Shown one piece after another: positions 1-64,000 of a stretch of 64,000 bases of DNA. The notes under the pieces were generated by a model. The model was not told the DNA's origin. It was given only the letters and a program-made list of their open reading frames with translations, and searched no databases. The translations under genes were made by a program, and so were the position numbers. This DNA is from Candidatus Harrisonbacteria bacterium CG10_big_fil_rev_8_21_14_0_10_40_38 (GTDB taxonomy: Bacteria > Patescibacteriota > Minisyncoccia > UBA6257 > 1-14-0-10-40-38), in NCBI GenBank assembly GCA_002773535.1, contig PFAZ01000001.1:241579-305578 (forward strand). The letters run 5' to 3'. The stretch's first letter is position 1. Each line of letters opens with the position of its first letter.

Positions 1-369
1 ATCTGCGGAAATTCGTTCAACTTTTGAACAAAAGCAGTATATTACATAAACCAATAAAAAAGCAACCCCTCTGGCAACCGAAATGCTAGAGGGGTCAAAG
101 TTGGCACGAGCGAATGGAGATTGAAAAAGGGGAAGAAGAAGGGGATGGAATTTTACGTGCACGCTTTACGCGCACAACCACTCGCTCGTGCCATATTCTA
201 ATAACTTATGAGAGGATTGCTTCAGCAGTTTAAGGTGGGGTTTTTAGCAATTTACGCCCGCAATTTTTCGATCAATCGGGTATTGGCAGGATTGCGAACA
301 ACCTTCACATAAGCTACTTTCGATGAGCTGACAGAAAGAATATCAGAAATAAAAAATAAGTCAACAAAC

Positions 370-1017
370 CTACCCCCTCCACTCTTCAATTCTCTTATGA
401 TCTCCGGAAAGCAACACCTTTGGGACCTTCCAGTTCTTTTTCCTAGTTCCTTTGCCTTTTACAATAAAATCCTCTGGTTTTGTGTAAACCTTATATGAAC
501 CCTTAACCTCTTCTAAAGATTCGTGCTTTCCTAAAACCCCAGAAACAAATCTAGAAACCGCATCTACAACAATCATTGCCGGAAGCTCACCACCGGAAAG
601 CACAAAATCACCAATAGATATTTCCTCATCAGCAATATACTTTGCCACACGCTCATCAACCCCTTCATATCTGCCACAAATCAAAATCAACTCATCATAT
701 TTAGAAAGTCTTTTAGCAATCTTCGCATCAAAAACTTTACCTCTAGTTGAAAACAAAATCGTCCGAGTTTTAAGTTTTTTGCTTTTAGCTTTAATCCTAT
801 TAACAGCCTTAAAAATTGGCTCGACTTTCAAAACCATCCCCGGTCCCCCGCCATAAGGCGTATCATCAACTTTTCTATGTTTATCGGTAGCAAAATCCCT
901 TATATCGTAAGCTGAAATAGAAATAAGCCGCTTCTCCTGCGCACGCTTCAAAATTGACTCACTAATATATGAATCAAACATTTTTGGAAAAATTGTAAGC
1001 AAATGAAACTTCTTCAT
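370..1017 (-). CDS. trmD: tRNA (guanine-N1)-methyltransferase
   Basis: VDDTPYGGGPGM, LICGRYEGVDER and SIGDFVLSGGELPA motifs; start set at ATG 1017 (MKKFHLLTIFP). Confidence 0.97.
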   Translation of the reverse strand: MKKFHLLTIFPKMFDSYISESILKRAQEKRLISISAYDIRDFATDKHRKVDDTPYGGGPGMVLKVEPIFKAVNRIKAKSKKLKTRTILFSTRGKVFDAKIAKRLSKYDELILICGRYEGVDERVAKYIADEEISIGDFVLSGGELPAMIVVDAVSRFVSGVLGKHESLEEVKGSYKVYTKPEDFIVKGKGTRKKNWKVPKVLLSGDHKRIEEWRG

Positions 1018-1111
1018 TCCCAGAACCCTACCAAATTTGACAAAATTAATCAAAAACATCAAAAACTAGAACGCCGCAAATATAAGTTATTTTTCAAAAA
1101 AAGCAAGAAAA

Positions 1112-1144
1112 AGGCGACTACTAAAGCAAAATTAGTAGTCGCCT
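1112..1144 (-). terminator. Intrinsic terminator of the orphan at 1166-1444
   Basis: aggcgactacta/tagtagtcgcct stem followed by a T-run on the minus strand. Confidence 0.7.
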
Positions 1145-1165
1145 AGAAATCACCAATCAAGAAAT

Positions 1166-1444
1166 CTAATCTTCGTTCCTGTCAACGCCCATTTTTTGAA
1201 GTTTATCGTTTAAGATATTCCTTTTATCCATATTCATATTTCTAGCATCACTATCAGTTTCTTTAGTCCATTCATCTTCTAGGACACTACGAAGAGATTT
1301 AAGCTCTCCAACGTCATCTGACAAGCTTTCTTCAAAGGCTTTAAGACTTTCTTGCATCTTTCTCTGATCTTCCTTATATTTCTCGTGCGAACTATCACGT
1401 TCAGACTCCCACTCCGACTTAGAACTTGGATTTTCAAAACCCAT
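1166..1444 (-). CDS. Small acidic helical hypothetical protein
   Basis: 92-aa ORF with upstream aaggaag SD-like site and downstream terminator. Confidence 0.6.
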   Translation of the reverse strand: MGFENPSSKSEWESERDSSHEKYKEDQRKMQESLKAFEESLSDDVGELKSLRSVLEDEWTKETDSDARNMNMDKRNILNDKLQKMGVDRNED

Positions 1445-1593
1445 AATGCTTCCTTTATTTCTGTTGATTGATAAAAAACCGACCCAGATACAAGCATATA
1501 AGATACTTCTTTATTTTCCAAACCCCAACCAAACGATTAAATATTCCCCAACCACCACAAGAGTTTTTGATTTTTCTATATAAAAACTAATTA

Positions 1594-1731
1594 TTAAAAT
1601 AAAGTCTCTGAACGGATTGTGAAGCCGTTTTGGCATGGTTCCCGATCCCATTTGTGGGGAGGGACAAAACGGCTGAACCCTCGGAGTCTCGCGCTGGCGA
1701 GACGAGAATGAGTAAAGAGACTTTATTTTAA
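1594..1731 (+). repeat. Structured intergenic element, copy A
   Basis: 16-bp closing IR ttaaaataaagtctct/agagactttattttaa; inner stem agccgttttg/caaaacggct with GCATGGT bulge and tccc/ggga stem; gtctcgc/gcgagac hairpin. Confidence 0.75.
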
Positions 1732-1831
1732 ACAAATCATTAACCACAAAAAATCAAAAACCGCAGCCCTAAAGATTGCTTCCTATAATTCCCCAACCCC
1801 AACGAAGGTTTCTGATTTTAAAAAAGTATCA

Positions 1832-1974
1832 GAATATTATTCTTTATATTTTGGAAGCTATCGGAGGCAAAATTCAACATTGGTATCTCTAAAATTACAT
1901 TTTGCCGAGATGCAGGAGTCACTCACTGCTCAAAGTGAGTGAACTCCGATTTCAAAATGTAAAGAATAATATTC
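1832..1974 (+). repeat. Structured intergenic element, copy B
   Basis: Core 1857-1949 matches 17459-17551 at 92/93 nt; enclosed by a ~24-bp IR gaatattattctttatattttg/caaaatgtaaagaataatattc. Confidence 0.9.
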
Positions 1975-2048
1975 AAAAACACATCCGTAAAAATCAAAAA
2001 CCGCAGCCTCCCTCACGAAGGCGCGGTTCTTGATAGAAAGGGAAAATT

Positions 2049-2363
2049 TTACATTCCCATATCGTCTGACGAACCAGATTCTGATGGCATCGGACGTGAT
2101 CCGCGAGTAGAACCTTCCGGCTCTTCAATCTTCAAATTCACTCTCGCATCGTTCTTTATTCCAACGATTCGCAAAAGAGAACGGATTGCTTTCGCAGTAG
2201 CGCCCTGCCTACCAACAACCTGACCCATGTCTTGAGGATTTACGTGAAGCGATAGGAGAACTCCCATCTCATCAACACGCCTCTCAATCTTAACGTCTTC
2301 CGGATGGTCAACGATAGATTTTACGAGGAACTCAAGAAATTCCTGATCAGCCACATTATTCAT
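2049..2363 (-). CDS. khpA: KH-domain RNA-binding protein KhpA
   Basis: LVKSIVDHPEDV, DMGQVVGRQGATAKAIR (GxxG); rpsP-khpA-trmD synteny. Confidence 0.9.
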   Translation of the reverse strand: MNNVADQEFLEFLVKSIVDHPEDVKIERRVDEMGVLLSLHVNPQDMGQVVGRQGATAKAIRSLLRIVGIKNDARVNLKIEEPEGSTRGSRPMPSESGSSDDMGM

Positions 2364-2491
2364 ATCAATTCAATTCTGTAAAACAAGGTAAAACGACCTT
2401 TCGAAACAACCCTTACGCCTTAGCGATCAGATTGCAGTAATTAGTCTAACAAATAAATCCAACACGTCAAGTTGACGTGGGGATTAAAAAA

Positions 2492-2890
2492 TTATTGAGA
2501 CTCAGAAGAAGTCTCTTCTGGTTTTGGCTCTGGTTCCGGAGAACTAACTTCAGAACTTACTTTAGCAGTTTCCTGCACAGAAGCAGCTTCCTTAGGCGCT
2601 TCTTCCTCAGCTTTTTTAACCACTATTTTATGAACCGGAATTTTTGGAGAATTTAAAACTCCTGCCCTTACAAGTAGATTATGAACTGTATCAGTAGGTT
2701 TTGCCCCATTACCCATCCAATAATTAACCCTCTCGCCTTCAATTTTTAGGTTATCTTTCTCCTGCATAGGGTTGTACCAGCCAAGATCCTCAACATAACG
2801 CCCCTTAAGTTTTGAGCGTTTTTCCGTAACAACCACCCTATAACTGGGCTGGTGCTTTTTTCCTATTCTTTTAAGCTTTATCGCTAACAT
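2492..2890 (-). CDS. rpsP: 30S ribosomal protein S16 with acidic tail
   Basis: LKRIGKKHQPSYRVVV, EDLGWYNP, GAKPTDTV. Confidence 0.97.
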   Translation of the reverse strand: MLAIKLKRIGKKHQPSYRVVVTEKRSKLKGRYVEDLGWYNPMQEKDNLKIEGERVNYWMGNGAKPTDTVHNLLVRAGVLNSPKIPVHKIVVKKAEEEAPKEAASVQETAKVSSEVSSPEPEPKPEETSSESQ

Positions 2891-2947
2891 GCCAAGATAT
2901 TACTAAATAAACCGACACCCGTCAATGATTAAACAAATTCTGATAAA

Positions 2948-5104
2948 TTACCCCAGTTTCAGCGATAAAACCTTAGAAGCACCATCCTCGCCCATAGTAA
3001 CGCCATACAAAACATCAGCCGCCTCCATAGTCGTCCTATTATGAGTTACTACAACAAATTGAGTATATTTTGAAAACTCCGAAATAAGCTCTGAGAACCT
3101 TCTGCTATTTGCCTCATCGAGCGCTGCATCCGCCTCATCAAGAACCAAAAACGGTGGTGGAGACACTGAAATAAGCGCAAAAAGCACAGCCATAGAAACC
3201 AAACTCTTTTCCCCACCAGATAACATATCAAGACTATGAATCCTCTTCGAAGGAATAGAGATTTCAACATCGATTCCTCCCAGATCAAGAACTTCTTCAG
3301 CCTCAACCACATTTTCAGGGACCTCCTCTTCGTTTTGAGAAACACTCCTCACAGGAGGACGCGTTACAGAGAGTTTTGCTTTTCCACCTCCAAACATCAT
3401 CCTAAAATACTTTGAGACCCCCTCATTTATCTCATTAAGCGCCTTTGTAAAACCGTCGTGTATCTTTCTATCGAGTTCTTTGAGTAAATTTTTTAAATCA
3501 CCACAAGCTTTTTCAAGATCAGCAAGTTGTTCGGAAAGGAATTGATACCTCTCTTCGGTTTCCTTTGCTTCATCTATTAAAGCCGGATCAATTGCGCCTA
3601 TACTCGCAAGCTCGCCCCTTAATCTTAAAATTTTTCGCTCAATCTCATTTAAAGAAACACTCCCAGTCAAACTTACCGGAGAAAAATCATCAAGCTTTCT
3701 ATCCATCTGAACTGCCTGATGAGCCAGCTCCTCCCGCTTTATAGATAGTCTCTCTCTATCAAATTTTAATGTGTCGCGCGACCTCTCTAAAAGTGACACC
3801 TCTTCACGGACTCTCTGTGCCGCCGAAAAAGCTTCCCGAAAAACATCTGTAAAATCAGTAAGCGCAGAATTATGTTCCGCCTCTTCTTTTTCTAAAATAC
3901 TATATCCGTCTGAAAGTTCTTTAAGTTCAATGAATATTTTCTTTTTTGTCTCTAGAAGACTTTGATCAAGTTGTGGTTTTTCGCCTTTTACCTCAGAGTC
4001 AAAAACAACATCTATTTTTTCTGAAAGACTCTTAAGAAGATTTTTAATCACACGAGAATCACTCTCAAGTAAAATATCTTCCAAAGTTTCTCTAACCTCC
4101 TCCAAAACACGAATAAGCTCGTGAGTATCATAGGGAGAATCCTTTTTTTCCGAATGTATTTCAATTTGAGCATCAATCCTCGCAAGCTCCCTCTCAAGAT
4201 CAATCCTTTTTGAAGATAATTTCTGTTTTTTCTGCTGAATTTCCTGTGAATGTTTTTGCTGTTTTATTTTATCCTCACCGATTTTTTCAATTTTTTTAAG
4301 CTCTGATTCAGCGTGCGAAAGTTTTTCACCTGTTTTTTTTATTTTTTCCTCAATTTCATTTATTTTTGGAGCTATACGCTTATCTTCCTCTTCAAGGTCA
4401 TAAAGCTTTACACCAAAATATTGCTTTTCAAGATCTGTAAGTTCCGCTACTACCTCTGACTGTTTTTCCCATTTAGAAGCCTGTTTCCTAAGAAGTTTTA
4501 AATGTGGCGTAATCTCATCGACAAGACTTTTAACCTTATCCATGTTCGAGAGTGTTGATTTGAGCTTTAATTCGGCATCATGTTTTTTTAACTGATATTG
4601 CCTAAGCCCTAAAATCTCCTCAAGCATAAAACGCCTCTCCTTTGGTGTTGATCGCACAAAAAGATCGGCATCTCCCTGATTTATTATCGTAAAACCCTTT
4701 GTTCCAAGACGAGATTGCGCAAAAAAATCAATTACGTCCTTAAGACGCACCTCAGAGTCATTGATAAAATATTTTGACGAACCATCTCTATCAATTCGCC
4801 TCCTGATTTCAACTTCGTGGAAATCAACAGGGAAAAACCTGCTCGTATTATCAAAAACAATGGTTGCTTGAGCAAATCCAACTCTTGGCCTTTCCGGAGT
4901 ACCAGCAAAAATAAGATCTTCGGCCTTCAGACTTCTCATGCTTTTTGCCTCCCTCTCGCCCAAAAGCCACCTTATTGCATCAATGATATTCGATTTTCCG
5001 CTTCCATTCGGACCAACAACGCCGGTAACTCCACCGGGAAAATTCAAAATAACCTTAGAAGCAAAGGATTTAAAACCAACAAGCTCTAAACGTTTAAGGT
5101 GCAT
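2948..5104 (-). CDS. smc: SMC-family ATPase, short and apparently hinge-less
   Basis: GFKSF, Walker A GPNGSGKSN, LSGGEK signature, LDEADAALD Walker B/D-loop, coiled coils; downstream of rnc. Confidence 0.9.
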   Translation of the reverse strand: MHLKRLELVGFKSFASKVILNFPGGVTGVVGPNGSGKSNIIDAIRWLLGEREAKSMRSLKAEDLIFAGTPERPRVGFAQATIVFDNTSRFFPVDFHEVEIRRRIDRDGSSKYFINDSEVRLKDVIDFFAQSRLGTKGFTIINQGDADLFVRSTPKERRFMLEEILGLRQYQLKKHDAELKLKSTLSNMDKVKSLVDEITPHLKLLRKQASKWEKQSEVVAELTDLEKQYFGVKLYDLEEEDKRIAPKINEIEEKIKKTGEKLSHAESELKKIEKIGEDKIKQQKHSQEIQQKKQKLSSKRIDLERELARIDAQIEIHSEKKDSPYDTHELIRVLEEVRETLEDILLESDSRVIKNLLKSLSEKIDVVFDSEVKGEKPQLDQSLLETKKKIFIELKELSDGYSILEKEEAEHNSALTDFTDVFREAFSAAQRVREEVSLLERSRDTLKFDRERLSIKREELAHQAVQMDRKLDDFSPVSLTGSVSLNEIERKILRLRGELASIGAIDPALIDEAKETEERYQFLSEQLADLEKACGDLKNLLKELDRKIHDGFTKALNEINEGVSKYFRMMFGGGKAKLSVTRPPVRSVSQNEEEVPENVVEAEEVLDLGGIDVEISIPSKRIHSLDMLSGGEKSLVSMAVLFALISVSPPPFLVLDEADAALDEANSRRFSELISEFSKYTQFVVVTHNRTTMEAADVLYGVTMGEDGASKVLSLKLG

Positions 5105-5120
5105 TATTGTTTCAATTTAA

Positions 5121-5825
5121 CTATTCTACATTTCCTGACTGCATACTATCGAGTGCTAATTTTGCCGCTTCAACCTCTGCTTCTTGCTTGGAATAACCAA
5201 CACCCTCAGCAATAAGTTTATCACCAAAGAAAACTCCTATGGTAAAAGTTTTCTGATGGTCCAAGCCGCTTTCGGCAAGAACCTTATAAGTAGGCGTTAG
5301 TTTAAATTTCTCCTGAACAATTTCCTGCAAAAGACTCTTTGTGTCTTTATACAAACCTTTCTTCATTACCTCATCCAATTTTGAAAGAATAAACTTCAAA
5401 ATAAAAGACTTAGCAGTCTGATACCCACCATCAAGATATATTGCGCCAATCAAAGATTCCAAGGTATTTGCCAATATAACTTCACGCGCTCTTCCTATGT
5501 CTTTCGACTCTCCTTTTGAAAGAAACAGGAATTGCTCCAGTGATATTTCTCTAGATATCGACGCCATCATCTGATAATTCACAAGCGCAGACCTTATTGG
5601 CGTAAGCTGACCCTCGGTATAATCAGGAAACCTAAAAAACAGCTCCTCCGTAACGATAAGCTCCACAACCGCATCACCTAAAAACTCGAGCCGCTCGTTA
5701 TGCGAAACAGGCCACTTCGGATCTTCGTTTAAATAAGACCTGTGAGTTAGTGATTCTTTTATAAGATTAGGATCCTTAAATGTGTAAGAAATAATCCGCT
5801 CTAGCTCAGAAATATTTTTTTGCAT
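5121..5825 (-). CDS. rnc: Ribonuclease III
   Basis: HNERLEFLGDAV signature plus C-terminal dsRBD. Confidence 0.98.
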   Translation of the reverse strand: MQKNISELERIISYTFKDPNLIKESLTHRSYLNEDPKWPVSHNERLEFLGDAVVELIVTEELFFRFPDYTEGQLTPIRSALVNYQMMASISREISLEQFLFLSKGESKDIGRAREVILANTLESLIGAIYLDGGYQTAKSFILKFILSKLDEVMKKGLYKDTKSLLQEIVQEKFKLTPTYKVLAESGLDHQKTFTIGVFFGDKLIAEGVGYSKQEAEVEAAKLALDSMQSGNVE

Positions 5826-5907
5826 ATTAGAGTGAGCGACATGTGATATGAGACATGACTCAAAGCATATCCCCTGTCACATATAGCCCGTAAATACAGA
5901 TAAAAAT

Positions 5908-6378
5908 CTATTTATTTTTTTCAACTTTTTCTGGCGAAACCAAGTCACTTTTATTCTCGGTTTTCTCCATTTCTTTGTATACCGTTCCTAAAACCCCATT
6001 AATAAACCTTCCAGAATTTATTCCCCCATAATTCTTTGCAAGTTCTATTGCTTCATTTATAGCAACTTTCGAAGGAACTTCATTCTTGTCAGCATATAAA
6101 AGCTCAAAAAGACCCAATCTAAGAACATTTCTATCAATTATCGAAATCTGATCAAGCGGCCACTCTGGAGCGGTTTTTACTATAATCGAATCAATTGAAT
6201 CAATGTGTTCTATTACACCTTTTGCTAATTTCCATGCAAAGTCCGGTTCATCTACCCCGAGCGCAAATTCATTTAAATTTCTCTCGAGTACAGCAGCAAG
6301 ATCTACTTTCTTGTGCTGAAAATCCCATTCGTATAGGGACTGAAGGACGACCGAACGGATAAGTTGACGTGTAGCCAT
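5908..6378 (-). CDS. nusB: Transcription antitermination factor NusB
   Basis: [25 protein letters not shown]. Confidence 0.97.
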
Positions 6379-6463
6379 ATATTTTTTAGGAACGTACTTC
6401 GGCTGACTTTACTCCGCCTCTCTTCAAACTATAACCACAGATCAAAGGCTAATCAAGTGAAAA

Positions 6464-6886
6464 TCAGGAAGTCTGCTCCGTTTTATCTTCCTCCGGCTTT
6501 GCAGTTTCTGGGTTTTCCTGCTCTACAGTCTGCATATCCTCTGTTTTTTTCTCGTCATCCGAATTCTGGGAATCCATTTCCATCTCTGCCTCCACAGACT
6601 CTTTGGTAGCATCTACAGACTCTCCAGAAACCCCCGAGGCCTCTTCAACAACCGGCGCCTGAACAGCCTCAGCTGCCCCAACATCAGTCTTTTCCATCGC
6701 TTCTGGCTTATAATGTTTAGTTCTCTCGGGTTTAGTATAAACCCCACACTGTATACAGGCCTTATGAGGCAAAACAGGCCCTTTGCACTGCAAGCAAACC
6801 AAAATCTTAGCCGGTTTTAAGGCTAAGTGTGCTCGGCGTCTGCCAACCTTCGATTTAGAATGATGTTTTACTGGAACTCCTCCCAT
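6464..6886 (-). CDS. rpmF: 50S ribosomal protein L32 with long acidic extension
   Basis: MGGVPVKHHSKSKVGRRR with CxxC...HxxCxxCG; start set at ATG 6886. Confidence 0.92.
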   Translation of the reverse strand: MGGVPVKHHSKSKVGRRRAHLALKPAKILVCLQCKGPVLPHKACIQCGVYTKPERTKHYKPEAMEKTDVGAAEAVQAPVVEEASGVSGESVDATKESVEAEMEMDSQNSDDEKKTEDMQTVEQENPETAKPEEDKTEQTS

Positions 6887-7023
6887 AAAAAAAGTAACGT
6901 AACAATAATCGAAATGCGCCAGTGTGTCAAATAATCCATAAAAACCAACAAAAAAATAGAAACTAAAAATAAATATCGGCAAGGCTTTTTTCCACACCCA
7001 CTAACCGACTATAATTAGTTGTC

Positions 7024-10000
7024 ATGCCACGATTTACACACCTTCACACCCACTCACATTATTCACTTCTCGATGGACTTTCAAAAATCGAAGATCTTGT
7101 AAATCATGCAAAAGAACTTGGAATGGATTCTCTGGCTATCACCGACCATGGAAATCTTTACGGTGCAGTAGAATTTTATAAAAAAGCTAAAGCCGCGGGC
7201 ATAAAACCAATCCTCGGAGTTGAAGCCTACATCGCGCCGGGAGATCACACAGAAAAGAGTTCAAATGGAGAAAGAAAATATTATCATCTAACACTTCTGG
7301 TAGAAAACGAAACAGGTTGGAAGAATTTAATAAAACTCGTCTCCGAAGCACACCTAAACGGCTTTTACTACAAGCCGAGAATGGACAAAAAGATGCTCGC
7401 AGAAAATCATGAAGGCATAATCGCCCTTTCGGGTTGTCCTGCAGGAGAAGTTTCAAACCGACTAATGGAAGGAAAATATGATTTAGCAAAAGAAGCGGCA
7501 AAAGAATACGAAGAGATATTCGGCAAAGGAAATTTTTTTATCGAAATTGACCATCATCCAAAAATAAAAGAAATTGCGCCTTTAAGAGAAGGACGCGTTC
7601 GACTTTCAAAAGAAACTGGCATACCACTTGTCGCCACACAAGACATCCACTACACAAAAAAAGAAGATGCAGAATACCACGACATCCTCCTCGCAGTTCA
7701 AACGGGTGACAAATTAAGTGACCCCGACCGACTCTCCCTCAAAGCTGATGATTTTTCAATGCGCTCACCGGAAGAAATGGCAAGTTATTTTGAAGATGTT
7801 CCAGAGGCAATCGAAAATACCGCAAAAATTGCGGACAGATGCAATATCGAAATAGAGCTCGGCAAAACAAAACTCCCAAAATTTGAAGTACCGGATGGAA
7901 CTGATTCGATAATCTATCTCGAAAAACTACTTAACGAAAAAATTTCTGAAAGATACCCGGAAATCACACAAGAAATCAAAGACCGTCTAGAAAGAGAACT
8001 TTCCGTCATTAAACGCACGGGTTTTGCCGATTACTTCCTTATTGTTCAAGACTTTGTTAACTGGGCAAAAGAAAGAGGCATTGTCGTAGGTCCAGGAAGA
8101 GGTTCTGCTGCTGGAAGCATAATTTCATACATTTTAAAAATTACCGACCTTGACCCAATCAAATACGAACTTCTTTTTGAAAGATTCTTAAACCCCGAAC
8201 GTATTCAAATGCCTGATATAGACATCGACATAACTGATGTCAGACGCGACGAAGTTTTAGGTTACCTAAAAGAAACATATGGCGAAGACCACGTTGCAAA
8301 CATCATAACTTTTGGAACAATGGCTGCCCGCGCTGCCATAAGAGACGTAGGCCGCGCTCTCGGTATTAGTTACTCATTCTGCGATCAGATTGCAAAGCTC
8401 ATCCCTTTCAACCTAAAACTTGCGAAATCTCTCGAAACCGTAGTTGAGCTTTCCGAAATGTATAAAAAAGATGAACAAGCAAAAAAACTCATTGATTCAG
8501 CAATGCACCTCGAAGGGGTAGCGCGTCATGCTTCAGTACACGCCTGCGGCATCGTTATAACTGAAAAGCCCATAACAGAATACCTCCCACTTCAACGCTC
8601 ACCGCAAGACCAAAATGTCATAGTTACTCAGTTTGAAATGCATGCCGTAGAAGACCTGGGTCTCCTAAAAATGGATCTTCTTGGGCTTCGAAACTTAACA
8701 ATCATTGAAAATACCATTCGTCTCGTCGAAGAACTTCACGGAGAAAAAATAAATATCAGCAAAATCACACTTGAAGATCCGGAAGTTTTTAAACTTCTCC
8801 AAGCGGGAGAAACCATGGGCGTATTTCAGCTTGAGTCTGCCGGCATGCGCAGATATTTAAAAGAATTAAAGCCAACAAGCATTGAAGACATCATTGCCAT
8901 GGTCTCCTTATATAGACCGGGCCCGATGGAGCTTATTCCTGAATACATTGCCAGAAAGCACGGCCGAAAGCCCGTCACCTATCTCCATCCAAAACTTAAA
9001 GCAATCCTAGAAAACACATATGGCATCGGAGTTTATCAGGAGCAAATGATGCGCATAGCACGTGACCTTGCCGGCTATAGCCTAGCTGAAGCTGATACCC
9101 TCCGAAAAGCCATTGGTAAAAAAATAAAAAAACTCCTCGATGAGCAGGAAGAAAAACTGATCGCAGGCATGATTAAAAACGGCGTCGATGAGAAAACCGC
9201 AAAAGCAGTCTGGGAACTTTTTCCCTCATTCGCCCGCTACGGATTCAATAGGTCCCATGGAGCCTGCTACGCAATGATCGCCTATGAAACCGCATATCTA
9301 AAAGCTCATTACCCGATTGAGTTCATGACCGCGCTCCTAAATGCAGAGTCAGGAGACATAGAAAGAACCGCTATCCTCGTAACTGAAGCCAAAAGAGTAA
9401 ATATCGAAATCCTTCCACCAAACATAAATAAAAGCGGAGCCACATTTATGCCCGAAAAAGAAAATGGAAAAGACGGCATACGTTTTGGACTCTCGGCAAT
9501 AAAAAACGTCGGCGCAAATATTGTTGCCGCCATAATCGAAAACAGATCCGCAGAAGGTCCGTTCGAAAACCTAAGCGCACTACTCTCACGTGTCCAGCAC
9601 AAAGACCTAAATAAAAAATCCCTCGAAAGTCTTATCAAATGCGGCGCGCTTGATACTTTAGGCACAGAACGTAATCAGGCGCTCCAAAATATTGAAGAAC
9701 TTCTTAAATTTGCCAACCTTTATAAAAAAGAACAGAAAACCTCTCAAAACAGCCTTTTTGAATCCCTTTCATTCTCACCGCAATCACTTAAGTTAAAAGA
9801 TGTTCCACCAGCCAGCTCATCTGAACGTCTTGCGTGGGAAAAAGAGCTCCTGGGGCTTTACGTTACAGACCACCCTTTAAACCAACACAAAGAACGCATA
9901 GAACAAGTTAAAGCGTCTCCGATTAAATACCTTCTAGCAAACGGAAGCGATCGTGAGTATGCTCGCGTCGTTGGCATAGTCTCAAGACTTCAAAAAATCG

Positions 10001-10197
10001 TAACCAAAACAGGTAAGCCCATGCTCTTCGCTCAAATCGAAGATTTTGTCAGTCCTTTAGAAATCATAGTTTTTCCTGAAACACTCACAAAGACAGAAGC
10101 CGTTTGGAAGGAAAACAGCGCCGTGCTAGTCTTAGGGAAAATGTCCAGACGAAACGGAGAAGCAAAGTTTATTTGCGAAGACGCGCGAACCCTCTAA
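7024..10197 (+). CDS. dnaE: DNA polymerase III alpha subunit
   Basis: PHP HLHTHSHYSLLDG, GPGRGSAAGS, MPDIDID, YGFNRSH. Confidence 0.98.
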   Translation: MPRFTHLHTHSHYSLLDGLSKIEDLVNHAKELGMDSLAITDHGNLYGAVEFYKKAKAAGIKPILGVEAYIAPGDHTEKSSNGERKYYHLTLLVENETGWKNLIKLVSEAHLNGFYYKPRMDKKMLAENHEGIIALSGCPAGEVSNRLMEGKYDLAKEAAKEYEEIFGKGNFFIEIDHHPKIKEIAPLREGRVRLSKETGIPLVATQDIHYTKKEDAEYHDILLAVQTGDKLSDPDRLSLKADDFSMRSPEEMASYFEDVPEAIENTAKIADRCNIEIELGKTKLPKFEVPDGTDSIIYLEKLLNEKISERYPEITQEIKDRLERELSVIKRTGFADYFLIVQDFVNWAKERGIVVGPGRGSAAGSIISYILKITDLDPIKYELLFERFLNPERIQMPDIDIDITDVRRDEVLGYLKETYGEDHVANIITFGTMAARAAIRDVGRALGISYSFCDQIAKLIPFNLKLAKSLETVVELSEMYKKDEQAKKLIDSAMHLEGVARHASVHACGIVITEKPITEYLPLQRSPQDQNVIVTQFEMHAVEDLGLLKMDLLGLRNLTIIENTIRLVEELHGEKINISKITLEDPEVFKLLQAGETMGVFQLESAGMRRYLKELKPTSIEDIIAMVSLYRPGPMELIPEYIARKHGRKPVTYLHPKLKAILENTYGIGVYQEQMMRIARDLAGYSLAEADTLRKAIGKKIKKLLDEQEEKLIAGMIKNGVDEKTAKAVWELFPSFARYGFNRSHGACYAMIAYETAYLKAHYPIEFMTALLNAESGDIERTAILVTEAKRVNIEILPPNINKSGATFMPEKENGKDGIRFGLSAIKNVGANIVAAIIENRSAEGPFENLSALLSRVQHKDLNKKSLESLIKCGALDTLGTERNQALQNIEELLKFANLYKKEQKTSQNSLFESLSFSPQSLKLKDVPPASSSERLAWEKELLGLYVTDHPLNQHKERIEQVKASPIKYLLANGSDREYARVVGIVSRLQKIVTKTGKPMLFAQIEDFVSPLEIIVFPETLTKTEAVWKENSAVLVLGKMSRRNGEAKFICEDARTL

Positions 10198-10241
10198 ACC
10201 CGCTCTGGAAAAACCAGAAAACCCCTGATATTCTCAAAATC

Positions 10242-12056
10242 ATGAAAACTGAAGACAAAAAACTAGACGAAATCAGACATTCTCTTGCTCACCTACTGGC
10301 AGCGGCTGTACTTGATGAATTTCCAGACACGCTACTAGGCATTGGTCCAACAATCGATAACGGCTTCTACTACGACTTAAAGTTTAAAAAGCCTATCTCT
10401 CCAGAAATATTAAAATCCCTAGAAGAAAAAATCAGGCGCTATATAAAAGCGTCCCTTCCGTTTTCTGGAGAAAAAATAACTTCCACAAAAGCAAAAAAAC
10501 TTTTTAAAGATCAACCATTTAAACTCGAACTCATAAACGAATTTTCAAAAGAAGGTAAAGATCTAACCATTTATCACACATGGAGTAAAGAAAAAAATAT
10601 TCACCTTGGTAAACATGTCACATGCAACATGTCACATTCCGCATGCTTCATAGACCTCTGCCGCGGCGGCCACGTCAAAAACACAAGCGAAATAAATCCT
10701 GACGGCTTTAAGCTAAGCCATCTCGCAGGAGCATATTGGAGAGGCGACGAAAAAAATCCTCAACTTACAAGAATTTATGGATTGGCTTTCAAAACAAAAA
10801 AAGAACTCGATGAATACATAGAAATGTTTGAGGAGGCAAAACGCCGAGATCACAAAAAACTTGGTTATGAACTCGATTTATTTACGTTTTCAAACCTCGT
10901 TGGCGCAGGATTTCCCCTCTTTACCCCAAGAGGCACCATAGTAAGAGACCTACTAGATTCATTTGTTTGGGAATTAAGAAGGGAAGCAGGTTACGAAAGA
11001 GTAGATATACCTCATATTACAAAAAAAGAACTGTATGAAACTTCCGGTCATTGGGAAAAATTTCAGGACGAACTTTTTAAAATCAAAACCCGTGAAGGTC
11101 ATTTCTTTGCAATGAAACCAATGAACTGTCCGCACCACGCCCAGATTTATGCGCGCAAACAACAAAGCTACAGAGACCTCCCTCAAAGATATGCCTCAAC
11201 CACAAAAGTCTACAGAGATGAACAGACTGGAGAACTATCAGGCCTTGCAAGGGTGAGATCCATCACACAAGACGATGCCCACGTTTTCTGCAGATTAAAT
11301 CAGGTAGAAGAAGAAATTGGAAAAATCTGGCACATTATAGACACATTTTATGGCTCATTTGGATTTGAGCTAAACGTACGCCTCTCACTCCGTGACGAAA
11401 AGCAAAAAGAAAAATATCTTGGAAGCGATGAAAGCTGGAAAAAAGCAGAAAAAGCGCTAAAGAAAATAATGGAGGACAAAAAAGCTTTTGATAAAGACCG
11501 CGTAGATATAGGCGGAGCTGCATTTTATGGACCAAAAATAGACTTTACCGCAAAAGACTCCATCGGCAGAGAATGGCAGATTGCGACAATTCAACTCGAT
11601 GTAAATCAGCCTGAAAGATTTGATCTTTCCTGCATAAATGAAAAAGGTGGAAAAGAGCGCATTGTCATGATCCACGCCGCCATCATGGGTTCCATTGAAC
11701 GCTTTATGGCAACTCTTATCGAACACACCGCAGGACTTTTCCCTCTCTGGCTTGCGCCAACCCAGATTCGCATTCTTCCCATAAGCGACAAATTCACAAA
11801 ATATGCGGAAAGTATAAAAGAAGAATTACAGAGCCACAACCTGCGAGTAGACCTCCCTTCGGCAGACGAAACATTAGGTAAAAGAATCAGGCAATCCGAA
11901 ATCGAAAAAATCCCCTACATAATTGTCGTGGGTGAAAAAGAACAAAAAGAAAAAAATATAAGCATTAGATCCCTAGTCTCAAAAGAACAAAATACCGAAA
12001 CTCTAAAAGACTTTATCGAAAAAACCGAAAAACTCATAAAAGAAAAAAAATCATAA
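10242..12056 (+). CDS. thrS: Threonine--tRNA ligase
   Basis: RHSLAHLLA, DLCRGGH, KPMNCPHH, HAAIMGSIERF; start set at ATG 10242. Confidence 0.97.
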   Translation: MKTEDKKLDEIRHSLAHLLAAAVLDEFPDTLLGIGPTIDNGFYYDLKFKKPISPEILKSLEEKIRRYIKASLPFSGEKITSTKAKKLFKDQPFKLELINEFSKEGKDLTIYHTWSKEKNIHLGKHVTCNMSHSACFIDLCRGGHVKNTSEINPDGFKLSHLAGAYWRGDEKNPQLTRIYGLAFKTKKELDEYIEMFEEAKRRDHKKLGYELDLFTFSNLVGAGFPLFTPRGTIVRDLLDSFVWELRREAGYERVDIPHITKKELYETSGHWEKFQDELFKIKTREGHFFAMKPMNCPHHAQIYARKQQSYRDLPQRYASTTKVYRDEQTGELSGLARVRSITQDDAHVFCRLNQVEEEIGKIWHIIDTFYGSFGFELNVRLSLRDEKQKEKYLGSDESWKKAEKALKKIMEDKKAFDKDRVDIGGAAFYGPKIDFTAKDSIGREWQIATIQLDVNQPERFDLSCINEKGGKERIVMIHAAIMGSIERFMATLIEHTAGLFPLWLAPTQIRILPISDKFTKYAESIKEELQSHNLRVDLPSADETLGKRIRQSEIEKIPYIIVVGEKEQKEKNISIRSLVSKEQNTETLKDFIEKTEKLIKEKKS

Positions 12057-12125
12057 AAAAAGGCCGCAGAAGACACGCTTTCGCGTATCTCCCACGGCCC
12101 GAGGAGAACCGACCACAAGGCCGGA

Positions 12126-12692
12126 TCAGGTTGTAGTCGCTACAGGAGTTTCTTCTGTCTTTGTCTTCGACTTATCAACAACGCCTGCGCCACTGTCCGA
12201 CTTCTCTTCCGTTTCTTCAATCTCACCCTTGACGCTCTCTGGCTTCATCACCCCATCGAATAGATCTTTAACCGAAGCACTATAGCACTCCGAGGCAAAA
12301 TATGACATACGACAAGCAGCAACTTGAGGCGTGAATCTGAGAGCTTCAGCCAATTTCTGGAAAACCCTCGTCTTCTGCTCCTCTGAAAACTCCGACGAGC
12401 GAACAAAAAAATTCTCAATCTCGGACATGAGCCACATGACGCGACTTATATTATTCGCGCCACACGCCTCTTCGTAATTACCTTCACATGTTGCCCTCAC
12501 CATTGAGCCAACAACAGTAACTGCATCTTCGAGGTTCAGTGCACCTATGCGCTCAGCAGTTTCGGAAGGGCTCTCTGCTCTGCCTTTGGGAATCACCCTA
12601 AGCCTCTGTATGAAAGTACCCAAAACCCTCCAGGTATCGCGAATCACAATTCGTCCACCCTGTTCCGCAGGTTGTTTTTCGCCGTTCGCCAT
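12126..12692 (-). CDS. Hypothetical protein (orphan with own promoter and SD)
   Basis: 188-aa ORF, aaggag SD, TTGACA-like -35 upstream. Confidence 0.65.
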   Translation of the reverse strand: MANGEKQPAEQGGRIVIRDTWRVLGTFIQRLRVIPKGRAESPSETAERIGALNLEDAVTVVGSMVRATCEGNYEEACGANNISRVMWLMSEIENFFVRSSEFSEEQKTRVFQKLAEALRFTPQVAACRMSYFASECYSASVKDLFDGVMKPESVKGEIEETEEKSDSGAGVVDKSKTKTEETPVATTT

Positions 12693-12780
12693 TATCTCAC
12701 TCCTTACGTGATGGTGTATGATTTGTCAACGATTCCAAAGATACACTATCAAGTATTTACATATCTTGTCAATGACAAGC

Positions 12781-14244
12781 CTAAGTCCTCTCACGAATCA
12801 TTCTTTGTAGCACTTCAGGATTCCCCTTCCCTTTGAGTTCTGCCATTGCCTTTCCAACGAGAAACTGCAATGCATTTTCCTTCCCGTTTTTAAAATCACT
12901 GACAGCCGAAACATTTGTTTCAATCACTCTTCGCACAACATCCAAAAGCGCTTCTTCATCAGAAATCTGATGTAAATCCTGTTCCTTAAGTACCGTATGC
13001 GGATCAGCTCCAGTCTGCATCATTGAACGCAATATATCTTTTGCTGATCTACTTGAAACCGTATTGTGAGAGATTAGCTCAACGAGATCAGCAAAATTTT
13101 CAGGCGTGATTTTTAATTCCTCAAATTTAATTCCATTTTCTATCATAAGTCCTCGAAGATCAGAAGTAAGATAGTTAAAAAGAAGCTTTATCTCCTGCGC
13201 CAAGTTTTGGTTGTCTTCGCTCATAAGTTCCGAAACAGAATCTTCAAAATGCGAAGCGAGACGAGGATCAGAAACAAGAAGATCCGCCTGTGGCTCACTC
13301 AAATCAAATTCTTTTGCAAACCTTATCCGCTTCTGAGCAGGAAGTTCTGGTATTGATAATTTAATATCGTTAAGAGGAAATCTCGACAAATCCAATGGCG
13401 GCAAATCCGGTTCCGGGAAGTATCTATAATCATGTGCCTCCTCTTTTGTTCTTTGCGACACTGTCTCACGCGAAGATTCATTCCATCCCCTTGTTTCATG
13501 TTTTACCTCGCCACCTTCTTCCAAAACCATTCGCTGTCTCTGTAGCTCATACTCAATAGCATCATGAACCGCGCGAAAAGAATTAATATTTTTTACTTCA
13601 ACTTTTGTCCCAAAAACAAGTTCTCCGTCATGAATTTTTCCCAAACTCACATTTGCCTCAACTCTCATCTGCCCCCTATCCATATCCGCATACGAAACCG
13701 ACAAATATCGCAAAATAAGTTGCAACTCTTTTGCAAACGCAACTGCATCATCCGCATTTCGTATATCCGGCTCTGTTACAAGCTCCATGAGCGGCACACC
13801 TGCCCTATTAAAATTAACCAGACTTGAATCACTTTTGGAATTTAGTGCTTGTAATTTGGAGTTTTCGTGTGTGAGCGCTCCCGTATCTTCCTCCAAGTGA
13901 ACTCTCCTCAGTCGGACTCCTTTTAGAACTCCTCCAAAAACAAGGGGCTGATCATATTGTGAAATCTGATATGCCTTTGGCAAATCAGGATAAAAATAAT
14001 TTTTCCTATCAAATTTTGAAACCGCGGGAATATCTCCCTGCAGAGCCATGCCAACTTTGATAACTGACTCAATAGCTTTTTTATTCGCAGTCGGCATCGC
14101 CCCGGGATGAGCAAGGCATATGGGGCAGACATTAATGTTTGGATGCTCCTCATCGGGATCGTTTTTGCAATCACAAAACATCTTGGTCTTTGTATCAAGT
14201 TCTGCGTGAATTTCAAGGCCTATTACAGGCACATAAGTAGCCAT
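12781..14244 (-). CDS. gatB: Asp/Glu-tRNA amidotransferase subunit B
   Basis: VIGLEIHAEL, RKNYFYPDLPK, DYRYFPEPDLPP. Confidence 0.98.
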   Translation of the reverse strand: MATYVPVIGLEIHAELDTKTKMFCDCKNDPDEEHPNINVCPICLAHPGAMPTANKKAIESVIKVGMALQGDIPAVSKFDRKNYFYPDLPKAYQISQYDQPLVFGGVLKGVRLRRVHLEEDTGALTHENSKLQALNSKSDSSLVNFNRAGVPLMELVTEPDIRNADDAVAFAKELQLILRYLSVSYADMDRGQMRVEANVSLGKIHDGELVFGTKVEVKNINSFRAVHDAIEYELQRQRMVLEEGGEVKHETRGWNESSRETVSQRTKEEAHDYRYFPEPDLPPLDLSRFPLNDIKLSIPELPAQKRIRFAKEFDLSEPQADLLVSDPRLASHFEDSVSELMSEDNQNLAQEIKLLFNYLTSDLRGLMIENGIKFEELKITPENFADLVELISHNTVSSRSAKDILRSMMQTGADPHTVLKEQDLHQISDEEALLDVVRRVIETNVSAVSDFKNGKENALQFLVGKAMAELKGKGNPEVLQRMIRERT

Positions 14245-14355
14245 AGAACGCTTCTAATAATAACGAAAATTTGGCCTGAAAAAAAGTTTACCAAAACAGT
14301 CAAATCTGTTAACATTCCCCCAGCACCAAAACAACCAAACAAGAGAGGGAGTACC

Positions 14356-14973
14356 ATGCAAGAACGAGGAGTTTTTATTACTCTCGAAGGCATCGACGGA
14401 TCTGGTAAATCAACTGTTGCAAATCTACTTGAAGTGCTTGCTTTACAAGACGGCAGAATGCGTTGTGTCACTACAATGGAACCAACAGATGGTCCAACAG
14501 GAAAACTCATCCGAGATAAACTAGAAGGTAGATCACCGATCGAGAGCAACGAAGCTCTTCAAAGACTCTTCATCGAAGATCGTCTCGAACACGTAAATGA
14601 CTTCATTAGACCACATCTCAAAAGAGGATATCTCGTAATATCCGACAGGTACTGACTCTCGACACTCGCCTACGTCATGCTCACGGAAAGCGCTGACACA
14701 TTCATTGCGATCCATGAAGAAGTATTTGAAGGAAAGTTTCTTAAGCCACACCTTAGCTTCATCCTCGACCTATCAGTCCAAAAAGCTATGGAAAGAATCA
14801 TGTCTCGCGGCGAAGGATTCGACCATTTCGCAAAACAAGAGAAACTCGAAAAAATCAGAGTCAATTATCTTGAACTTTCAAGAACGCTACCTGACATCAT
14901 AGTGATGTCAGCAGAATTGAAACCAAAAGAAATTGCGAGAACAATCTGGTTCTATATCCAACCCCTTCTATAG
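14356..14973 (+). pseudogene. tmk: Thymidylate kinase interrupted by one in-frame TGA (14653-14655)
   Basis: FITLEGIDGSGKST P-loop, EPT, ISDRY*LSTLAY; the two listed ORFs share one frame and join to 205 aa. Confidence 0.85.
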
Positions 14974-14987
14974 AAAGGAAGAAGACA

Positions 14988-15773
14988 ATGAAAAGAGTAA
15001 AACCTGGGGTGTTTCTACTTTCGAGCCCAGAAATCGACGAAAATGCACTCGGAGAATACCTCGAATGGCTTGGCGCACTAGAATGGGAATCTGATGCCCC
15101 AAGTGACGCCGAGCTCATACCCGAAGTAGCAGGAAGGCTCTGCTACCGCAGCTTCGCGCCCGGACTCAATCCGAACGTGAAAAAGGTCCGAGGATCGAAC
15201 AAGGAATACTTAGAACACATTCTCGAAGTCGGCCACGGTTCGGTTCTCGAGCACGGAATGCTGACCTTCATCATCGTGAATGCTTCAAGAGTGTTCACGC
15301 ACGAATTGGTTCGCCACCGAGTCGGAGTTGGTATCTCGCAAGAAAGCCTACGATTCGTCCGCCTCACCGACCTCTCTTTCTGGGAGCCCGAATGGGCCCT
15401 CGAAGACACTGAGCTACAGCAACGAAATACCGAAATCATACGCCTCCTAGAGGAACATCAAGACTGGCTGGCGAAACACTTCGGTCTCGACGAAAGTGGG
15501 ATCAAATTCGAAGAAAAAAAGAAAAAAACATCGTACATGCGACGTTTTGCTCCCATCGGTCTGGCAACATCGATCTGCTGGTCATGCAACTTCAGAACAC
15601 TCCGACACGTGATCGAGATGCGTACGCATCCCGCAGCAGAAGAAGAGATAAGACTCATATTCGGTATGATCGCCAAGATAGCCCAGGAACGATATCCAAA
15701 CATCTTCGGCGACTATGAAGTCGAAATCATTGACAACCTCCCTCACTACAAAACACCTCATCGCAAGGTGTAA
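14988..15773 (+). CDS. thyX: FAD-dependent thymidylate synthase
   Basis: GHGSVLEH, SRVFTHELVRHR...SQESLR, AEEEIR. Confidence 0.95.
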   Translation: MKRVKPGVFLLSSPEIDENALGEYLEWLGALEWESDAPSDAELIPEVAGRLCYRSFAPGLNPNVKKVRGSNKEYLEHILEVGHGSVLEHGMLTFIIVNASRVFTHELVRHRVGVGISQESLRFVRLTDLSFWEPEWALEDTELQQRNTEIIRLLEEHQDWLAKHFGLDESGIKFEEKKKKTSYMRRFAPIGLATSICWSCNFRTLRHVIEMRTHPAAEEEIRLIFGMIAKIAQERYPNIFGDYEVEIIDNLPHYKTPHRKV

Positions 15774-15794
15774 AAAGAATTCTCAAACCCAAAG

Positions 15795-15826
15795 CGCCCC
15801 TTCCTACTCACAAGCAGGAAGGGGCG
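15795..15826. terminator. Hairpin between convergent thyX and dcd
   Basis: cgccccttcct/aggaaggggcg. Confidence 0.65.
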
Positions 15827-15846
15827 TATTCTATTTACATACCCCG

Positions 15847-16956
15847 CTAAAAAGATTTAAATTGTTTTGAAAGTCTTGGTGCATTAAATAACGAAGCATA
15901 ATTTGAATCTGGTAATATGTCGTAAGAAAGACTCGGTACTTCTGCCATTCTTTCAAATCTAATTTTCGCAACAGGTTGGTTTTTGCGAAAAGTAAGTGGT
16001 TCAAAAGGCCTTACCTCAAGAACAAGCCTCCTACCAACACCATCTCCACCATTTCCATACCCCCAACCAGGATCAATATACCCAGCATAATGAGAACGAA
16101 ACTCACCCGATCTGGCATCCATAGGAATCATTTCGCAAGCAAGATGAGATGGCACACGGACACATTCATCCGTCTGGAGTATATAAAATCTCCCCTGACG
16201 CAATTTAATAATCCCATCACGAGCCGCAATCGGACGAAAAAACTCTTCAGGTTCATACGCACCAATTTTAGAAAGATCCAAGATCTTATCTCCCTCAAGA
16301 CTCTCCCATCCAGAAATTTCAGAAGAAATCGCCAAAGTCAGTATTATAGAACCATCGCCATCCTTAACTGAAAAATTTTTATATTCAAATGGTTTTTGAG
16401 AGTCAAATTCCCAAAGAAGTTTATCCTTGTCAAAACTTTCAGTAAGATCATTTTCATTAAAACCCGTATCACTATTAAAAAATCTTATTTGCGAAAGAGA
16501 CATTCCATTCTCCATTTTAATAGCAAAAGAATTCGGCTGGATCACAAGCCAAAGTTCACCCGAGAAACCAGCGGGAGCAACAGTATCAAATCTCGACACA
16601 CCATCGGCGATAACACGAACCTGAATATCGTTTCTGCCTACACTCGATTTTGGATTACAATATGCAAAAACATCAGCCGGAAGTTTTAAAGACTCAGAAA
16701 GTTTCACAATATACGTCACTCCCCGCTCTAAAGGGGAAGAAATATTGTGAGGCAAAGCAGAAACAAGAGGAAGAAGATCCCGAACTTTCTCCCCGGATCG
16801 CGGCTGAAAAATTCCATCAATCCTATAAATCTCATCACTAATAGCAAGATCAAGTGAAGCAGGACGAATCCGTTTGGTATCTGATCCTTCAATCGAAGAA
16901 GAGTCCATGAGAGCACGAATCATTTGAGATGAAAAAGCACCAAAGCGATTAGGCAT
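15847..16956 (-). CDS. dcd: dCTP deaminase, long two-domain type
   Basis: RPASLDL, NPKSSVGR, GEFRSHYAGYIDPGWG, LVLEVR; start set at ATG 16956. Confidence 0.88.
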   Translation of the reverse strand: MPNRFGAFSSQMIRALMDSSSIEGSDTKRIRPASLDLAISDEIYRIDGIFQPRSGEKVRDLLPLVSALPHNISSPLERGVTYIVKLSESLKLPADVFAYCNPKSSVGRNDIQVRVIADGVSRFDTVAPAGFSGELWLVIQPNSFAIKMENGMSLSQIRFFNSDTGFNENDLTESFDKDKLLWEFDSQKPFEYKNFSVKDGDGSIILTLAISSEISGWESLEGDKILDLSKIGAYEPEEFFRPIAARDGIIKLRQGRFYILQTDECVRVPSHLACEMIPMDARSGEFRSHYAGYIDPGWGYGNGGDGVGRRLVLEVRPFEPLTFRKNQPVAKIRFERMAEVPSLSYDILPDSNYASLFNAPRLSKQFKSF

Positions 16957-17090
16957 ATGCCATATATTAGCACTCAAATAATCGCAATAAAAGCACAACA
17001 AAAATTTGACAAAATACACATTTATCAATAATCATATACTCGACACCTAAAGAACTCACACAAACTCTTTCATAGAAAAGGTCGGATAAG

Positions 17091-17324
17091 GTGGCTGAAA
17101 AGGCACGAGAAGAACTGGAAAAAATGTTTGATAATGTCGGCCTATTTTCCGAAGGTTTGGCAGTGGTTGAAAAGGATGGGAAAGAATTTCATATCCGACA
17201 TGATGGCTCTCCTGCATACGAGGAAAGGTTTGACAGCGCTAACTCCTTCTCTGAGGGAGTAGCATCTGTCAAAAAAGATGGCAAGTGGTTTAACATCCGC
17301 TACGACGGCACAAGAGTCGACTGA
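17091..17324 (+). CDS. Small WG-repeat protein
   Basis: Two FSEG(L/V)AxVxKDGKxFxIRxDG repeats. Confidence 0.8.
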   Translation: MAEKAREELEKMFDNVGLFSEGLAVVEKDGKEFHIRHDGSPAYEERFDSANSFSEGVASVKKDGKWFNIRYDGTRVD

Positions 17325-17435
17325 CTCTATTTCTCTTCTCCAAACAACAAGCCGCCCCATCTCACATGAGGCGGCCTTCTTTTTTTCTAACCCCACAAAA
17401 GGCACAGCAAAAAATATCAATTACTAAAACAAAAA

Positions 17436-17574
17436 CTTCCCCGTATTACTCTATAGAGGCTATCGGAGGCAAAATGCAACATTGGTATCTCTAAAATTAC
17501 ATTTTGCCGAGATGCAGGAGTCACTCACTGCTCAAAGTGAGTGAACTCCGACTCTAGAGAGTAATATGGGGAAG
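17436..17574 (+). repeat. Structured intergenic element, copy C
   Basis: Same 93-nt core as copy B but an unrelated 23-bp closing IR cttccccgtattactctatagag/ctctagagagtaatatggggaag. Confidence 0.9.
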
Positions 17575-17586
17575 AAAAACTCTTCA

Positions 17587-18012
17587 CTATTCTGTAATTT
17601 CTATTCCCATATTTTTTGCTGTGCCTGCAACAATCTTCATTGCTTGCTCAACATTTTCCGTATTCAAATCAGGTAGTTTAATTTCGGCTATAGCCTTGAG
17701 GTCAGCTTTCGTGACCTTGCCAACTTTCTTTTTATTCGCTTCCGATGAACCTTTTTCAACTGAAGCATATTTCTTAAGCAAAGCCGATGCCGGAGGAGTC
17801 TTTAAAATAAATGAAAAGCTCCTATCGTCATAAATAGTTATTTCAGCAGGAACAACGTCACCTGTCATGTCTTTTGTGGCGTCATTAAACTGCTTACAAA
17901 AATCCCCAATATTTATTCCATGAGGACCAAGAGCTGTTCCAACAGGAGGCGCGTGGTTTGCCTTTCCCGCCTCAAGCTGTAGCTTTAATACTGTTTTTAT
18001 TGGCTTTGACAT
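17587..18012 (-). CDS. rplK: 50S ribosomal protein L11
   Basis: [31 protein letters not shown]. Confidence 0.98.
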
Positions 18013-18096
18013 AATTTATGTCACTAGATAGTAACGAAATAATTAAAAATTTGCAAGTCCAAAACTAATGGCTTATCCCTAGCAACTAGAACCTCG

Positions 18097-18678
18097 TTAT
18101 ATCTTCTGCACCTGCAACGAATCAAGTTCTATCAAAGTATCTCTTCCGAATATCGGCACCAAAACTTTGACCTTGCCCTTTTCGCCATCAACTTCAGCAA
18201 CCTTGGCATCATAGTCTTTAAACGATCCGTCAGTGATCTTCACAAGATCCCCTACTTTTATATCAACATTAAACTTCGTATCCTTCTCTTCCATCCTCAC
18301 CATGATTGCATCAACTTCCTCTTTTGAAAGAGGCACTGGAGTTGTAGCATCAGGACCGACAAACCCAGTAACTCGTGGGGTGTTTCGAACAACATACCAC
18401 GAGTCATCAGCGAGTATCATATCAACGAGAACATACCCATGATAAATTTTCTCCTCTGTAACTCGCCTTTTACCGTTTTTGATTTTTACTTTTTTCTCTT
18501 TTGGGACAATAACATTAAAAATCTTGTCATTCATGGCAAGAGAGTCAACACGCTGTTTGAGGTATCTCGCAACAGCGTCCTCATATCCAGAATACGTATG
18601 GATTGCATACCAGTGCCTATTTGACTTCTGATCTTCTTCCTTTAGGTTTTTATCTCCTTTTAAAAGACGGTTTTCCAT
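18097..18678 (-). CDS. nusG: Transcription elongation factor NusG
   Basis: WYAIHTYSGYE, VRNTPRVTGFVG, KOW domain, IFGR. Confidence 0.97.
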   Translation of the reverse strand: MENRLLKGDKNLKEEDQKSNRHWYAIHTYSGYEDAVARYLKQRVDSLAMNDKIFNVIVPKEKKVKIKNGKRRVTEEKIYHGYVLVDMILADDSWYVVRNTPRVTGFVGPDATTPVPLSKEEVDAIMVRMEEKDTKFNVDIKVGDLVKITDGSFKDYDAKVAEVDGEKGKVKVLVPIFGRDTLIELDSLQVQKI

Positions 18679-18682
18679 AAAA

Positions 18683-18871
18683 TTAACCGATAATAAATAT
18701 TTCTAATACTCTGGTAAATCCAAAATCAAGAACACCAAGAAAAGCAGCGAGTCCCAAAGAGAACCCGATAACAATAAATGTTAGCTTTCTGGTCTCAATA
18801 AATGTAGGCCAGTTGATCCTCTTAAACTCCCTGCGGGATTCCTGAAGATAATTTGTAAGACGTTCAAACAT
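18683..18871 (-). CDS. secE: Preprotein translocase SecE
   Basis: EFKRINWPT plus one TM helix, upstream of nusG; start set at ATG 18871. Confidence 0.92.
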   Translation of the reverse strand: MFERLTNYLQESRREFKRINWPTFIETRKLTFIVIGFSLGLAAFLGVLDFGFTRVLEIFIIG

Positions 18872-18896
18872 ATTCGTAAAATAACAATTATAGTGG

Positions 18897-20945
18897 CTAT
18901 ATGTCAAGATTTTTTACCGACAGAGCATGTGCCTGAATAAACTTCTTTCTTGGCTCAACAGTCTCTCCCATAAGCACGCTAAACAATCTATCCGCCTCTG
19001 TAGCATCCCCAACCTCCACAAGCTTCAAAACCCTAGCCTCGGGATCCATTGTAGTTTCCCAAAGCTGCTGTGGGTTCATCTCTCCCAAACCTTTATACCT
19101 CTGAACAAAGATTCCTTTCATTCTACCATCACCAGTTTCCAAAGAAACCTCTTCGGTATTTTCTGCATCCGTCACTTCAACCTCTTCCCCCTTGGCTTTC
19201 TTCTTTGCTGAAGCCGCCTGCCTCTCTTTCTTTAATGCCTGAAGTTCATCAATAGCTTTATCTTTAGCTCCTTCATTAAATACATATCTAAAAGACTTTC
19301 CTGCCTGAACCTTAAAGAGTGGCGGCTGCGCGATATACAAATGACCGGCATCAATTATCTCACGGAAGTACCTGTAAAACAGGGTAAGCAAAAGAGTCCT
19401 GATATGAGCGCCATCAACATCAGCATCAGTCATGATGATGATTTTATGATATCTAAGTTTTGAAATATCAAACGACTCAGCGATAGCGGTGCCGATCGCG
19501 ACAACCAACGCCTTTATCTCTTTATTGATAAGCATCTTATCAATCCTCGATTTTTCAACATTCAAAATTTTTCCCTTTAAAGGCAATATTGCCTGTGTCC
19601 TCCTATCACGACCGGATTTTGCGCTACCACCAGCAGAGTCTCCCTCTACTATAAACAGCTCAGAATCTTCCGGACTTCGTGAAGTGCAGTCTGCAAGTTT
19701 ACCGGGAAGAGTAAGTCCTTCGAGAACCCCTTTTCGAAGAACCATGTCCTTCGCCGCTTTTGCAGCTTTTCTCGCCTTTACGGCAAGAAGAGATTTTTCG
19801 ATGATCCTTCTTGCATCAGAAGAATTTCTTTCAAGAAAATCTTTCAGAGACTCACCCACAACTGACTCAACTGCAGTGCGCGCTTCGGTGTTCCCAAGAC
19901 GCGCCTTTGTCTGACCTTCAAACTGTGGTTCGCGAAGCTTAACCGAAACAATAACCGTAAGACCCTCACGAACATCATCACCTGTAAAACCATCATCTTC
20001 TTTTTTAAGAAGATTATTTGAACGAGCATATTCATTTAAAGTTCTGGTAAGAGCCGACCTAAAACCAGTCATATGCATTCCGCCATCGGGAGTATAAATA
20101 TTATTTGCAAAACTTAACTCTTTAGATTCATATTCGTCGTTATAAACAAAAGCCACCTCAACCCCCATATCGTTCTGCTGTTTATCTACATAAAAAAGAT
20201 TATCTAAAAGCGATTTTTCTGAACGACTAAGATATCTAAGAAAAGACGCGAGCCCGCCATCAAAACAAAATCCATGATAAACCGGCACCTCTCCTCGCGA
20301 GTCTATTATCTCGATTGCAATTCCTTTTGTAAGGAACGCCTGTCGCCTCAAGTGGTCAACAATTCTTTTTAAATCAAATTTGGTTTCAGAAAAAATAGTA
20401 TGATCCGGCTGGAAGATTATCTTCGTTCCGGTACTTTTACTAGATCCTATTTTTTTAACCTTGGTTTTTGGAACACCACGTTCATATTCCTGCTCATAGA
20501 CTCCACCATCACGAGAAACCTCAGCACGAAGCCATACAGACAATGCACATACAACCGAAACACCAACACCGTGGAGACCTCCTGAAACCTTATAAGACTC
20601 GCCTCCAAATTTACCTCCGGCATGAAGCGTTGTAAGAACAGTCTCCAGTGCAGACTTTTTTGTCTGTGCATGAACCTCAACCGGAATACCGCGTCCATCA
20701 TCAGTTACAGCAACTTTATTGTCAGGTAAAAGCTCCACCCGAATATGCTTCGCGTGTCCTGCCATTGCCTCGTCAATCGAATTATCAACGACCTCCCAGA
20801 TAAGATGGTGAAGACCGTCTACACCCGTCGAGCCAATATACATACCCGGTCTCTTTCGAACCGGCTCTAAACCCTCAAGAACGTATATGTCCTTGGCTGA
20901 ATATGATGGCTTTTTTTCTGCCTTTTTCTCGTCTTTTTCCGCCAT
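18897..20945 (-). CDS. gyrB: DNA gyrase subunit B (type IIA topoisomerase B subunit)
   Basis: VRKRPGMYIG, SGGLHGVG, VEGDSAGG, MTDADVDG, QRYKGLGEM. Confidence 0.95.
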   Translation of the reverse strand: MAEKDEKKAEKKPSYSAKDIYVLEGLEPVRKRPGMYIGSTGVDGLHHLIWEVVDNSIDEAMAGHAKHIRVELLPDNKVAVTDDGRGIPVEVHAQTKKSALETVLTTLHAGGKFGGESYKVSGGLHGVGVSVVCALSVWLRAEVSRDGGVYEQEYERGVPKTKVKKIGSSKSTGTKIIFQPDHTIFSETKFDLKRIVDHLRRQAFLTKGIAIEIIDSRGEVPVYHGFCFDGGLASFLRYLSRSEKSLLDNLFYVDKQQNDMGVEVAFVYNDEYESKELSFANNIYTPDGGMHMTGFRSALTRTLNEYARSNNLLKKEDDGFTGDDVREGLTVIVSVKLREPQFEGQTKARLGNTEARTAVESVVGESLKDFLERNSSDARRIIEKSLLAVKARKAAKAAKDMVLRKGVLEGLTLPGKLADCTSRSPEDSELFIVEGDSAGGSAKSGRDRRTQAILPLKGKILNVEKSRIDKMLINKEIKALVVAIGTAIAESFDISKLRYHKIIIMTDADVDGAHIRTLLLTLFYRYFREIIDAGHLYIAQPPLFKVQAGKSFRYVFNEGAKDKAIDELQALKKERQAASAKKKAKGEEVEVTDAENTEEVSLETGDGRMKGIFVQRYKGLGEMNPQQLWETTMDPEARVLKLVEVGDATEADRLFSVLMGETVEPRKKFIQAHALSVKNLDI

Positions 20946-21067
20946 TAAACTCTAAAAAACTAAATAAAAACGCCGAAAAGCGCACATTCATTATACCAAA
21001 CCCACCTCAAAAAAGAAAGAGAAAAAAGCTGTAAGTTTTTAGTCTTAAGTTTTTAGCTGTCAGTTAT

Positions 21068-22270
21068 CTATCGTACTTCCGCCCCAAGATCCTCTCCCAC
21101 CATTTTCTCAACTTCAGAATGAATCTTATTTACTTCTTCGTTTGTAAGCGTCCTCTCATGAGAACGATAAACTATCCTAAACGTATAGCTCTTCCTGTCA
21201 GCTCCAAATTTTTCATCATTTTCATACTCATCTGTCATAGCGACCTCTTCAACTAAGTCCCCTGCAAGATGTCTTACGATTTCATAAAACCTGTTTAACG
21301 AAGTTTTTTTAGAAACTATAAAAGATATATCTCTCACAACTTCAGGATATTTGCTCACAGAGGCATATTTACTATTCAAGGAAACAAACTGCTTTGTGAC
21401 TCTTGGGTCTTCCGACCAAAAAATCCTAATGTCCGGAATATCCATCTTCACCATCGCAAGCCGCTCTATTCCAAAACCAAATGCCCATCCGGTATATTTT
21501 TCCGAATCTATCCCAAGTCGCTCCAAAACATTTTTATGAACTACACCGGCTCCCACAACTTCTAGCCATTTGTCACCCCACTTTATTTCTATCTGCGTGC
21601 TCGGATCCGTAAAAGGAAAAGTATCTCCCAAAAATTTATAAGTTATATCTTCTCCAAAAACCGCTTTCACAATATTTGCAAGAACTCTCTGTAAATCATC
21701 AAGCGTGATTTCTCCCTTCTCCCGTTTCTGAATATATAACCCATCAATCTGATGAAATACAGGAAAATGCTTGCTGTCTATCTCGTCTTTTCTATAAACC
21801 TTTCCATAACAAAGCTCTCCGATCCACCCACGTTCCGAAAGAAGTTTTTGAACATCCGGATCAGTAAGATAATAAAGCCACATCGAAGTCGTGTGTGTCC
21901 TAAGCACCCTATCTTCCCCTATAAAATACGTATCACTAGTATTTCTACTAGGATGATCCTCTGGAAAATTAAACAAATCAAAACTATCGCTAACCGTAAG
22001 AGTCTCCGGAGTTTTTACAACATCAAATCCTTTAAAATCATCTATCGCGAGAATTTCATCGATAACAAATTTTATCGGCGAGCTTTCTTTTCTTGACAAA
22101 TCAGGTAAAGCCAAAAGCCGCTTAAACCGAAGCGCATCAAAATCATCCCGAGACTCAATCTCAGAAAGTATTTTCTCCTCCACCCCATCACGATAAATAA
22201 TCTCCCTACCTCCAGTTGAATCATCGGTATCTAAAATATCTTTTTTAAAATCAAAATTCCGCTTTTCCAT
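21068..22270 (-). CDS. pheS: Single-chain phenylalanine--tRNA ligase (catalytic domain fused to ferredoxin-fold anticodon-binding domain)
   Basis: DHPSR, LRTHTT, GKVYRKDEIDSKHFPVFHQ, FPFT, GWAFGFGIERL, then SKYPxVxRDISF...RTLTNEEVN (B8/FDX-ACB). Confidence 0.93.
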   Translation of the reverse strand: MEKRNFDFKKDILDTDDSTGGREIIYRDGVEEKILSEIESRDDFDALRFKRLLALPDLSRKESSPIKFVIDEILAIDDFKGFDVVKTPETLTVSDSFDLFNFPEDHPSRNTSDTYFIGEDRVLRTHTTSMWLYYLTDPDVQKLLSERGWIGELCYGKVYRKDEIDSKHFPVFHQIDGLYIQKREKGEITLDDLQRVLANIVKAVFGEDITYKFLGDTFPFTDPSTQIEIKWGDKWLEVVGAGVVHKNVLERLGIDSEKYTGWAFGFGIERLAMVKMDIPDIRIFWSEDPRVTKQFVSLNSKYASVSKYPEVVRDISFIVSKKTSLNRFYEIVRHLAGDLVEEVAMTDEYENDEKFGADRKSYTFRIVYRSHERTLTNEEVNKIHSEVEKMVGEDLGAEVR

Positions 22271-22363
22271 ACTCCTCTAAACTAGCAAAAGTAATGCATG
22301 CTAATCAAATGCAAATCAAAAAAGCAAAATTACAAAAGCGGCCCTCTAAAGCGACTCTCTAAA

Positions 22364-22407
22364 TTTACCTAACAGTTTTTGACGATCGTCAAAAACTATT
22401 AGGTAAA
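22364..22407. repeat. 44-bp loopless palindrome
   Basis: tttacctaacagtttttgacga/tcgtcaaaaactattaggtaaa, one mismatch. Confidence 0.8.
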
Positions 22408-22431
22408 CAAAAACCCACTCCAACCACCGAT

Positions 22432-22734
22432 TTATATTTTCCCCATTATTGCTTTTAGTCTTTCTCCTTCGCTTTCCACCAACTCTCCCTCGTATTCCCC
22501 TCCATGCGCATGAGTCCCTTGGTATGAGGGCGCCTTTTGGTCAAGATGCAGATTAACACCCCACCCATCATCCACCTCATCTATATATATATGAAACCTA
22601 GGGAAATCTCCCCCAGAAACACTTTTAATATAAGAAACCGCTCCTGACCGCTTTACCTCCTGTCTATATCCCGCATGCCTTAAAAAAAACGCCATATTTT
22701 TTTGCCTCTGTTTATCCGGAACAAAAAATCTCAT
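22432..22734 (-). CDS. Hypothetical protein
   Basis: 100-aa ORF with conserved-looking FPRFHIY and NLHLDQK...HAHGGEY segments. Confidence 0.75.
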   Translation of the reverse strand: MRFFVPDKQRQKNMAFFLRHAGYRQEVKRSGAVSYIKSVSGGDFPRFHIYIDEVDDGWGVNLHLDQKAPSYQGTHAHGGEYEGELVESEGERLKAIMGKI

Positions 22735-22846
22735 ATCTCATTTATATACCAGAAAGACCCAAAAATACAAAAAAACAAAACACGCTTAAAATATGTTCTA
22801 AACTTTAGGATCTTCACAACCCCAAAAAAATCACGGAGAATTTATC

Positions 22847-23818
22847 GTGAGAAGTTTCAAAACGGTCAAAGTCGTCTGCTTTGGTGGAGGCACTGGTCTT
22901 CCCGCTCTCCTATCTGGTCTCAGAGAAAACAAATGGCTCAAGATCACTGCCGCCCCAACCGTTTTCGACAACGGCGGAAGTTCGGGGGCATTAAAGGACT
23001 CACACGGCATCTTACCACCCGGAGACGTTCTACGATGCCTCTTGAGTCTCTCTGAAGATGAGGCAGTTGCAAGAAAAATTCTTTCAGCAAGAATTGAAAT
23101 TGAATCTGCCCCACGCCATACAGCTGGAAATCTTCTTTTACTCGGCCTACAGATGGTTTTTGAAAACGACTACCAGCTTTCAATTGACTCACTCGGAACT
23201 GCTTTGCACATACACGGGAGAGTCTGCCCTGTTTCATGCGAAAAAAGCACTCTCGTAGCCAACTATCACGACGGAGTAACTATAAAAGGCGAAATTCAAA
23301 TAGACGAAAAACTCCGCGAAGGTACAGCGCCAAAATCGCTTTCCCTCGACCCACAAGTTGAAGGAAATGAAGCGCTAATATTGGCAATCAAAAAGGCAGA
23401 CATACTCTGTATTAGCTCTGGTAGTTTTTTCACAAGCATTCTTCCTTGCTTTCTCCCAAAAGGAATCAAAGAAGTAATCCAAGAAAGCCCTGCACCAGCC
23501 ATCTTCATTTCAAACATCCTCACTGAAGGCATGGGGATGAATCACGAATCTGTAGAGTCCATGACCCGAACCGTAGAAGAGTATATCGGAAAAAGAGTCG
23601 TCAGAATCGTGATAAATGACAAGGTTCACGATGACGCCATGGGAAGATACGCGCAAGAGGACAAAAATCCAACAAAGTATGACAAAGAAAGCAACGACCC
23701 GCGATTCATTACCGGAGAGTTCTGGCAAGACTCAGAACTCGCAAGACACGACTCACGCCTCCTCGGATCAGCAGTAAGTAAACTGATCCATGAACTCACA
23801 AACCCCTCCCCTCGATGA
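22847..23818 (+). CDS. YvcK/GlmR (CofD-like) family protein
   Basis: VVCFGGGTG, DNGGSSG, LPPGD, HTAGNL, SFFTSILP, RHD. Confidence 0.88.
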   Translation: MRSFKTVKVVCFGGGTGLPALLSGLRENKWLKITAAPTVFDNGGSSGALKDSHGILPPGDVLRCLLSLSEDEAVARKILSARIEIESAPRHTAGNLLLLGLQMVFENDYQLSIDSLGTALHIHGRVCPVSCEKSTLVANYHDGVTIKGEIQIDEKLREGTAPKSLSLDPQVEGNEALILAIKKADILCISSGSFFTSILPCFLPKGIKEVIQESPAPAIFISNILTEGMGMNHESVESMTRTVEEYIGKRVVRIVINDKVHDDAMGRYAQEDKNPTKYDKESNDPRFITGEFWQDSELARHDSRLLGSAVSKLIHELTNPSPR

Positions 23819-23846
23819 GAAATCTCGGGGGGAGATTTCTTTTAAG

Positions 23847-24281
23847 TTAGTCTTTCTTCCTCGCAGCAATAAATACCGCCACAGAAACAATTAAAATATT
23901 TTTCAATATATACTGCCCCTCAAGCGTTGGCACGAAAGGTGCATTCCATGCAATACTCGGCAAAAGTATAAGCGGAAGCACTGTTGTAAAAATGTGAATT
24001 GCAAGAAACAAAAACGCCAATTTTTCAAAACCTTTTATTAAAAACAAAATGCCTATCGCCATTTCAAAAACAGCAAACAAAGAATAAAAAATTGGGAATG
24101 GCATCATAAATCCAAGCGTCTTTTCAAAAAGCGCCAAAACAAGCGGCCCGGCAGGACTAAGACCTATTAGTTTTAAAAACCCGAACCAAAAATAAACCAA
24201 AAAAATAGCGAACCTCCCAAGCCGCACATCAATGCGTTGGGACAAACTCACCAACCCACCAGAAAAACTTTTCAAACTCAT
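23847..24281 (-). CDS. DoxX-like membrane protein
   Basis: YFWFGFLK and PTLEGQYILKN, four TM segments. Confidence 0.75.
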   Translation of the reverse strand: MSLKSFSGGLVSLSQRIDVRLGRFAIFLVYFWFGFLKLIGLSPAGPLVLALFEKTLGFMMPFPIFYSLFAVFEMAIGILFLIKGFEKLAFLFLAIHIFTTVLPLILLPSIAWNAPFVPTLEGQYILKNILIVSVAVFIAARKKD

Positions 24282-24367
24282 AAACTAATTATAACAAAAA
24301 TTAATTACCAAAAATAAAAGGGCTGTGCAAGATTTCTCTCACACAGCCCCGTTGTTTCAAAAAATCC

Positions 24368-24685
24368 TTACTTGAAGTCTGAATCCTTTGGAACTTTGTT
24401 TACAGTGCGACCACAACAGTCGCACAGCGCAAAAAGAGAACATAAATCAAAATTCTCTCTACGCCCACATTTTTTATAACTCCTCATCTGCCTCTTCTTC
24501 ATCCTCTTCATCGGCTTACTGCAACAACGAGTAAACCAACATGTCTTTCTTCCAAAGACTCCAGGATCGGGTACCCATAGAACTGCTTCCGAAAATCATT
24601 CTGGCGCATGATTCAGGCATCTTCCATGAGAACACTGGACATACTAATGTTCTGAACTCTCGTGCGCAACATTGCTATGGTCCAT
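24368..24685 (-). pseudogene. Cys-rich 105-codon frame with internal TAG and TGA
   Basis: aaaggag SD plus ATG 24685; same frame to TAA 24368 with stops at 24644-46 and 24596-98; upstream TTGACT promoter and downstream terminator. Confidence 0.4.
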
Positions 24686-24837
24686 AGCAATACTCCTTTC
24701 TGGCCACCGGTTTTCTAAGGTGCCACCCATACAATAACAAAAAATACAAATAAGTCAATATACCGTATGACCAGGTCTTTTAAAAACAGTCTTTCAATAA
24801 TATTTTTAAACTTTGATTTTTCAATTTTGAATTTTAC

Positions 24838-24914
24838 TGGTGCCGGAGGCGAGAATCGAACTCGCGACCTTGGGTTTATGAGTCCCACGCTCTAACCAAC
24901 TGAGCTACCCCGGC
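24838..24914 (-). tRNA. tRNA with CAT anticodon (elongator Met or Ile2)
   Basis: GCCGGGG/CTCCGGC acceptor, GTTCGA T-arm, CTCATAA loop, encoded CCA; A31-A39 mismatch. Confidence 0.92.
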
Positions 24915-25119
24915 AGGAAAAAATTGTTAAATAATGATACTCCGAAGAGCAAGTAAATATGCACGCGAAGTCAGTATACTAAAACACGCCAAAAAACAAA
25001 ACACCATCTCAATATTTCTAATATAAACAATACGTTTTCAAAAAAATACAAACTTTCTTATATGAACTAGGTTATCTATTCAAAGAAGGTCTCTGAGATC
25101 TTGTTTTCAATGTGAATGA

Positions 25120-25256
25120 GGGTGTTTCTTTTAAAAAGCTTTCGGAAGCGCATGAAGCTTGGTTCCCACCCGCAGGGGTGGGATTCATGCGCTGAGAACG
25201 CAGGCGGTTACTTGCCGCAGGAGCAAGTAAACCGCCGTTTTTTAAAAGAAATATCC
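25120..25256 (+). repeat. Structured intergenic element, copy D (diverged)
   Basis: 18-bp closing IR; gct-tcgga, stem agcgcatgaa/ttcatgcgct with GCTTGGT bulge, GAGA..GCAGG linker, A-bulged 3' hairpin. Confidence 0.8.
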
Positions 25257-25265
25257 GAATGATTG

Positions 25266-25337
25266 TTGCGGGTGCAGGAATCGAACCTGCCCCTGGTGGT
25301 TATGAGCCACCCATGCACACCAGTACACCAACCCGCG
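25266..25337 (-). tRNA. Initiator-like tRNA-Met (CAT), divergent
   Basis: CGCGGGT/ACCCGCA with C1-A72 mismatch, CTCATAA loop, GCAGGTTCGATTCCTGC T-arm; CCA not encoded. Confidence 0.88.
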
Positions 25338-25379
25338 ATATATATTCTGTTTTACAAAAAACAGTATATACTTTGTAAC

Positions 25380-26699
25380 ATGAATAGCGCAACCCATCGT
25401 GTAGGAATCATAGGTTTCGGCAAAGAAGGTAGATCGCTATTTAACTACCTAAAAAAATCCAAAAAATATAAAAATAGCGATTTTTGGATATTAGACAAAA
25501 ATCCCAAGATAGAAATACCAAAAAACACAAACTCCCAAACCGGAAAAAGTTATCTAAAAAATCTGGATAAATTTGACACCCTATTCCGCTCCCCCGGCGC
25601 CCATTTTTTACTAAAAGAAATCCAGCACGCAAAAAAGAAAGGAGTAAAAATCGAAAGCGCTACAAAACTCTTTTTTGAAGAAATACCAAAGAAAAAAATT
25701 ATTGGTGTAACAGGAAGTAAGGGCAAGGGCACGACTGCAACCCTTATTCATAAAATGCTAAAAGCCTCAGGGAAAAAGGTTATCCTCGCAGGCAATATCG
25801 GCATCCCGATGACAGACACGATTCAAAAAGCAAAAAACACAGATTACATAGTTCTAGAGCTTTCAAGTTTTCAACTACAAGATCTAAATACTTCCCCACA
25901 CATTGCAGTTATATTAGACATGTTTCCAGAACACCTAGATGTTCACAAAAATATAAACGAATATTTAAACGCAAAAACAAACATCTACTCTCATCAAACA
26001 AAAGACGATAAAACATTTTATTTTAAAAATAACTCCCTCACAAAAAAAATTGCATCATACGGGAAAGGTAAAAAAATCGGTATAACCCCAAAAGAAAACA
26101 ATCTTACGAAAAATTTTGACATCGCATCTGCAGTCGCAGAATCTCTCGGTGTAAAGAAAAAAACAATCAAATCTGTACTTAAAAATTTTAAAGGGCGACC
26201 CCATCGTCTCGAAGTGGTTTTAGTCAAAAACAACATAACCTATATAAATGATTCCGCCGCAACCAACCCAGAAGCAACATCTGCCGCCATGAGAACTTTA
26301 ACTGAAAACCAAAAACAAGAAACAAAAGGTAAAAGTTTTAAGTCCGCAGTTTTCAGTTCAAAATCTCTGATTTTGATTGCTGGTGGATCAGATAAAAGAC
26401 TGGACTATGCACCACTTTCAAAAACAATACAAAAAGAAAAAAGCGTAAAGTTAGTAATCCTCTACGGTGAAAATAAAAATAAAATTGAAAAATCAATCCA
26501 AGAGTCACGAAAAAAAATTAAAATATCAAAATCAAAAAACCTCAAAGAAGCTTTCAAAGCAGCAAATGCTTTCGCAAAAAAATCAAAAGAAAATACAACG
26601 ATTCTACTCTCTCCTGCCTCTGCTAGTTTTGACCAATTCAAAAACTACGAAGACCGAGGTAATCAATTTAAAAAACTGGTAATGGATTTGAAAAAATAG
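25380..26699 (+). CDS. murD: UDP-N-acetylmuramoyl-L-alanine--D-glutamate ligase
   Basis: GVTGSKGKGTT, GNIG, VLELSSFQL, HRLE, NDSAATN, LSPASASFDQFKNYEDRG; start set at ATG 25380. Confidence 0.95.
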   Translation: MNSATHRVGIIGFGKEGRSLFNYLKKSKKYKNSDFWILDKNPKIEIPKNTNSQTGKSYLKNLDKFDTLFRSPGAHFLLKEIQHAKKKGVKIESATKLFFEEIPKKKIIGVTGSKGKGTTATLIHKMLKASGKKVILAGNIGIPMTDTIQKAKNTDYIVLELSSFQLQDLNTSPHIAVILDMFPEHLDVHKNINEYLNAKTNIYSHQTKDDKTFYFKNNSLTKKIASYGKGKKIGITPKENNLTKNFDIASAVAESLGVKKKTIKSVLKNFKGRPHRLEVVLVKNNITYINDSAATNPEATSAAMRTLTENQKQETKGKSFKSAVFSSKSLILIAGGSDKRLDYAPLSKTIQKEKSVKLVILYGENKNKIEKSIQESRKKIKISKSKNLKEAFKAANAFAKKSKENTTILLSPASASFDQFKNYEDRGNQFKKLVMDLKK

Positions 26700-26732
26700 A
26701 TAGAGAAAGCTACTATAGGAAAAGGCAAAAAT

Positions 26733-26807
26733 GCGGTGGTAGCATAGCTGGCCTAATGCGCTGCCCTGTCACGGCAGAGATCGCGGGTTCAAATCCCGTC
26801 CACCGCG
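26733..26807 (+). tRNA. tRNA-Asp (GTC)
   Basis: GCGGTGG/CCACCGC acceptor, CTGCC-CTGTCAC-GGCAG anticodon arm, GGTTCAAATCC, G73. Confidence 0.95.
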
Positions 26808-27022
26808 CAAAATACAAAGAGACACTCAAATTGTCTCTTTGTTTTTACAACAACGGGATTTGAACAAAGGGTGGGTCGGAGGGGACGCAACCGGGTCCCC
26901 TCCGTATAGGAAGTTATTTGAAACCGAGGGTTTCGAAAACGAAGATCTGATATAGATCGAGTTGTGAAATATCCCGTCCACCGCGCAAAATAAAAAACAC
27001 CAGATGGTATTTTTTATTTTGC
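26787..27022 (+). repeat. tRNA-Asp 3'-end duplication enclosing a small structured insert
   Basis: 22-bp direct repeat 26793-26814/26971-26992; inverted T-arm copy at 26853-26865. Confidence 0.85.
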
Positions 27023-27182
27023 CCTGATTTATCCTGAATAAAATTGAAGGAGTCACATCGAAGGGCAACAATCATGTCCTTACAGCTTCTTATGCCCCGC
27101 TACGTCAGAGCGGGGCAACCAATTCACGTGATATAATAAAAACCGCATCACATATCCCCACATTCAACATTTTACATTTCGC

Positions 27183-27638
27183 ATGTCACTAAAGATTCCC
27201 TACCAAAAACAAGAAAATGATTACTACTGTGGCCCCGCTGTCCTATCAATGGCTCTCGGTTATTTTGGTAAAAAAATTTCTCAAAAAGAAATCGCAAAAA
27301 TAACAAAAACAAAACCACCCCCATACGGAACAAGAAACTCCGAAATAGTTAAATTTCCAAAAAAATTTGGATTTAAGTCAGTAGTAAAGAAAAACGCGAC
27401 GATAAAAGATATAGAAGAATCGCTAAAGAAAAAATATCCAATAATAGTAAATTACGTAGAACCCGAAGATGAGATAGGACACTTCGCAATAGTTAAGGGA
27501 TTAACAAAAAATAAAATCATTCTTTACGATCCTTGGCATGGGCCAAGCTTTTCATTAGAGAGAAAAGATTTTTTAAAGCGCTGGCACAATCACAGAAACA
27601 CAATAAAACGCTGGATACTCAAAATTTATCCAAAATAA
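27183..27638 (+). CDS. C39-family cysteine peptidase
   Basis: QENDYYCGPA, GHF, YDPWHG (Cys-His-Asp). Confidence 0.85.
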   Translation: MSLKIPYQKQENDYYCGPAVLSMALGYFGKKISQKEIAKITKTKPPPYGTRNSEIVKFPKKFGFKSVVKKNATIKDIEESLKKKYPIIVNYVEPEDEIGHFAIVKGLTKNKIILYDPWHGPSFSLERKDFLKRWHNHRNTIKRWILKIYPK

Positions 27639-27679
27639 TAATTTTGACAAAGTAGGAAAAATTGATGTAGCATGAAGAC

Positions 27680-28129
27680 ATGCTTCTCAAAATCCCCTAC
27701 GAAAAACAAAAGAACGAATATTTCTGCGGGCCTGCAACTCTTGCAATGTGTTTAAAATATTTCGGTAAAGATATTTCACAGGAAGAGCTCGCTATCATTG
27801 CAAAAACAACCGAAAAAGAAGGTACTGCAAATAGAGAAATGCTAAATGCCATTTTAGAGAGTGGTCTTATTGGTGTTACAAAAAAACGCGCACGCATAAA
27901 AAACGTTAAAAATTCAATCCGAAAAAAAAGACCAGTAATAGTAAATTACACAGAACCGGAAGGTGGCATAGGCCATTACGCAATTCCTATTGGAATAAAA
28001 AACGGGAAAATTATTCTCGCCGATCCTTGGCATGGACCAAAATTTCAAATTAACCAAAATCAATTCAAAAAACTTTGGTTAAACAACTCAAAAAAATCAC
28101 CTCGTTGGATGCTCAAAGTTATAAAATAA
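27680..28129 (+). CDS. C39-family cysteine peptidase (tandem paralog)
   Basis: QKNEYFCGPA, GHY, ADPWHG. Confidence 0.85.
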   Translation: MLLKIPYEKQKNEYFCGPATLAMCLKYFGKDISQEELAIIAKTTEKEGTANREMLNAILESGLIGVTKKRARIKNVKNSIRKKRPVIVNYTEPEGGIGHYAIPIGIKNGKIILADPWHGPKFQINQNQFKKLWLNNSKKSPRWMLKVIK

Positions 28130-28132
28130 CTT

Positions 28133-28669
28133 CTAATCTATAAACCCAAGTTCACGAAACGCAAAAGCATAAGTCCTCACTATCGCAACAGCCTCCTCTT
28201 TTGTAAGAGCAAAGCCTGAATCTCCTTGTATCCGCTCGCGAAACATATGCGCCTGACGCAAGGCATCAACATTAGAAAGCGTTCCTGGTTCTACAAACAT
28301 AAGCCTCTCATGGACATTTGCACCTCGGTATCCACCAAGTAAAAGCAATTCGCCAAGAATTTTATCACAATCAATAACAGCCTTTCCCCAATCCTTTGAG
28401 TCAGACGAGTGAAGTTTTTTTAAAACATCTCTCCATATACGTAGAGATCTTCTATGAAACAGACTCGCAACGCCAAAGGTATCTGTCCATTCATCAATCC
28501 GCGAAGAAAGCCATTTCATCTTCACCAACAAATAAATAATGGCGTAAAGAAAAAACGCGCTGATTATAAATGATACAAATTTTATTGTAGGCAGTGCCGG
28601 CACAAAGTATCCAGCTAAAAACCCACGCAAATCAAGCAAGGCCTGAAGAATTGTATCTAAAAAAGTCAT
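28133..28669 (-). CDS. Membrane-anchored hypothetical protein
   Basis: N-terminal TM then helical domain; downstream of gatA. Confidence 0.75.
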   Translation of the reverse strand: MTFLDTILQALLDLRGFLAGYFVPALPTIKFVSFIISAFFLYAIIYLLVKMKWLSSRIDEWTDTFGVASLFHRRSLRIWRDVLKKLHSSDSKDWGKAVIDCDKILGELLLLGGYRGANVHERLMFVEPGTLSNVDALRQAHMFRERIQGDSGFALTKEEAVAIVRTYAFAFRELGFID

Positions 28670-28788
28670 ATTTCAATAATACAACCACAGCAACTCACTT
28701 GCCAGACGCCTCAAATCCACAAACCCCCAAAACACTTCTCAAATTGTTCTTGTCCTATCACATTTAACATTCTACCTTCCACATTCTA

Positions 28789-30258
28789 CTAGCTTAGCTT
28801 TTCATAAAACTGACCCAAGCCCAAAATATCCGCTTCACAAAACTGCTTTCCGATAAGTTGAAAACCGACAGGTAATCCCGCGCCGGTTCCTGGTAAACTG
28901 CTATTCACCGGTATAGAAACAGCAGGGAGACCTGCTAGATTCGCAGGGATCGTAAAAATATCAGACAAATACATCGAAAGCGGATCCTGTGCCTTCTCTC
29001 CAATTTTAAATGCAGTGGTTGGCGTTGTTGGAGCAAAAATGACATCAACAGATTTAAATACTTCATCAAAATCCTGCTTGATAAGTCTTCTTACTTTTTG
29101 TGCCTTTGTGTAGTAAGCATCATAATACCCGGACGACAAAACAAAAGTACCGATAAGATTTCTTCTCTTTGGTTCTGGACCAAACCCATAACTTCTATTT
29201 TTCAAATAAATATCCGCAAGTTTTAAGCCTTCAGTTTTTTGTTTCAAGTCTTTCCCATACCTCAGTCCATCAAACCGCGCCAAGTTAGCACTCGCCTCCG
29301 CCGGTAAAATAATATAATAAACAGAAAGCGCATATTTTGTATGAGGCAATGAAATTTTTGTAAAAGAAACCCCAAGACTCTCAAGTTTTCGTTTTGCCAC
29401 CTCAAGACCTTCTGCAACCTCCGAAGAAAGATCTCCCGTAAAATACTCCTCAGGTATACCAACTCTAAGTTTTTTTATATCCTCAAGTTTTGGTTCCAAG
29501 AGTTCCGAGCCATAGACAGGCGGACAAGATGTGCTATCCAATGAATCTTTCTTCGCAATTTCAGAAAACACAATTGCAGAATCCCTAACAGTTCTTGTAA
29601 AAGGACCAATTTGATCCAAGCTTGATGCGAGAGCAATTAGCCCAAATCTTGAAACAGCTCCGTAAGTGGTTTTCAAACCCACAACACCGCAAAGAGCCGC
29701 TGGTTGACGAATCGATCCACCGGTATCAGATCCAAGTGAAGCAAGAGCAAAATGCGCAGCAACCGCCGCCGCAGACCCCCCAGAAGAACCTCCTGTTACC
29801 CTTGTCGTATCGTGCGGGTTTCTGGAAACCTGAAATGCAGAGTTTTCGGTCGATGAACCCATCGCAAATTCATCCAAGTTTGTTTTACCCAAAAAAACCG
29901 CTTTAGATTTTTTCAAAAAAGAAATAACCGTCGAGTCATACGCTGCCTTATAATTTTCCAAAATCCTTGACCCGGCAGTCGCCTGTTCTCCTTTTATAAG
30001 AATATTGTCTTTTATAGCCATTGGGACACCCGCAAGCAAACTGATCTCCTCACCTCTTTCAACAGCCAAGTCGGCTTCTTCAGCCTGTTTAAATGCCAGA
30101 TCCTTAGTGAGATTAAGAAAAGCTCTTATCTCATGATCCTTATCCTCAATGCGTGCAAAATAATCATGAACAACATCAAGAGCCCGAAATTCTTTATTAA
30201 CGAGCCCCTCATGAAATTTATCAATAGTAAGGTTGTGTAAATACATAAATCTACTCAA
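28789..30258 (-). CDS. gatA: Asp/Glu-tRNA amidotransferase subunit A
   Basis: KTNLDEFAMGSSTENS, GGSSGGSAAAV, SDTGGSIRQPA. Confidence 0.98.
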   Translation of the reverse strand: MSRFMYLHNLTIDKFHEGLVNKEFRALDVVHDYFARIEDKDHEIRAFLNLTKDLAFKQAEEADLAVERGEEISLLAGVPMAIKDNILIKGEQATAGSRILENYKAAYDSTVISFLKKSKAVFLGKTNLDEFAMGSSTENSAFQVSRNPHDTTRVTGGSSGGSAAAVAAHFALASLGSDTGGSIRQPAALCGVVGLKTTYGAVSRFGLIALASSLDQIGPFTRTVRDSAIVFSEIAKKDSLDSTSCPPVYGSELLEPKLEDIKKLRVGIPEEYFTGDLSSEVAEGLEVAKRKLESLGVSFTKISLPHTKYALSVYYIILPAEASANLARFDGLRYGKDLKQKTEGLKLADIYLKNRSYGFGPEPKRRNLIGTFVLSSGYYDAYYTKAQKVRRLIKQDFDEVFKSVDVIFAPTTPTTAFKIGEKAQDPLSMYLSDIFTIPANLAGLPAVSIPVNSSLPGTGAGLPVGFQLIGKQFCEADILGLGQFYEKLS

Positions 30259-30541
30259 ATACTGGCGGTATTTTCAGATATCCCCCCTCGCGCTCTCTAA
30301 ACATCTCTACAAGCCCATCTGCACCCAAAGCATCTGTTTCAGGCTCATCTTCTCGAAATACATTTCTTTGTGATGTCCCTCCGCCCATTGGTAAAACCGA
30401 GTCAGTATTAACTTCATTAAGCTCAGCAAAGTGATCCAAAATTTTTTTAAGATCAGAAAGAAGTGACTGCTTTTCATCTGCAGTAAGATCAATTCTTATA
30501 AGCCCCGCCAAATGTTCTAAGTGTTTTTCATCAAGTGTCAT
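30251..30541 (-). CDS. gatC: Asp/Glu-tRNA amidotransferase subunit C
   Basis: EHLAGLIRI...L.EVNT...NVFRED; directly upstream of gatA. Confidence 0.92.
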   Translation of the reverse strand: MTLDEKHLEHLAGLIRIDLTADEKQSLLSDLKKILDHFAELNEVNTDSVLPMGGGTSQRNVFREDEPETDALGADGLVEMFREREGGYLKIPPVFE

Positions 30542-30646
30542 CGAAAAAAAGTATAGCATTACTTACTAAATTGAGGAAATTTGACTAAAAATTAGATAAA
30601 AATTAACATGCAAAAAGCACCACAAACCTGACCCTAGGAGGCAAAA

Positions 30647-30847
30647 ATGCTTTTCTGGATAACTATTGGTTATTGTATTGTCACAATCGCTGCAGGACTA
30701 TTTTTTCAACTGAAAGAAAGTAAACATGAAAAAATGTCGATTACGTCCAGACTAATCGCAGCCTTACTTTACCCAATTTTGATTCCAATGATCATTGCAA
30801 TGATAACTTACGCCTCAATAAAGGACCGAAAAATAAAAAAGAAGTAA
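30647..30847 (+). CDS. Small two-TM protein
   Basis: aggagg SD, TTGACT promoter upstream, terminator downstream. Confidence 0.6.
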   Translation: MLFWITIGYCIVTIAAGLFFQLKESKHEKMSITSRLIAALLYPILIPMIIAMITYASIKDRKIKKK

Positions 30848-30895
30848 ATATCAAAACCAACAATCCCGCCTACAGATATCCTGTCGGCGGTTTCT

Positions 30896-32953
<2,058 letters not shown>

Positions 32954-32991
32954 TCATTCTACCGCAAATAGAGCCAAAAATGCTATAAAAC

Positions 32992-33516
32992 CTAGCGAAA
33001 TGTAGCCTCAAAAGCTCTAGCTACTCTGTCAGAACGGCCAACTGATTTTATACACGTAACATTACTCGGATCAGTATTATCTGGACGATGATCATTCTGT
33101 TTACATCTTCCAAGATTATTGCTTATCACATTTTGATACGCCGCTCCGTCATAAAACGGCGGCACGCCAGAAGAGTCACCTGCTTTTGCATTCACACAAA
33201 CCGGATGATTGGGGTCAGGATTCCCAGAACCATCTTGACATCTAAAAACCCAAAAATATCCTCTTTCTAATCCGGCATCCGCCGCAAAAATAGCCTGAGC
33301 AGAATTAATTATTTTTGTCGCCTGCGCAAGTTGAGTGACCATAAGATATCCGGCGATAACCGTAACAGATAGAAATGCTGCTGAAATAAAAACCACTGTA
33401 ATAAGCATCGCCTGACCGTCTTTTTGACTAAAAACTTTAAACCCTAAACTGCGAACACAAGATATATCTTTTTTTAGTACTTTTTTTAGCTCTAAACTTC
33501 TATTAAGTATTTTCAT
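32992..33516 (-). CDS. PilX-like minor pilin
   Basis: GQAMLITVV hydrophobic helix without E5, AIFAADAGLE. Confidence 0.75.
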   Translation of the reverse strand: MKILNRSLELKKVLKKDISCVRSLGFKVFSQKDGQAMLITVVFISAAFLSVTVIAGYLMVTQLAQATKIINSAQAIFAADAGLERGYFWVFRCQDGSGNPDPNHPVCVNAKAGDSSGVPPFYDGAAYQNVISNNLGRCKQNDHRPDNTDPSNVTCIKSVGRSDRVARAFEATFR

Positions 33517-33537
33517 ATTTTAGGTCCTAAGTCGAAT

Positions 33538-34134
33538 TTAAAATTCTCTAGCACTAATTGTTGTCTGAATATCAGTAAACACCCCATTTAAGGCATCTCT
33601 TTCCATTTTGGTACCAACCTGCATAATCATTGTAATTCTAGGAGGCCACGGACCATTACCCAAAATCTTGTCCTCTAGCAAAAATCCAAATCTCGTAATA
33701 CGAACATTAAACTCGCTGGTTATCGGCAAAAATCTACCCTCAGTGTCACTTCTTCTCTCAATAACTTCGTTATTTACCCTATAAACTATTTGCTCCCCGT
33801 GAGCATTTTCGAACATAAGACGAGCCCCACTAGCAGGATTTGCGGGATCACATACCCAACTATTTCCTTGTTGGATCGGAATACAAAAATTTATTCCCGT
33901 TCTTAACTCTCTCGCTATTTGTTCCAAAACAAGACTAGCATTATCATTTGCGGTCATAAGAGCCATGATCCTTCTCTGCGCTCTTAATGAACCTATAAAA
34001 ATATTACTTATAAGACCAATGAGTATCGCAAAAACAGTCATCGACACAAGAAGTTCAACTATTGTAAAACCCCTCCTCTTTCGAGCAAAGATTTTTCCAT
34101 CAAATAACTTATTTTTTAAAAACTTAAATTTCAT
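33538..34134 (-). CDS. PilW-like minor pilin
   Basis: RGFTIVELLV; LEQIARELR. Confidence 0.85.
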   Translation of the reverse strand: MKFKFLKNKLFDGKIFARKRRGFTIVELLVSMTVFAILIGLISNIFIGSLRAQRRIMALMTANDNASLVLEQIARELRTGINFCIPIQQGNSWVCDPANPASGARLMFENAHGEQIVYRVNNEVIERRSDTEGRFLPITSEFNVRITRFGFLLEDKILGNGPWPPRITMIMQVGTKMERDALNGVFTDIQTTISAREF

Positions 34135-34137
34135 AAA

Positions 34138-34812
34138 TTATGGAGTTCTCCATGGCAAAAAATGATCCTGTAACTGCACAAAATACTTCCCACCTCTACT
34201 TTCCCAGCCAACAGCTGATGTCACACTATAGTCCAAGTCATTCCCCGTCCCATTGTATGGATCATAAACAATTACTATTCTTTTAAACCTAGTATCAACA
34301 CCTCCAACGTCGTTTGAATAAAGACCGAAATTATTTATTTTAAGATATCTCACCGCATTACAACTGGTTAATATATCCTCTACCACAGCCTGCGTCGGAG
34401 GCCCACCGCTATATTGCGGACAAGAAATGGCATTAAGCGAGGTGTCGTTATAATCAACAAGATAAAGTCCCGCAGGAATTCCACCAGCAACTCCACTTCC
34501 CCATCCATAAAAATTACCCGAACCATTCTGATGAACTAAAAGATAGCTCCTATCATAGAAATTTTTAACAACCTCAATTCCCTCAGCGGCAAGATAAGCA
34601 CCAACATGAGAATCAGCATTTACCCTGTTTAAACCCAATGACTTACTAACCAGAGTCAAAATCCCTAAAACAGCAACAATTACGGCTGATACTGAAATCA
34701 TAAGCTCAATAATCGAAATCCCATCCTTATTTCTTATTTTTTCTCGCAAACAAAAACTAAACATATTATTGCAAGGTTTGGCATGAAATATTTTTTTGCG
34801 TAACCTGACCAA
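34138..34812 (-). CDS. PilV-like minor pilin
   Basis: GISIIELMI; LAAEGIEVVKN; start uncertain. Confidence 0.8.
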   Translation of the reverse strand: MVRLRKKIFHAKPCNNMFSFCLREKIRNKDGISIIELMISVSAVIVAVLGILTLVSKSLGLNRVNADSHVGAYLAAEGIEVVKNFYDRSYLLVHQNGSGNFYGWGSGVAGGIPAGLYLVDYNDTSLNAISCPQYSGGPPTQAVVEDILTSCNAVRYLKINNFGLYSNDVGGVDTRFKRIVIVYDPYNGTGNDLDYSVTSAVGWESRGGKYFVQLQDHFLPWRTP

Positions 34813-35476
34813 ATTTATTTATCTTTATCCTCGAACACCTGCTTTCATCCAAAAGACTAAGAATTATGTACGCCTCTGTATGGTTAAGGGTATCGCTTTG
34901 AGAAGTAAGAGCAACTGTTGGGTCAGGCGGCTGAAAAACTACGCTCATCTCACCCAAACCACCCGGACACGCAAGATTATCTAAACTCAAACACTTTATC
35001 CTAACAGAAGGAGGTAAGATAAAATCTTGCAACCTCTGGTCAGGTCCTCCAAACTCACCATCGTACCTACCAATTCTCGGGTCATTCAGGTCACACCCAA
35101 CAAAACCGCTAGCCGACAAATCTCTAAACAAAGCAAACCCCTGAGGATCATTTCTGCCAAGCAGAGATCTATGTACATACACACCCCAGCCGCATACAAG
35201 TTCCTGCGGTGTATTCGGTGGAAACTGTGTCGGCTGAAAGGTTTCGAGCGAAGAAGCTTTTGCTCTAAGTAGCGTACTTAAAAAAAGTGAAGTCTGATTA
35301 TAAAAAACAATCTGGTCATCAGATTTTCTGGAATACACAAGCAGTATGGATGTAAAAATAACCGTTATCGAAATAACAACAATAAGCTCAACGAGAGTAA
35401 ATCCTTTTTTTGAACTAAATTTTTTCTCTAAAAATTTAAATCTCACAAATAATTTAATTTTATGGAAATAAAGCAA
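34766..35476 (-). CDS. FimT/GspH-like minor pilin
   Basis: KGFTLVELIVV; C-terminal IKINKFGQV; start uncertain. Confidence 0.8.
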   Translation of the reverse strand: MLYFHKIKLFVRFKFLEKKFSSKKGFTLVELIVVISITVIFTSILLVYSRKSDDQIVFYNQTSLFLSTLLRAKASSLETFQPTQFPPNTPQELVCGWGVYVHRSLLGRNDPQGFALFRDLSASGFVGCDLNDPRIGRYDGEFGGPDQRLQDFILPPSVRIKCLSLDNLACPGGLGEMSVVFQPPDPTVALTSQSDTLNHTEAYIILSLLDESRCSRIKINKFGQVTQKNISCQTLQ

Positions 35477-36350
35477 AGTATCCGTTAATTATATCAACCC
35501 CAAAAAACACGATCATAAGCGTCCCGGTAACAATAAAAGGACCAAAAGGCACCTTTGAAGAAAATTTTTTCTCCTTTTGCACCATCATAAGTATACTCCA
35601 AATAGAACCTGTAATGAATGCAAGAGCAAGCGCCAAAATAAGATCAGGCCAACCTAAAAGAAAACCAAGCGCTCCGGCGAGCTTAACATCACCCATCCCC
35701 ATCCCTCTTCCTTTGGTAAAAACCACTATTAGACCAAAAAATAAAATCCCAACAAAAACCGCAAATATTCTATTCCCCGCAACAGATGAATGAAACCCAA
35801 AAAGCGAAGCATAATGACTAACAAACGAACCCATAAAAGGACCAAAAGACCCAAGAAAATAAATACACACAGAGGTAGCAATACCGATAAGCATGATTAA
35901 AAGATTGCTCTGATCAGGAATAATAAAAGTTCTTGCATCAACGGCTGCAATAAAAATCAAAGTAAGGATCGCCAACCCAAACAACAAGTACAAAGCCCAT
36001 GTTAAAAACAACACCCAAAAACCGGAAATAGCTAAAAATTGAAAATTAAAAGCATCTGAAACAACATTTAGTAGAAACATCATAGAAAGACCAGAAGATA
36101 ACTCAACAATCGGGTACTGCAAAGAAAGTTTTGTCTTGCAGATTCTGCACTTACCTCTAAGAAGTAAAAAACTTAAAACTGGAACCATTTCAAAAAATCT
36201 AATCACCCTTCCACACGAAGAACAATGAGACCTCCCTAAAATCCGCCTTGAAAAAATAGGCTTTTCCGGATCATATCGAAGTGCTAAAACATTTATAAAA
36301 CTCCCAAAAGAGACCCCTAAAAGCAAAAGAAAAAATTGCAAAAGTGTCAT
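35460..36350 (-). CDS. pilD: Prepilin peptidase
   Basis: GSFINV, RSHCSSC...RGKCRIC, QYPIVE, GMGMGDVKL, PFGPF. Confidence 0.95.
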   Translation of the reverse strand: MTLLQFFLLLLGVSFGSFINVLALRYDPEKPIFSRRILGRSHCSSCGRVIRFFEMVPVLSFLLLRGKCRICKTKLSLQYPIVELSSGLSMMFLLNVVSDAFNFQFLAISGFWVLFLTWALYLLFGLAILTLIFIAAVDARTFIIPDQSNLLIMLIGIATSVCIYFLGSFGPFMGSFVSHYASLFGFHSSVAGNRIFAVFVGILFFGLIVVFTKGRGMGMGDVKLAGALGFLLGWPDLILALALAFITGSIWSILMMVQKEKKFSSKVPFGPFIVTGTLMIVFFGVDIINGYFALFP

Positions 36351-36356
36351 ATTAAG

Positions 36357-37007
36357 CTATCTCTGAAATACACATTCTGTATTTCCAATACAATATGACT
36401 TACTAGTATCATCACACTGCCAACCAGCCGGAAAAATAGTTTTATCATTTTGACCAGGATTTCCACCAGGAAAACCAGGTTTATTTCTTTTACTCTCCGG
36501 ATTGCTTCCATCACCAATAATATCAACATTATCAAGTTCACCAGCGCCGCTAAGCAACCTACTATCCGACTCAAAAGTCGCCTTCAATATATAGCACTGT
36601 GCCCTCGGCTGAAGACCATCTTTTAATTGAACATAATACCCATAAGTACGCGACTGAAGCGGATCTCTCGGAATAGAATCCACTCCTATTTTCGCTACGC
36701 TAAAAGTATTTTCCAATTCAACCCAGTTATCAGGATTAGTAGCTGAAGGATTTCCATCATTTATACCACCAACACAATGAGAAGGCGTTGCTGAAGGATC
36801 ATATCCACCAGGATAAAAACCGCACTTATTTTTAAAAAGCTCTAGCGCCTGTTGCACGATCTGAAGATCAACAACGCGCCTATTATCCCTCACCTGAGAA
36901 CGAGCACCTGTAAGTCCAATGATCAAAAAAGATGCAAGGATACCAATAATACCGAGTACTACTAACATCTCAACCAACGTAAAACCAGTTTCCTTACTAT
37001 TTTTCAT
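36357..37007 (-). CDS. Type IV pilin (paralog 2)
   Basis: GFTLVEMLVV; RDNRR..DL..VQQALELF; PRDP. Confidence 0.9.
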   Translation of the reverse strand: MKNSKETGFTLVEMLVVLGIIGILASFLIIGLTGARSQVRDNRRVVDLQIVQQALELFKNKCGFYPGGYDPSATPSHCVGGINDGNPSATNPDNWVELENTFSVAKIGVDSIPRDPLQSRTYGYYVQLKDGLQPRAQCYILKATFESDSRLLSGAGELDNVDIIGDGSNPESKRNKPGFPGGNPGQNDKTIFPAGWQCDDTSKSYCIGNTECVFQR

Positions 37008-37078
37008 AAATTACAAACTAATTATAAACGAAAAGAACCAGTTTTTACACCGGTCCCTTTCAAATACAAACCTAAACC

Positions 37079-37594
37079 CTACAAAGAAACGCAATAGTAC
37101 CAGTTTGGATTTGTCTCAGGAGTTGCACCACACAATACTCCATTACTAGTTCCATCAATATCATCCTTTAGAGCCTGATTATCACTCTCAAGCCAAGCAC
37201 CAATAGTATATTTCTGCCTACCGATTCCTGGGGATGTATCAACGCCGTACTGATAATTTCTATCAGTGCTATTTGGATCTTTTGGAAGATTTGAAACTCC
37301 AACAGAAGCACCTGTTATAGCAGAAGTAAGAACAGTCCAGTCGTTTGGATCAGTATATGCACCAGGAGTTGGATTTCCGGCGTCAATACACGCCGCACCT
37401 CCCGGATAATGACCACACTTATTAAAGTACAACTCCAAAGCACTTTGCACCTGTCTTACGTCACCAATCCTTCTTGCGTCTCTTCCTGCTTGCCTTGCTC
37501 CACCAAGTGATACAAGAAGCGCAGCAGCGAGAATACCAATAATCGCAATAACGATTAGAAGCTCAATAAGTGTAAAACCTTTTCTTTTTGTCAT
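37079..37594 (-). CDS. Type IV pilin, probable major pilin
   Basis: KGFTLIELLIVIAIIGILA; RDARR..D..QSALELY; LPKDP; own promoter and long leader. Confidence 0.92.
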   Translation of the reverse strand: MTKRKGFTLIELLIVIAIIGILAAALLVSLGGARQAGRDARRIGDVRQVQSALELYFNKCGHYPGGAACIDAGNPTPGAYTDPNDWTVLTSAITGASVGVSNLPKDPNSTDRNYQYGVDTSPGIGRQKYTIGAWLESDNQALKDDIDGTSNGVLCGATPETNPNWYYCVSL

Positions 37595-37785
37595 TCTGAA
37601 AATTTTAAATTAACTGACAACTGACGACTCGCGGCCATGGCGTACGCGATTCCAATTAAGTTCAATAGTCGTCAACTGTAAGATTAATCAAAAAAAAATT
37701 ACTCGACCTTTCTTTCATTGGTTACAACAAAATTATACCAAAACTCTAACCAATATAAAATCAAAGATACTCACAGTTATAAAAT

Positions 37786-38997
37786 CTATCGAATAACCTG
37801 AACAAGATTATAAATCGGAAGAAGTATCGCCGCAAAAAGAAACGCAACCATAATTCCAAGAAATACCATGATAACCGGCTGAATAAGCTCCGTGATATTT
37901 GAAACAACATTTTCAACCTCACGGCTATAAAAAGTACCAATACGAACAAACATCTCATCAACTTTTCCAGTCTGCTCACCCACAGTTATCATTTGGTTCA
38001 CTATCGGAGGGAAATAGGCTCCATATCGCGCAAAAGACTGTGACATGAGTTCTCCTCGCCTCACTCCTTCCGCAACATCATGAAGCATCTCACGGTAAAG
38101 TGCGCTACCTACAGTGTGTCCACCTATTTCAATTGCTTGCGCTATAGGTATGCCGCCTTTAATAAGAACACTTGCGATCTCGGCAAATCTTGCAACATAA
38201 AGTTTTTTAAAAAACTTTCCTAAAATCGGCGCGGTAAGAAGTATCTGGTCACGAATAGCCTGCCCCTCGTTGCTTCTTAGATAATCAATAAGAATTAACG
38301 TAAAAACAATAAAGAAAACAATTATCGCAATCCACCAGTTGTTTATAAAATTACCCAAAACTAGAAAAATCCTAGTAATAATTGGAAGATCAACTTCCGA
38401 CTCTTCAAACAAAGGCGCAATCTGTGGAAACACAACGCCGATTAGAATTCCGCCAACTATGACAGCTAAAACAACAATAAAAGCAGGGTAAATAAGGGCA
38501 TTTTTCACTTTACCCAAAATAACTAGTTGCCTTTCAAGGTAATCAGCAAGATAAACCATTGCCCTCTCGACACCACCGGTAACCTCTGCAGACTGAATAA
38601 GATTTATATAAAACTCAAAAAATATATCATCGTGCCTTGCCATCGCTTGCGAAAGTGTAAGCCCCGAATCAACATCATTTGAAATATCAACCAACGCCGC
38701 CCTAAGAGCGCTGTTTTCTGTCTGATAATAAAGCGCTTTCAAGGCATCATGGATAGATATTTTTGCCTCGAGCATTGTTGCAAACTGTCGGGTAAAAATA
38801 GCAAGATCCTTTTCCTTTACCCTATGAAGAAACCCAAACAAGCCCGTATACCAGGGTGCCTTTTTCGCTTTTTCGAGGCTTAGAATAAAAAGCCCATGAC
38901 TTGTAAGAACATTGAGGGCAGACTCTTTGTTTACTGCATCAACAAACCCTACCTGAAGCTCGCCCTGTTTTGTTCGCGCGCTATATCTGAACTTCAT
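37786..38997 (-). CDS. pilC: Type IV pilus platform protein
   Basis: FTRQFATML, NALIYP, VGEQTG, two T2SSF repeats. Confidence 0.93.
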   Translation of the reverse strand: MKFRYSARTKQGELQVGFVDAVNKESALNVLTSHGLFILSLEKAKKAPWYTGLFGFLHRVKEKDLAIFTRQFATMLEAKISIHDALKALYYQTENSALRAALVDISNDVDSGLTLSQAMARHDDIFFEFYINLIQSAEVTGGVERAMVYLADYLERQLVILGKVKNALIYPAFIVVLAVIVGGILIGVVFPQIAPLFEESEVDLPIITRIFLVLGNFINNWWIAIIVFFIVFTLILIDYLRSNEGQAIRDQILLTAPILGKFFKKLYVARFAEIASVLIKGGIPIAQAIEIGGHTVGSALYREMLHDVAEGVRRGELMSQSFARYGAYFPPIVNQMITVGEQTGKVDEMFVRIGTFYSREVENVVSNITELIQPVIMVFLGIMVAFLFAAILLPIYNLVQVIR

Positions 38998-39005
38998 AAT
39001 GAAAT

Positions 39006-40079
39006 TTAAACTCTATCTAAAAGAATACGCAATTCCGAAGGATTTAATGAATAAAGCTCCGCATTCTCAAGTGAAATCTGTTTTTGTTTCACAAGAGTAG
39101 ACAATGACCTATTAAGCGTAATCATGCCCTCCTGAAGCGAAGTCTCAATAACCAAATCTATTTGATATGCCTTTCTCTCACGAATAAGATTCCTGATTGC
39201 AGAATTAACCACCATGATTTCATATGCGGGAATCCTACCACCACCAACATGTGGAATAAGACGCAGTGAAACAATTCCCACAAGGGTTGCGGCAAGCTGA
39301 CTAGTCACCTGACCCTGCTGACCTGGTGGAAAGCTATCGATTATACGATCAATTGTTTGTGCAGCAGAGTTTGTGTGAAGTGTTGAAAAAACCAAGTGAC
39401 CTGTTTCAGCCGCAGTCATCGCAGTAGCGATAGACTCCGGATCTCGCATCTCGCCGATCATAACAACGTCCGGATCCTGTCTCAAAAGAGACCTCAAAGC
39501 ATTATGAAATGTCGGAGTATCCATCCTAACCTCACGCTGGGAAATAATTGACCTATCCTGAACAAACAAATATTCAATCGGATCTTCAACCGTAATTATG
39601 TGTTCTGTTCTCTTGTGATTTACTTCATCAACAATGGCAGCAAGAGCCGTAGATTTCCCATGGCCAGCAGGACCCACAAAAAGCACGAACCCTTGGGAAA
39701 TTTTTGTGAAATCATGAAGTATTGATGGCAGATTTAACTGTTCAATAGTTTTGATTTTTGTTGGAATCGTCCTAAGAGCAGCTGCATAAAATCCTTTTTG
39801 AAAAAAAACATTGACCCTAAAACGCGCCTTATCCTCAAGAGCATACGAAAGGTCAAGTTCTTTTTTTTCTAAAAACCTCTGCTTCTGCTCATCAGTCAAT
39901 ATAGACATTACAAGACCCTGAGCTATTTCAGGTGTTACAACCGGTTCCTGTTCAATTCCAACAAGGGCGCCGTCAATTCTGAGATTTGGTTTCTTCCCAA
40001 CAGCTATATGCAAATCCGAAGCATTCTGCCTAACAGCAGCGCTCATAAGTTCGTGAAATTTTTTCAAAAAATCATCCAT
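39006..40079 (-). CDS. pilT: Pilus retraction ATPase
   Basis: ASDLH, GPAGHGKST, AAETGHLVFSTLH, AIRNLIRE. Confidence 0.95.
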   Translation of the reverse strand: MDDFLKKFHELMSAAVRQNASDLHIAVGKKPNLRIDGALVGIEQEPVVTPEIAQGLVMSILTDEQKQRFLEKKELDLSYALEDKARFRVNVFFQKGFYAAALRTIPTKIKTIEQLNLPSILHDFTKISQGFVLFVGPAGHGKSTALAAIVDEVNHKRTEHIITVEDPIEYLFVQDRSIISQREVRMDTPTFHNALRSLLRQDPDVVMIGEMRDPESIATAMTAAETGHLVFSTLHTNSAAQTIDRIIDSFPPGQQGQVTSQLAATLVGIVSLRLIPHVGGGRIPAYEIMVVNSAIRNLIRERKAYQIDLVIETSLQEGMITLNRSLSTLVKQKQISLENAELYSLNPSELRILLDRV

Positions 40080-40096
40080 AAGATAAACAAATTATA

Positions 40097-41836
40097 TCAC
40101 AACTCCTCAGTCTCTTTGAGTACATCCTCAATGTTAACAAGTCCATCAAGAGCCTTTAATATTCCATCCTGTCTAAGAGTAATCATTCCCTGTCTTCTAG
40201 TTTCCTCTAAAATCATATTTTCGTTAAATTCCGGCTTGACCATTAAATCCGCCAACTGTGAAGTCATTTCATATATTTCAAAAATTGCAATTCTGCCAAC
40301 AATTCCTTTTTTCTTACATACAGCACACCCCGTCGTCGTATACAGTTGATACGGCTCCTTGTAAGCCCCCCTGATCTCTGGTGGCAATTTTTGCAGCTCT
40401 TCTTTGATAATTTTTGCTAATGTCTCAGGCGCAGGTTTTGGCTTTTTGCAATTCTGGCAAATCTTAGAAATAAGACGCTGAGCAGCCATGGCATTAACAG
40501 CAGAAGGAAGTAAAAATGGCTGCGCTCCTAAATCAACAAGTCTTGGAATAACACCAATTGCGTTATTTGTGTGGAGTGTCGAAAGCACAATGTGGCCAGT
40601 AAGAGCAGCATGAACAGCCAAATCAGCCGTCTCACTGTCACGAATCTCACCTACCATGATTACATCAGGGTCTTGCCTCAAAATCTGCCGCAAACCTGAA
40701 GCAAAGTCATAACCTATTTCAGGTCTTACCTGCGATTGGTTAATTCCTTCTATCGTATACTCAACAGGATCCTCAAGAGAAAGGATATTTACTTCTTCAG
40801 TATTTAAAATACGCATCAAGGCATATAGCGTAGTAGTTTTACCAGATCCCGTAGGTCCTGTAAGAAGGACAATTCCATAAGGTTTATTAACACTCGATTT
40901 AAGTATCTCAAGACTTTTACCTCTGATACCCAAATCAGTAAGATCTTTAAGACCCACCGCCGGATCAAGAACACGAAGTGCTATTTTTTCACCATTTGGA
41001 GTAGGAAATGTTGCAACACGAAAATCAATCTCTTTTTCAAAAATTATTGTCCTAAACCTTCCATCCTGTGGGACACGTGTCTCATCAAGTTTCATATTAG
41101 ATAAAACTTTTACACGCGATGCTATAGCCGGGCCAAGTTCCGCCGGTAAAGCAGTAAATTCCTGCAAATCGCCATCAATACGAAAACGCACTCTGGTTTT
41201 AGTTCTACCCGGTTCAATGTGAATATCTGACGCTTCCATATTAACCGCTTCTTTGAGTAAAGAAGACGCAATACGAATTATTGGCGCATCATTAGCTCCA
41301 GAAGAAAGCCCTTCTTCAAGTTTGATAACTTGCTGAAAAGTCGTTGCTTCCTCGCCAGGTTTTCTCTTGAGAGCCCGAAGAGCCGACTCAATCTCATCGG
41401 CAAATGGCGAATATTTTCGCAAAACAGCATTAATGTCTGACGGCGTAACAATATAAACACCAATACTAAGTTTCTGCTGCGTAGCCAAAAACCTTAAAGC
41501 TTGTTGAGCATTTGGATTATCTGGATGAACCATTCCAACAACAAGCAAAGAGTCCTTTTTTGAAAGAGGAATCATCTGGTAAGATCTCGCAGTATCAGCA
41601 GGGATAATTTTTATCGTTTGATCGTCAATTGTATCCAGATCAATTTTTTTATATGGAATTTTTAAAATTCCGCTCTTTATCTTCGCAACTTCCGATTCTT
41701 CTACTAAGTTCTGACTATAAACAAGATCTTCAACATCTCTTTTAAGCTGTGCACTCTCGGTCAAAAGCCGCTTTGCGTCATGATCAGATATTATATTTTT
41801 TGCAACTAATGCAGAAATTAGATCTTGATTTTGCAT
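40097..41836 (-). CDS. pilB: Pilus assembly ATPase
   Basis: ASDIHIEP, PQDGR, GPTGSGKTTT, CxxC pairs; start set at ATG 41836. Confidence 0.95.
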   Translation of the reverse strand: MQNQDLISALVAKNIISDHDAKRLLTESAQLKRDVEDLVYSQNLVEESEVAKIKSGILKIPYKKIDLDTIDDQTIKIIPADTARSYQMIPLSKKDSLLVVGMVHPDNPNAQQALRFLATQQKLSIGVYIVTPSDINAVLRKYSPFADEIESALRALKRKPGEEATTFQQVIKLEEGLSSGANDAPIIRIASSLLKEAVNMEASDIHIEPGRTKTRVRFRIDGDLQEFTALPAELGPAIASRVKVLSNMKLDETRVPQDGRFRTIIFEKEIDFRVATFPTPNGEKIALRVLDPAVGLKDLTDLGIRGKSLEILKSSVNKPYGIVLLTGPTGSGKTTTLYALMRILNTEEVNILSLEDPVEYTIEGINQSQVRPEIGYDFASGLRQILRQDPDVIMVGEIRDSETADLAVHAALTGHIVLSTLHTNNAIGVIPRLVDLGAQPFLLPSAVNAMAAQRLISKICQNCKKPKPAPETLAKIIKEELQKLPPEIRGAYKEPYQLYTTTGCAVCKKKGIVGRIAIFEIYEMTSQLADLMVKPEFNENMILEETRRQGMITLRQDGILKALDGLVNIEDVLKETEEL

Positions 41837-41894
41837 AATAAAAAAAACATTGCGCGTTAAGGCAATAACAGGCAAAAACCACTCATATTAAAAA

Positions 41895-42188
41895 TCAAAG
41901 AGGCTGAAATGGATTATCCCGCCCAAGCGTGCCTATTGACGGTGGTCCGACAAAAACCTGTAAAGCCCGAAACGCCGGCAAACCTAAAACATCATTGGGT
42001 TTTATCGAGCTTACTGAACCAATACGCTCTGCCTGCTCCAAAGGTTCAGGCAAAACAACATCCAGTTGAGGAGAAGGAGCAAAAAATAGAAAATATGCCG
42101 CGAAAATCACAAAACCGACAATAAATAGAACAAAAAGAAGTTTTATCCAATTAATTTGCTTTTTCTCCTGTTCAAAAACAATAGCCAT
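41895..42188 (-). CDS. Small membrane protein in the PilP position
   Basis: One TM helix, ends GRDNPF; follows pilO. Confidence 0.7.
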   Translation of the reverse strand: MAIVFEQEKKQINWIKLLFVLFIVGFVIFAAYFLFFAPSPQLDVVLPEPLEQAERIGSVSSIKPNDVLGLPAFRALQVFVGPPSIGTLGRDNPFQPL

Positions 42189-42193
42189 ATTTT

Positions 42194-42760
42194 TTAATCT
42201 TGATAATAAGCATGTAATACGACGTCGTAGGTATAGTTTTGGTCAGGCGGAGAAACAGATATCGTAAAAGAATCAACATCTAAAACACGAATATTTCGCT
42301 CAATCGAAGAAAGAAATCTTTCAAAATTCTGATAAGTTCCTTTAACCTGAAGCCTCACCTGAATCGACTGCAAAACAGGAATCACATCTGACGAACCACT
42401 ACCTGTCGCAAGAGATGGTAAGATATTAAAGTCCAGAGAAATCAAGGAAAGACCAAGTGACTGACTAAGAGAGCTTATCTGGTTAGTAAGTGTTGGATAA
42501 TCAATTCCATCAGGTATTGCCAAAGAAACATTCTGTTTGTAAGTCGCTATATCCCCTTGGGAATCTCGTATAGCTTGGGTAAGACTCTCAACGATTTCAG
42601 TCTGTCTATCGACAGCAGCCTTTTTAGAAGAAAGCTCTCCTCTTAAATCATTTATTTTTGAATACTCCGGCCTAACCAAAAGACCATAGACAAAAAACGA
42701 AGCGACTAAAAGAAGTAAACTTATAAGAAGTGTTGCGAATCGACTTGTTGAAGCATTCAT
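42194..42760 (-). CDS. pilO: PilO-like protein
   Basis: TM plus coiled coil; VKGTYQNFERFLSSIE..IR. Confidence 0.82.
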   Translation of the reverse strand: MNASTSRFATLLISLLLLVASFFVYGLLVRPEYSKINDLRGELSSKKAAVDRQTEIVESLTQAIRDSQGDIATYKQNVSLAIPDGIDYPTLTNQISSLSQSLGLSLISLDFNILPSLATGSGSSDVIPVLQSIQVRLQVKGTYQNFERFLSSIERNIRVLDVDSFTISVSPPDQNYTYDVVLHAYYQD

Positions 42761-42771
42761 AATTTTAAAAT

Positions 42772-43326
42772 TTATTGCCTAAAAATATTTGGATCTAAAA
42801 ATAATGAAACTTCAAAAATAATCCTATTTCCCTCAGCAAGACCAGAATTCCTCATATGATAATTAACAATATCCTGCCTAGCCTGATAAGAAGCGAGTTG
42901 TTGAGCTAATACTTCATAAGTTGGTGCAGAAGCTTGAAAATCAACCCTTCCTGACGCAACATCAACCGTCAAATTTTTATAAAAAACCCTCTGGTTTATT
43001 GTCGCCCTTAGAATAGGAGAAAGCTTACTCATTATCACATGACTCGAAAGAACGGTTTGTAAATTTCTAAGTTGATACTGAAATTTTAGATAGGCATCTT
43101 GTTGCTCTTTTGGAACCTGTTGAGCAAGACTCTGCAGAGTCTGATCTGCATTATCAATCTGCGCCCGAACATAAGGCCTGTAACCCAGAAGAAGACCGAG
43201 GTAACTCAAAACAGTCACACCAAAAACAAACGCCATAAACAAAAGAAGCTTCCACGTGCCCTTTGAAACCGAAACACGCTCCTTCTGAAGGCGCCCGCCA
43301 ATATTCGTAGTATTTGTTGTGGCCAT
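42772..43326 (-). CDS. PilN-like protein
   Basis: TM plus coiled coil, between pilM and pilO. Confidence 0.72.
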   Translation of the reverse strand: MATTNTTNIGGRLQKERVSVSKGTWKLLLFMAFVFGVTVLSYLGLLLGYRPYVRAQIDNADQTLQSLAQQVPKEQQDAYLKFQYQLRNLQTVLSSHVIMSKLSPILRATINQRVFYKNLTVDVASGRVDFQASAPTYEVLAQQLASYQARQDIVNYHMRNSGLAEGNRIIFEVSLFLDPNIFRQ

Positions 43327-43327
43327 T

Positions 43328-44401
43328 TTATATAAGATCTTTCAAACTAAGACCCACTGAAACTCCAAGCAAAGAACCTATTCCACCACTCATAGATTTC
43401 AGAATTTCCGGAACCGCAATATTAGAAAAAACATTTGCTTGCACAATGGGCATCTCAAGGTGTTCTGTAAAATACTGCGGCAAGCCAATTAAATTTGATC
43501 CACCGCCAGTCACAAAAGCTCCCTCAACCTTTTCCTGATAACTCGTTTCATAATTCGAAACAAGCTTCTTCGCTTCATAAATTATAACATCGAGAATGGG
43601 TAAGATTATTGTGGATAACTCATGTTCTGCAGCGCCCTCGCCAATTCCTTTTTGCTTTTTTAGATCCTCTGCCCTCCGCTGACTTATTCCAAGTCCATTT
43701 GCAATAGCTTGTGTAATTGACCCACCTGAAAAATCAATCTGTCCGGAATACTTCAAAAATCCTTTTGAGACAATCGAAAGACTCGTTGACCTGCCACCAA
43801 TATCAATACAAAGTGTCGACTTTGGCGTTGAATCACCAAAAGATCTCGCAAGAGACATACCATCAACCTCGACAGAGTCCAATCTAAGCCCAGTAAGTCT
43901 GCATATATTTTTATATTTCTCAATATTTTCATTGGGGATAGAAATAAGCAGCACCTGTTGTTTTGACGCTCCATCTGAAACAGATTTTTCGCCCACTTTA
44001 ACCCAATCAATCGTTACAGTTTCAAGTGGAAGCGGAATATATTGCTTACCTTGTAATTCAATATATTTCTTAATCTCACTGTCAGATGCAGTTGGGACCT
44101 CGATTAAAGTAGAAAAAACAGAAAAAGCTGGTACAGAAAAAACAGCTGATTTTGTGTGATCACCCATCTTCGATAAAAGAAGTTTAAGATGACTCGCGAT
44201 ATAATTATCAGAAAGCTTTAAACTACTCGTCTGGAACGCTTCATTAAATCTCTCAAGATAACTATACGTCTCAAGGATTCCATAATTCACAAGATGAAGT
44301 TTCTTATCCTGCATCCCAACCTCAGCAACCTTTATAGAAGTCGTGCCAATATCAACCCCAAGAAGAGATCTTTGACCGGTAATCGAGTTCAAAAACGACA
44401 T
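43328..44401 (-). CDS. pilM: Type IV pilus assembly protein PilM
   Basis: LGVDIGTTSIKV, IDIGG, TGGGSNL (actin-like fold). Confidence 0.93.
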   Translation of the reverse strand: MSFLNSITGQRSLLGVDIGTTSIKVAEVGMQDKKLHLVNYGILETYSYLERFNEAFQTSSLKLSDNYIASHLKLLLSKMGDHTKSAVFSVPAFSVFSTLIEVPTASDSEIKKYIELQGKQYIPLPLETVTIDWVKVGEKSVSDGASKQQVLLISIPNENIEKYKNICRLTGLRLDSVEVDGMSLARSFGDSTPKSTLCIDIGGRSTSLSIVSKGFLKYSGQIDFSGGSITQAIANGLGISQRRAEDLKKQKGIGEGAAEHELSTIILPILDVIIYEAKKLVSNYETSYQEKVEGAFVTGGGSNLIGLPQYFTEHLEMPIVQANVFSNIAVPEILKSMSGGIGSLLGVSVGLSLKDLI

Positions 44402-44420
44402 ATACGTGTAGAATTATAAC

Positions 44421-45137
44421 ATGCAGGAATTTCTTTCAAAAGCAAAAACTGCCTTTTTCGAAATATTATTTCCACCAATCTGCATAATTTGCAGTAGAAA
44501 TTTGATCAATGAGCATGAAAAAAATATAAATCTTTGCGAAAATTGCAAAACAGATATACAAAAAAACAACTCACTTACATGCCCAACCTGTAAATCAAGA
44601 CTTCCGCAAAACAAAAATACTTGTCATAGATCAAGTTATTATCTCGCCGCCGCCACAAATTATAACGACCAAAAAATCAGAGACCTCATCTGGAAACTAA
44701 AATATGGAAAAATCACCGCCGCAGCAAAACCACTTTCCAATCTACTTAGTGAACATTTTAATCTTTTAAATCTAGATATTGAAAATCCTATAGTTATCCC
44801 TATCCCTCTACACAAAAATAGAAAGGCTGAAAGAGGTTTTAATCAAGCAGAACTTATTGCCACTCACTTTGCAAAAAATCAAAATCTTAAAATTTCAGAC
44901 GGTATACTCATGCGAACAAAATACACCCCACCCCAAGCCGAAACAAAAACAGCAAAAGAACGCCACAAAAATCTTGAAAACAGTTTCAAAATAAAAAATG
45001 CATCTGTGATAGAAAATAAAACAATTATTCTAATAGATGACGTATTCACAACAGGCGCTACAGCCGAAGCCGCTATATCAGTTATAAAAGAACATAATCC
45101 AAAAAAAGTTATTGTCGCAGTCATAGCCCACGCCTAA
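44421..45137 (+). CDS. comF: Competence protein ComF
   Basis: Double Zn ribbon, PIPLH, RGFNQA, LIDDVFTTGAT. Confidence 0.93.
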   Translation: MQEFLSKAKTAFFEILFPPICIICSRNLINEHEKNINLCENCKTDIQKNNSLTCPTCKSRLPQNKNTCHRSSYYLAAATNYNDQKIRDLIWKLKYGKITAAAKPLSNLLSEHFNLLNLDIENPIVIPIPLHKNRKAERGFNQAELIATHFAKNQNLKISDGILMRTKYTPPQAETKTAKERHKNLENSFKIKNASVIENKTIILIDDVFTTGATAEAAISVIKEHNPKKVIVAVIAHA

Positions 45138-45208
45138 CCTCTTCCAAGTCCATAATTCACATTTTAGTTTTCAGTTGTAAGTATTAAGTTATAAGTTATA
45201 TTTAAAGC

Positions 45209-46162
45209 ATGTTAGAAAATGCAATAAAAGGGTTTTATAAACAGCTTGAGTTAGATCCAGAAGTAAAAAATAGAGAAAAACTGGAAAAAAGAGACGAATT
45301 TATTGTTGCGGGCATGGGAGGATCCCATCTTGGTGCAGACCTCATCGCCTGCGCAGATCACACCATTCCTCTCAAGATCCACCACGATTACAACTTACCA
45401 GAAAGATTAACCAATGAACTTCTGATAGCAAGCTCTTACTCCGGAAACACAGAAGAAGCAATTAGCGCCTTAGATTTTGCAAATAAAAACAACACTCCCT
45501 CCGCCGCTATATCGGTAGGCGGAAAACTTTTAGAATTGGCAGAAAGCAAAGGTGTCCCCTATATAAAAATCCCAGATACAGGCATCCAACCCCGCTCTGC
45601 CGTGGGTTTCAGCGTAATAGGCACATTAGCGCTCATGAATAAAATGGATGAAATTAACTCCCTAAAATCAATGGGATCAAAAAACGCAGAAGAACGCAGA
45701 GTAGAAGCAAATACCGTAGCCGAAGCTCTAAAAAACAAAATTCCCGTAATCTATAGCTCAACCCGCAACGAAGCTGTAGCAGCAAACTGGAAAATAAGAA
45801 TAAACGAAACAGGAAAAATCCCTTCGTTTTGGAATACTATCCCCGAAGCAAATCACAACGAACTTATCGGATTTGAAAAACACAAAGAAACTTCAAACTT
45901 TGCCGACATTTTCGGTTTTATATTTCTTAAAGATTCCGAAGATCACCCAAGAATCCATAAACGCATGGAAATCCAGAAAAACATGTACGAAGAATGGGGT
46001 TACAAGGTTCAGATAGTTGAACTTACAGGGAAAAATCGCTGGGAGAAGATACTTTCTAGCATAGTAATGGCCGATTGGACCGCATATCACATTTCAGAAA
46101 CATATGGACTCGAACCAGAAGAAGTTGAAACTGTTGAAAGATTCAAAAAACTTTTGGGCTAA
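45209..46162 (+). CDS. Bifunctional phosphoglucose/phosphomannose isomerase
   Basis: GMGGS, SYSGNTEE, QPR, INETGK, PEANHNE. Confidence 0.9.
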   Translation: MLENAIKGFYKQLELDPEVKNREKLEKRDEFIVAGMGGSHLGADLIACADHTIPLKIHHDYNLPERLTNELLIASSYSGNTEEAISALDFANKNNTPSAAISVGGKLLELAESKGVPYIKIPDTGIQPRSAVGFSVIGTLALMNKMDEINSLKSMGSKNAEERRVEANTVAEALKNKIPVIYSSTRNEAVAANWKIRINETGKIPSFWNTIPEANHNELIGFEKHKETSNFADIFGFIFLKDSEDHPRIHKRMEIQKNMYEEWGYKVQIVELTGKNRWEKILSSIVMADWTAYHISETYGLEPEEVETVERFKKLLG

Positions 46163-46791
46163 TGGAAAAAATATCGCTCCATAGCGGCTCGTCCGCTCTA
46201 GTTGTTGTTGCGCATCCCGATGACGAAACAATATGGATGGGCGGCACCATCATCAAAAACCCAAAAGTTAAATGGGAAATTTGCGTGCTCACAAGAGGCG
46301 ACGATCCGGATAGAGCCCCAAAGTTTAAAAAAGTTTCAAAATTTTTAAAATCAAATGGTAAAATATCCGACCTCGAAGACAAGGGGTTATTAAACATTCG
46401 TGACAGCATACCTGAAATCAAAAACCGCCTCTCGCGCCTCCTCTCAAAAAAAACCTTTACGTATCTATTTACACACGGTTATAATGGCGAATACGGACAC
46501 CCGAGACACAAAGCAGTTCACAAAGCAATGAAAGATATGGTTGAAAACGAAAGAGTTTTAAAAATTGAAAATGCATTCTGTTTTAGTTATGAAATGGATG
46601 ACTCAAAGAAAAAACCTATCATGAAAGCAATTGGTGCAAAAAACGGATACGAAACAAAGCTTACAGAAAAAGAGCTAAGAGAAAAAAGGGACGTTATCGA
46701 AAAAATATACGGATTTCGAGAAGATTCTTTTGAGTCAAAAGCTTGTCTCAATCGTGAGACATTTATTAAAGGATTTAAAAAAATAAAATAA
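46162..46791 (+). CDS. PIG-L family deacetylase
   Basis: VAHPDDETI and THGYNGEYGHPRH. Confidence 0.88.
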   Translation: MEKISLHSGSSALVVVAHPDDETIWMGGTIIKNPKVKWEICVLTRGDDPDRAPKFKKVSKFLKSNGKISDLEDKGLLNIRDSIPEIKNRLSRLLSKKTFTYLFTHGYNGEYGHPRHKAVHKAMKDMVENERVLKIENAFCFSYEMDDSKKKPIMKAIGAKNGYETKLTEKELREKRDVIEKIYGFREDSFESKACLNRETFIKGFKKIK

Positions 46792-46802
46792 TAAAACTCA
46801 AT

Positions 46803-47951
46803 ATGCGATCAGTAATTCTATACGCCTATCCGCCAGAGCCGGATGGATTAAGCCTTCAAGGAGATCTTCTATACCACGGTATGAAAGAAAATGGAGAAGA
46901 AGCAATCCCTTGTCACATTTCAAGCGAATTTCAAAAAGAGTGGAGTTATAAATATTTTAAACCCGATGTCGCCATCGGTGTCGGGTACTGGGGGCACACA
47001 CCAGACCTCATCCTACACCCTCAACAATTTGGCGTTACCCCAATACCATGGTTTGTAGCAGATGGCTGGATCGCCAACTATCACGACGCCATAAGCTCAC
47101 TACCACTGGTTCTCGCAACCAGCACATGGGTCAAAAAAACATACGAAAGAGATGGTGTAAATACAAAAAACTTTGAAGTCGTGCCTATCGGCTTTGATTT
47201 AGATCTTTTTAAACCAATTTCAAGGTCAGATCCGAGAGTCAAAATGGTCCGCAAGATGTTAAAGATTGCCGACGATGAGCTTATGATTCTCACAATCGGT
47301 GGCGATGTCACCTCAAAAGGCGCGCAGGAAGTCCTTAAGGCACTAAAACACATAGATAAAGAGTTTAAAAAATGGAAATACGTTTGCAAAGTCTGGGGTG
47401 GTGATTCTGCAGATGATCACTACGACGCAGAAATGGCGCTTATTGAAGAACTCGGGGAAGAATCAAAAGACAAAGTTATCTACCTCGAAGGCTCACTCTC
47501 GCCTGACTTTATGCCGGTTTTACTCTCTGCCGCAGACATATATGCCGCGCCAAGTCGTCTCGAAGGTTTTGGCATGATTCAAGTAGAAGCCCAAGCTTGT
47601 GGAATACCGGTAATATCAATAGATAAAATGGGACCACAGGAAACAATTTTACACGGCGAAACAGGGTTTCTCGCAAAAGTTGCAGAAACAGTTGAGCTCA
47701 CAAGTGAAATAGTTCACCCAGGAATGGGTTTTGAAGAAGAAGGAAGAATTCACTTCGAAAAACCAAAAATTTTTGCCTATAGAGCAGATATAAACGAACT
47801 GGCTGATTTTCTCCTCAAACTTCTTACAAATAAAGAATTAAGAGAAAAAATGGGATCACGTGGTCGTGAGCATGCCCTTGCAAGTTTCGAATACCACAAA
47901 ATCTCCAAAAAAATCGCAGACCTCGCCAAAGAACGCCTCAACCTTTTATAA
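46803..47951 (+). CDS. GT4 glycosyltransferase
   Basis: PSRLEGFGMIQVEAQACGIPV (Ex7E). Confidence 0.9.
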   Translation: MRSVILYAYPPEPDGLSLQGDLLYHGMKENGEEAIPCHISSEFQKEWSYKYFKPDVAIGVGYWGHTPDLILHPQQFGVTPIPWFVADGWIANYHDAISSLPLVLATSTWVKKTYERDGVNTKNFEVVPIGFDLDLFKPISRSDPRVKMVRKMLKIADDELMILTIGGDVTSKGAQEVLKALKHIDKEFKKWKYVCKVWGGDSADDHYDAEMALIEELGEESKDKVIYLEGSLSPDFMPVLLSAADIYAAPSRLEGFGMIQVEAQACGIPVISIDKMGPQETILHGETGFLAKVAETVELTSEIVHPGMGFEEEGRIHFEKPKIFAYRADINELADFLLKLLTNKELREKMGSRGREHALASFEYHKISKKIADLAKERLNLL

Positions 47952-48063
47952 TCTTGAGTTATTAGCGAAATATTATAACCCTGAGTCGCATCAAAGGGTC
48001 TAATTTGACTTTTATATAAAAATAAGTTACTATAAAGACAAAAACTTTCCACCCCAAACCTGA

Positions 48064-48485
48064 GAAGAATCGAGGTTTCTCATACTAGAACTCACCGAAG
48101 CAGAACAAGCTGTCACGGATTTCGAGGCGAAGTCTCACGTCACTGAAAGTGACGTAGCAGAACTCCTTGCCTCCTGCAGCAAAGAAGCAGTCGTAGAACT
48201 ACGAGACCAAGAGCCAACTCCCTTGTTCCTCATAAGAGTTTGCGCTCTTGTGAGAAGACTTGAGGCGGCACAGCACACCGTTGCCGGCACGAGAATATAG
48301 CGCACATCACCACTGCTCTCGAACACCTCATAATCCTTTTCAGCAAAATCATGGATTATCGAAGCGAGGTTCAAAAACTAGAACCCCGCGGAAAACTTGA
48401 AGAGGCTGGAAAATACTTCCTTCTCTACAAGATTGAATGGGCAATGAGAATCCTTTCCACAACCGTTCACGAGTGGGGGTATTAA
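48064..48485 (+). pseudogene. Frameshifted orphan with own sigma70 promoter and terminator
   Basis: TTGACT-17-TACTAT at 48005-48033; two overlapping protein-like frames joined near 48280, no clear start; gccggaca/tgtccggc hairpin downstream. Confidence 0.45.
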
Positions 48486-48684
48486 CCCCCCCACCAACCC
48501 TTACACCCCCAACGCCGGACACACATGTCCGGCGCTTCTATTTTTTAAGCCACATCAGATCATTTAGAATTTTGGTATTTAATTAGTAATTAGAGTAATT
48601 AGAGCAATTAGAAATTAGAAATTTGTCTTAAGTCTTAAGTCTTTAGTTTTAAGTCTTAAGTATTCCACATTCTTCATTCTTCAG

Positions 48685-49866
48685 TTATCTAAAATATAGC
48701 ACTTTTTTTCTCTTAACGGAATTGTACGCAAACGCATACATGCCGGCAGACCATCCTTGATACAAATTGCTTCCCCCAGCAGGCATACCCGTAATCCCAT
48801 GCAACCACTCATGAAAACCCCATTCTCTATCTGACCCCTTCTTATTCGCCTCTGCAAGCTTCATAAGAGCTGTTTTTGCCTTCTCATGTCTTCCAGCCTT
48901 AACCAAAGCCGCAACATAAAGTCCACCAACATACGGCCAAACACCGCCATTTAGATAATTAAACGGCTTCCCCGCCTCACTTTCAGAAAAATAGTCATGC
49001 CATTCTCTATCACCTTCCTTTATTGGCGGTGAAATCGATTTACATGGGTAAGGATCATTAACTCCTGTTTGTTCAACATAATCAAGAATAGAGTTTGCGA
49101 TAGAAGGAGTGGCAAGCCCGGTTATAATCGCCAAAAAATTACCGGTAGAATCAAACCACGTCTCCTGCTCTCTATCATTCGGACCATGAGTTTTCCATAT
49201 CCACGGCAGATAATATCCCCTATCAGCATCATAAAGAGAAAGATATTTTTCCACTTCGCCGTTAACAACTCGTCTTATATGATCCGCCAACTTTTTCTTT
49301 CCCGCAAATTTAAGAGCGCCATAATAAAGAGCTTGCGTGTTGATAGTCCTTCCATATTTATGTGGAAATGCATCAAGCCAGTCAGAAGTTGGAAGTTGTG
49401 CAAGAAGCTTATCCTCATTTGGATCTTGATAAGAAAGCCACGTAAATGCCTGTTCAAGATTTGAAGCATATTTTTTCAAAAGAGATTTATCTCTATAAGC
49501 AGCCGCGAAAGCATAGTTGCCGACAATATACCAAAGAGTTGAATCGATTGAGTTAAAAGTAACATCGCTCCGCCTCTCTGTATTATAACTGCCAACTGCG
49601 TTTGGAATCTGGCCTAATTTACTCTGCTTTTTTGAAAGCGTATCTATGCTTTTTTCAAAAGTCTTTTTAAATTCATCACCGGAAGACGCCGCGCCAAGCG
49701 AAGTTATCATACTATCCCGCGCCCAAACAGCTTCATATCCACCAGGTAAACCAGAAGCAAAAAAGCCTTTCGCCCTTACGCATGCCCTTAAAACAACAAG
49801 AGAGGCGTCATAGCCCTCATGAATTAGAAAAAATGGATCCTGCTCTTTTTCTTTTATATTCTTCAT
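48685..49866 (-). CDS. Six-hairpin glycoside hydrolase (GH100 invertase-like / amylo-alpha-1,6-glucosidase-like)
   Basis: YEAVWARD, IDSTLWY, YLNGGVWP, FHEWLHG, QGWSA. Confidence 0.8.
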   Translation of the reverse strand: MKNIKEKEQDPFFLIHEGYDASLVVLRACVRAKGFFASGLPGGYEAVWARDSMITSLGAASSGDEFKKTFEKSIDTLSKKQSKLGQIPNAVGSYNTERRSDVTFNSIDSTLWYIVGNYAFAAAYRDKSLLKKYASNLEQAFTWLSYQDPNEDKLLAQLPTSDWLDAFPHKYGRTINTQALYYGALKFAGKKKLADHIRRVVNGEVEKYLSLYDADRGYYLPWIWKTHGPNDREQETWFDSTGNFLAIITGLATPSIANSILDYVEQTGVNDPYPCKSISPPIKEGDREWHDYFSESEAGKPFNYLNGGVWPYVGGLYVAALVKAGRHEKAKTALMKLAEANKKGSDREWGFHEWLHGITGMPAGGSNLYQGWSAGMYAFAYNSVKRKKVLYFR

Positions 49867-49888
49867 AGATTGTCAGTCTAGCACAAAA

Positions 49889-52105
49889 TTAAGACTCTGC
49901 CGGCTCCGTGGAAAGAGTCTCATTAAGCGCAAGTCTCGCAAGAAGATAGCACGCAGTAGACTCAGCGCCTTGGTTAAGGTTTATATCCCTCTCCGCTACC
50001 CCGTCATAACAACCACCGGTCGCCTCATCATAAATAACCTGCCTAAGATGGTTTTTCCCCAAAAACCAATGAAAAGCAGTAAGTGCATCATCAAGATATT
50101 TTTTCTTATGAGTTACTCCGTATGCCACAAGCTTCGTCTCAACCATAGAAGCCGTATCTTCCGGCTGTTGGTCATAATATGACCTTTTTTTATCCCGCGA
50201 ATACCAACCCGCAGCGCCAATTGGAGAATAATGATCTTTTTCAAAAGTAACATTAGACAAAAACTCCAACGATTTCTCAGCAATATCAAGATATTTCTTA
50301 TTTCCCGTCACATCAAACGCATAAAACAAAGACTCCGAAAGGCGACTATTTGAATAAGTCAGCTGATCTTCAAACCACTGCCATTCCAAAGAAGCGTTAG
50401 CATTAAAATATTTAACCTGTTTTTCAGCAAGAGTAGAAATAAGATCAGTTCCAATCTCTGGAAACCTCTGAAAATAGTGATACAGACCACTTATGGTAAA
50501 AGCAATTGCTCTCGGAGCAGTAAGTTTTGAAATTCTCCCAAATGAATCAAGGAAAAGCGCCTTTGCTCTATTTGAAATTTCTTCCGGTATATCCGTACGC
50601 GAAGCAGTATACCCAAGCGCCCACATAGCCCTTCCATAAACATCCTCGTCTTTTGTTCCATCATGCGAATGTTTCGAAGTAACAATATTTGCAAAAGAAC
50701 CGTCTTTTTGTTGAACAAATTTCAAAAAATCAAGATAAACCCCCATAAGTCTCACGAGCTCAACAGATGGAGATTTTCCATAATGCTTCGCTGAGGCAAT
50801 AAGAGCTCTAGTATTATCATCTGTGCTGTAACCAAATCTTTTCTCCGGTCTGCTGTATCTCGCGTGTTGGATTATTCCAAAATCATCCGTAAGTCTCGAA
50901 AGGTGATCAAATTTAATCTCAGGCAGCTTCCTCTCTTCCGCCTTAAGAGAAGCAAATTTATTAAAAATCCTAAAATATTCACCAGCAACGTTTGGCCAAA
51001 CCATTTTACGCGTTGCTTCATACGCCGCTTGACTCATGTTGTATCGCATCTTTTCATCCGTTAAAAGAAGTTGAAGTGCCTTTGTAAAAGCTTTTGCGCT
51101 TTTAACCGGAACAAGAACTCCGGTAAAATCACTTACAAGATGTTTTGCATATTCAGTCTTTGTGCTTATAACCGGCCTACCACACCCTAATGCATAAGAA
51201 AGAGTACCACTCACTGACTGCCTCGGATCAATACTCGGTGATACATACACATCAGTAGCTTTTAGATACGCCAATATTTCCTCAAGACCAAGATATCTAT
51301 TGTAAAACTTAACATTGTTTTTAAGATTCAAGCGGTTCACTTCAGATAACAAAAAATTTCTATATGCCTCACCATCATTCCTCTGGATTACAGGATGGGT
51401 CGCGCCCAAAACAAGATATAAAAGATTAGGAAACTGCTTTACAAGGGGCGGCAATGACCTAATAGCATATTCAATGCCTTTCCCAGGACTTAGAAGACCA
51501 AACGTAGATAAAACCAGTTTTCCACCAAGCCCAAGCTCTTCCTTCATTTTTTCAGGAGATTCAAAAGAGACCTGTGGTATCCCATGAGGAACGACAAAAA
51601 CTTTTGATTTCGGAACGCCATATTCCTTCTCTAAAGAGGTTTTTGAAAGATCATTCATAACCACAACCGCCTTAGATTTATCCGAAATAAACTGAACAAC
51701 TTTCTTCACATAATCATCAGGATGTGGCAAAACAGAATGAAACGTCGTCACGACAGGCTTCTTTATAACCTGTAAAAATGGCATCAGATAGTCGCCCCAG
51801 TCTCCACCAAAAAGACCAAACTCATGCTGAATAGAAACGACTTTCACTCCATCGTTTCTGTTTAATCTCTCCGCTAATGCCACGTACTGATCCAGGTTTG
51901 GAGCAGTAATTTGATCAATTGTTTTCGGCCCGTAATTATAAAAACTTGCGGTATGCTCATTTATTGCCGCGATTCTTGAACGCGTTACAGGATTAAACCT
52001 TTTATCAAATGCATTTGTAAGATCCTGAGTAAACGTCGCAATGCCGCATTCACGAGGTGGATAAGTGCTTAAATAAACAACAGTGTTTGATGAATTTTTA
52101 GCCAT
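49889..52105 (-). CDS. GT4 glycosyltransferase fused to a C-terminal (alpha/alpha)-barrel domain
   Basis: STYPPRECGIATFT, IQHEFG, GATHP, SGTLSYA; C-terminal GYSTDDNTRAL and NLNQGAEST. Confidence 0.88.
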   Translation of the reverse strand: MAKNSSNTVVYLSTYPPRECGIATFTQDLTNAFDKRFNPVTRSRIAAINEHTASFYNYGPKTIDQITAPNLDQYVALAERLNRNDGVKVVSIQHEFGLFGGDWGDYLMPFLQVIKKPVVTTFHSVLPHPDDYVKKVVQFISDKSKAVVVMNDLSKTSLEKEYGVPKSKVFVVPHGIPQVSFESPEKMKEELGLGGKLVLSTFGLLSPGKGIEYAIRSLPPLVKQFPNLLYLVLGATHPVIQRNDGEAYRNFLLSEVNRLNLKNNVKFYNRYLGLEEILAYLKATDVYVSPSIDPRQSVSGTLSYALGCGRPVISTKTEYAKHLVSDFTGVLVPVKSAKAFTKALQLLLTDEKMRYNMSQAAYEATRKMVWPNVAGEYFRIFNKFASLKAEERKLPEIKFDHLSRLTDDFGIIQHARYSRPEKRFGYSTDDNTRALIASAKHYGKSPSVELVRLMGVYLDFLKFVQQKDGSFANIVTSKHSHDGTKDEDVYGRAMWALGYTASRTDIPEEISNRAKALFLDSFGRISKLTAPRAIAFTISGLYHYFQRFPEIGTDLISTLAEKQVKYFNANASLEWQWFEDQLTYSNSRLSESLFYAFDVTGNKKYLDIAEKSLEFLSNVTFEKDHYSPIGAAGWYSRDKKRSYYDQQPEDTASMVETKLVAYGVTHKKKYLDDALTAFHWFLGKNHLRQVIYDEATGGCYDGVAERDINLNQGAESTACYLLARLALNETLSTEPAES

Positions 52106-53153
52106 GGTGCGAAAGTGAGGAATCAGTAAGAGCTGTAAGAAGCTCTGGTAGATTCACAGACGCGACAGCGATTCGCGTATCAGCTGCGCCATAATAAATA
52201 TACAAGGTATCACCAAAAATTGCAGTACCCGTTGGAAAAACAACATTCGAAACATCGCCGGAAATCTCCCACGACTCCTCTGGTGAAAAAAGTGGCTCGT
52301 GAAGTTTACCAACTACACGAAGCGGATCTTTTTTATGAAGCAACGCTGCTCCTGCGTGATACCTTCGTCCTTTATTAAGTTCCTCAACAGCATGATATAT
52401 AACAAGCCAACCTTTTGGCGTCTCTATTGGCGTACACCCTCCTCCTATATTTCTTGTTTCAAACCAATGCTTATTCTCCAAAACAACATATTTTGACAGC
52501 TGGGAAATATAATTTTCCCAAAAACTTTTTTTAAGATTCGAGAAACTCTTGAAAAAGACTATCTGCATATCAGGCAAAATCCTGTTTAACATTGCAAACT
52601 GCCCGTTTATTTTCTTTGGGAACAAAATACTGTCTTTGTGCCAAATTAGAACATCTTCACCAGCCGATTCTCTATAATATGAAGCGAAAAGCGAATATGC
52701 GTCTTTAAGTCTCCCCCCTCCAAATTCCGGATGCTGAAAAATCTTATCCGCATCAGCATACGCAATTTTTGGACTAATAACCCCTCTTTTCTCAAAATTT
52801 ACCAAATCCTTACTTTTTGCATACGCAGTAACCGCATTTTTCCCATCGTGAGCAACATAGGTCATATAATAAGTCCTACCTACCTTCGCTATTCGCGGAT
52901 CCTCAACTCCTTTCTTTTCGTAAGGAAACTCCCTCTCAATAATCGGCTTATTCCACCTCTCAACAACATTCATCGGCCCGCGAAGCTTCGCATAACCGAT
53001 ACTAGATTTAAAATGCCCATCAATAGCCCTATAAAAAAGATGAATATTTTCACCTTCCTGATAACACGCAGGATTTAAAACAGCTTCCTTCTCAAAAGAT
53101 TTCTTAGTCGGTTCGAGAACAACACCGAGCTTCTGAACCATTGGGCGTTTCAT
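52098..53153 (-). CDS. GH130-like glycosidase/mannoside phosphorylase
   Basis: VLNPA, LFYRA, GVEDPRI, GWLVIYH, NVVFPTG, YYGAAD. Confidence 0.88.
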   Translation of the reverse strand: MKRPMVQKLGVVLEPTKKSFEKEAVLNPACYQEGENIHLFYRAIDGHFKSSIGYAKLRGPMNVVERWNKPIIEREFPYEKKGVEDPRIAKVGRTYYMTYVAHDGKNAVTAYAKSKDLVNFEKRGVISPKIAYADADKIFQHPEFGGGRLKDAYSLFASYYRESAGEDVLIWHKDSILFPKKINGQFAMLNRILPDMQIVFFKSFSNLKKSFWENYISQLSKYVVLENKHWFETRNIGGGCTPIETPKGWLVIYHAVEELNKGRRYHAGAALLHKKDPLRVVGKLHEPLFSPEESWEISGDVSNVVFPTGTAIFGDTLYIYYGAADTRIAVASVNLPELLTALTDSSLSHHG

Positions 53154-53299
53154 AATACGGACATTATATCACAAAAAAATTTTCACCCGAAAAAAATATT
53201 GAATAATATAGAAAACATTGACTAAGAAAAGAAAATGATGTAAAAAATACATACAGGTAGCAGTGGCGAACACGTCACAATGGCAACAATTCATAGGTT

Positions 53300-53872
53300 A
53301 TGAATACTGAAGACAACCAAAAAACAGACGAAAAAAACTTCGCAGAGCTTATGGAAAAGGCGCAGAACGGAGATACAGCCGCTTTTGGTGAAATTTATGA
53401 CGCATACTTCACAAAAGTATTCCGCTATATCTATACCCGTACAAAAAACAAAGCCGAAGCAGAAGACCTTACTCACAACGTATTTCTTAAGGTATTTGAA
53501 TCAGCTTCAAGGTTTAAAAATATCGGCGTCTCTCCGCTCGCCTATTTTTTTACCGTTGCCAGAAATACAGTAATCAACGCTTGGCGCAAGAAAAAAGAAT
53601 ATCTTTTTGCAGAACCGGAAATCGCTTTTGAAAATGTAGTCTCCATAGAAAACCTGACAGTAGAAGCAGAAAGAAAAGAAACCGTCGAAGAAATAAAACT
53701 TGCCCTGGAAAATCTCACAGACGATCAGCAGGAAATAATCACACTAAAATTTTTGAGTGAGCTTTCAAACAAAGAGATTTCAGACATAACAGGAAAAAGC
53801 GAAGAAGCTATAAGACAACTTCAATTTCGAGGTCTTAAAGCCCTAAAAACACAATTCAAGAATCATGAATAA
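53300..53872 (+). CDS. ECF sigma factor
   Basis: Region 2 AEDLTHNVFLK, region 4 LSNKEIS...SEEAIRQLQFRGL. Confidence 0.92.
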   Translation: MNTEDNQKTDEKNFAELMEKAQNGDTAAFGEIYDAYFTKVFRYIYTRTKNKAEAEDLTHNVFLKVFESASRFKNIGVSPLAYFFTVARNTVINAWRKKKEYLFAEPEIAFENVVSIENLTVEAERKETVEEIKLALENLTDDQQEIITLKFLSELSNKEISDITGKSEEAIRQLQFRGLKALKTQFKNHE

Positions 53873-54374
53873 TCAGCAAAGAAAAATTGAAGATATTTTA
53901 AACGAAGTCATAAACCTCAAAAAACAAGGTTTAGATAACGACGCAATAATAAACAAAATCGGAAATGAAAACAATGAAATCATTTCTCTTTTAAAGTTGG
54001 TAGAAGAACTCAGCATTCTAAAAAATAGCATCAGCGCCCCAAAAACATCTCTCGAAAAAATAATAAAAGATTCAAAAAAACAGAAAACAGAAACTCCATT
54101 TTTTAAAAATTGGAAACTCGCCCTACCCATGGCCATGGCTGTAATGCTCATATTTATAGTCACCTCAAACAACAATAGCAACGACGAAACAAACATCGCT
54201 CCTGCTATAAACACAAAAGAAAGCGCAAAACTATTAATAAACGATGATGATATAACAATTACTAATATAAAAAATAACCCAAGCTCTGCCTCGTTTAGGG
54301 CAGAAAACACAGCCAATGATTCAGCGACTACCAATGAAGAAGAATCACCAAGCCCAACCCCAATAGCCAAATAA
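53865..54374 (+). CDS. Putative single-TM anti-sigma factor
   Basis: Overlaps the ECF stop; cytoplasmic N-terminus, TM, low-complexity tail. Confidence 0.65.
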   Translation: MNNQQRKIEDILNEVINLKKQGLDNDAIINKIGNENNEIISLLKLVEELSILKNSISAPKTSLEKIIKDSKKQKTETPFFKNWKLALPMAMAVMLIFIVTSNNNSNDETNIAPAINTKESAKLLINDDDITITNIKNNPSSASFRAENTANDSATTNEEESPSPTPIAK

Positions 54375-54405
54375 AAATACCCCCCGCTTAGCGGGGGGTA
54401 TTTTT
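54373..54405. terminator. Bidirectional terminator
   Basis: aaaaataccccccgc-tta-gcggggggtattttt. Confidence 0.85.
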
Positions 54406-54447
54406 TGAAGAAAAGAATTTACACTTATCTACATTTATAGAAGAAAG

Positions 54448-54885
54448 CTAAAGCCTCATACCCCCAAAATGCATTCCCATTCCTCTTCTATGAGCTCCGC
54501 CTTCGGGAAGATCCTCAATAAATGAATATCTTGTATCCGCCTGAGCCTGCGTTATAACCCCCTGACTAACCAAGGTCTGCAATTGTTCTTTGACCTGATT
54601 TAATCTTTGAGTTTTCATACGAGACGCAAGATCTTCATCGCTAATGCCTTTTTCTTTTGCAAGATCACGAACCGTTTTGCCATCTGCCCATGCTTGCTTT
54701 ACTTCAGTAACTGAAACACCTAAAAGGCTCGCTTGCATATCAAACATTTCAGTATGTTTTGCCGCAATTTCCTGTGGAGTGATGTTCGAGAATAAAAACC
54801 CATGAGCGGATGCTGAAACCGCTACACCTAAAACGCCAAACCCTATTACAGGAACCGCGGCATAAGCCAACATCTTTTTTCGCAT
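54448..54885 (-). CDS. Secreted helical protein
   Basis: Signal peptide ending ASA; LAKEKGIS and LVSQGVITQAQAD segments; G/M/H-rich tail. Confidence 0.8.
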   Translation of the reverse strand: MRKKMLAYAAVPVIGFGVLGVAVSASAHGFLFSNITPQEIAAKHTEMFDMQASLLGVSVTEVKQAWADGKTVRDLAKEKGISDEDLASRMKTQRLNQVKEQLQTLVSQGVITQAQADTRYSFIEDLPEGGAHRRGMGMHFGGMRL

Positions 54886-54993
54886 AAATAATAAATTTAA
54901 TGATTAATGATAATAACAGCGCGCCTCTCTCTAGGTTCTAAAACAACGGTGAGAGAAACCGAAATTCAGAACCAATTGCGAGCTATAAACTAC

Positions 54994-55019
54994 TACGCAA
55001 AAACAAAATTATTATTTCA
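54994..55019 (-). promoter_or_regulatory. ECF (SigW-type) promoter
   Basis: TGAAAT-N16-CGTA. Confidence 0.65.
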
Positions 55020-55024
55020 AAATT

Positions 55025-55804
55025 TTAATAATCAAACGGCATTATATGTCTTGCAGAAGGAGGGGGTGGACTTTCTCTTGAAAAATCTATCCTTCTCACC
55101 CCGTACGCTCTTATAGCGTGATCAAGCCTGGGACCTAAAATAATTATCGGATCGCCTTCGGCAAAATCAAAACCTAATGGAAAAGTTGTTGTTGCAGTAA
55201 TGAAGACGTCTAAAACTTCCCCCTTTTGATTACCCACAATAAAGCCGTGATTCGTAATTTCCGTAATAATTCCAAAATGCACGCCACGCGTCATCCTTTT
55301 TGTGTATCCATGATAAAAACCTTCAATAACCGGTGGATGTTTTGCCTCCGAAAAATCAAAAATTCTTTCATGTAAACCAGACTGCCAGAGACCAAAACCT
55401 CCAAGGAGCGCAAAAAGCACCACGCCAGCAAGCGAATAAAACAATGGTCTCTTATAAGCAAAGGGGTACCTCCTCACAAGAAATTCCAAAAGAACAGCAA
55501 AAACAGCGCCGGTAATTATCAAAATCCAAGGCATCGACCCAATAAACGGACCAAAACCCATAAACCCAAATGACGGAGCAAAAATAGCTCCAGTATATCT
55601 AAGCGTAAAGAAAATAAAGCTAACTATATAAAGCAAAACCAAAACAACCGCAGCCATACCAAAAACCCAAAAAACAGTAGACATCAAAAATCGCTTTTTT
55701 GAACGCATGGAAACATCGCCGCTCTCAATGCGCTCGAGTATCCTATCTTTCATCGAATCATCTATTCTTTTTTCGTCTTTATTGTTTTCCATTTTGTTTT
55801 TCAT
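55025..55804 (-). CDS. Three-TM protein, putative anti-sigma factor
   Basis: Overlaps the ECF stop; three TM helices plus C-terminal beta domain. Confidence 0.7.
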   Translation of the reverse strand: MKNKMENNKDEKRIDDSMKDRILERIESGDVSMRSKKRFLMSTVFWVFGMAAVVLVLLYIVSFIFFTLRYTGAIFAPSFGFMGFGPFIGSMPWILIITGAVFAVLLEFLVRRYPFAYKRPLFYSLAGVVLFALLGGFGLWQSGLHERIFDFSEAKHPPVIEGFYHGYTKRMTRGVHFGIITEITNHGFIVGNQKGEVLDVFITATTTFPLGFDFAEGDPIIILGPRLDHAIRAYGVRRIDFSRESPPPPSARHIMPFDY

Positions 55805-56336
55805 ATTCCTTCCTAAGATGATCTTTTCCTCTTTTTAATCTAACTCCAACAGTAGACACGGGCACCCTCAAAATATCCGCTATCTCCTGATAGCTCAACT
55901 CTTCAAAATAAAAAAGGGTGAGCAACTCTCTATATTTTGGAGAAAGCTTTGCGAGGCAAGAATCTAACGCCTCTTTGAGTTCTTTGTCTTTCAATAAACC
56001 ATCAGAAGTCTCCTCCGCCACAGGGTGAGGGAAAATTGTATCAGCGTCAAAAGAAAAAAACGGCTGACGGCTATTTTTTCTTATAAGACTTATAAACTCA
56101 TTATGAGCTATCCTGTATAACCACGAAGAAAACTTTCGCTTCGTGTCAAAGCTTTGGATATTGATATACGCCTTCAAAAAAACCTCCTGTACCACATCCT
56201 GCATATCACCTGTATGTGAAAGAAATTTTCTCGCATATCTAAGCATCTTAGATTCGTATCTTTGCACCAAAACACCAAACGACTCGCGGTCGCCATTTTG
56301 TACGCGAAACGCGATTGCTTCATCGGTATCGGTCAT
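55779..56336 (-). CDS. ECF sigma factor (SigW/RpoE-like)
   Basis: DVVQEVFLKAY, FSSWLYRIAHN, LSYQEIA...TVGVRLKRG. Confidence 0.93.
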   Translation of the reverse strand: MTDTDEAIAFRVQNGDRESFGVLVQRYESKMLRYARKFLSHTGDMQDVVQEVFLKAYINIQSFDTKRKFSSWLYRIAHNEFISLIRKNSRQPFFSFDADTIFPHPVAEETSDGLLKDKELKEALDSCLAKLSPKYRELLTLFYFEELSYQEIADILRVPVSTVGVRLKRGKDHLRKEYEKQNGKQ

Positions 56337-56355
56337 ATTAAGACTCTTAAATTAG

Positions 56356-56381
56356 TACGAAAAAAAGCCAGATTTATTTCG
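56356..56381 (-). promoter_or_regulatory. ECF (SigW-type) autoregulatory promoter
   Basis: CGAAAT-N16-CGTA, 19 nt before the ECF ATG. Confidence 0.65.
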
Positions 56382-57579
56382 CCTTTGAAACACGCGCAAA
56401 CCTCCTCACCCCCCTCTGTAAAATAAACCCTCGCAAGGTGATTTTTACAGAACTTATTTCTGTGACCGCTTCCCCGTCAATTTTTATTGCCTTCTGCTCG
56501 ATAAGCCTCCTTGCCTCGCTTTTACTTGCTGCAAGTTTTGCAAAAACCAAAAGATCTACGATATTCATTTCAGCCTTTGAAACAAAAACATCCTCAACAT
56601 CACTTGGAGTTTTCTTTGACTGAATAACCTGTTCAAAATTTTTCTGTCCGCTTTTCGCCCCATCTTCACCATGAAAAATTTTTGTAATCTCAAACGCCAG
56701 TTTCAGTTTTATATCTCTCGGGTTAGTTCCTGATTTCAACTCCTTTTCATATTTTTCAACCACTCCGAGATTGATTCTCGTAAGCAGATTAAAATATTGA
56801 ATGATTAAATCATCTTTTAATGACATCACCTTTCCAAACATATCATCCGAAGAATCCGTCAGATTTATTGTATTCCCATAACTCGAACTCATTTTTCTGC
56901 CATCCAAACCTTCTATGAGAGGGTTTGTTATTATGTCCTGCGGTTCCTGACTATAAAGTCTTTGTAAATCTCTTCCGGCAAGAAGATTAAACCTTTGATC
57001 AGTCCCACCAATTTCAACATCAGCTTTTACTCGCACAGAATCATACCCTTGCATAAGTGGGTACAACACCTCGCGCAGAGACACCCTCTTCCCGGATTTC
57101 AATCTCTTCGCAATATTTTCTCTCGAAATAAATTCATTGATAGAAAAAATATCAGCCTGCCGCCCGATGTCCATATAACGAAGATCCGAAAGCCATTCCC
57201 GATTGTAGTAAATCTCCGCCGACTTTATATCAATTATTTTGCCAGCCTGCTCGATATAAGTTTTGGCATTCAAAGCAACTTGATCCTCGGTAAGCATCGG
57301 TCTCTCGCTCTCTTTATCAGACGTGTCGCCAATAAGACCCGTGAAATCCCCGATTATCAAAATCACCTTATGTCCCATCTCCTGAAAATCTCTAAGCTTT
57401 AAAAGCGGTATAACTCTCCCCAAATGAATATTTGGGCTGGTAGGATCAATGCCAAGTTTTACCCTCAACGGCTTCCCTATTTTCAATCTCTTTTTAAGAT
57501 GCGCTTCGTCAACTATTTCATGGACTCCCCTAGTCAATAAAGTTTTTGTGTCTGAACTGCTCGTTTTTTTACTCTTCAT
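56374..57579 (-). CDS. tyrS: Tyrosine--tRNA ligase
   Basis: GIDPT..IHLG, YPLMQGYD, GGTDQ, KMSSS, S4 domain. Confidence 0.97.
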   Translation of the reverse strand: MKSKKTSSSDTKTLLTRGVHEIVDEAHLKKRLKIGKPLRVKLGIDPTSPNIHLGRVIPLLKLRDFQEMGHKVILIIGDFTGLIGDTSDKESERPMLTEDQVALNAKTYIEQAGKIIDIKSAEIYYNREWLSDLRYMDIGRQADIFSINEFISRENIAKRLKSGKRVSLREVLYPLMQGYDSVRVKADVEIGGTDQRFNLLAGRDLQRLYSQEPQDIITNPLIEGLDGRKMSSSYGNTINLTDSSDDMFGKVMSLKDDLIIQYFNLLTRINLGVVEKYEKELKSGTNPRDIKLKLAFEITKIFHGEDGAKSGQKNFEQVIQSKKTPSDVEDVFVSKAEMNIVDLLVFAKLAASKSEARRLIEQKAIKIDGEAVTEISSVKITLRGFILQRGVRRFARVSKAK

Positions 57580-57681
57580 AAAAATTAAACAAATATAGCT
57601 ATAGTCTACCTTTTTTACAAAAAAAAGACACCCAATCTCCTAAAAGAAAGAGTGTCTGCAATCCTTGCAACGTGAAGCACG

Positions 57682-58326
57682 TTACGAATCTGATTGAATT
57701 AAGTTTGGATGAAACATGATCGGCTTTACCTCCTCTCCGAGACCAAGCGCCTTTTCGATACTTGACGATATCATGGGGTACAGCTTAAGAGTACCCATTT
57801 TCCTTCTTGGGCATTCCGCAACGAGAGTTCCTCCCCCGCTTTGTCTTGTCCTGTTGGGTTTTTTTTCTGCCACTGCCTCCACTAAACACTCAACATTTTC
57901 AATCGTAGTAAGATCTAGTGGTATCTCAATCTCTACGACATAAAGATCATTCCAATCCTTGTCTACTTCTGATTTTTTCACCTCCTCGTTTTTCTGTCCA
58001 GATTTAACGAATTGTCTTAATGAGACAATCAAGTCAAATTTTTGAACAAGTATTCGAGCAACGTTTTTAGGAGGATCAACAGCAAGATTCGTAACACGAA
58101 CCTTACAAGCACTACCATTTGGCAAGACAGCTCTTATACAGTCCCCAAATCCAGGAACATTCTCAGCTAGAAAACTCCTCTTGATTTGTTTAATCTCACC
58201 AAAAAGAGCACCCACCTGAGAAAATCGAACCCTTTTATATATTCTAGTCTCCGAAGTCGTACCCATCCTATCACCCCCATACAGTCCTCCAACCACAAGG
58301 CCTGTGAAACATGTGAATGAACACAA
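57682..58326 (-). CDS. Orphan hypothetical protein
   Basis: Long ORF with promoter and terminator; start may be 58266 (MGTTS). Confidence 0.6.
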   Translation of the reverse strand: MCSFTCFTGLVVGGLYGGDRMGTTSETRIYKRVRFSQVGALFGEIKQIKRSFLAENVPGFGDCIRAVLPNGSACKVRVTNLAVDPPKNVARILVQKFDLIVSLRQFVKSGQKNEEVKKSEVDKDWNDLYVVEIEIPLDLTTIENVECLVEAVAEKKPNRTRQSGGGTLVAECPRRKMGTLKLYPMISSSIEKALGLGEEVKPIMFHPNLIQSDS

Positions 58327-58448
58327 AAAGTCGCTTTAAAAACTAAAGCAACAGAGACTACTAATAGCATACAACAAAAATAACGTCAATAAAAATACGC
58401 CGCAGACCAAAGGCAAAAAGCCTAAAATCTGCGGCGAGAAAAAAAGTG

Positions 58449-58880
58449 CTATCGATCCCCAGAAACGGGCGGCGCAAGATATCCTATCGTAACCTCCTTA
58501 CCATTCACATCCCGATTTATAGAAAACTCATGCAACCTCACATCACTCGAAAGAAATATTTCCCCCCCCGCCTTAAGGTTTGTGCTTCCACAAAATTCTA
58601 TTCCGCCACTTGGAAGTTGGGCAAATTCGCGAAGACGAACCGGAAAGCCATTTTTGTTTCTAACCTTCCAGCAATCCTTGTCTTCCAGCTTGCCAATTTC
58701 AACCCCACTATCAGACCTCATCACGACAAAATCTGAAGACACCGCGCCTCGATCACTATCCACTCCTACTGGATCGGTTTTCGAGCAAGAAAAATATTCC
58801 AAAATAAGAAGCACAGAGATCAAGAGAAGAAACAAGGCAGAGCTTCCTGTGTGCCCACCGTTACTTTTATCATCCACCAA
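58449..58880 (-). CDS. Orphan, possible lipoprotein
   Basis: aaggag SD, hydrophobic helix followed by FSC. Confidence 0.6.
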   Translation of the reverse strand: MVDDKSNGGHTGSSALFLLLISVLLILEYFSCSKTDPVGVDSDRGAVSSDFVVMRSDSGVEIGKLEDKDCWKVRNKNGFPVRLREFAQLPSGGIEFCGSTNLKAGGEIFLSSDVRLHEFSINRDVNGKEVTIGYLAPPVSGDR

Positions 58881-58956
58881 TTTTCCACTCCTTTTAGAAG
58901 ATCTGATATTTCAAAACGCAAAAATATATTAACAGTCAAAACAAAAATAGTCAATA

Positions 58957-59301
58957 CTACAAATTCATATCCTTAAATCTCTTCTCCTGAAAAACCGGCT
59001 TTAATTTCCAAAACAAATCCAAGTCTTTTTTTGAAACAAAATCCATTTCCCCCTTTGTGCATGCGCTCCCAATTTCATAAATAATCGCCTGAATTCGCGA
59101 AAGCACATCAAGCACTCCAAATCTGTCTTTTCCTCTGACAAAAAACATAAACTTATCGGAAAGAGAACTGAATGCCCTATATAATGACTCAACATATGCA
59201 GGGTTCTTAGACGACTCAAAACGACTAAGCTGTTTTTCAATTCTCAGAATAACCACTACAAGAGCACGCACTTTTCGTTTAAAAATAAATTTTTCAAACA
59301 T
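58957..59301 (-). CDS. Hypothetical protein
   Basis: 114-aa ORF. Confidence 0.5.
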   Translation of the reverse strand: MFEKFIFKRKVRALVVVILRIEKQLSRFESSKNPAYVESLYRAFSSLSDKFMFFVRGKDRFGVLDVLSRIQAIIYEIGSACTKGEMDFVSKKDLDLFWKLKPVFQEKRFKDMNL

Positions 59302-59391
59302 AAGTAAATTTTAACTCAAATAAAAAAAGAGCGTCCACTCGCAAGAGAAAGACGCTCTCAACTTCAACACTCCCACGAGAAAAGCTCCTAT

Positions 59392-59721
59392 TCATACAGC
59401 TTCAGAATCATTACCGTCAGGCAATTTCAAACAATGTTCCTCACAAAAAGAACGAACCAGATCCCTAAGCTTATCCTCGCTTGTCGGATATATTTGCACA
59501 GCTACCGTCACATACTCATGAGAACCCGAAGAGTTGGAATTATCCGAAACAGTTTGATGAGGGTGATCACACACCCCACCAATGGTCTCTCGAGCAAAAC
59601 TCTCCCCTGCAATCATAGTAAACTCTATCCCGAGACTACGAGGAAAACAATATTGAAAACTAACCAATTTACTCCCTTCAACCTGCTGCCGCGTGTGACT
59701 AACTACGAAGATCGAATACAT
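59392..59721 (-). CDS. Orphan hypothetical protein
   Basis: aaggag SD, terminator downstream. Confidence 0.6.
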   Translation of the reverse strand: MYSIFVVSHTRQQVEGSKLVSFQYCFPRSLGIEFTMIAGESFARETIGGVCDHPHQTVSDNSNSSGSHEYVTVAVQIYPTSEDKLRDLVRSFCEEHCLKLPDGNDSEAV

Positions 59722-59809
59722 GACCCACTCCTTTCAAAACAAGAACCTATCTACAGAATACTCCAAAATCCAAAAAAGGAAAATCAAAAAGAACTATACG
59801 CGGTGTATT

Positions 59810-59915
59810 CTTGAAATAGCTCGAACGGAATTCTGCCCTCGCCGCGCTGTGCGCGGCTCGGAATGGGCGGGCGGGCAAAATGAATTGCGAAGCCGAAAGC
59901 ATTAACAATTTCAAG
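59810..59915 (+). repeat. GC-rich structured intergenic element (copy E, distant)
   Basis: cttgaaat/atttcaag closing stem; gaacgga start and ctcgga shared with copy A; ccgcgc/gcgcgg hairpin. Confidence 0.5.
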
Positions 59916-60123
59916 TTTTTAATTGAGTTAAGTATAACTCAATTCAGTTAATTTTTCAATTTAAAGTCATTGAAAAATTAACTGGCTTTGGCGGCAAATT
60001 CTCGCTTCAAAAAAAGAGCCACGAGCAGAAGTTAATTCTGCAAGTGGCTCCTACATGTGGGCATTGTCTCGACTAATCGATCGCGATGCCAAGACCAAGA
60101 CCGATAACGAAGGGTAGAAGCCC

Positions 60124-60546
60124 TTAACTGGAAGAAGAACCTTCCGCCTGCGACTTCTGCTCTGGGACCAGCTTGGCTTCACCGATAGGAAGTACTACTA
60201 CCTGGACGTATCGCTCGAGTTGAGCACGATCTTTGAACCACAGCTTGATTTCTCGCCAACCGACCCCCACGTCGCTCTTTCGTTGACTGTAACGAATGTC
60301 TGCGATCGGACATTCCTCGAGCTCTGAGCTATTCTCTGTTGCGATGTGAAAGCTCACGTCTTTGCTCGGAACTCTGACTGTCGAGAACCCGTCGAAGTAG
60401 AGTAGGATATCCGAAGACTCCGGCCCAATGAGATTGAGGGCCTTCACCAAACCGGCCCTATGCGAAACGATATCCCAGAACTCATTGGTCGGGTGCGCTT
60501 TGATCTGCTTTTCACCCCATTTCGACTTCAATTGGACTTCATGCAT
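60124..60546 (-). CDS. Orphan hypothetical protein
   Basis: aaggag SD, TTGACT promoter, terminator. Confidence 0.65.
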   Translation of the reverse strand: MHEVQLKSKWGEKQIKAHPTNEFWDIVSHRAGLVKALNLIGPESSDILLYFDGFSTVRVPSKDVSFHIATENSSELEECPIADIRYSQRKSDVGVGWREIKLWFKDRAQLERYVQVVVLPIGEAKLVPEQKSQAEGSSSS

Positions 60547-60665
60547 TGCTTTTCTCCTTTCAAGGTACAGTTTGATTCAGACACCACGCCCGAATCTTAT
60601 TCAAGAGGATAGCATATTACACAATAATAGTCAAGAGGCGACAAGTTGCCGCTTCTTGGAAAAAA

Positions 60666-60896
60666 TTGATGAAAAAATTTCTTTTGCCCTTCATTTATAA
60701 ATCCTTTTCCTTTTCGCCAAAAAAGCCCTTTCAAATCCTATGCGAGTGGCGCGTCTCGCGCCGCGAGCTTGATCCTCCTTTCTTGCAAAATTCCAATTGG
60801 CGGAGGTTAGTGGACGACGTTAGAACCTATTGGCAAACCAGTACAGACCGTTTCTTCATACCCAATCTTTCACAGGAACAGGCAGTATTGGTATAA
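60666..60896 (+). pseudogene. Possible recombinase C-terminal remnant spanning the island border
   Basis: FSPKKPFQIL...WRRLVDDVRT; DNA 60798-60827 resembles a reverse-complemented tRNA 3' end; composition changes here. Confidence 0.4.
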
Positions 60897-61164
60897 CCGT
60901 TCTCTCCCTTTCATTATAGCCCGTTCTTACATGTCATACAGAACAAGACGGTTGTCCATGTCTTTGTAATGGTAGACCGCTATGTACGAGTGTGAAGCAC
61001 CTCGCATAGACATATCCATACCTAGTAAGTTATATACGTACATACAAGAAGGGGTATATCTTGTCTGTCTTGGGCTGATTCTCCCAAAACCAAAAAGGGG
61101 TAGTGGGTGTTTCTCAAACGGGCTTGCGATTCTCGCGGGGGAAACCGTCTCTTAGAGCAACAAT

Positions 61165-61464
61165 CTAGCCGAAAACTTTTAGGTCTTTTAGTAAATTGAC
61201 TACTGCAACTAAAACACCTATGCCCCCTATAATCGCAGCGACCCAAGTTGCATTGCGAATAGACCTCGTTAGCTTTTCAGAAGATTGAGATGATTTGTTT
61301 AGTTCATCAGTAAGGTGTTCTATCGCTTGGTTTGGGTTTCCAGCAACATGCTTCGTGTGATGAAACCAAACCATCTTCCATAAAAAAGTATCCTTCTTGT
61401 CTTGCTCAGACATGGATGGCCATTTCTCTCGAAGCTCTTTTATTTCTTGGTCGTCTCCAAACAT
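61165..61464 (-). CDS. Small protein with C-terminal TM helix
   Basis: Start set at ATG 61464, immediately after the nuclease stop. Confidence 0.6.
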   Translation of the reverse strand: MFGDDQEIKELREKWPSMSEQDKKDTFLWKMVWFHHTKHVAGNPNQAIEHLTDELNKSSQSSEKLTRSIRNATWVAAIIGGIGVLVAVVNLLKDLKVFG

Positions 61465-61465
61465 T

Positions 61466-62734
61466 TTATTTGTTGAGATGGAATGTACCATCTTCTGCAC
61501 TAAACGAACCTGTTGCTTCTGCCATCCATCGTAACCAAGACATCATAGAACCAGCACGCCTACCTATTGTAGTTCCAGTCAGATTTGAACTTCTTGCTAT
61601 AACTTTCTCAACGTCTGATTGTGCTAGCACGCCTTTCTCTTTGAGAATGTCGAGAGAGTTTTTTACTAAATTGAAATCGGCAAGAAGCCCAGCGAAGAAC
61701 AGGTTGCGTTTCTCTGCGGGAAGCTGCACCAACTCTTTACCTACATCGGTAAGATGATACTTTCCGTCCTTCGGGAGAACCAATCCTAATGCTTCTGCTG
61801 CCTCTCTATAATAGCTGCTTTGGCGCTCGTCAAACTCGAAGTATGCGGCCACATCACGATAGTTGTCTGTTCCCTCGCTCACTTTGAAAACCAGTTCTAT
61901 CACCTTGCTCACATCATTGGCCTGCGGTATCAGGTCTTTGTAAGCGACAATACCCTTCGGTTTAATGTCTTCAATTACAATTTCATGCTCACTCGCAATT
62001 CTTACTGATTTCATCTCTCGCAAACTGATAGAGTTGTAGTTTGCGGCGTCGGGAATCTCGTAAATCCAGAAGTTATAGGTCTTTGTCGCTGGCTCGTATG
62101 TGAAGAACACAGGAACGATTGTTTTGTCGGGAGAAATAACTTTGAAATGGTTGTAAGGATAGAACAGTTGCCGAATGATGAAATCTTCTGGTGTATCCAT
62201 TTTCGCTTCAATCAATACGATTGAATCCTCACCCTCCAAGCCAGAATCAACTTCAAGCTGTACAGAGGATACTTCGAGCAGCGTCTTGTTCACCGAAAAT
62301 CTAAAATCTCTGCTGTACTCTCTCCCTCGTATGGATTGATAGAGTGGCTGCTTGCCCAAAACATTTTCAAGTGCACCAGAATTGAAACTGTAATCAAGGT
62401 ACTGCATCTCACTTGAACCTCTGCCCGCAGTTGTAAGTGGAAACTTGATACGCGAGACATGGTTCGCGGTAGCACCTGTCCCTTCCTCCAAGCGGTGAAA
62501 ACCATCGCCGCGGACGATTGCATACTTGCCATTCTTTACGGGTAGTAAGAAGTACCCGTGCTTTTTGAATATGGGCGGCAAGTCAGCAGAGCTATCCATC
62601 TTCGCCATGATTCGCGGTTCAGCGTGAGTTATTGCCTTGATTTCGTCCGCAGTGATGAAATGCAAATCTTCACCAACATCAAACTTCTTTGCGTCGAAAA
62701 TCTGCTCCCAAAGATTGAATGTTTTATTACTCAT
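61466..62734 (-). CDS. Putative type II restriction endonuclease (PD-(D/E)xK)
   Basis: QLEVDSGLEGEDSIVLIEAK; DFIIRQLFYPY; C-terminal PQAND...RQSSYY wHTH-like region; ATGA overlap with the methylase. Confidence 0.78.
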   Translation of the reverse strand: MSNKTFNLWEQIFDAKKFDVGEDLHFITADEIKAITHAEPRIMAKMDSSADLPPIFKKHGYFLLPVKNGKYAIVRGDGFHRLEEGTGATANHVSRIKFPLTTAGRGSSEMQYLDYSFNSGALENVLGKQPLYQSIRGREYSRDFRFSVNKTLLEVSSVQLEVDSGLEGEDSIVLIEAKMDTPEDFIIRQLFYPYNHFKVISPDKTIVPVFFTYEPATKTYNFWIYEIPDAANYNSISLREMKSVRIASEHEIVIEDIKPKGIVAYKDLIPQANDVSKVIELVFKVSEGTDNYRDVAAYFEFDERQSSYYREAAEALGLVLPKDGKYHLTDVGKELVQLPAEKRNLFFAGLLADFNLVKNSLDILKEKGVLAQSDVEKVIARSSNLTGTTIGRRAGSMMSWLRWMAEATGSFSAEDGTFHLNK

Positions 62735-63651
62735 ATCTTATAGTTGGTGATTACATATTCTTTTACCTTTCCGCGTCCTTCGGCCTTACAGTTGACGGCA
62801 CGGTTTGCAAGCACGGTGTGCTTGTTGAAACCACGATAGAGCTTACCGATGAAGTCGGTGTAGGAATTGCTCATCATAACGAAACATCCGCGCCTATCCA
62901 GCTCGGCAAAGATGTCTCGGAGCTTCACCTGTTCTTCTTCAAGGAAATCCTTTTCGTGATAGTTTGTGAACTTGGCTGTTCCATTCAGGGGATAGTAGGG
63001 CGGATCAAAGTATACAAAATCACCCCGCCTTGACTCTGCAACTGCCTTCTCGAAAGAAAGAGCGTTTAATGACACACCTTTGAGCGTGTTCGATACAGCA
63101 AGAAGATTTGACTCATCGAGAATTGCTGGATTCTTATACTTGCCAAAAGGAACATTGAAGCCGCCGCTTGAACTCTCGCGGTAGAGGCCATTGTAGCCCG
63201 TCTTATTAAGAAAGATGAGATATGCTGTCTTGTTCAAATCTCCCTCACTCAAATCGTTATACTTACTCCGTATTTCATAGTAGAGAGCACTTCGCCCTTC
63301 CTCTGATTGTCTATCATACTTGTCCTGCAATCGTCGCAATAGATTTACGAGGTCATCTGGTTTCTTCTGAACATGTTTGTAAGCAGTGATGAGAGTTGTG
63401 TTGATGTCGTTTAGGAACGCTTCCTTTGGCTTCACATCAAAGAAGACCGCCCCTCCTCCCAAGAATGGTTCGAAATACCTCTTGAAAGTACGCGGATAGA
63501 AGTCGCGAAGTTGTGGTAAAAGCTGCGACTTACCTCCTACCCATTTTAGAAACGGTTTTACCCCGTTCGGACGAGTAATTGTTTTTTTTGGAGTAGTCAT
63601 AGTTATTGAATATGTCCGCGCAGTTTGTATTGGTGCAAGTGTCTTTGTCAT
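62731..63651 (-). CDS. Dam-family N6-adenine DNA methyltransferase
   Basis: PFLKWVGGK, EPFLGGGAV, YNGLYR..S.GGFNVPFG, DPPY. Confidence 0.95.
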   Translation of the reverse strand: MTKTLAPIQTARTYSITMTTPKKTITRPNGVKPFLKWVGGKSQLLPQLRDFYPRTFKRYFEPFLGGGAVFFDVKPKEAFLNDINTTLITAYKHVQKKPDDLVNLLRRLQDKYDRQSEEGRSALYYEIRSKYNDLSEGDLNKTAYLIFLNKTGYNGLYRESSSGGFNVPFGKYKNPAILDESNLLAVSNTLKGVSLNALSFEKAVAESRRGDFVYFDPPYYPLNGTAKFTNYHEKDFLEEEQVKLRDIFAELDRRGCFVMMSNSYTDFIGKLYRGFNKHTVLANRAVNCKAEGRGKVKEYVITNYKI

Positions 63652-63667
63652 GGTTGTAGCAAGCTAG

Positions 63668-63859
63668 TTATTTCCTTGCACTAGATTTCTTGCGCCCTCT
63701 TTTCAAAAAGTTATCAATATCCTCTTGGGTGAAGCGCCACTTACCGACCTTCGAACCTTTGAGTACACCTTTCTCCAAATAGCGAAACAATGTGCGTTCG
63801 TCCACATGCAGGATTCCTTCGAGGTCTTTCAGTGTGTAGATTTTATTTCTTTTGTTCAT
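63668..63859 (-). CDS. Excisionase-like helix-turn-helix protein
   Basis: YTLKDLEGILHVDERTLFRYL..G.LKGSKVGKWRF. Confidence 0.85.
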   Translation of the reverse strand: MNKRNKIYTLKDLEGILHVDERTLFRYLEKGVLKGSKVGKWRFTQEDIDNFLKRGRKKSSARK

Positions 63860-64000
63860 AGCTCTGTATTCGCTCGTAACTTTATTTTATGCTATTAAAG
63901 TGAGGACGACAAGATTTGTCAGGGTACAGTTTTCCTTACAATGACCATGAAAATGAAAAGAAACAAGAGGAATAAGTTTGATACACCCGAAAATCGGCGG

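Follow-up and report, generated by a model that had tools for sequence, protein, structure and literature searches.

A multi-copy intergenic element with a covarying three-way-junction fold in Patescibacteria and Omnitrophota

The window (the whole 64,000-nucleotide stretch of DNA analysed here) carries copies of a structured element of 140-190 nt, folded as a three-way junction inside a long closing stem, that matches no catalogued RNA family and is scattered between genes in two phyla. We propose, with moderate confidence, that this family is a non-autonomous mobile mosaic DNA repeat acting as folded single-stranded DNA at replication, and not a dedicated RNA gene. An earlier note on this DNA had offered a non-coding RNA and a single-stranded DNA motif as alternatives; the evidence now leans towards the latter, which is favoured by the missing G-U excess, the skew-linked orientation, the mosaic cores, the arrays, the variable occupancy and the missing promoter signal. 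The genomes concerned rank with the smallest and most streamlined on record, and nonetheless keep 7-16 copies of an element whose unpaired bases are near-constant across two phyla and whose stems are wholly rewritten. This leaves two prospects: a new class of functional RNA, or an undescribed factor that recognises a junction folded from DNA or RNA, which would amount to a new mobilisation or recombination system.

Copies were sought with covariance models built stepwise (R1 from B and C, R2 from four copies, R3 from 108 copies), since MAFFT alignments of the copies were unusable. The initial observation of four copies (A-D) holds for the most part: B, C and D plainly belong to the family (80-117 bits) with the positions and layout first given for them, they fold far more stably than shuffled sequences (z scores below), and D is recovered by the model of B and C alone (51.9 bits, E 4e-12), whereas A is only a degenerate relative. 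Their parts are the following.

1832..1974, + strand: copy B, whole hairpin (80.0 bits, E 3.3e-19 with R3; MFE -61.8 kcal/mol, z -11.75)
1832-1856 and 1950-1974, + strand: P1 arms of B
1857..1949, + strand: core of B, 93 nt (a single difference from the core of C, T/G at 1874)
1857-1862, + strand: 5' strand of P1a in B, GCTATC
1863-1865, + strand: internal loop GGA of B
1866-1873 with 1899-1906, + strand: P2 of B
1878-1884, + strand: CATTGGT motif of B
1907-1913, + strand: GAGATGC of B (GA loop and 3' strand of P1a)
1915-1927 with 1934-1947, + strand: P3 of B, with a bulged A; loop GCTCAA at 1928-1933
17436..17574, + strand: copy C, whole hairpin (83.7 bits, E 3.3e-20; MFE -72.9, z -11.77)
17436-17458 and 17552-17574, + strand: P1 arms of C
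17459-17551, + strand: core of C
17468-17476 with 17500-17508, + strand: P2 of C
17517-17529 with 17536-17549, + strand: P3 of C
25120..25256, + strand: copy D, the most typical member (117.1 bits, E 3.7e-29; MFE -76.6, z -9.82)
25118-25119 and 25257-25258, + strand: tandem GA/GA mismatch closing P1 of D
25120-25137 and 25238-25256, + strand: P1 arms of D
25138-25143 (GCTTTC) with 25194-25201 (GAGAACGC), + strand: P1a of D
25144-25146, + strand: GGA loop of D
25147-25156 with 25184-25193, + strand: P2 of D
25157-25162, + strand: bulge GCTTGG of D
25164-25183, + strand: P2b hairpin of D
25203-25215 with 25223-25236, + strand: P3 of D; loop CGCAGGA at 25216-25222
1594..1731, + strand: copy A, degenerate or rearranged relative
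1595-1609 and 1716-1730, + strand: P1 arms of A
1623-1632 with 1665-1674, + strand: P2 of A
1633-1638, + strand: bulge GCATGG of A
1639-1664, + strand: P2b of A
1680-1686, + strand: CTCGGAG of A, 3' of P2
1687-1702, + strand: short hairpin replacing P3 in A

Copy A reaches 27.4 bits (E 4.1e-5) against the final model with the filters off and 9 bits (E 6) against R1, and is unmatched by nhmmer, by R2 and by the filtered R3; many of its positions are unpaired, the junction helix (P1a) and the base of P3 among them. The genome to which the window belongs (760 kb) holds 7 significant copies, and four that had been missed lie just beyond the window (C15:240322, 309846, 195065 and 44219).

The fold is supported by compensatory change throughout the family. 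Across 79 distinct copies the 45 base pairs are 91.9% paired (34.5-48.1% in slid controls), 44/45 have changed on both sides, and the covariation score (0.782 vs 0.183) is reached by 0/500 shuffles. That P2 differs in sequence between copies and keeps its pairing, as had been noticed in the window, extends to the 79 members (98.7% paired, 8/8 pairs changed on both sides); mutual information recovers P1a, the P2 extension and P2b independently, with no other long-range covariation among the unpaired columns. Every copy is enclosed by a variable outer stem, P1, of ~20 bp, which the earlier note did not describe. A tandem G-A/G-A mismatch frequently closes P1: in 17/78 copies its pairing first breaks at a tandem GA/GA, and in 16 of these 17 two more pairs come after it. 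P1a consists of 2+3 bp with a conserved bulged T and is separated from P2 by a GGA/GA internal loop that does not vary; the P2 arm bears an invariant 6-nt bulge (GCUUGG) and the variable P2b hairpin, and is followed by a single A; P3 has a bulged A and a GCNGGA loop, after which GG leads back into P1. In a kink-turn, tandem sheared G-A pairs come after a bulge of three nucleotides where two helices meet; the GGA/GA loop between P1a and P2 has the tandem G-A arrangement with a bulge of only one nucleotide.

An H-type pseudoknot of TGGT with the bases 3' of P2, proposed from the window copies, is rejected: in its two registers 61.6% and 69.1% of the cells are paired, which equals the shuffled means (the observed values are reached by 248/500 and 330/500 shuffles), and both-side changes occur in only 5 and 2 cells. 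Instead, the GAGAy segment is the 3' partner, within P1a, of the xUC in the 5' junction (91.3% paired, covariation 0.455 vs 0.103, 0/500 shuffles). The impression that non-Watson-Crick pairs are mostly G-U on the + strand is correct for the copies of the window and does not carry over to the core helices of the family, in which 67 G-U stand against 57 A-C among 3269 cells (p 0.42; earlier counts were 23 vs 13, then 52 vs 40); the inner 12 bp of P1, on a model-fitted alignment, point the other way, with 52 G-U vs 16 A-C.

With the window's genome counted in both samples, the family is carried by 28/61 genomes of the order and by 10/151 of a sample of the phylum (Patescibacteria), and it recurs in Candidatus Omnitrophota MAGs with 11 and 7 copies; G002 (16 matches, 99% complete) and G027 (8 matches) are copy-rich. 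The view that it belongs to no named RNA family agrees with Rfam 15, in which only 3 tRNAs of the window reach the gathering score; in E-value mode no Rfam ribozyme or other family matched A/B or D at E up to 10, the best overlap being Vg1_ribozyme at 19.7 bits (gathering score 90, E 3.6). Viral contigs gave 0 exact-pattern matches, and two Obscuribacter-type pattern matches, having neither a model match nor a P2 partner, were set aside as chance. No description of the family came up in literature searches; the supplements of Weinberg 2017 (PMC5737381) and of the genomic-language-model preprints may contain one.

The suggestion that the element is non-autonomous and mobile agrees with its behaviour: core/stem mosaics, arrays, a patchy distribution and variable occupancy of orthologous sites. 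The cores of B and C, which differ at 1/93 nt, are set in unrelated P1 arms; P2 and P3 modules have been recombined between copies, and copy E has a P3 module almost identical to that in genomes of other families. G010 and G002 share, at one orthologous site, the outer stem but not the inner stem and core, which have been replaced, and at the 3' site of rplK the element is present in 3/12 genomes of the host family, with plain terminators in G004, G011 and G008. The genome G002 contains 23 5' halves vs 14 3' halves; the surplus 5' halves end in the P2b loop and are continued directly by the leader of the next unit, and the shortened units stand in head-to-tail arrays. Metagenome assemblies of Patescibacteria (CPR) break at copies of the element: in four DNA read sets compared with positions 1-20000 of the window, contigs stop at B and at C, and no variant with an empty site appeared. 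At the DNA level we found no target-site duplication and no clean pair of empty and filled sites, and in the window's own genome no split or gene-bearing (autonomous) copy. Conserved ends (CCAACNAGCGA...GAGCC) occur only within G002, G010 and a few other genomes. One gene-bearing candidate in G002, 2.4 kb long, proved to be another kind of short element, next to secY.

A further line of evidence for a DNA-level existence is orientation. In 42/48 copies the written strand is found on the C-rich strand: 7/7 in the window's own genome, 15/15 in G002, 11/11 in G089 (with a flip where the skew flips inside one contig) and 4/4 in G027; the rule fails in G039 (4/8) and G034 (1/3). On contig C3 of G002 the elements share the C-rich strand with most long ORFs and on contig C4 they lie opposite most ORFs, a contrast which indicates that orientation tracks skew and not genes. 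Relative to the flanking ORFs orientation is mixed (23, 17, 17 and 14 of 80 copies in four classes, with 9/80 having no ORF on one or both sides). The element would mark replication polarity in several CPR genomes; dnaA is on another contig, with no skew switch there to bear out a G-rich leading strand. The sense of the polarity fits the proposal poorly: should the leading strand be G-rich, the strand with the purine mismatches and purine-rich loops would serve as the leading-strand template, whereas it is the lagging-strand template that is exposed as single-stranded DNA.

Should the family indeed be a mobile repeat of folded single-stranded DNA, the invariant unpaired bases and purine-purine mismatches of the written strand may form a recognition surface for a trans-acting factor, which might be a novel recombinase or nuclease or else a protein of host replication or repair. 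The sites of entry for new units would be hairpin loops, either the P2b loop of the element itself or terminator-like hairpins downstream of genes, and recombination between the direct repeats so formed would delete the 3' part of the older unit; we propose that such deletion gave rise to the observed arrays and chimeras. The helices may be kept Watson-Crick by templated correction at the DNA level or by gene conversion. The bolder claim, that this is a new class of element, shared by Patescibacteria and Omnitrophota and entering hairpin loops in the form of single-stranded nucleic acid, with no known transposase, with the invariant junction core as a catalytic or recruiting device, we regard as quite improbable. 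As a counterpoint, invariant loop bases across two phyla, combined with diverged stems, are also a signature of functional RNA.

That the element works as a structured non-coding RNA with the sequence of the written (+) strand, either protein-binding or a new class of self-cleaving ribozyme, with P1 as a processing stalk (e.g. for RNase III), we deem possible but unlikely. As the written strand is on the C-rich strand in 42/48 copies, its transcription would run mostly against neighbouring genes and replication; of 78 copies, 18 have it antisense to a gene whose stop codon lies no more than 30 nt away and only 3 have it in the sense direction. Promoters are enriched in neither orientation (-10-like sites 24 vs 27 of 78 copies; full promoter-like sites 1 vs 4), the core helices have no G-U excess, Rfam is silent even at E up to 10, and the arrays of shortened units and the swapping of modules are events at the DNA level. 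What speaks for RNA is the fold itself: the internal loop, the bulge and the hairpin loop contain unpaired bases that are invariant, next to stems that are hypervariable and fully compensated, the purine-rich loops and tandem G-A mismatches are confined to one strand, and the + strand of the window copies folds 5-12 kcal/mol more stably than the - strand. The multi-copy, patchy, cross-phylum occurrence is familiar from hammerhead and twister ribozymes, and a ribozyme needs no protein partner. With hammerhead, twister-sister and hatchet ribozymes the element has in common the invariant internal-loop nucleotides, the hypervariable stems and the many, patchily distributed copies; unlike in these, the GGA/GA loop lies within one arm and not at the junction, and both an Rfam match and a G-U excess are missing.

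Copies B, C and D lie, as first described, near gene 3' ends, at 75, 13 and 9 nt from khpA, rplK (17587-18012, minus strand; its stop is 13 nt from C) and a tRNA-Met gene, each on the strand opposite to the gene. A host-serving, REP/BIME-like transcript-end module, of which the complement-strand hairpin terminates or protects mRNA 3' ends and which spreads by duplication and gene conversion, would fit this placement, the opposite-strand stop codons near the 3' side of the element (≤30 nt in 18/78 and ≤50 nt in 25/78 copies), the often highly expressed housekeeping neighbours (rplK, rplL, fusA/tuf, recA, groES, rpsO, rpsB) and the TTTTTGTTTT that comes after the C hairpin when read in the direction of rplK, where G004, G011 and G008 have a plain terminator, yet we find it improbable, given that a T-run follows within 12 nt of the hairpin in only 8/79 copies on the complement, gene-sense strand and 6/79 on the written strand (no enrichment), that khpA has a separate canonical terminator behind which B lies, that the elements on contig C3 of G002 are on the same strand as most genes, that a terminator needs neither invariant loops nor a three-way junction, and that the conserved mismatches would be pyrimidine-pyrimidine in the gene-sense strand. 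A Rho-independent terminator as the identity of the family was likewise rejected, T-runs being too few, with C among the few copies that fit.

The reading that we prefer, a mobile repeat handled as folded single-stranded DNA, has partial parallels among known systems. One is with the REP and BIME elements and REPINs of Proteobacteria (PMC3116915, PMC3479197). Their movement is the work of RAYT (a Y1 HUH transposase). Like REP/BIME, the element is multi-copy, intergenic and placed at gene 3' ends, with palindromic hairpins kept by pairing, mosaic head-to-tail modules and a presumed handling as single-stranded hairpins; unlike REP/REPIN (a conserved palindrome or hairpin pair of 20-40 nt with a conserved 5' tetranucleotide), it is a junction of 45 pairs and 140-190 nt whose stems differ completely between copies in one genome, with no RAYT/Y1 gene in G002 and G027 and with hosts in Patescibacteria and Omnitrophota. 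The single-strand transposition of IS200/IS605 is reportedly coupled to replication (Ton-Hoang et al. 2010). The element shares with IS200/IS605 and the gene-less PATEs an orientation tied to replication, and with IS200/IS605 also imperfect hairpins with unpaired bases and the lack of classical target duplications; it differs from PATEs in having no transposase in many carriers and no gene-bearing copy in the window's own genome, from IS608 in that the feature-bearing strand sits on the C-rich strand, the opposite polarity if the leading strand is G-rich, and from IS200/IS605 in being a junction within a long closing stem. Integron attC sites have an AAC...GTT R-box, an IntI integrase and a cassette array. 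The element resembles attC, itself a folded single-stranded DNA site, in the precedence of structure over sequence, the extrahelical bases, the unpaired spacer, the variable terminal structure and the importance of orientation relative to replication; unlike attC, it has a consensus of GAA/TTC in the inner stem in place of an AAC/GTT R-box and comes with neither integron integrase nor cassette array, and its copies are dispersed behind housekeeping genes. Structured MITE-like repeats include RPE of Rickettsia, enterobacterial ERIC, pneumococcal BOX and the Correia elements of Neisseria. These are, likewise, modular and dispersed sequences that code for nothing, form hairpins and vary from one close relative to the next; the present family differs in lacking family-wide terminal inverted repeats, in stems that covary instead of being conserved, and in an invariant part that is an internal junction. 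A classical MITE, derived from a DDE transposon, has terminal inverted repeats conserved throughout its family and a target-site duplication, neither of which was seen here.

None of the known mobilising enzymes tested tracks the family. The co-occurring HUH and reverse-transcriptase genes that the earlier note had suggested looking for did not emerge as partners: the Y1 transposase (PF01797) occurs in 20/61 genomes, with the element in 13 of these 20 and in 15 of the 41 others, and in neither G002 nor G027, and a reverse transcriptase occurs in 1/5 copy-rich genomes. Among the same five genomes IS110 is found in 0/5, and Xer-like tyrosine recombinases (PF00589) number only 1-2 per genome. CsrA was discarded as a partner, PF02599 being present in only 3/61 genomes, although the loops contain GGA motifs. 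A recurrent protein of 180-207 aa is encoded beside three copies in G002 and G010; it has no Pfam match and no link to the copies in the window's own genome. At one copy (L065), in a single case, a reverse-transcriptase gene lies 43 nt upstream.

The copies in the window (A at 1594-1731, B at 1832-1974, C at 17436-17574 and D at 25120-25256, + strand) each read, from the sequence, as one long hairpin in which an outer stem (P1, 15-25 bp) encloses the motifs listed in the earlier note; the motifs stand, and the description gains the enclosing stem that it had missed. Their + strands fold at -60.9, -61.8, -72.9 and -76.6 kcal/mol (A to D; z -7.4 to -11.8 against shuffles), with a stability lower by 5-12 kcal/mol on the - strand. 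B and C differ by one base across their 93-nt cores, and their P1 arms have nothing in common. A model built from these two recovered D (51.9 bits) and a copy outside the window (E, 49.1 bits), and gave A only 9 bits; since A reached only 27.4 bits in an unfiltered search with the final model, and pairs neither in helix P1a nor at the base of P3, we regard it as a degenerate relative and not as the full member it had been taken for. The impression that the element belongs to no named family agreed with Rfam, whose gathering scores were reached in the window by three tRNAs only, and E-value mode over A/B and over D returned nothing relevant. Further outer pairings surround A (1563-1575 with 1749-1761) and B (1807-1819 with 1990-2002), joining GTTTTTGATTTTT with AAAAATCAAAAAC, and both copies are parts of a tandem duplication of ~240 nt. 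The canonical khpA terminator (minus strand, hairpin 2001-2026) has a U-tract complementary to the downstream outer arm, which places B behind this terminator. Simple palindromes matched by the first model ('P1 only') indicate that intergenic spaces in the window often contain long hairpins of a plain kind.

Simple palindromic hairpins matched as 'P1 only'
59949-59980, both strands, palindromic hairpin
22373-22398, both strands, palindromic hairpin
15960-15994, both strands, palindromic hairpin
54378-54400, both strands, palindromic hairpin
65-95, both strands, palindromic hairpin
15795-15826, both strands, palindromic hairpin

The final model (108 sequences, 45 pairs) describes a three-way junction on the strand that carries the motifs (hereafter the written strand).

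Layout of the element
P1: first helix, on the 5' side of the layout
P1a: 2+3 bp flanking a conserved bulged T, after P1
GGA/GA internal loop: invariant, after P1a
P2: 8+2 bp; contains the 6-nt bulge GCUUGG (invariant) and hairpin P2b (variable)
Single A: between P2 and P3
P3: 5 bp, bulged A, 8 bp, loop GCNGGA
GG: after P3, then return into P1

The fold was evaluated on 80 model-found copies (79 distinct, none pattern-chosen), in which C20, A23, G119, A120 and G121 are identical throughout (80/80). In the model-fitted alignment, which favours structure, the 45 pairs were 91.9% paired (against 34.5-48.1% when the 3' partners were slid by 1-3 columns), two-sided changes occurred in 44 of them, and 0 of 500 shuffles reached the covariation score (0.782, against 0.183 shuffled); the covarying core proposed earlier is borne out, and the added helices were also recovered independently by mutual information. 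The pseudoknot proposed between the TGGT segment and the bases 3' of P2 did not survive, as its pairing equalled the shuffled mean in both registers tested. Its supposed 3' partner is occupied by P1a, in which positions x (of xUC) and y (of GAy) vary together (CG 56, AU 11, UA 4, GC 2, other 2).

The four-copy model added a sixth copy (F), which lies shortly before the window begins, and had matches in 28 of the 61 genomes from this order (own genome counted), with up to 16 matches per ~700-kb genome. With the final model, the own 760-kb genome holds 7 copies with E-values of at most 6e-7, all on the + strand of contig C15. An exact three-motif pattern returned 90 stretches from species-representative genomes, 80 of them listed; among the matches listed, 72 of 74 checked loci agree with the model, including all 11 checked loci titled Candidatus Omnitrophota and many titled Saccharibacteria, Liptonbacteria, Jorgensenbacteria, Wolfebacteria, Kerfeldbacteria and Paceibacteria. 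Two Obscuribacter-type loci fail the model and are chance matches. Copy numbers amount to 15 in one Liptonbacteria MAG, and to 11 and 7 in two from Omnitrophota; an even phylum sample held the family in 10 of 151 genomes (own genome counted), and viral contigs gave zero matches to the exact pattern. A search of paper listings and of one preprint found no published description. We regard the family as a real, widespread and undescribed structured repeat. In genome behaviour it is closest to REP/BIME/REPIN and other structured interspersed repeats, and its replication polarity recalls that of single-strand elements of the IS200/IS605 type, but it lacks the defining features of both.

The most likely reading, to which we give about an even chance, is that the family is a mobile or mosaic element folding as single-stranded DNA. 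Near-identical copies occupy unrelated sites (B and C; five copies of one core in the related genome G002), and assemblies break at copies. G002 contains 23 5' halves against 14 3' halves; each surplus 5' half stops in the P2b loop and is followed by the next unit's conserved leader (CCAACNAGCGA), and one such unit has its lost 3' part continuing, from the P3 loop onwards, behind the inserted unit. P2 and P3 modules are reshuffled between copies, the P3 of E is nearly identical to that in genomes of other families, and at one orthologous site of G010 and G002 the outer stem is kept while inner stems and cores differ. Moreover, locus L184 of G002 (contig C4, about 6990-7180, minus strand, beside the secY operon) carries the leader-stem-trailer shell CCAACAGCGA...AAGCC around an unrelated structured core of ~115 nt; shells and cores seem to be interchangeable as modules. 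New units would insert into hairpin loops, and deletion between the direct repeats left by insertion would follow; no target duplication of the family was found, nor were insertion or deletion events observed directly. The site behind rplK is occupied by the element in the own genome, G010 and G002, and by a plain terminator in G004, G011 and G008. At L225 (G002) and L223 (G005) a different, GC-rich structured insertion of ~170 nt lies directly behind rplK, flanked by a direct repeat of the ~18 last rplK bases (stop codon included), and looks like another mobile element with target duplication. In several G002 copies (L046, L043), the 5' P1 arm contains an inserted mini-hairpin of 18 nt (CCTGCCCGCCGAACAGG-like) where P1 meets the core; this mini-hairpin recurs elsewhere in that genome and is thus a second small repeat.

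The written strand is the C-rich one for 7/7 own copies, 15/15 in G002, 11/11 in G089 and 4/4 tested in G027; the rule is weaker in G039 (4/8) and G034 (1/3), giving 42 of 48 across the six genomes. Skew taken from 5-kb flanks alone gives 56 of 80 copies. One copy in G089 is flipped exactly at a within-contig skew flip. In G002 the elements share the strand of most long ORFs on contig C3 and oppose it on C4, hence orientation follows skew and not gene direction; the long ORFs of C3 (L189-L198) lie mostly on the negative-GC-skew strand, an unusual arrangement that helped to separate the two. Under the assumption of a G-rich leading strand, the written strand would serve as the leading-strand template, an uncomfortable polarity for the single-stranded DNA reading; dnaA sits on a different contig, which shows no switch of skew.

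A dedicated RNA or ribozyme would explain why some features are meaningful on the written strand only, namely the purine-rich invariant loops and the tandem GA/GA mismatch closing P1 in 17 of 78 copies (two further pairs beyond it in 16 of the 17), and the inner 12 bp of P1 favour G-U over A-C (52 vs 16). We nevertheless consider such a role less likely, since the helices are nearly all Watson-Crick, with strand-symmetric core wobbles (67 G-U vs 57 A-C, p 0.42, in 108 sequences of which 45 were pattern-chosen; 23 vs 13 and 52 vs 40 in smaller earlier counts), promoter-like signals are enriched on neither side, a T-run follows the hairpin in at most 8 of 79 copies, and orientation is mixed relative to flanking ORFs and tracks GC skew. 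A protein reading one strand of single-stranded DNA would best fit both sets of facts. A transcript-end role is less likely still. Of 78 copies (80 rows minus two with flanks absent or fragments), 18 have an opposite-strand stop codon no more than 30 nt from their 3' side, and only 3 have a same-sense one near their 5' side.

As regards partners of a mobile single-stranded element, the neighbours are mostly housekeeping genes, many highly expressed (rplK, rplL, khpA, fusA/tuf, recA, groES, rpsO, rpsB, tRNAs), and no enzyme among those searched tracks the family. Y1 transposase (20/61 genomes) is absent from G002 and G027, CsrA occurs in 3/61 genomes only, and reverse transcriptase and IS110 in 1/5 and 0/5 copy-rich genomes, respectively; Xer-like recombinases number one or two in each of these five. 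The own genome's sole Y1 (IS200-type) match (C15:216555-216917, outside the window) has one in-frame TGA. Proteins of 180-207 aa without Pfam match lie just 5' of elements in G002 and G010 (L071:1270-1875(+), L041:2287-2826(-), L036:2316-2939(-)), and their own-genome homologue (C15:181982-182488), which is not beside any copy, likewise carries an in-frame TGA.
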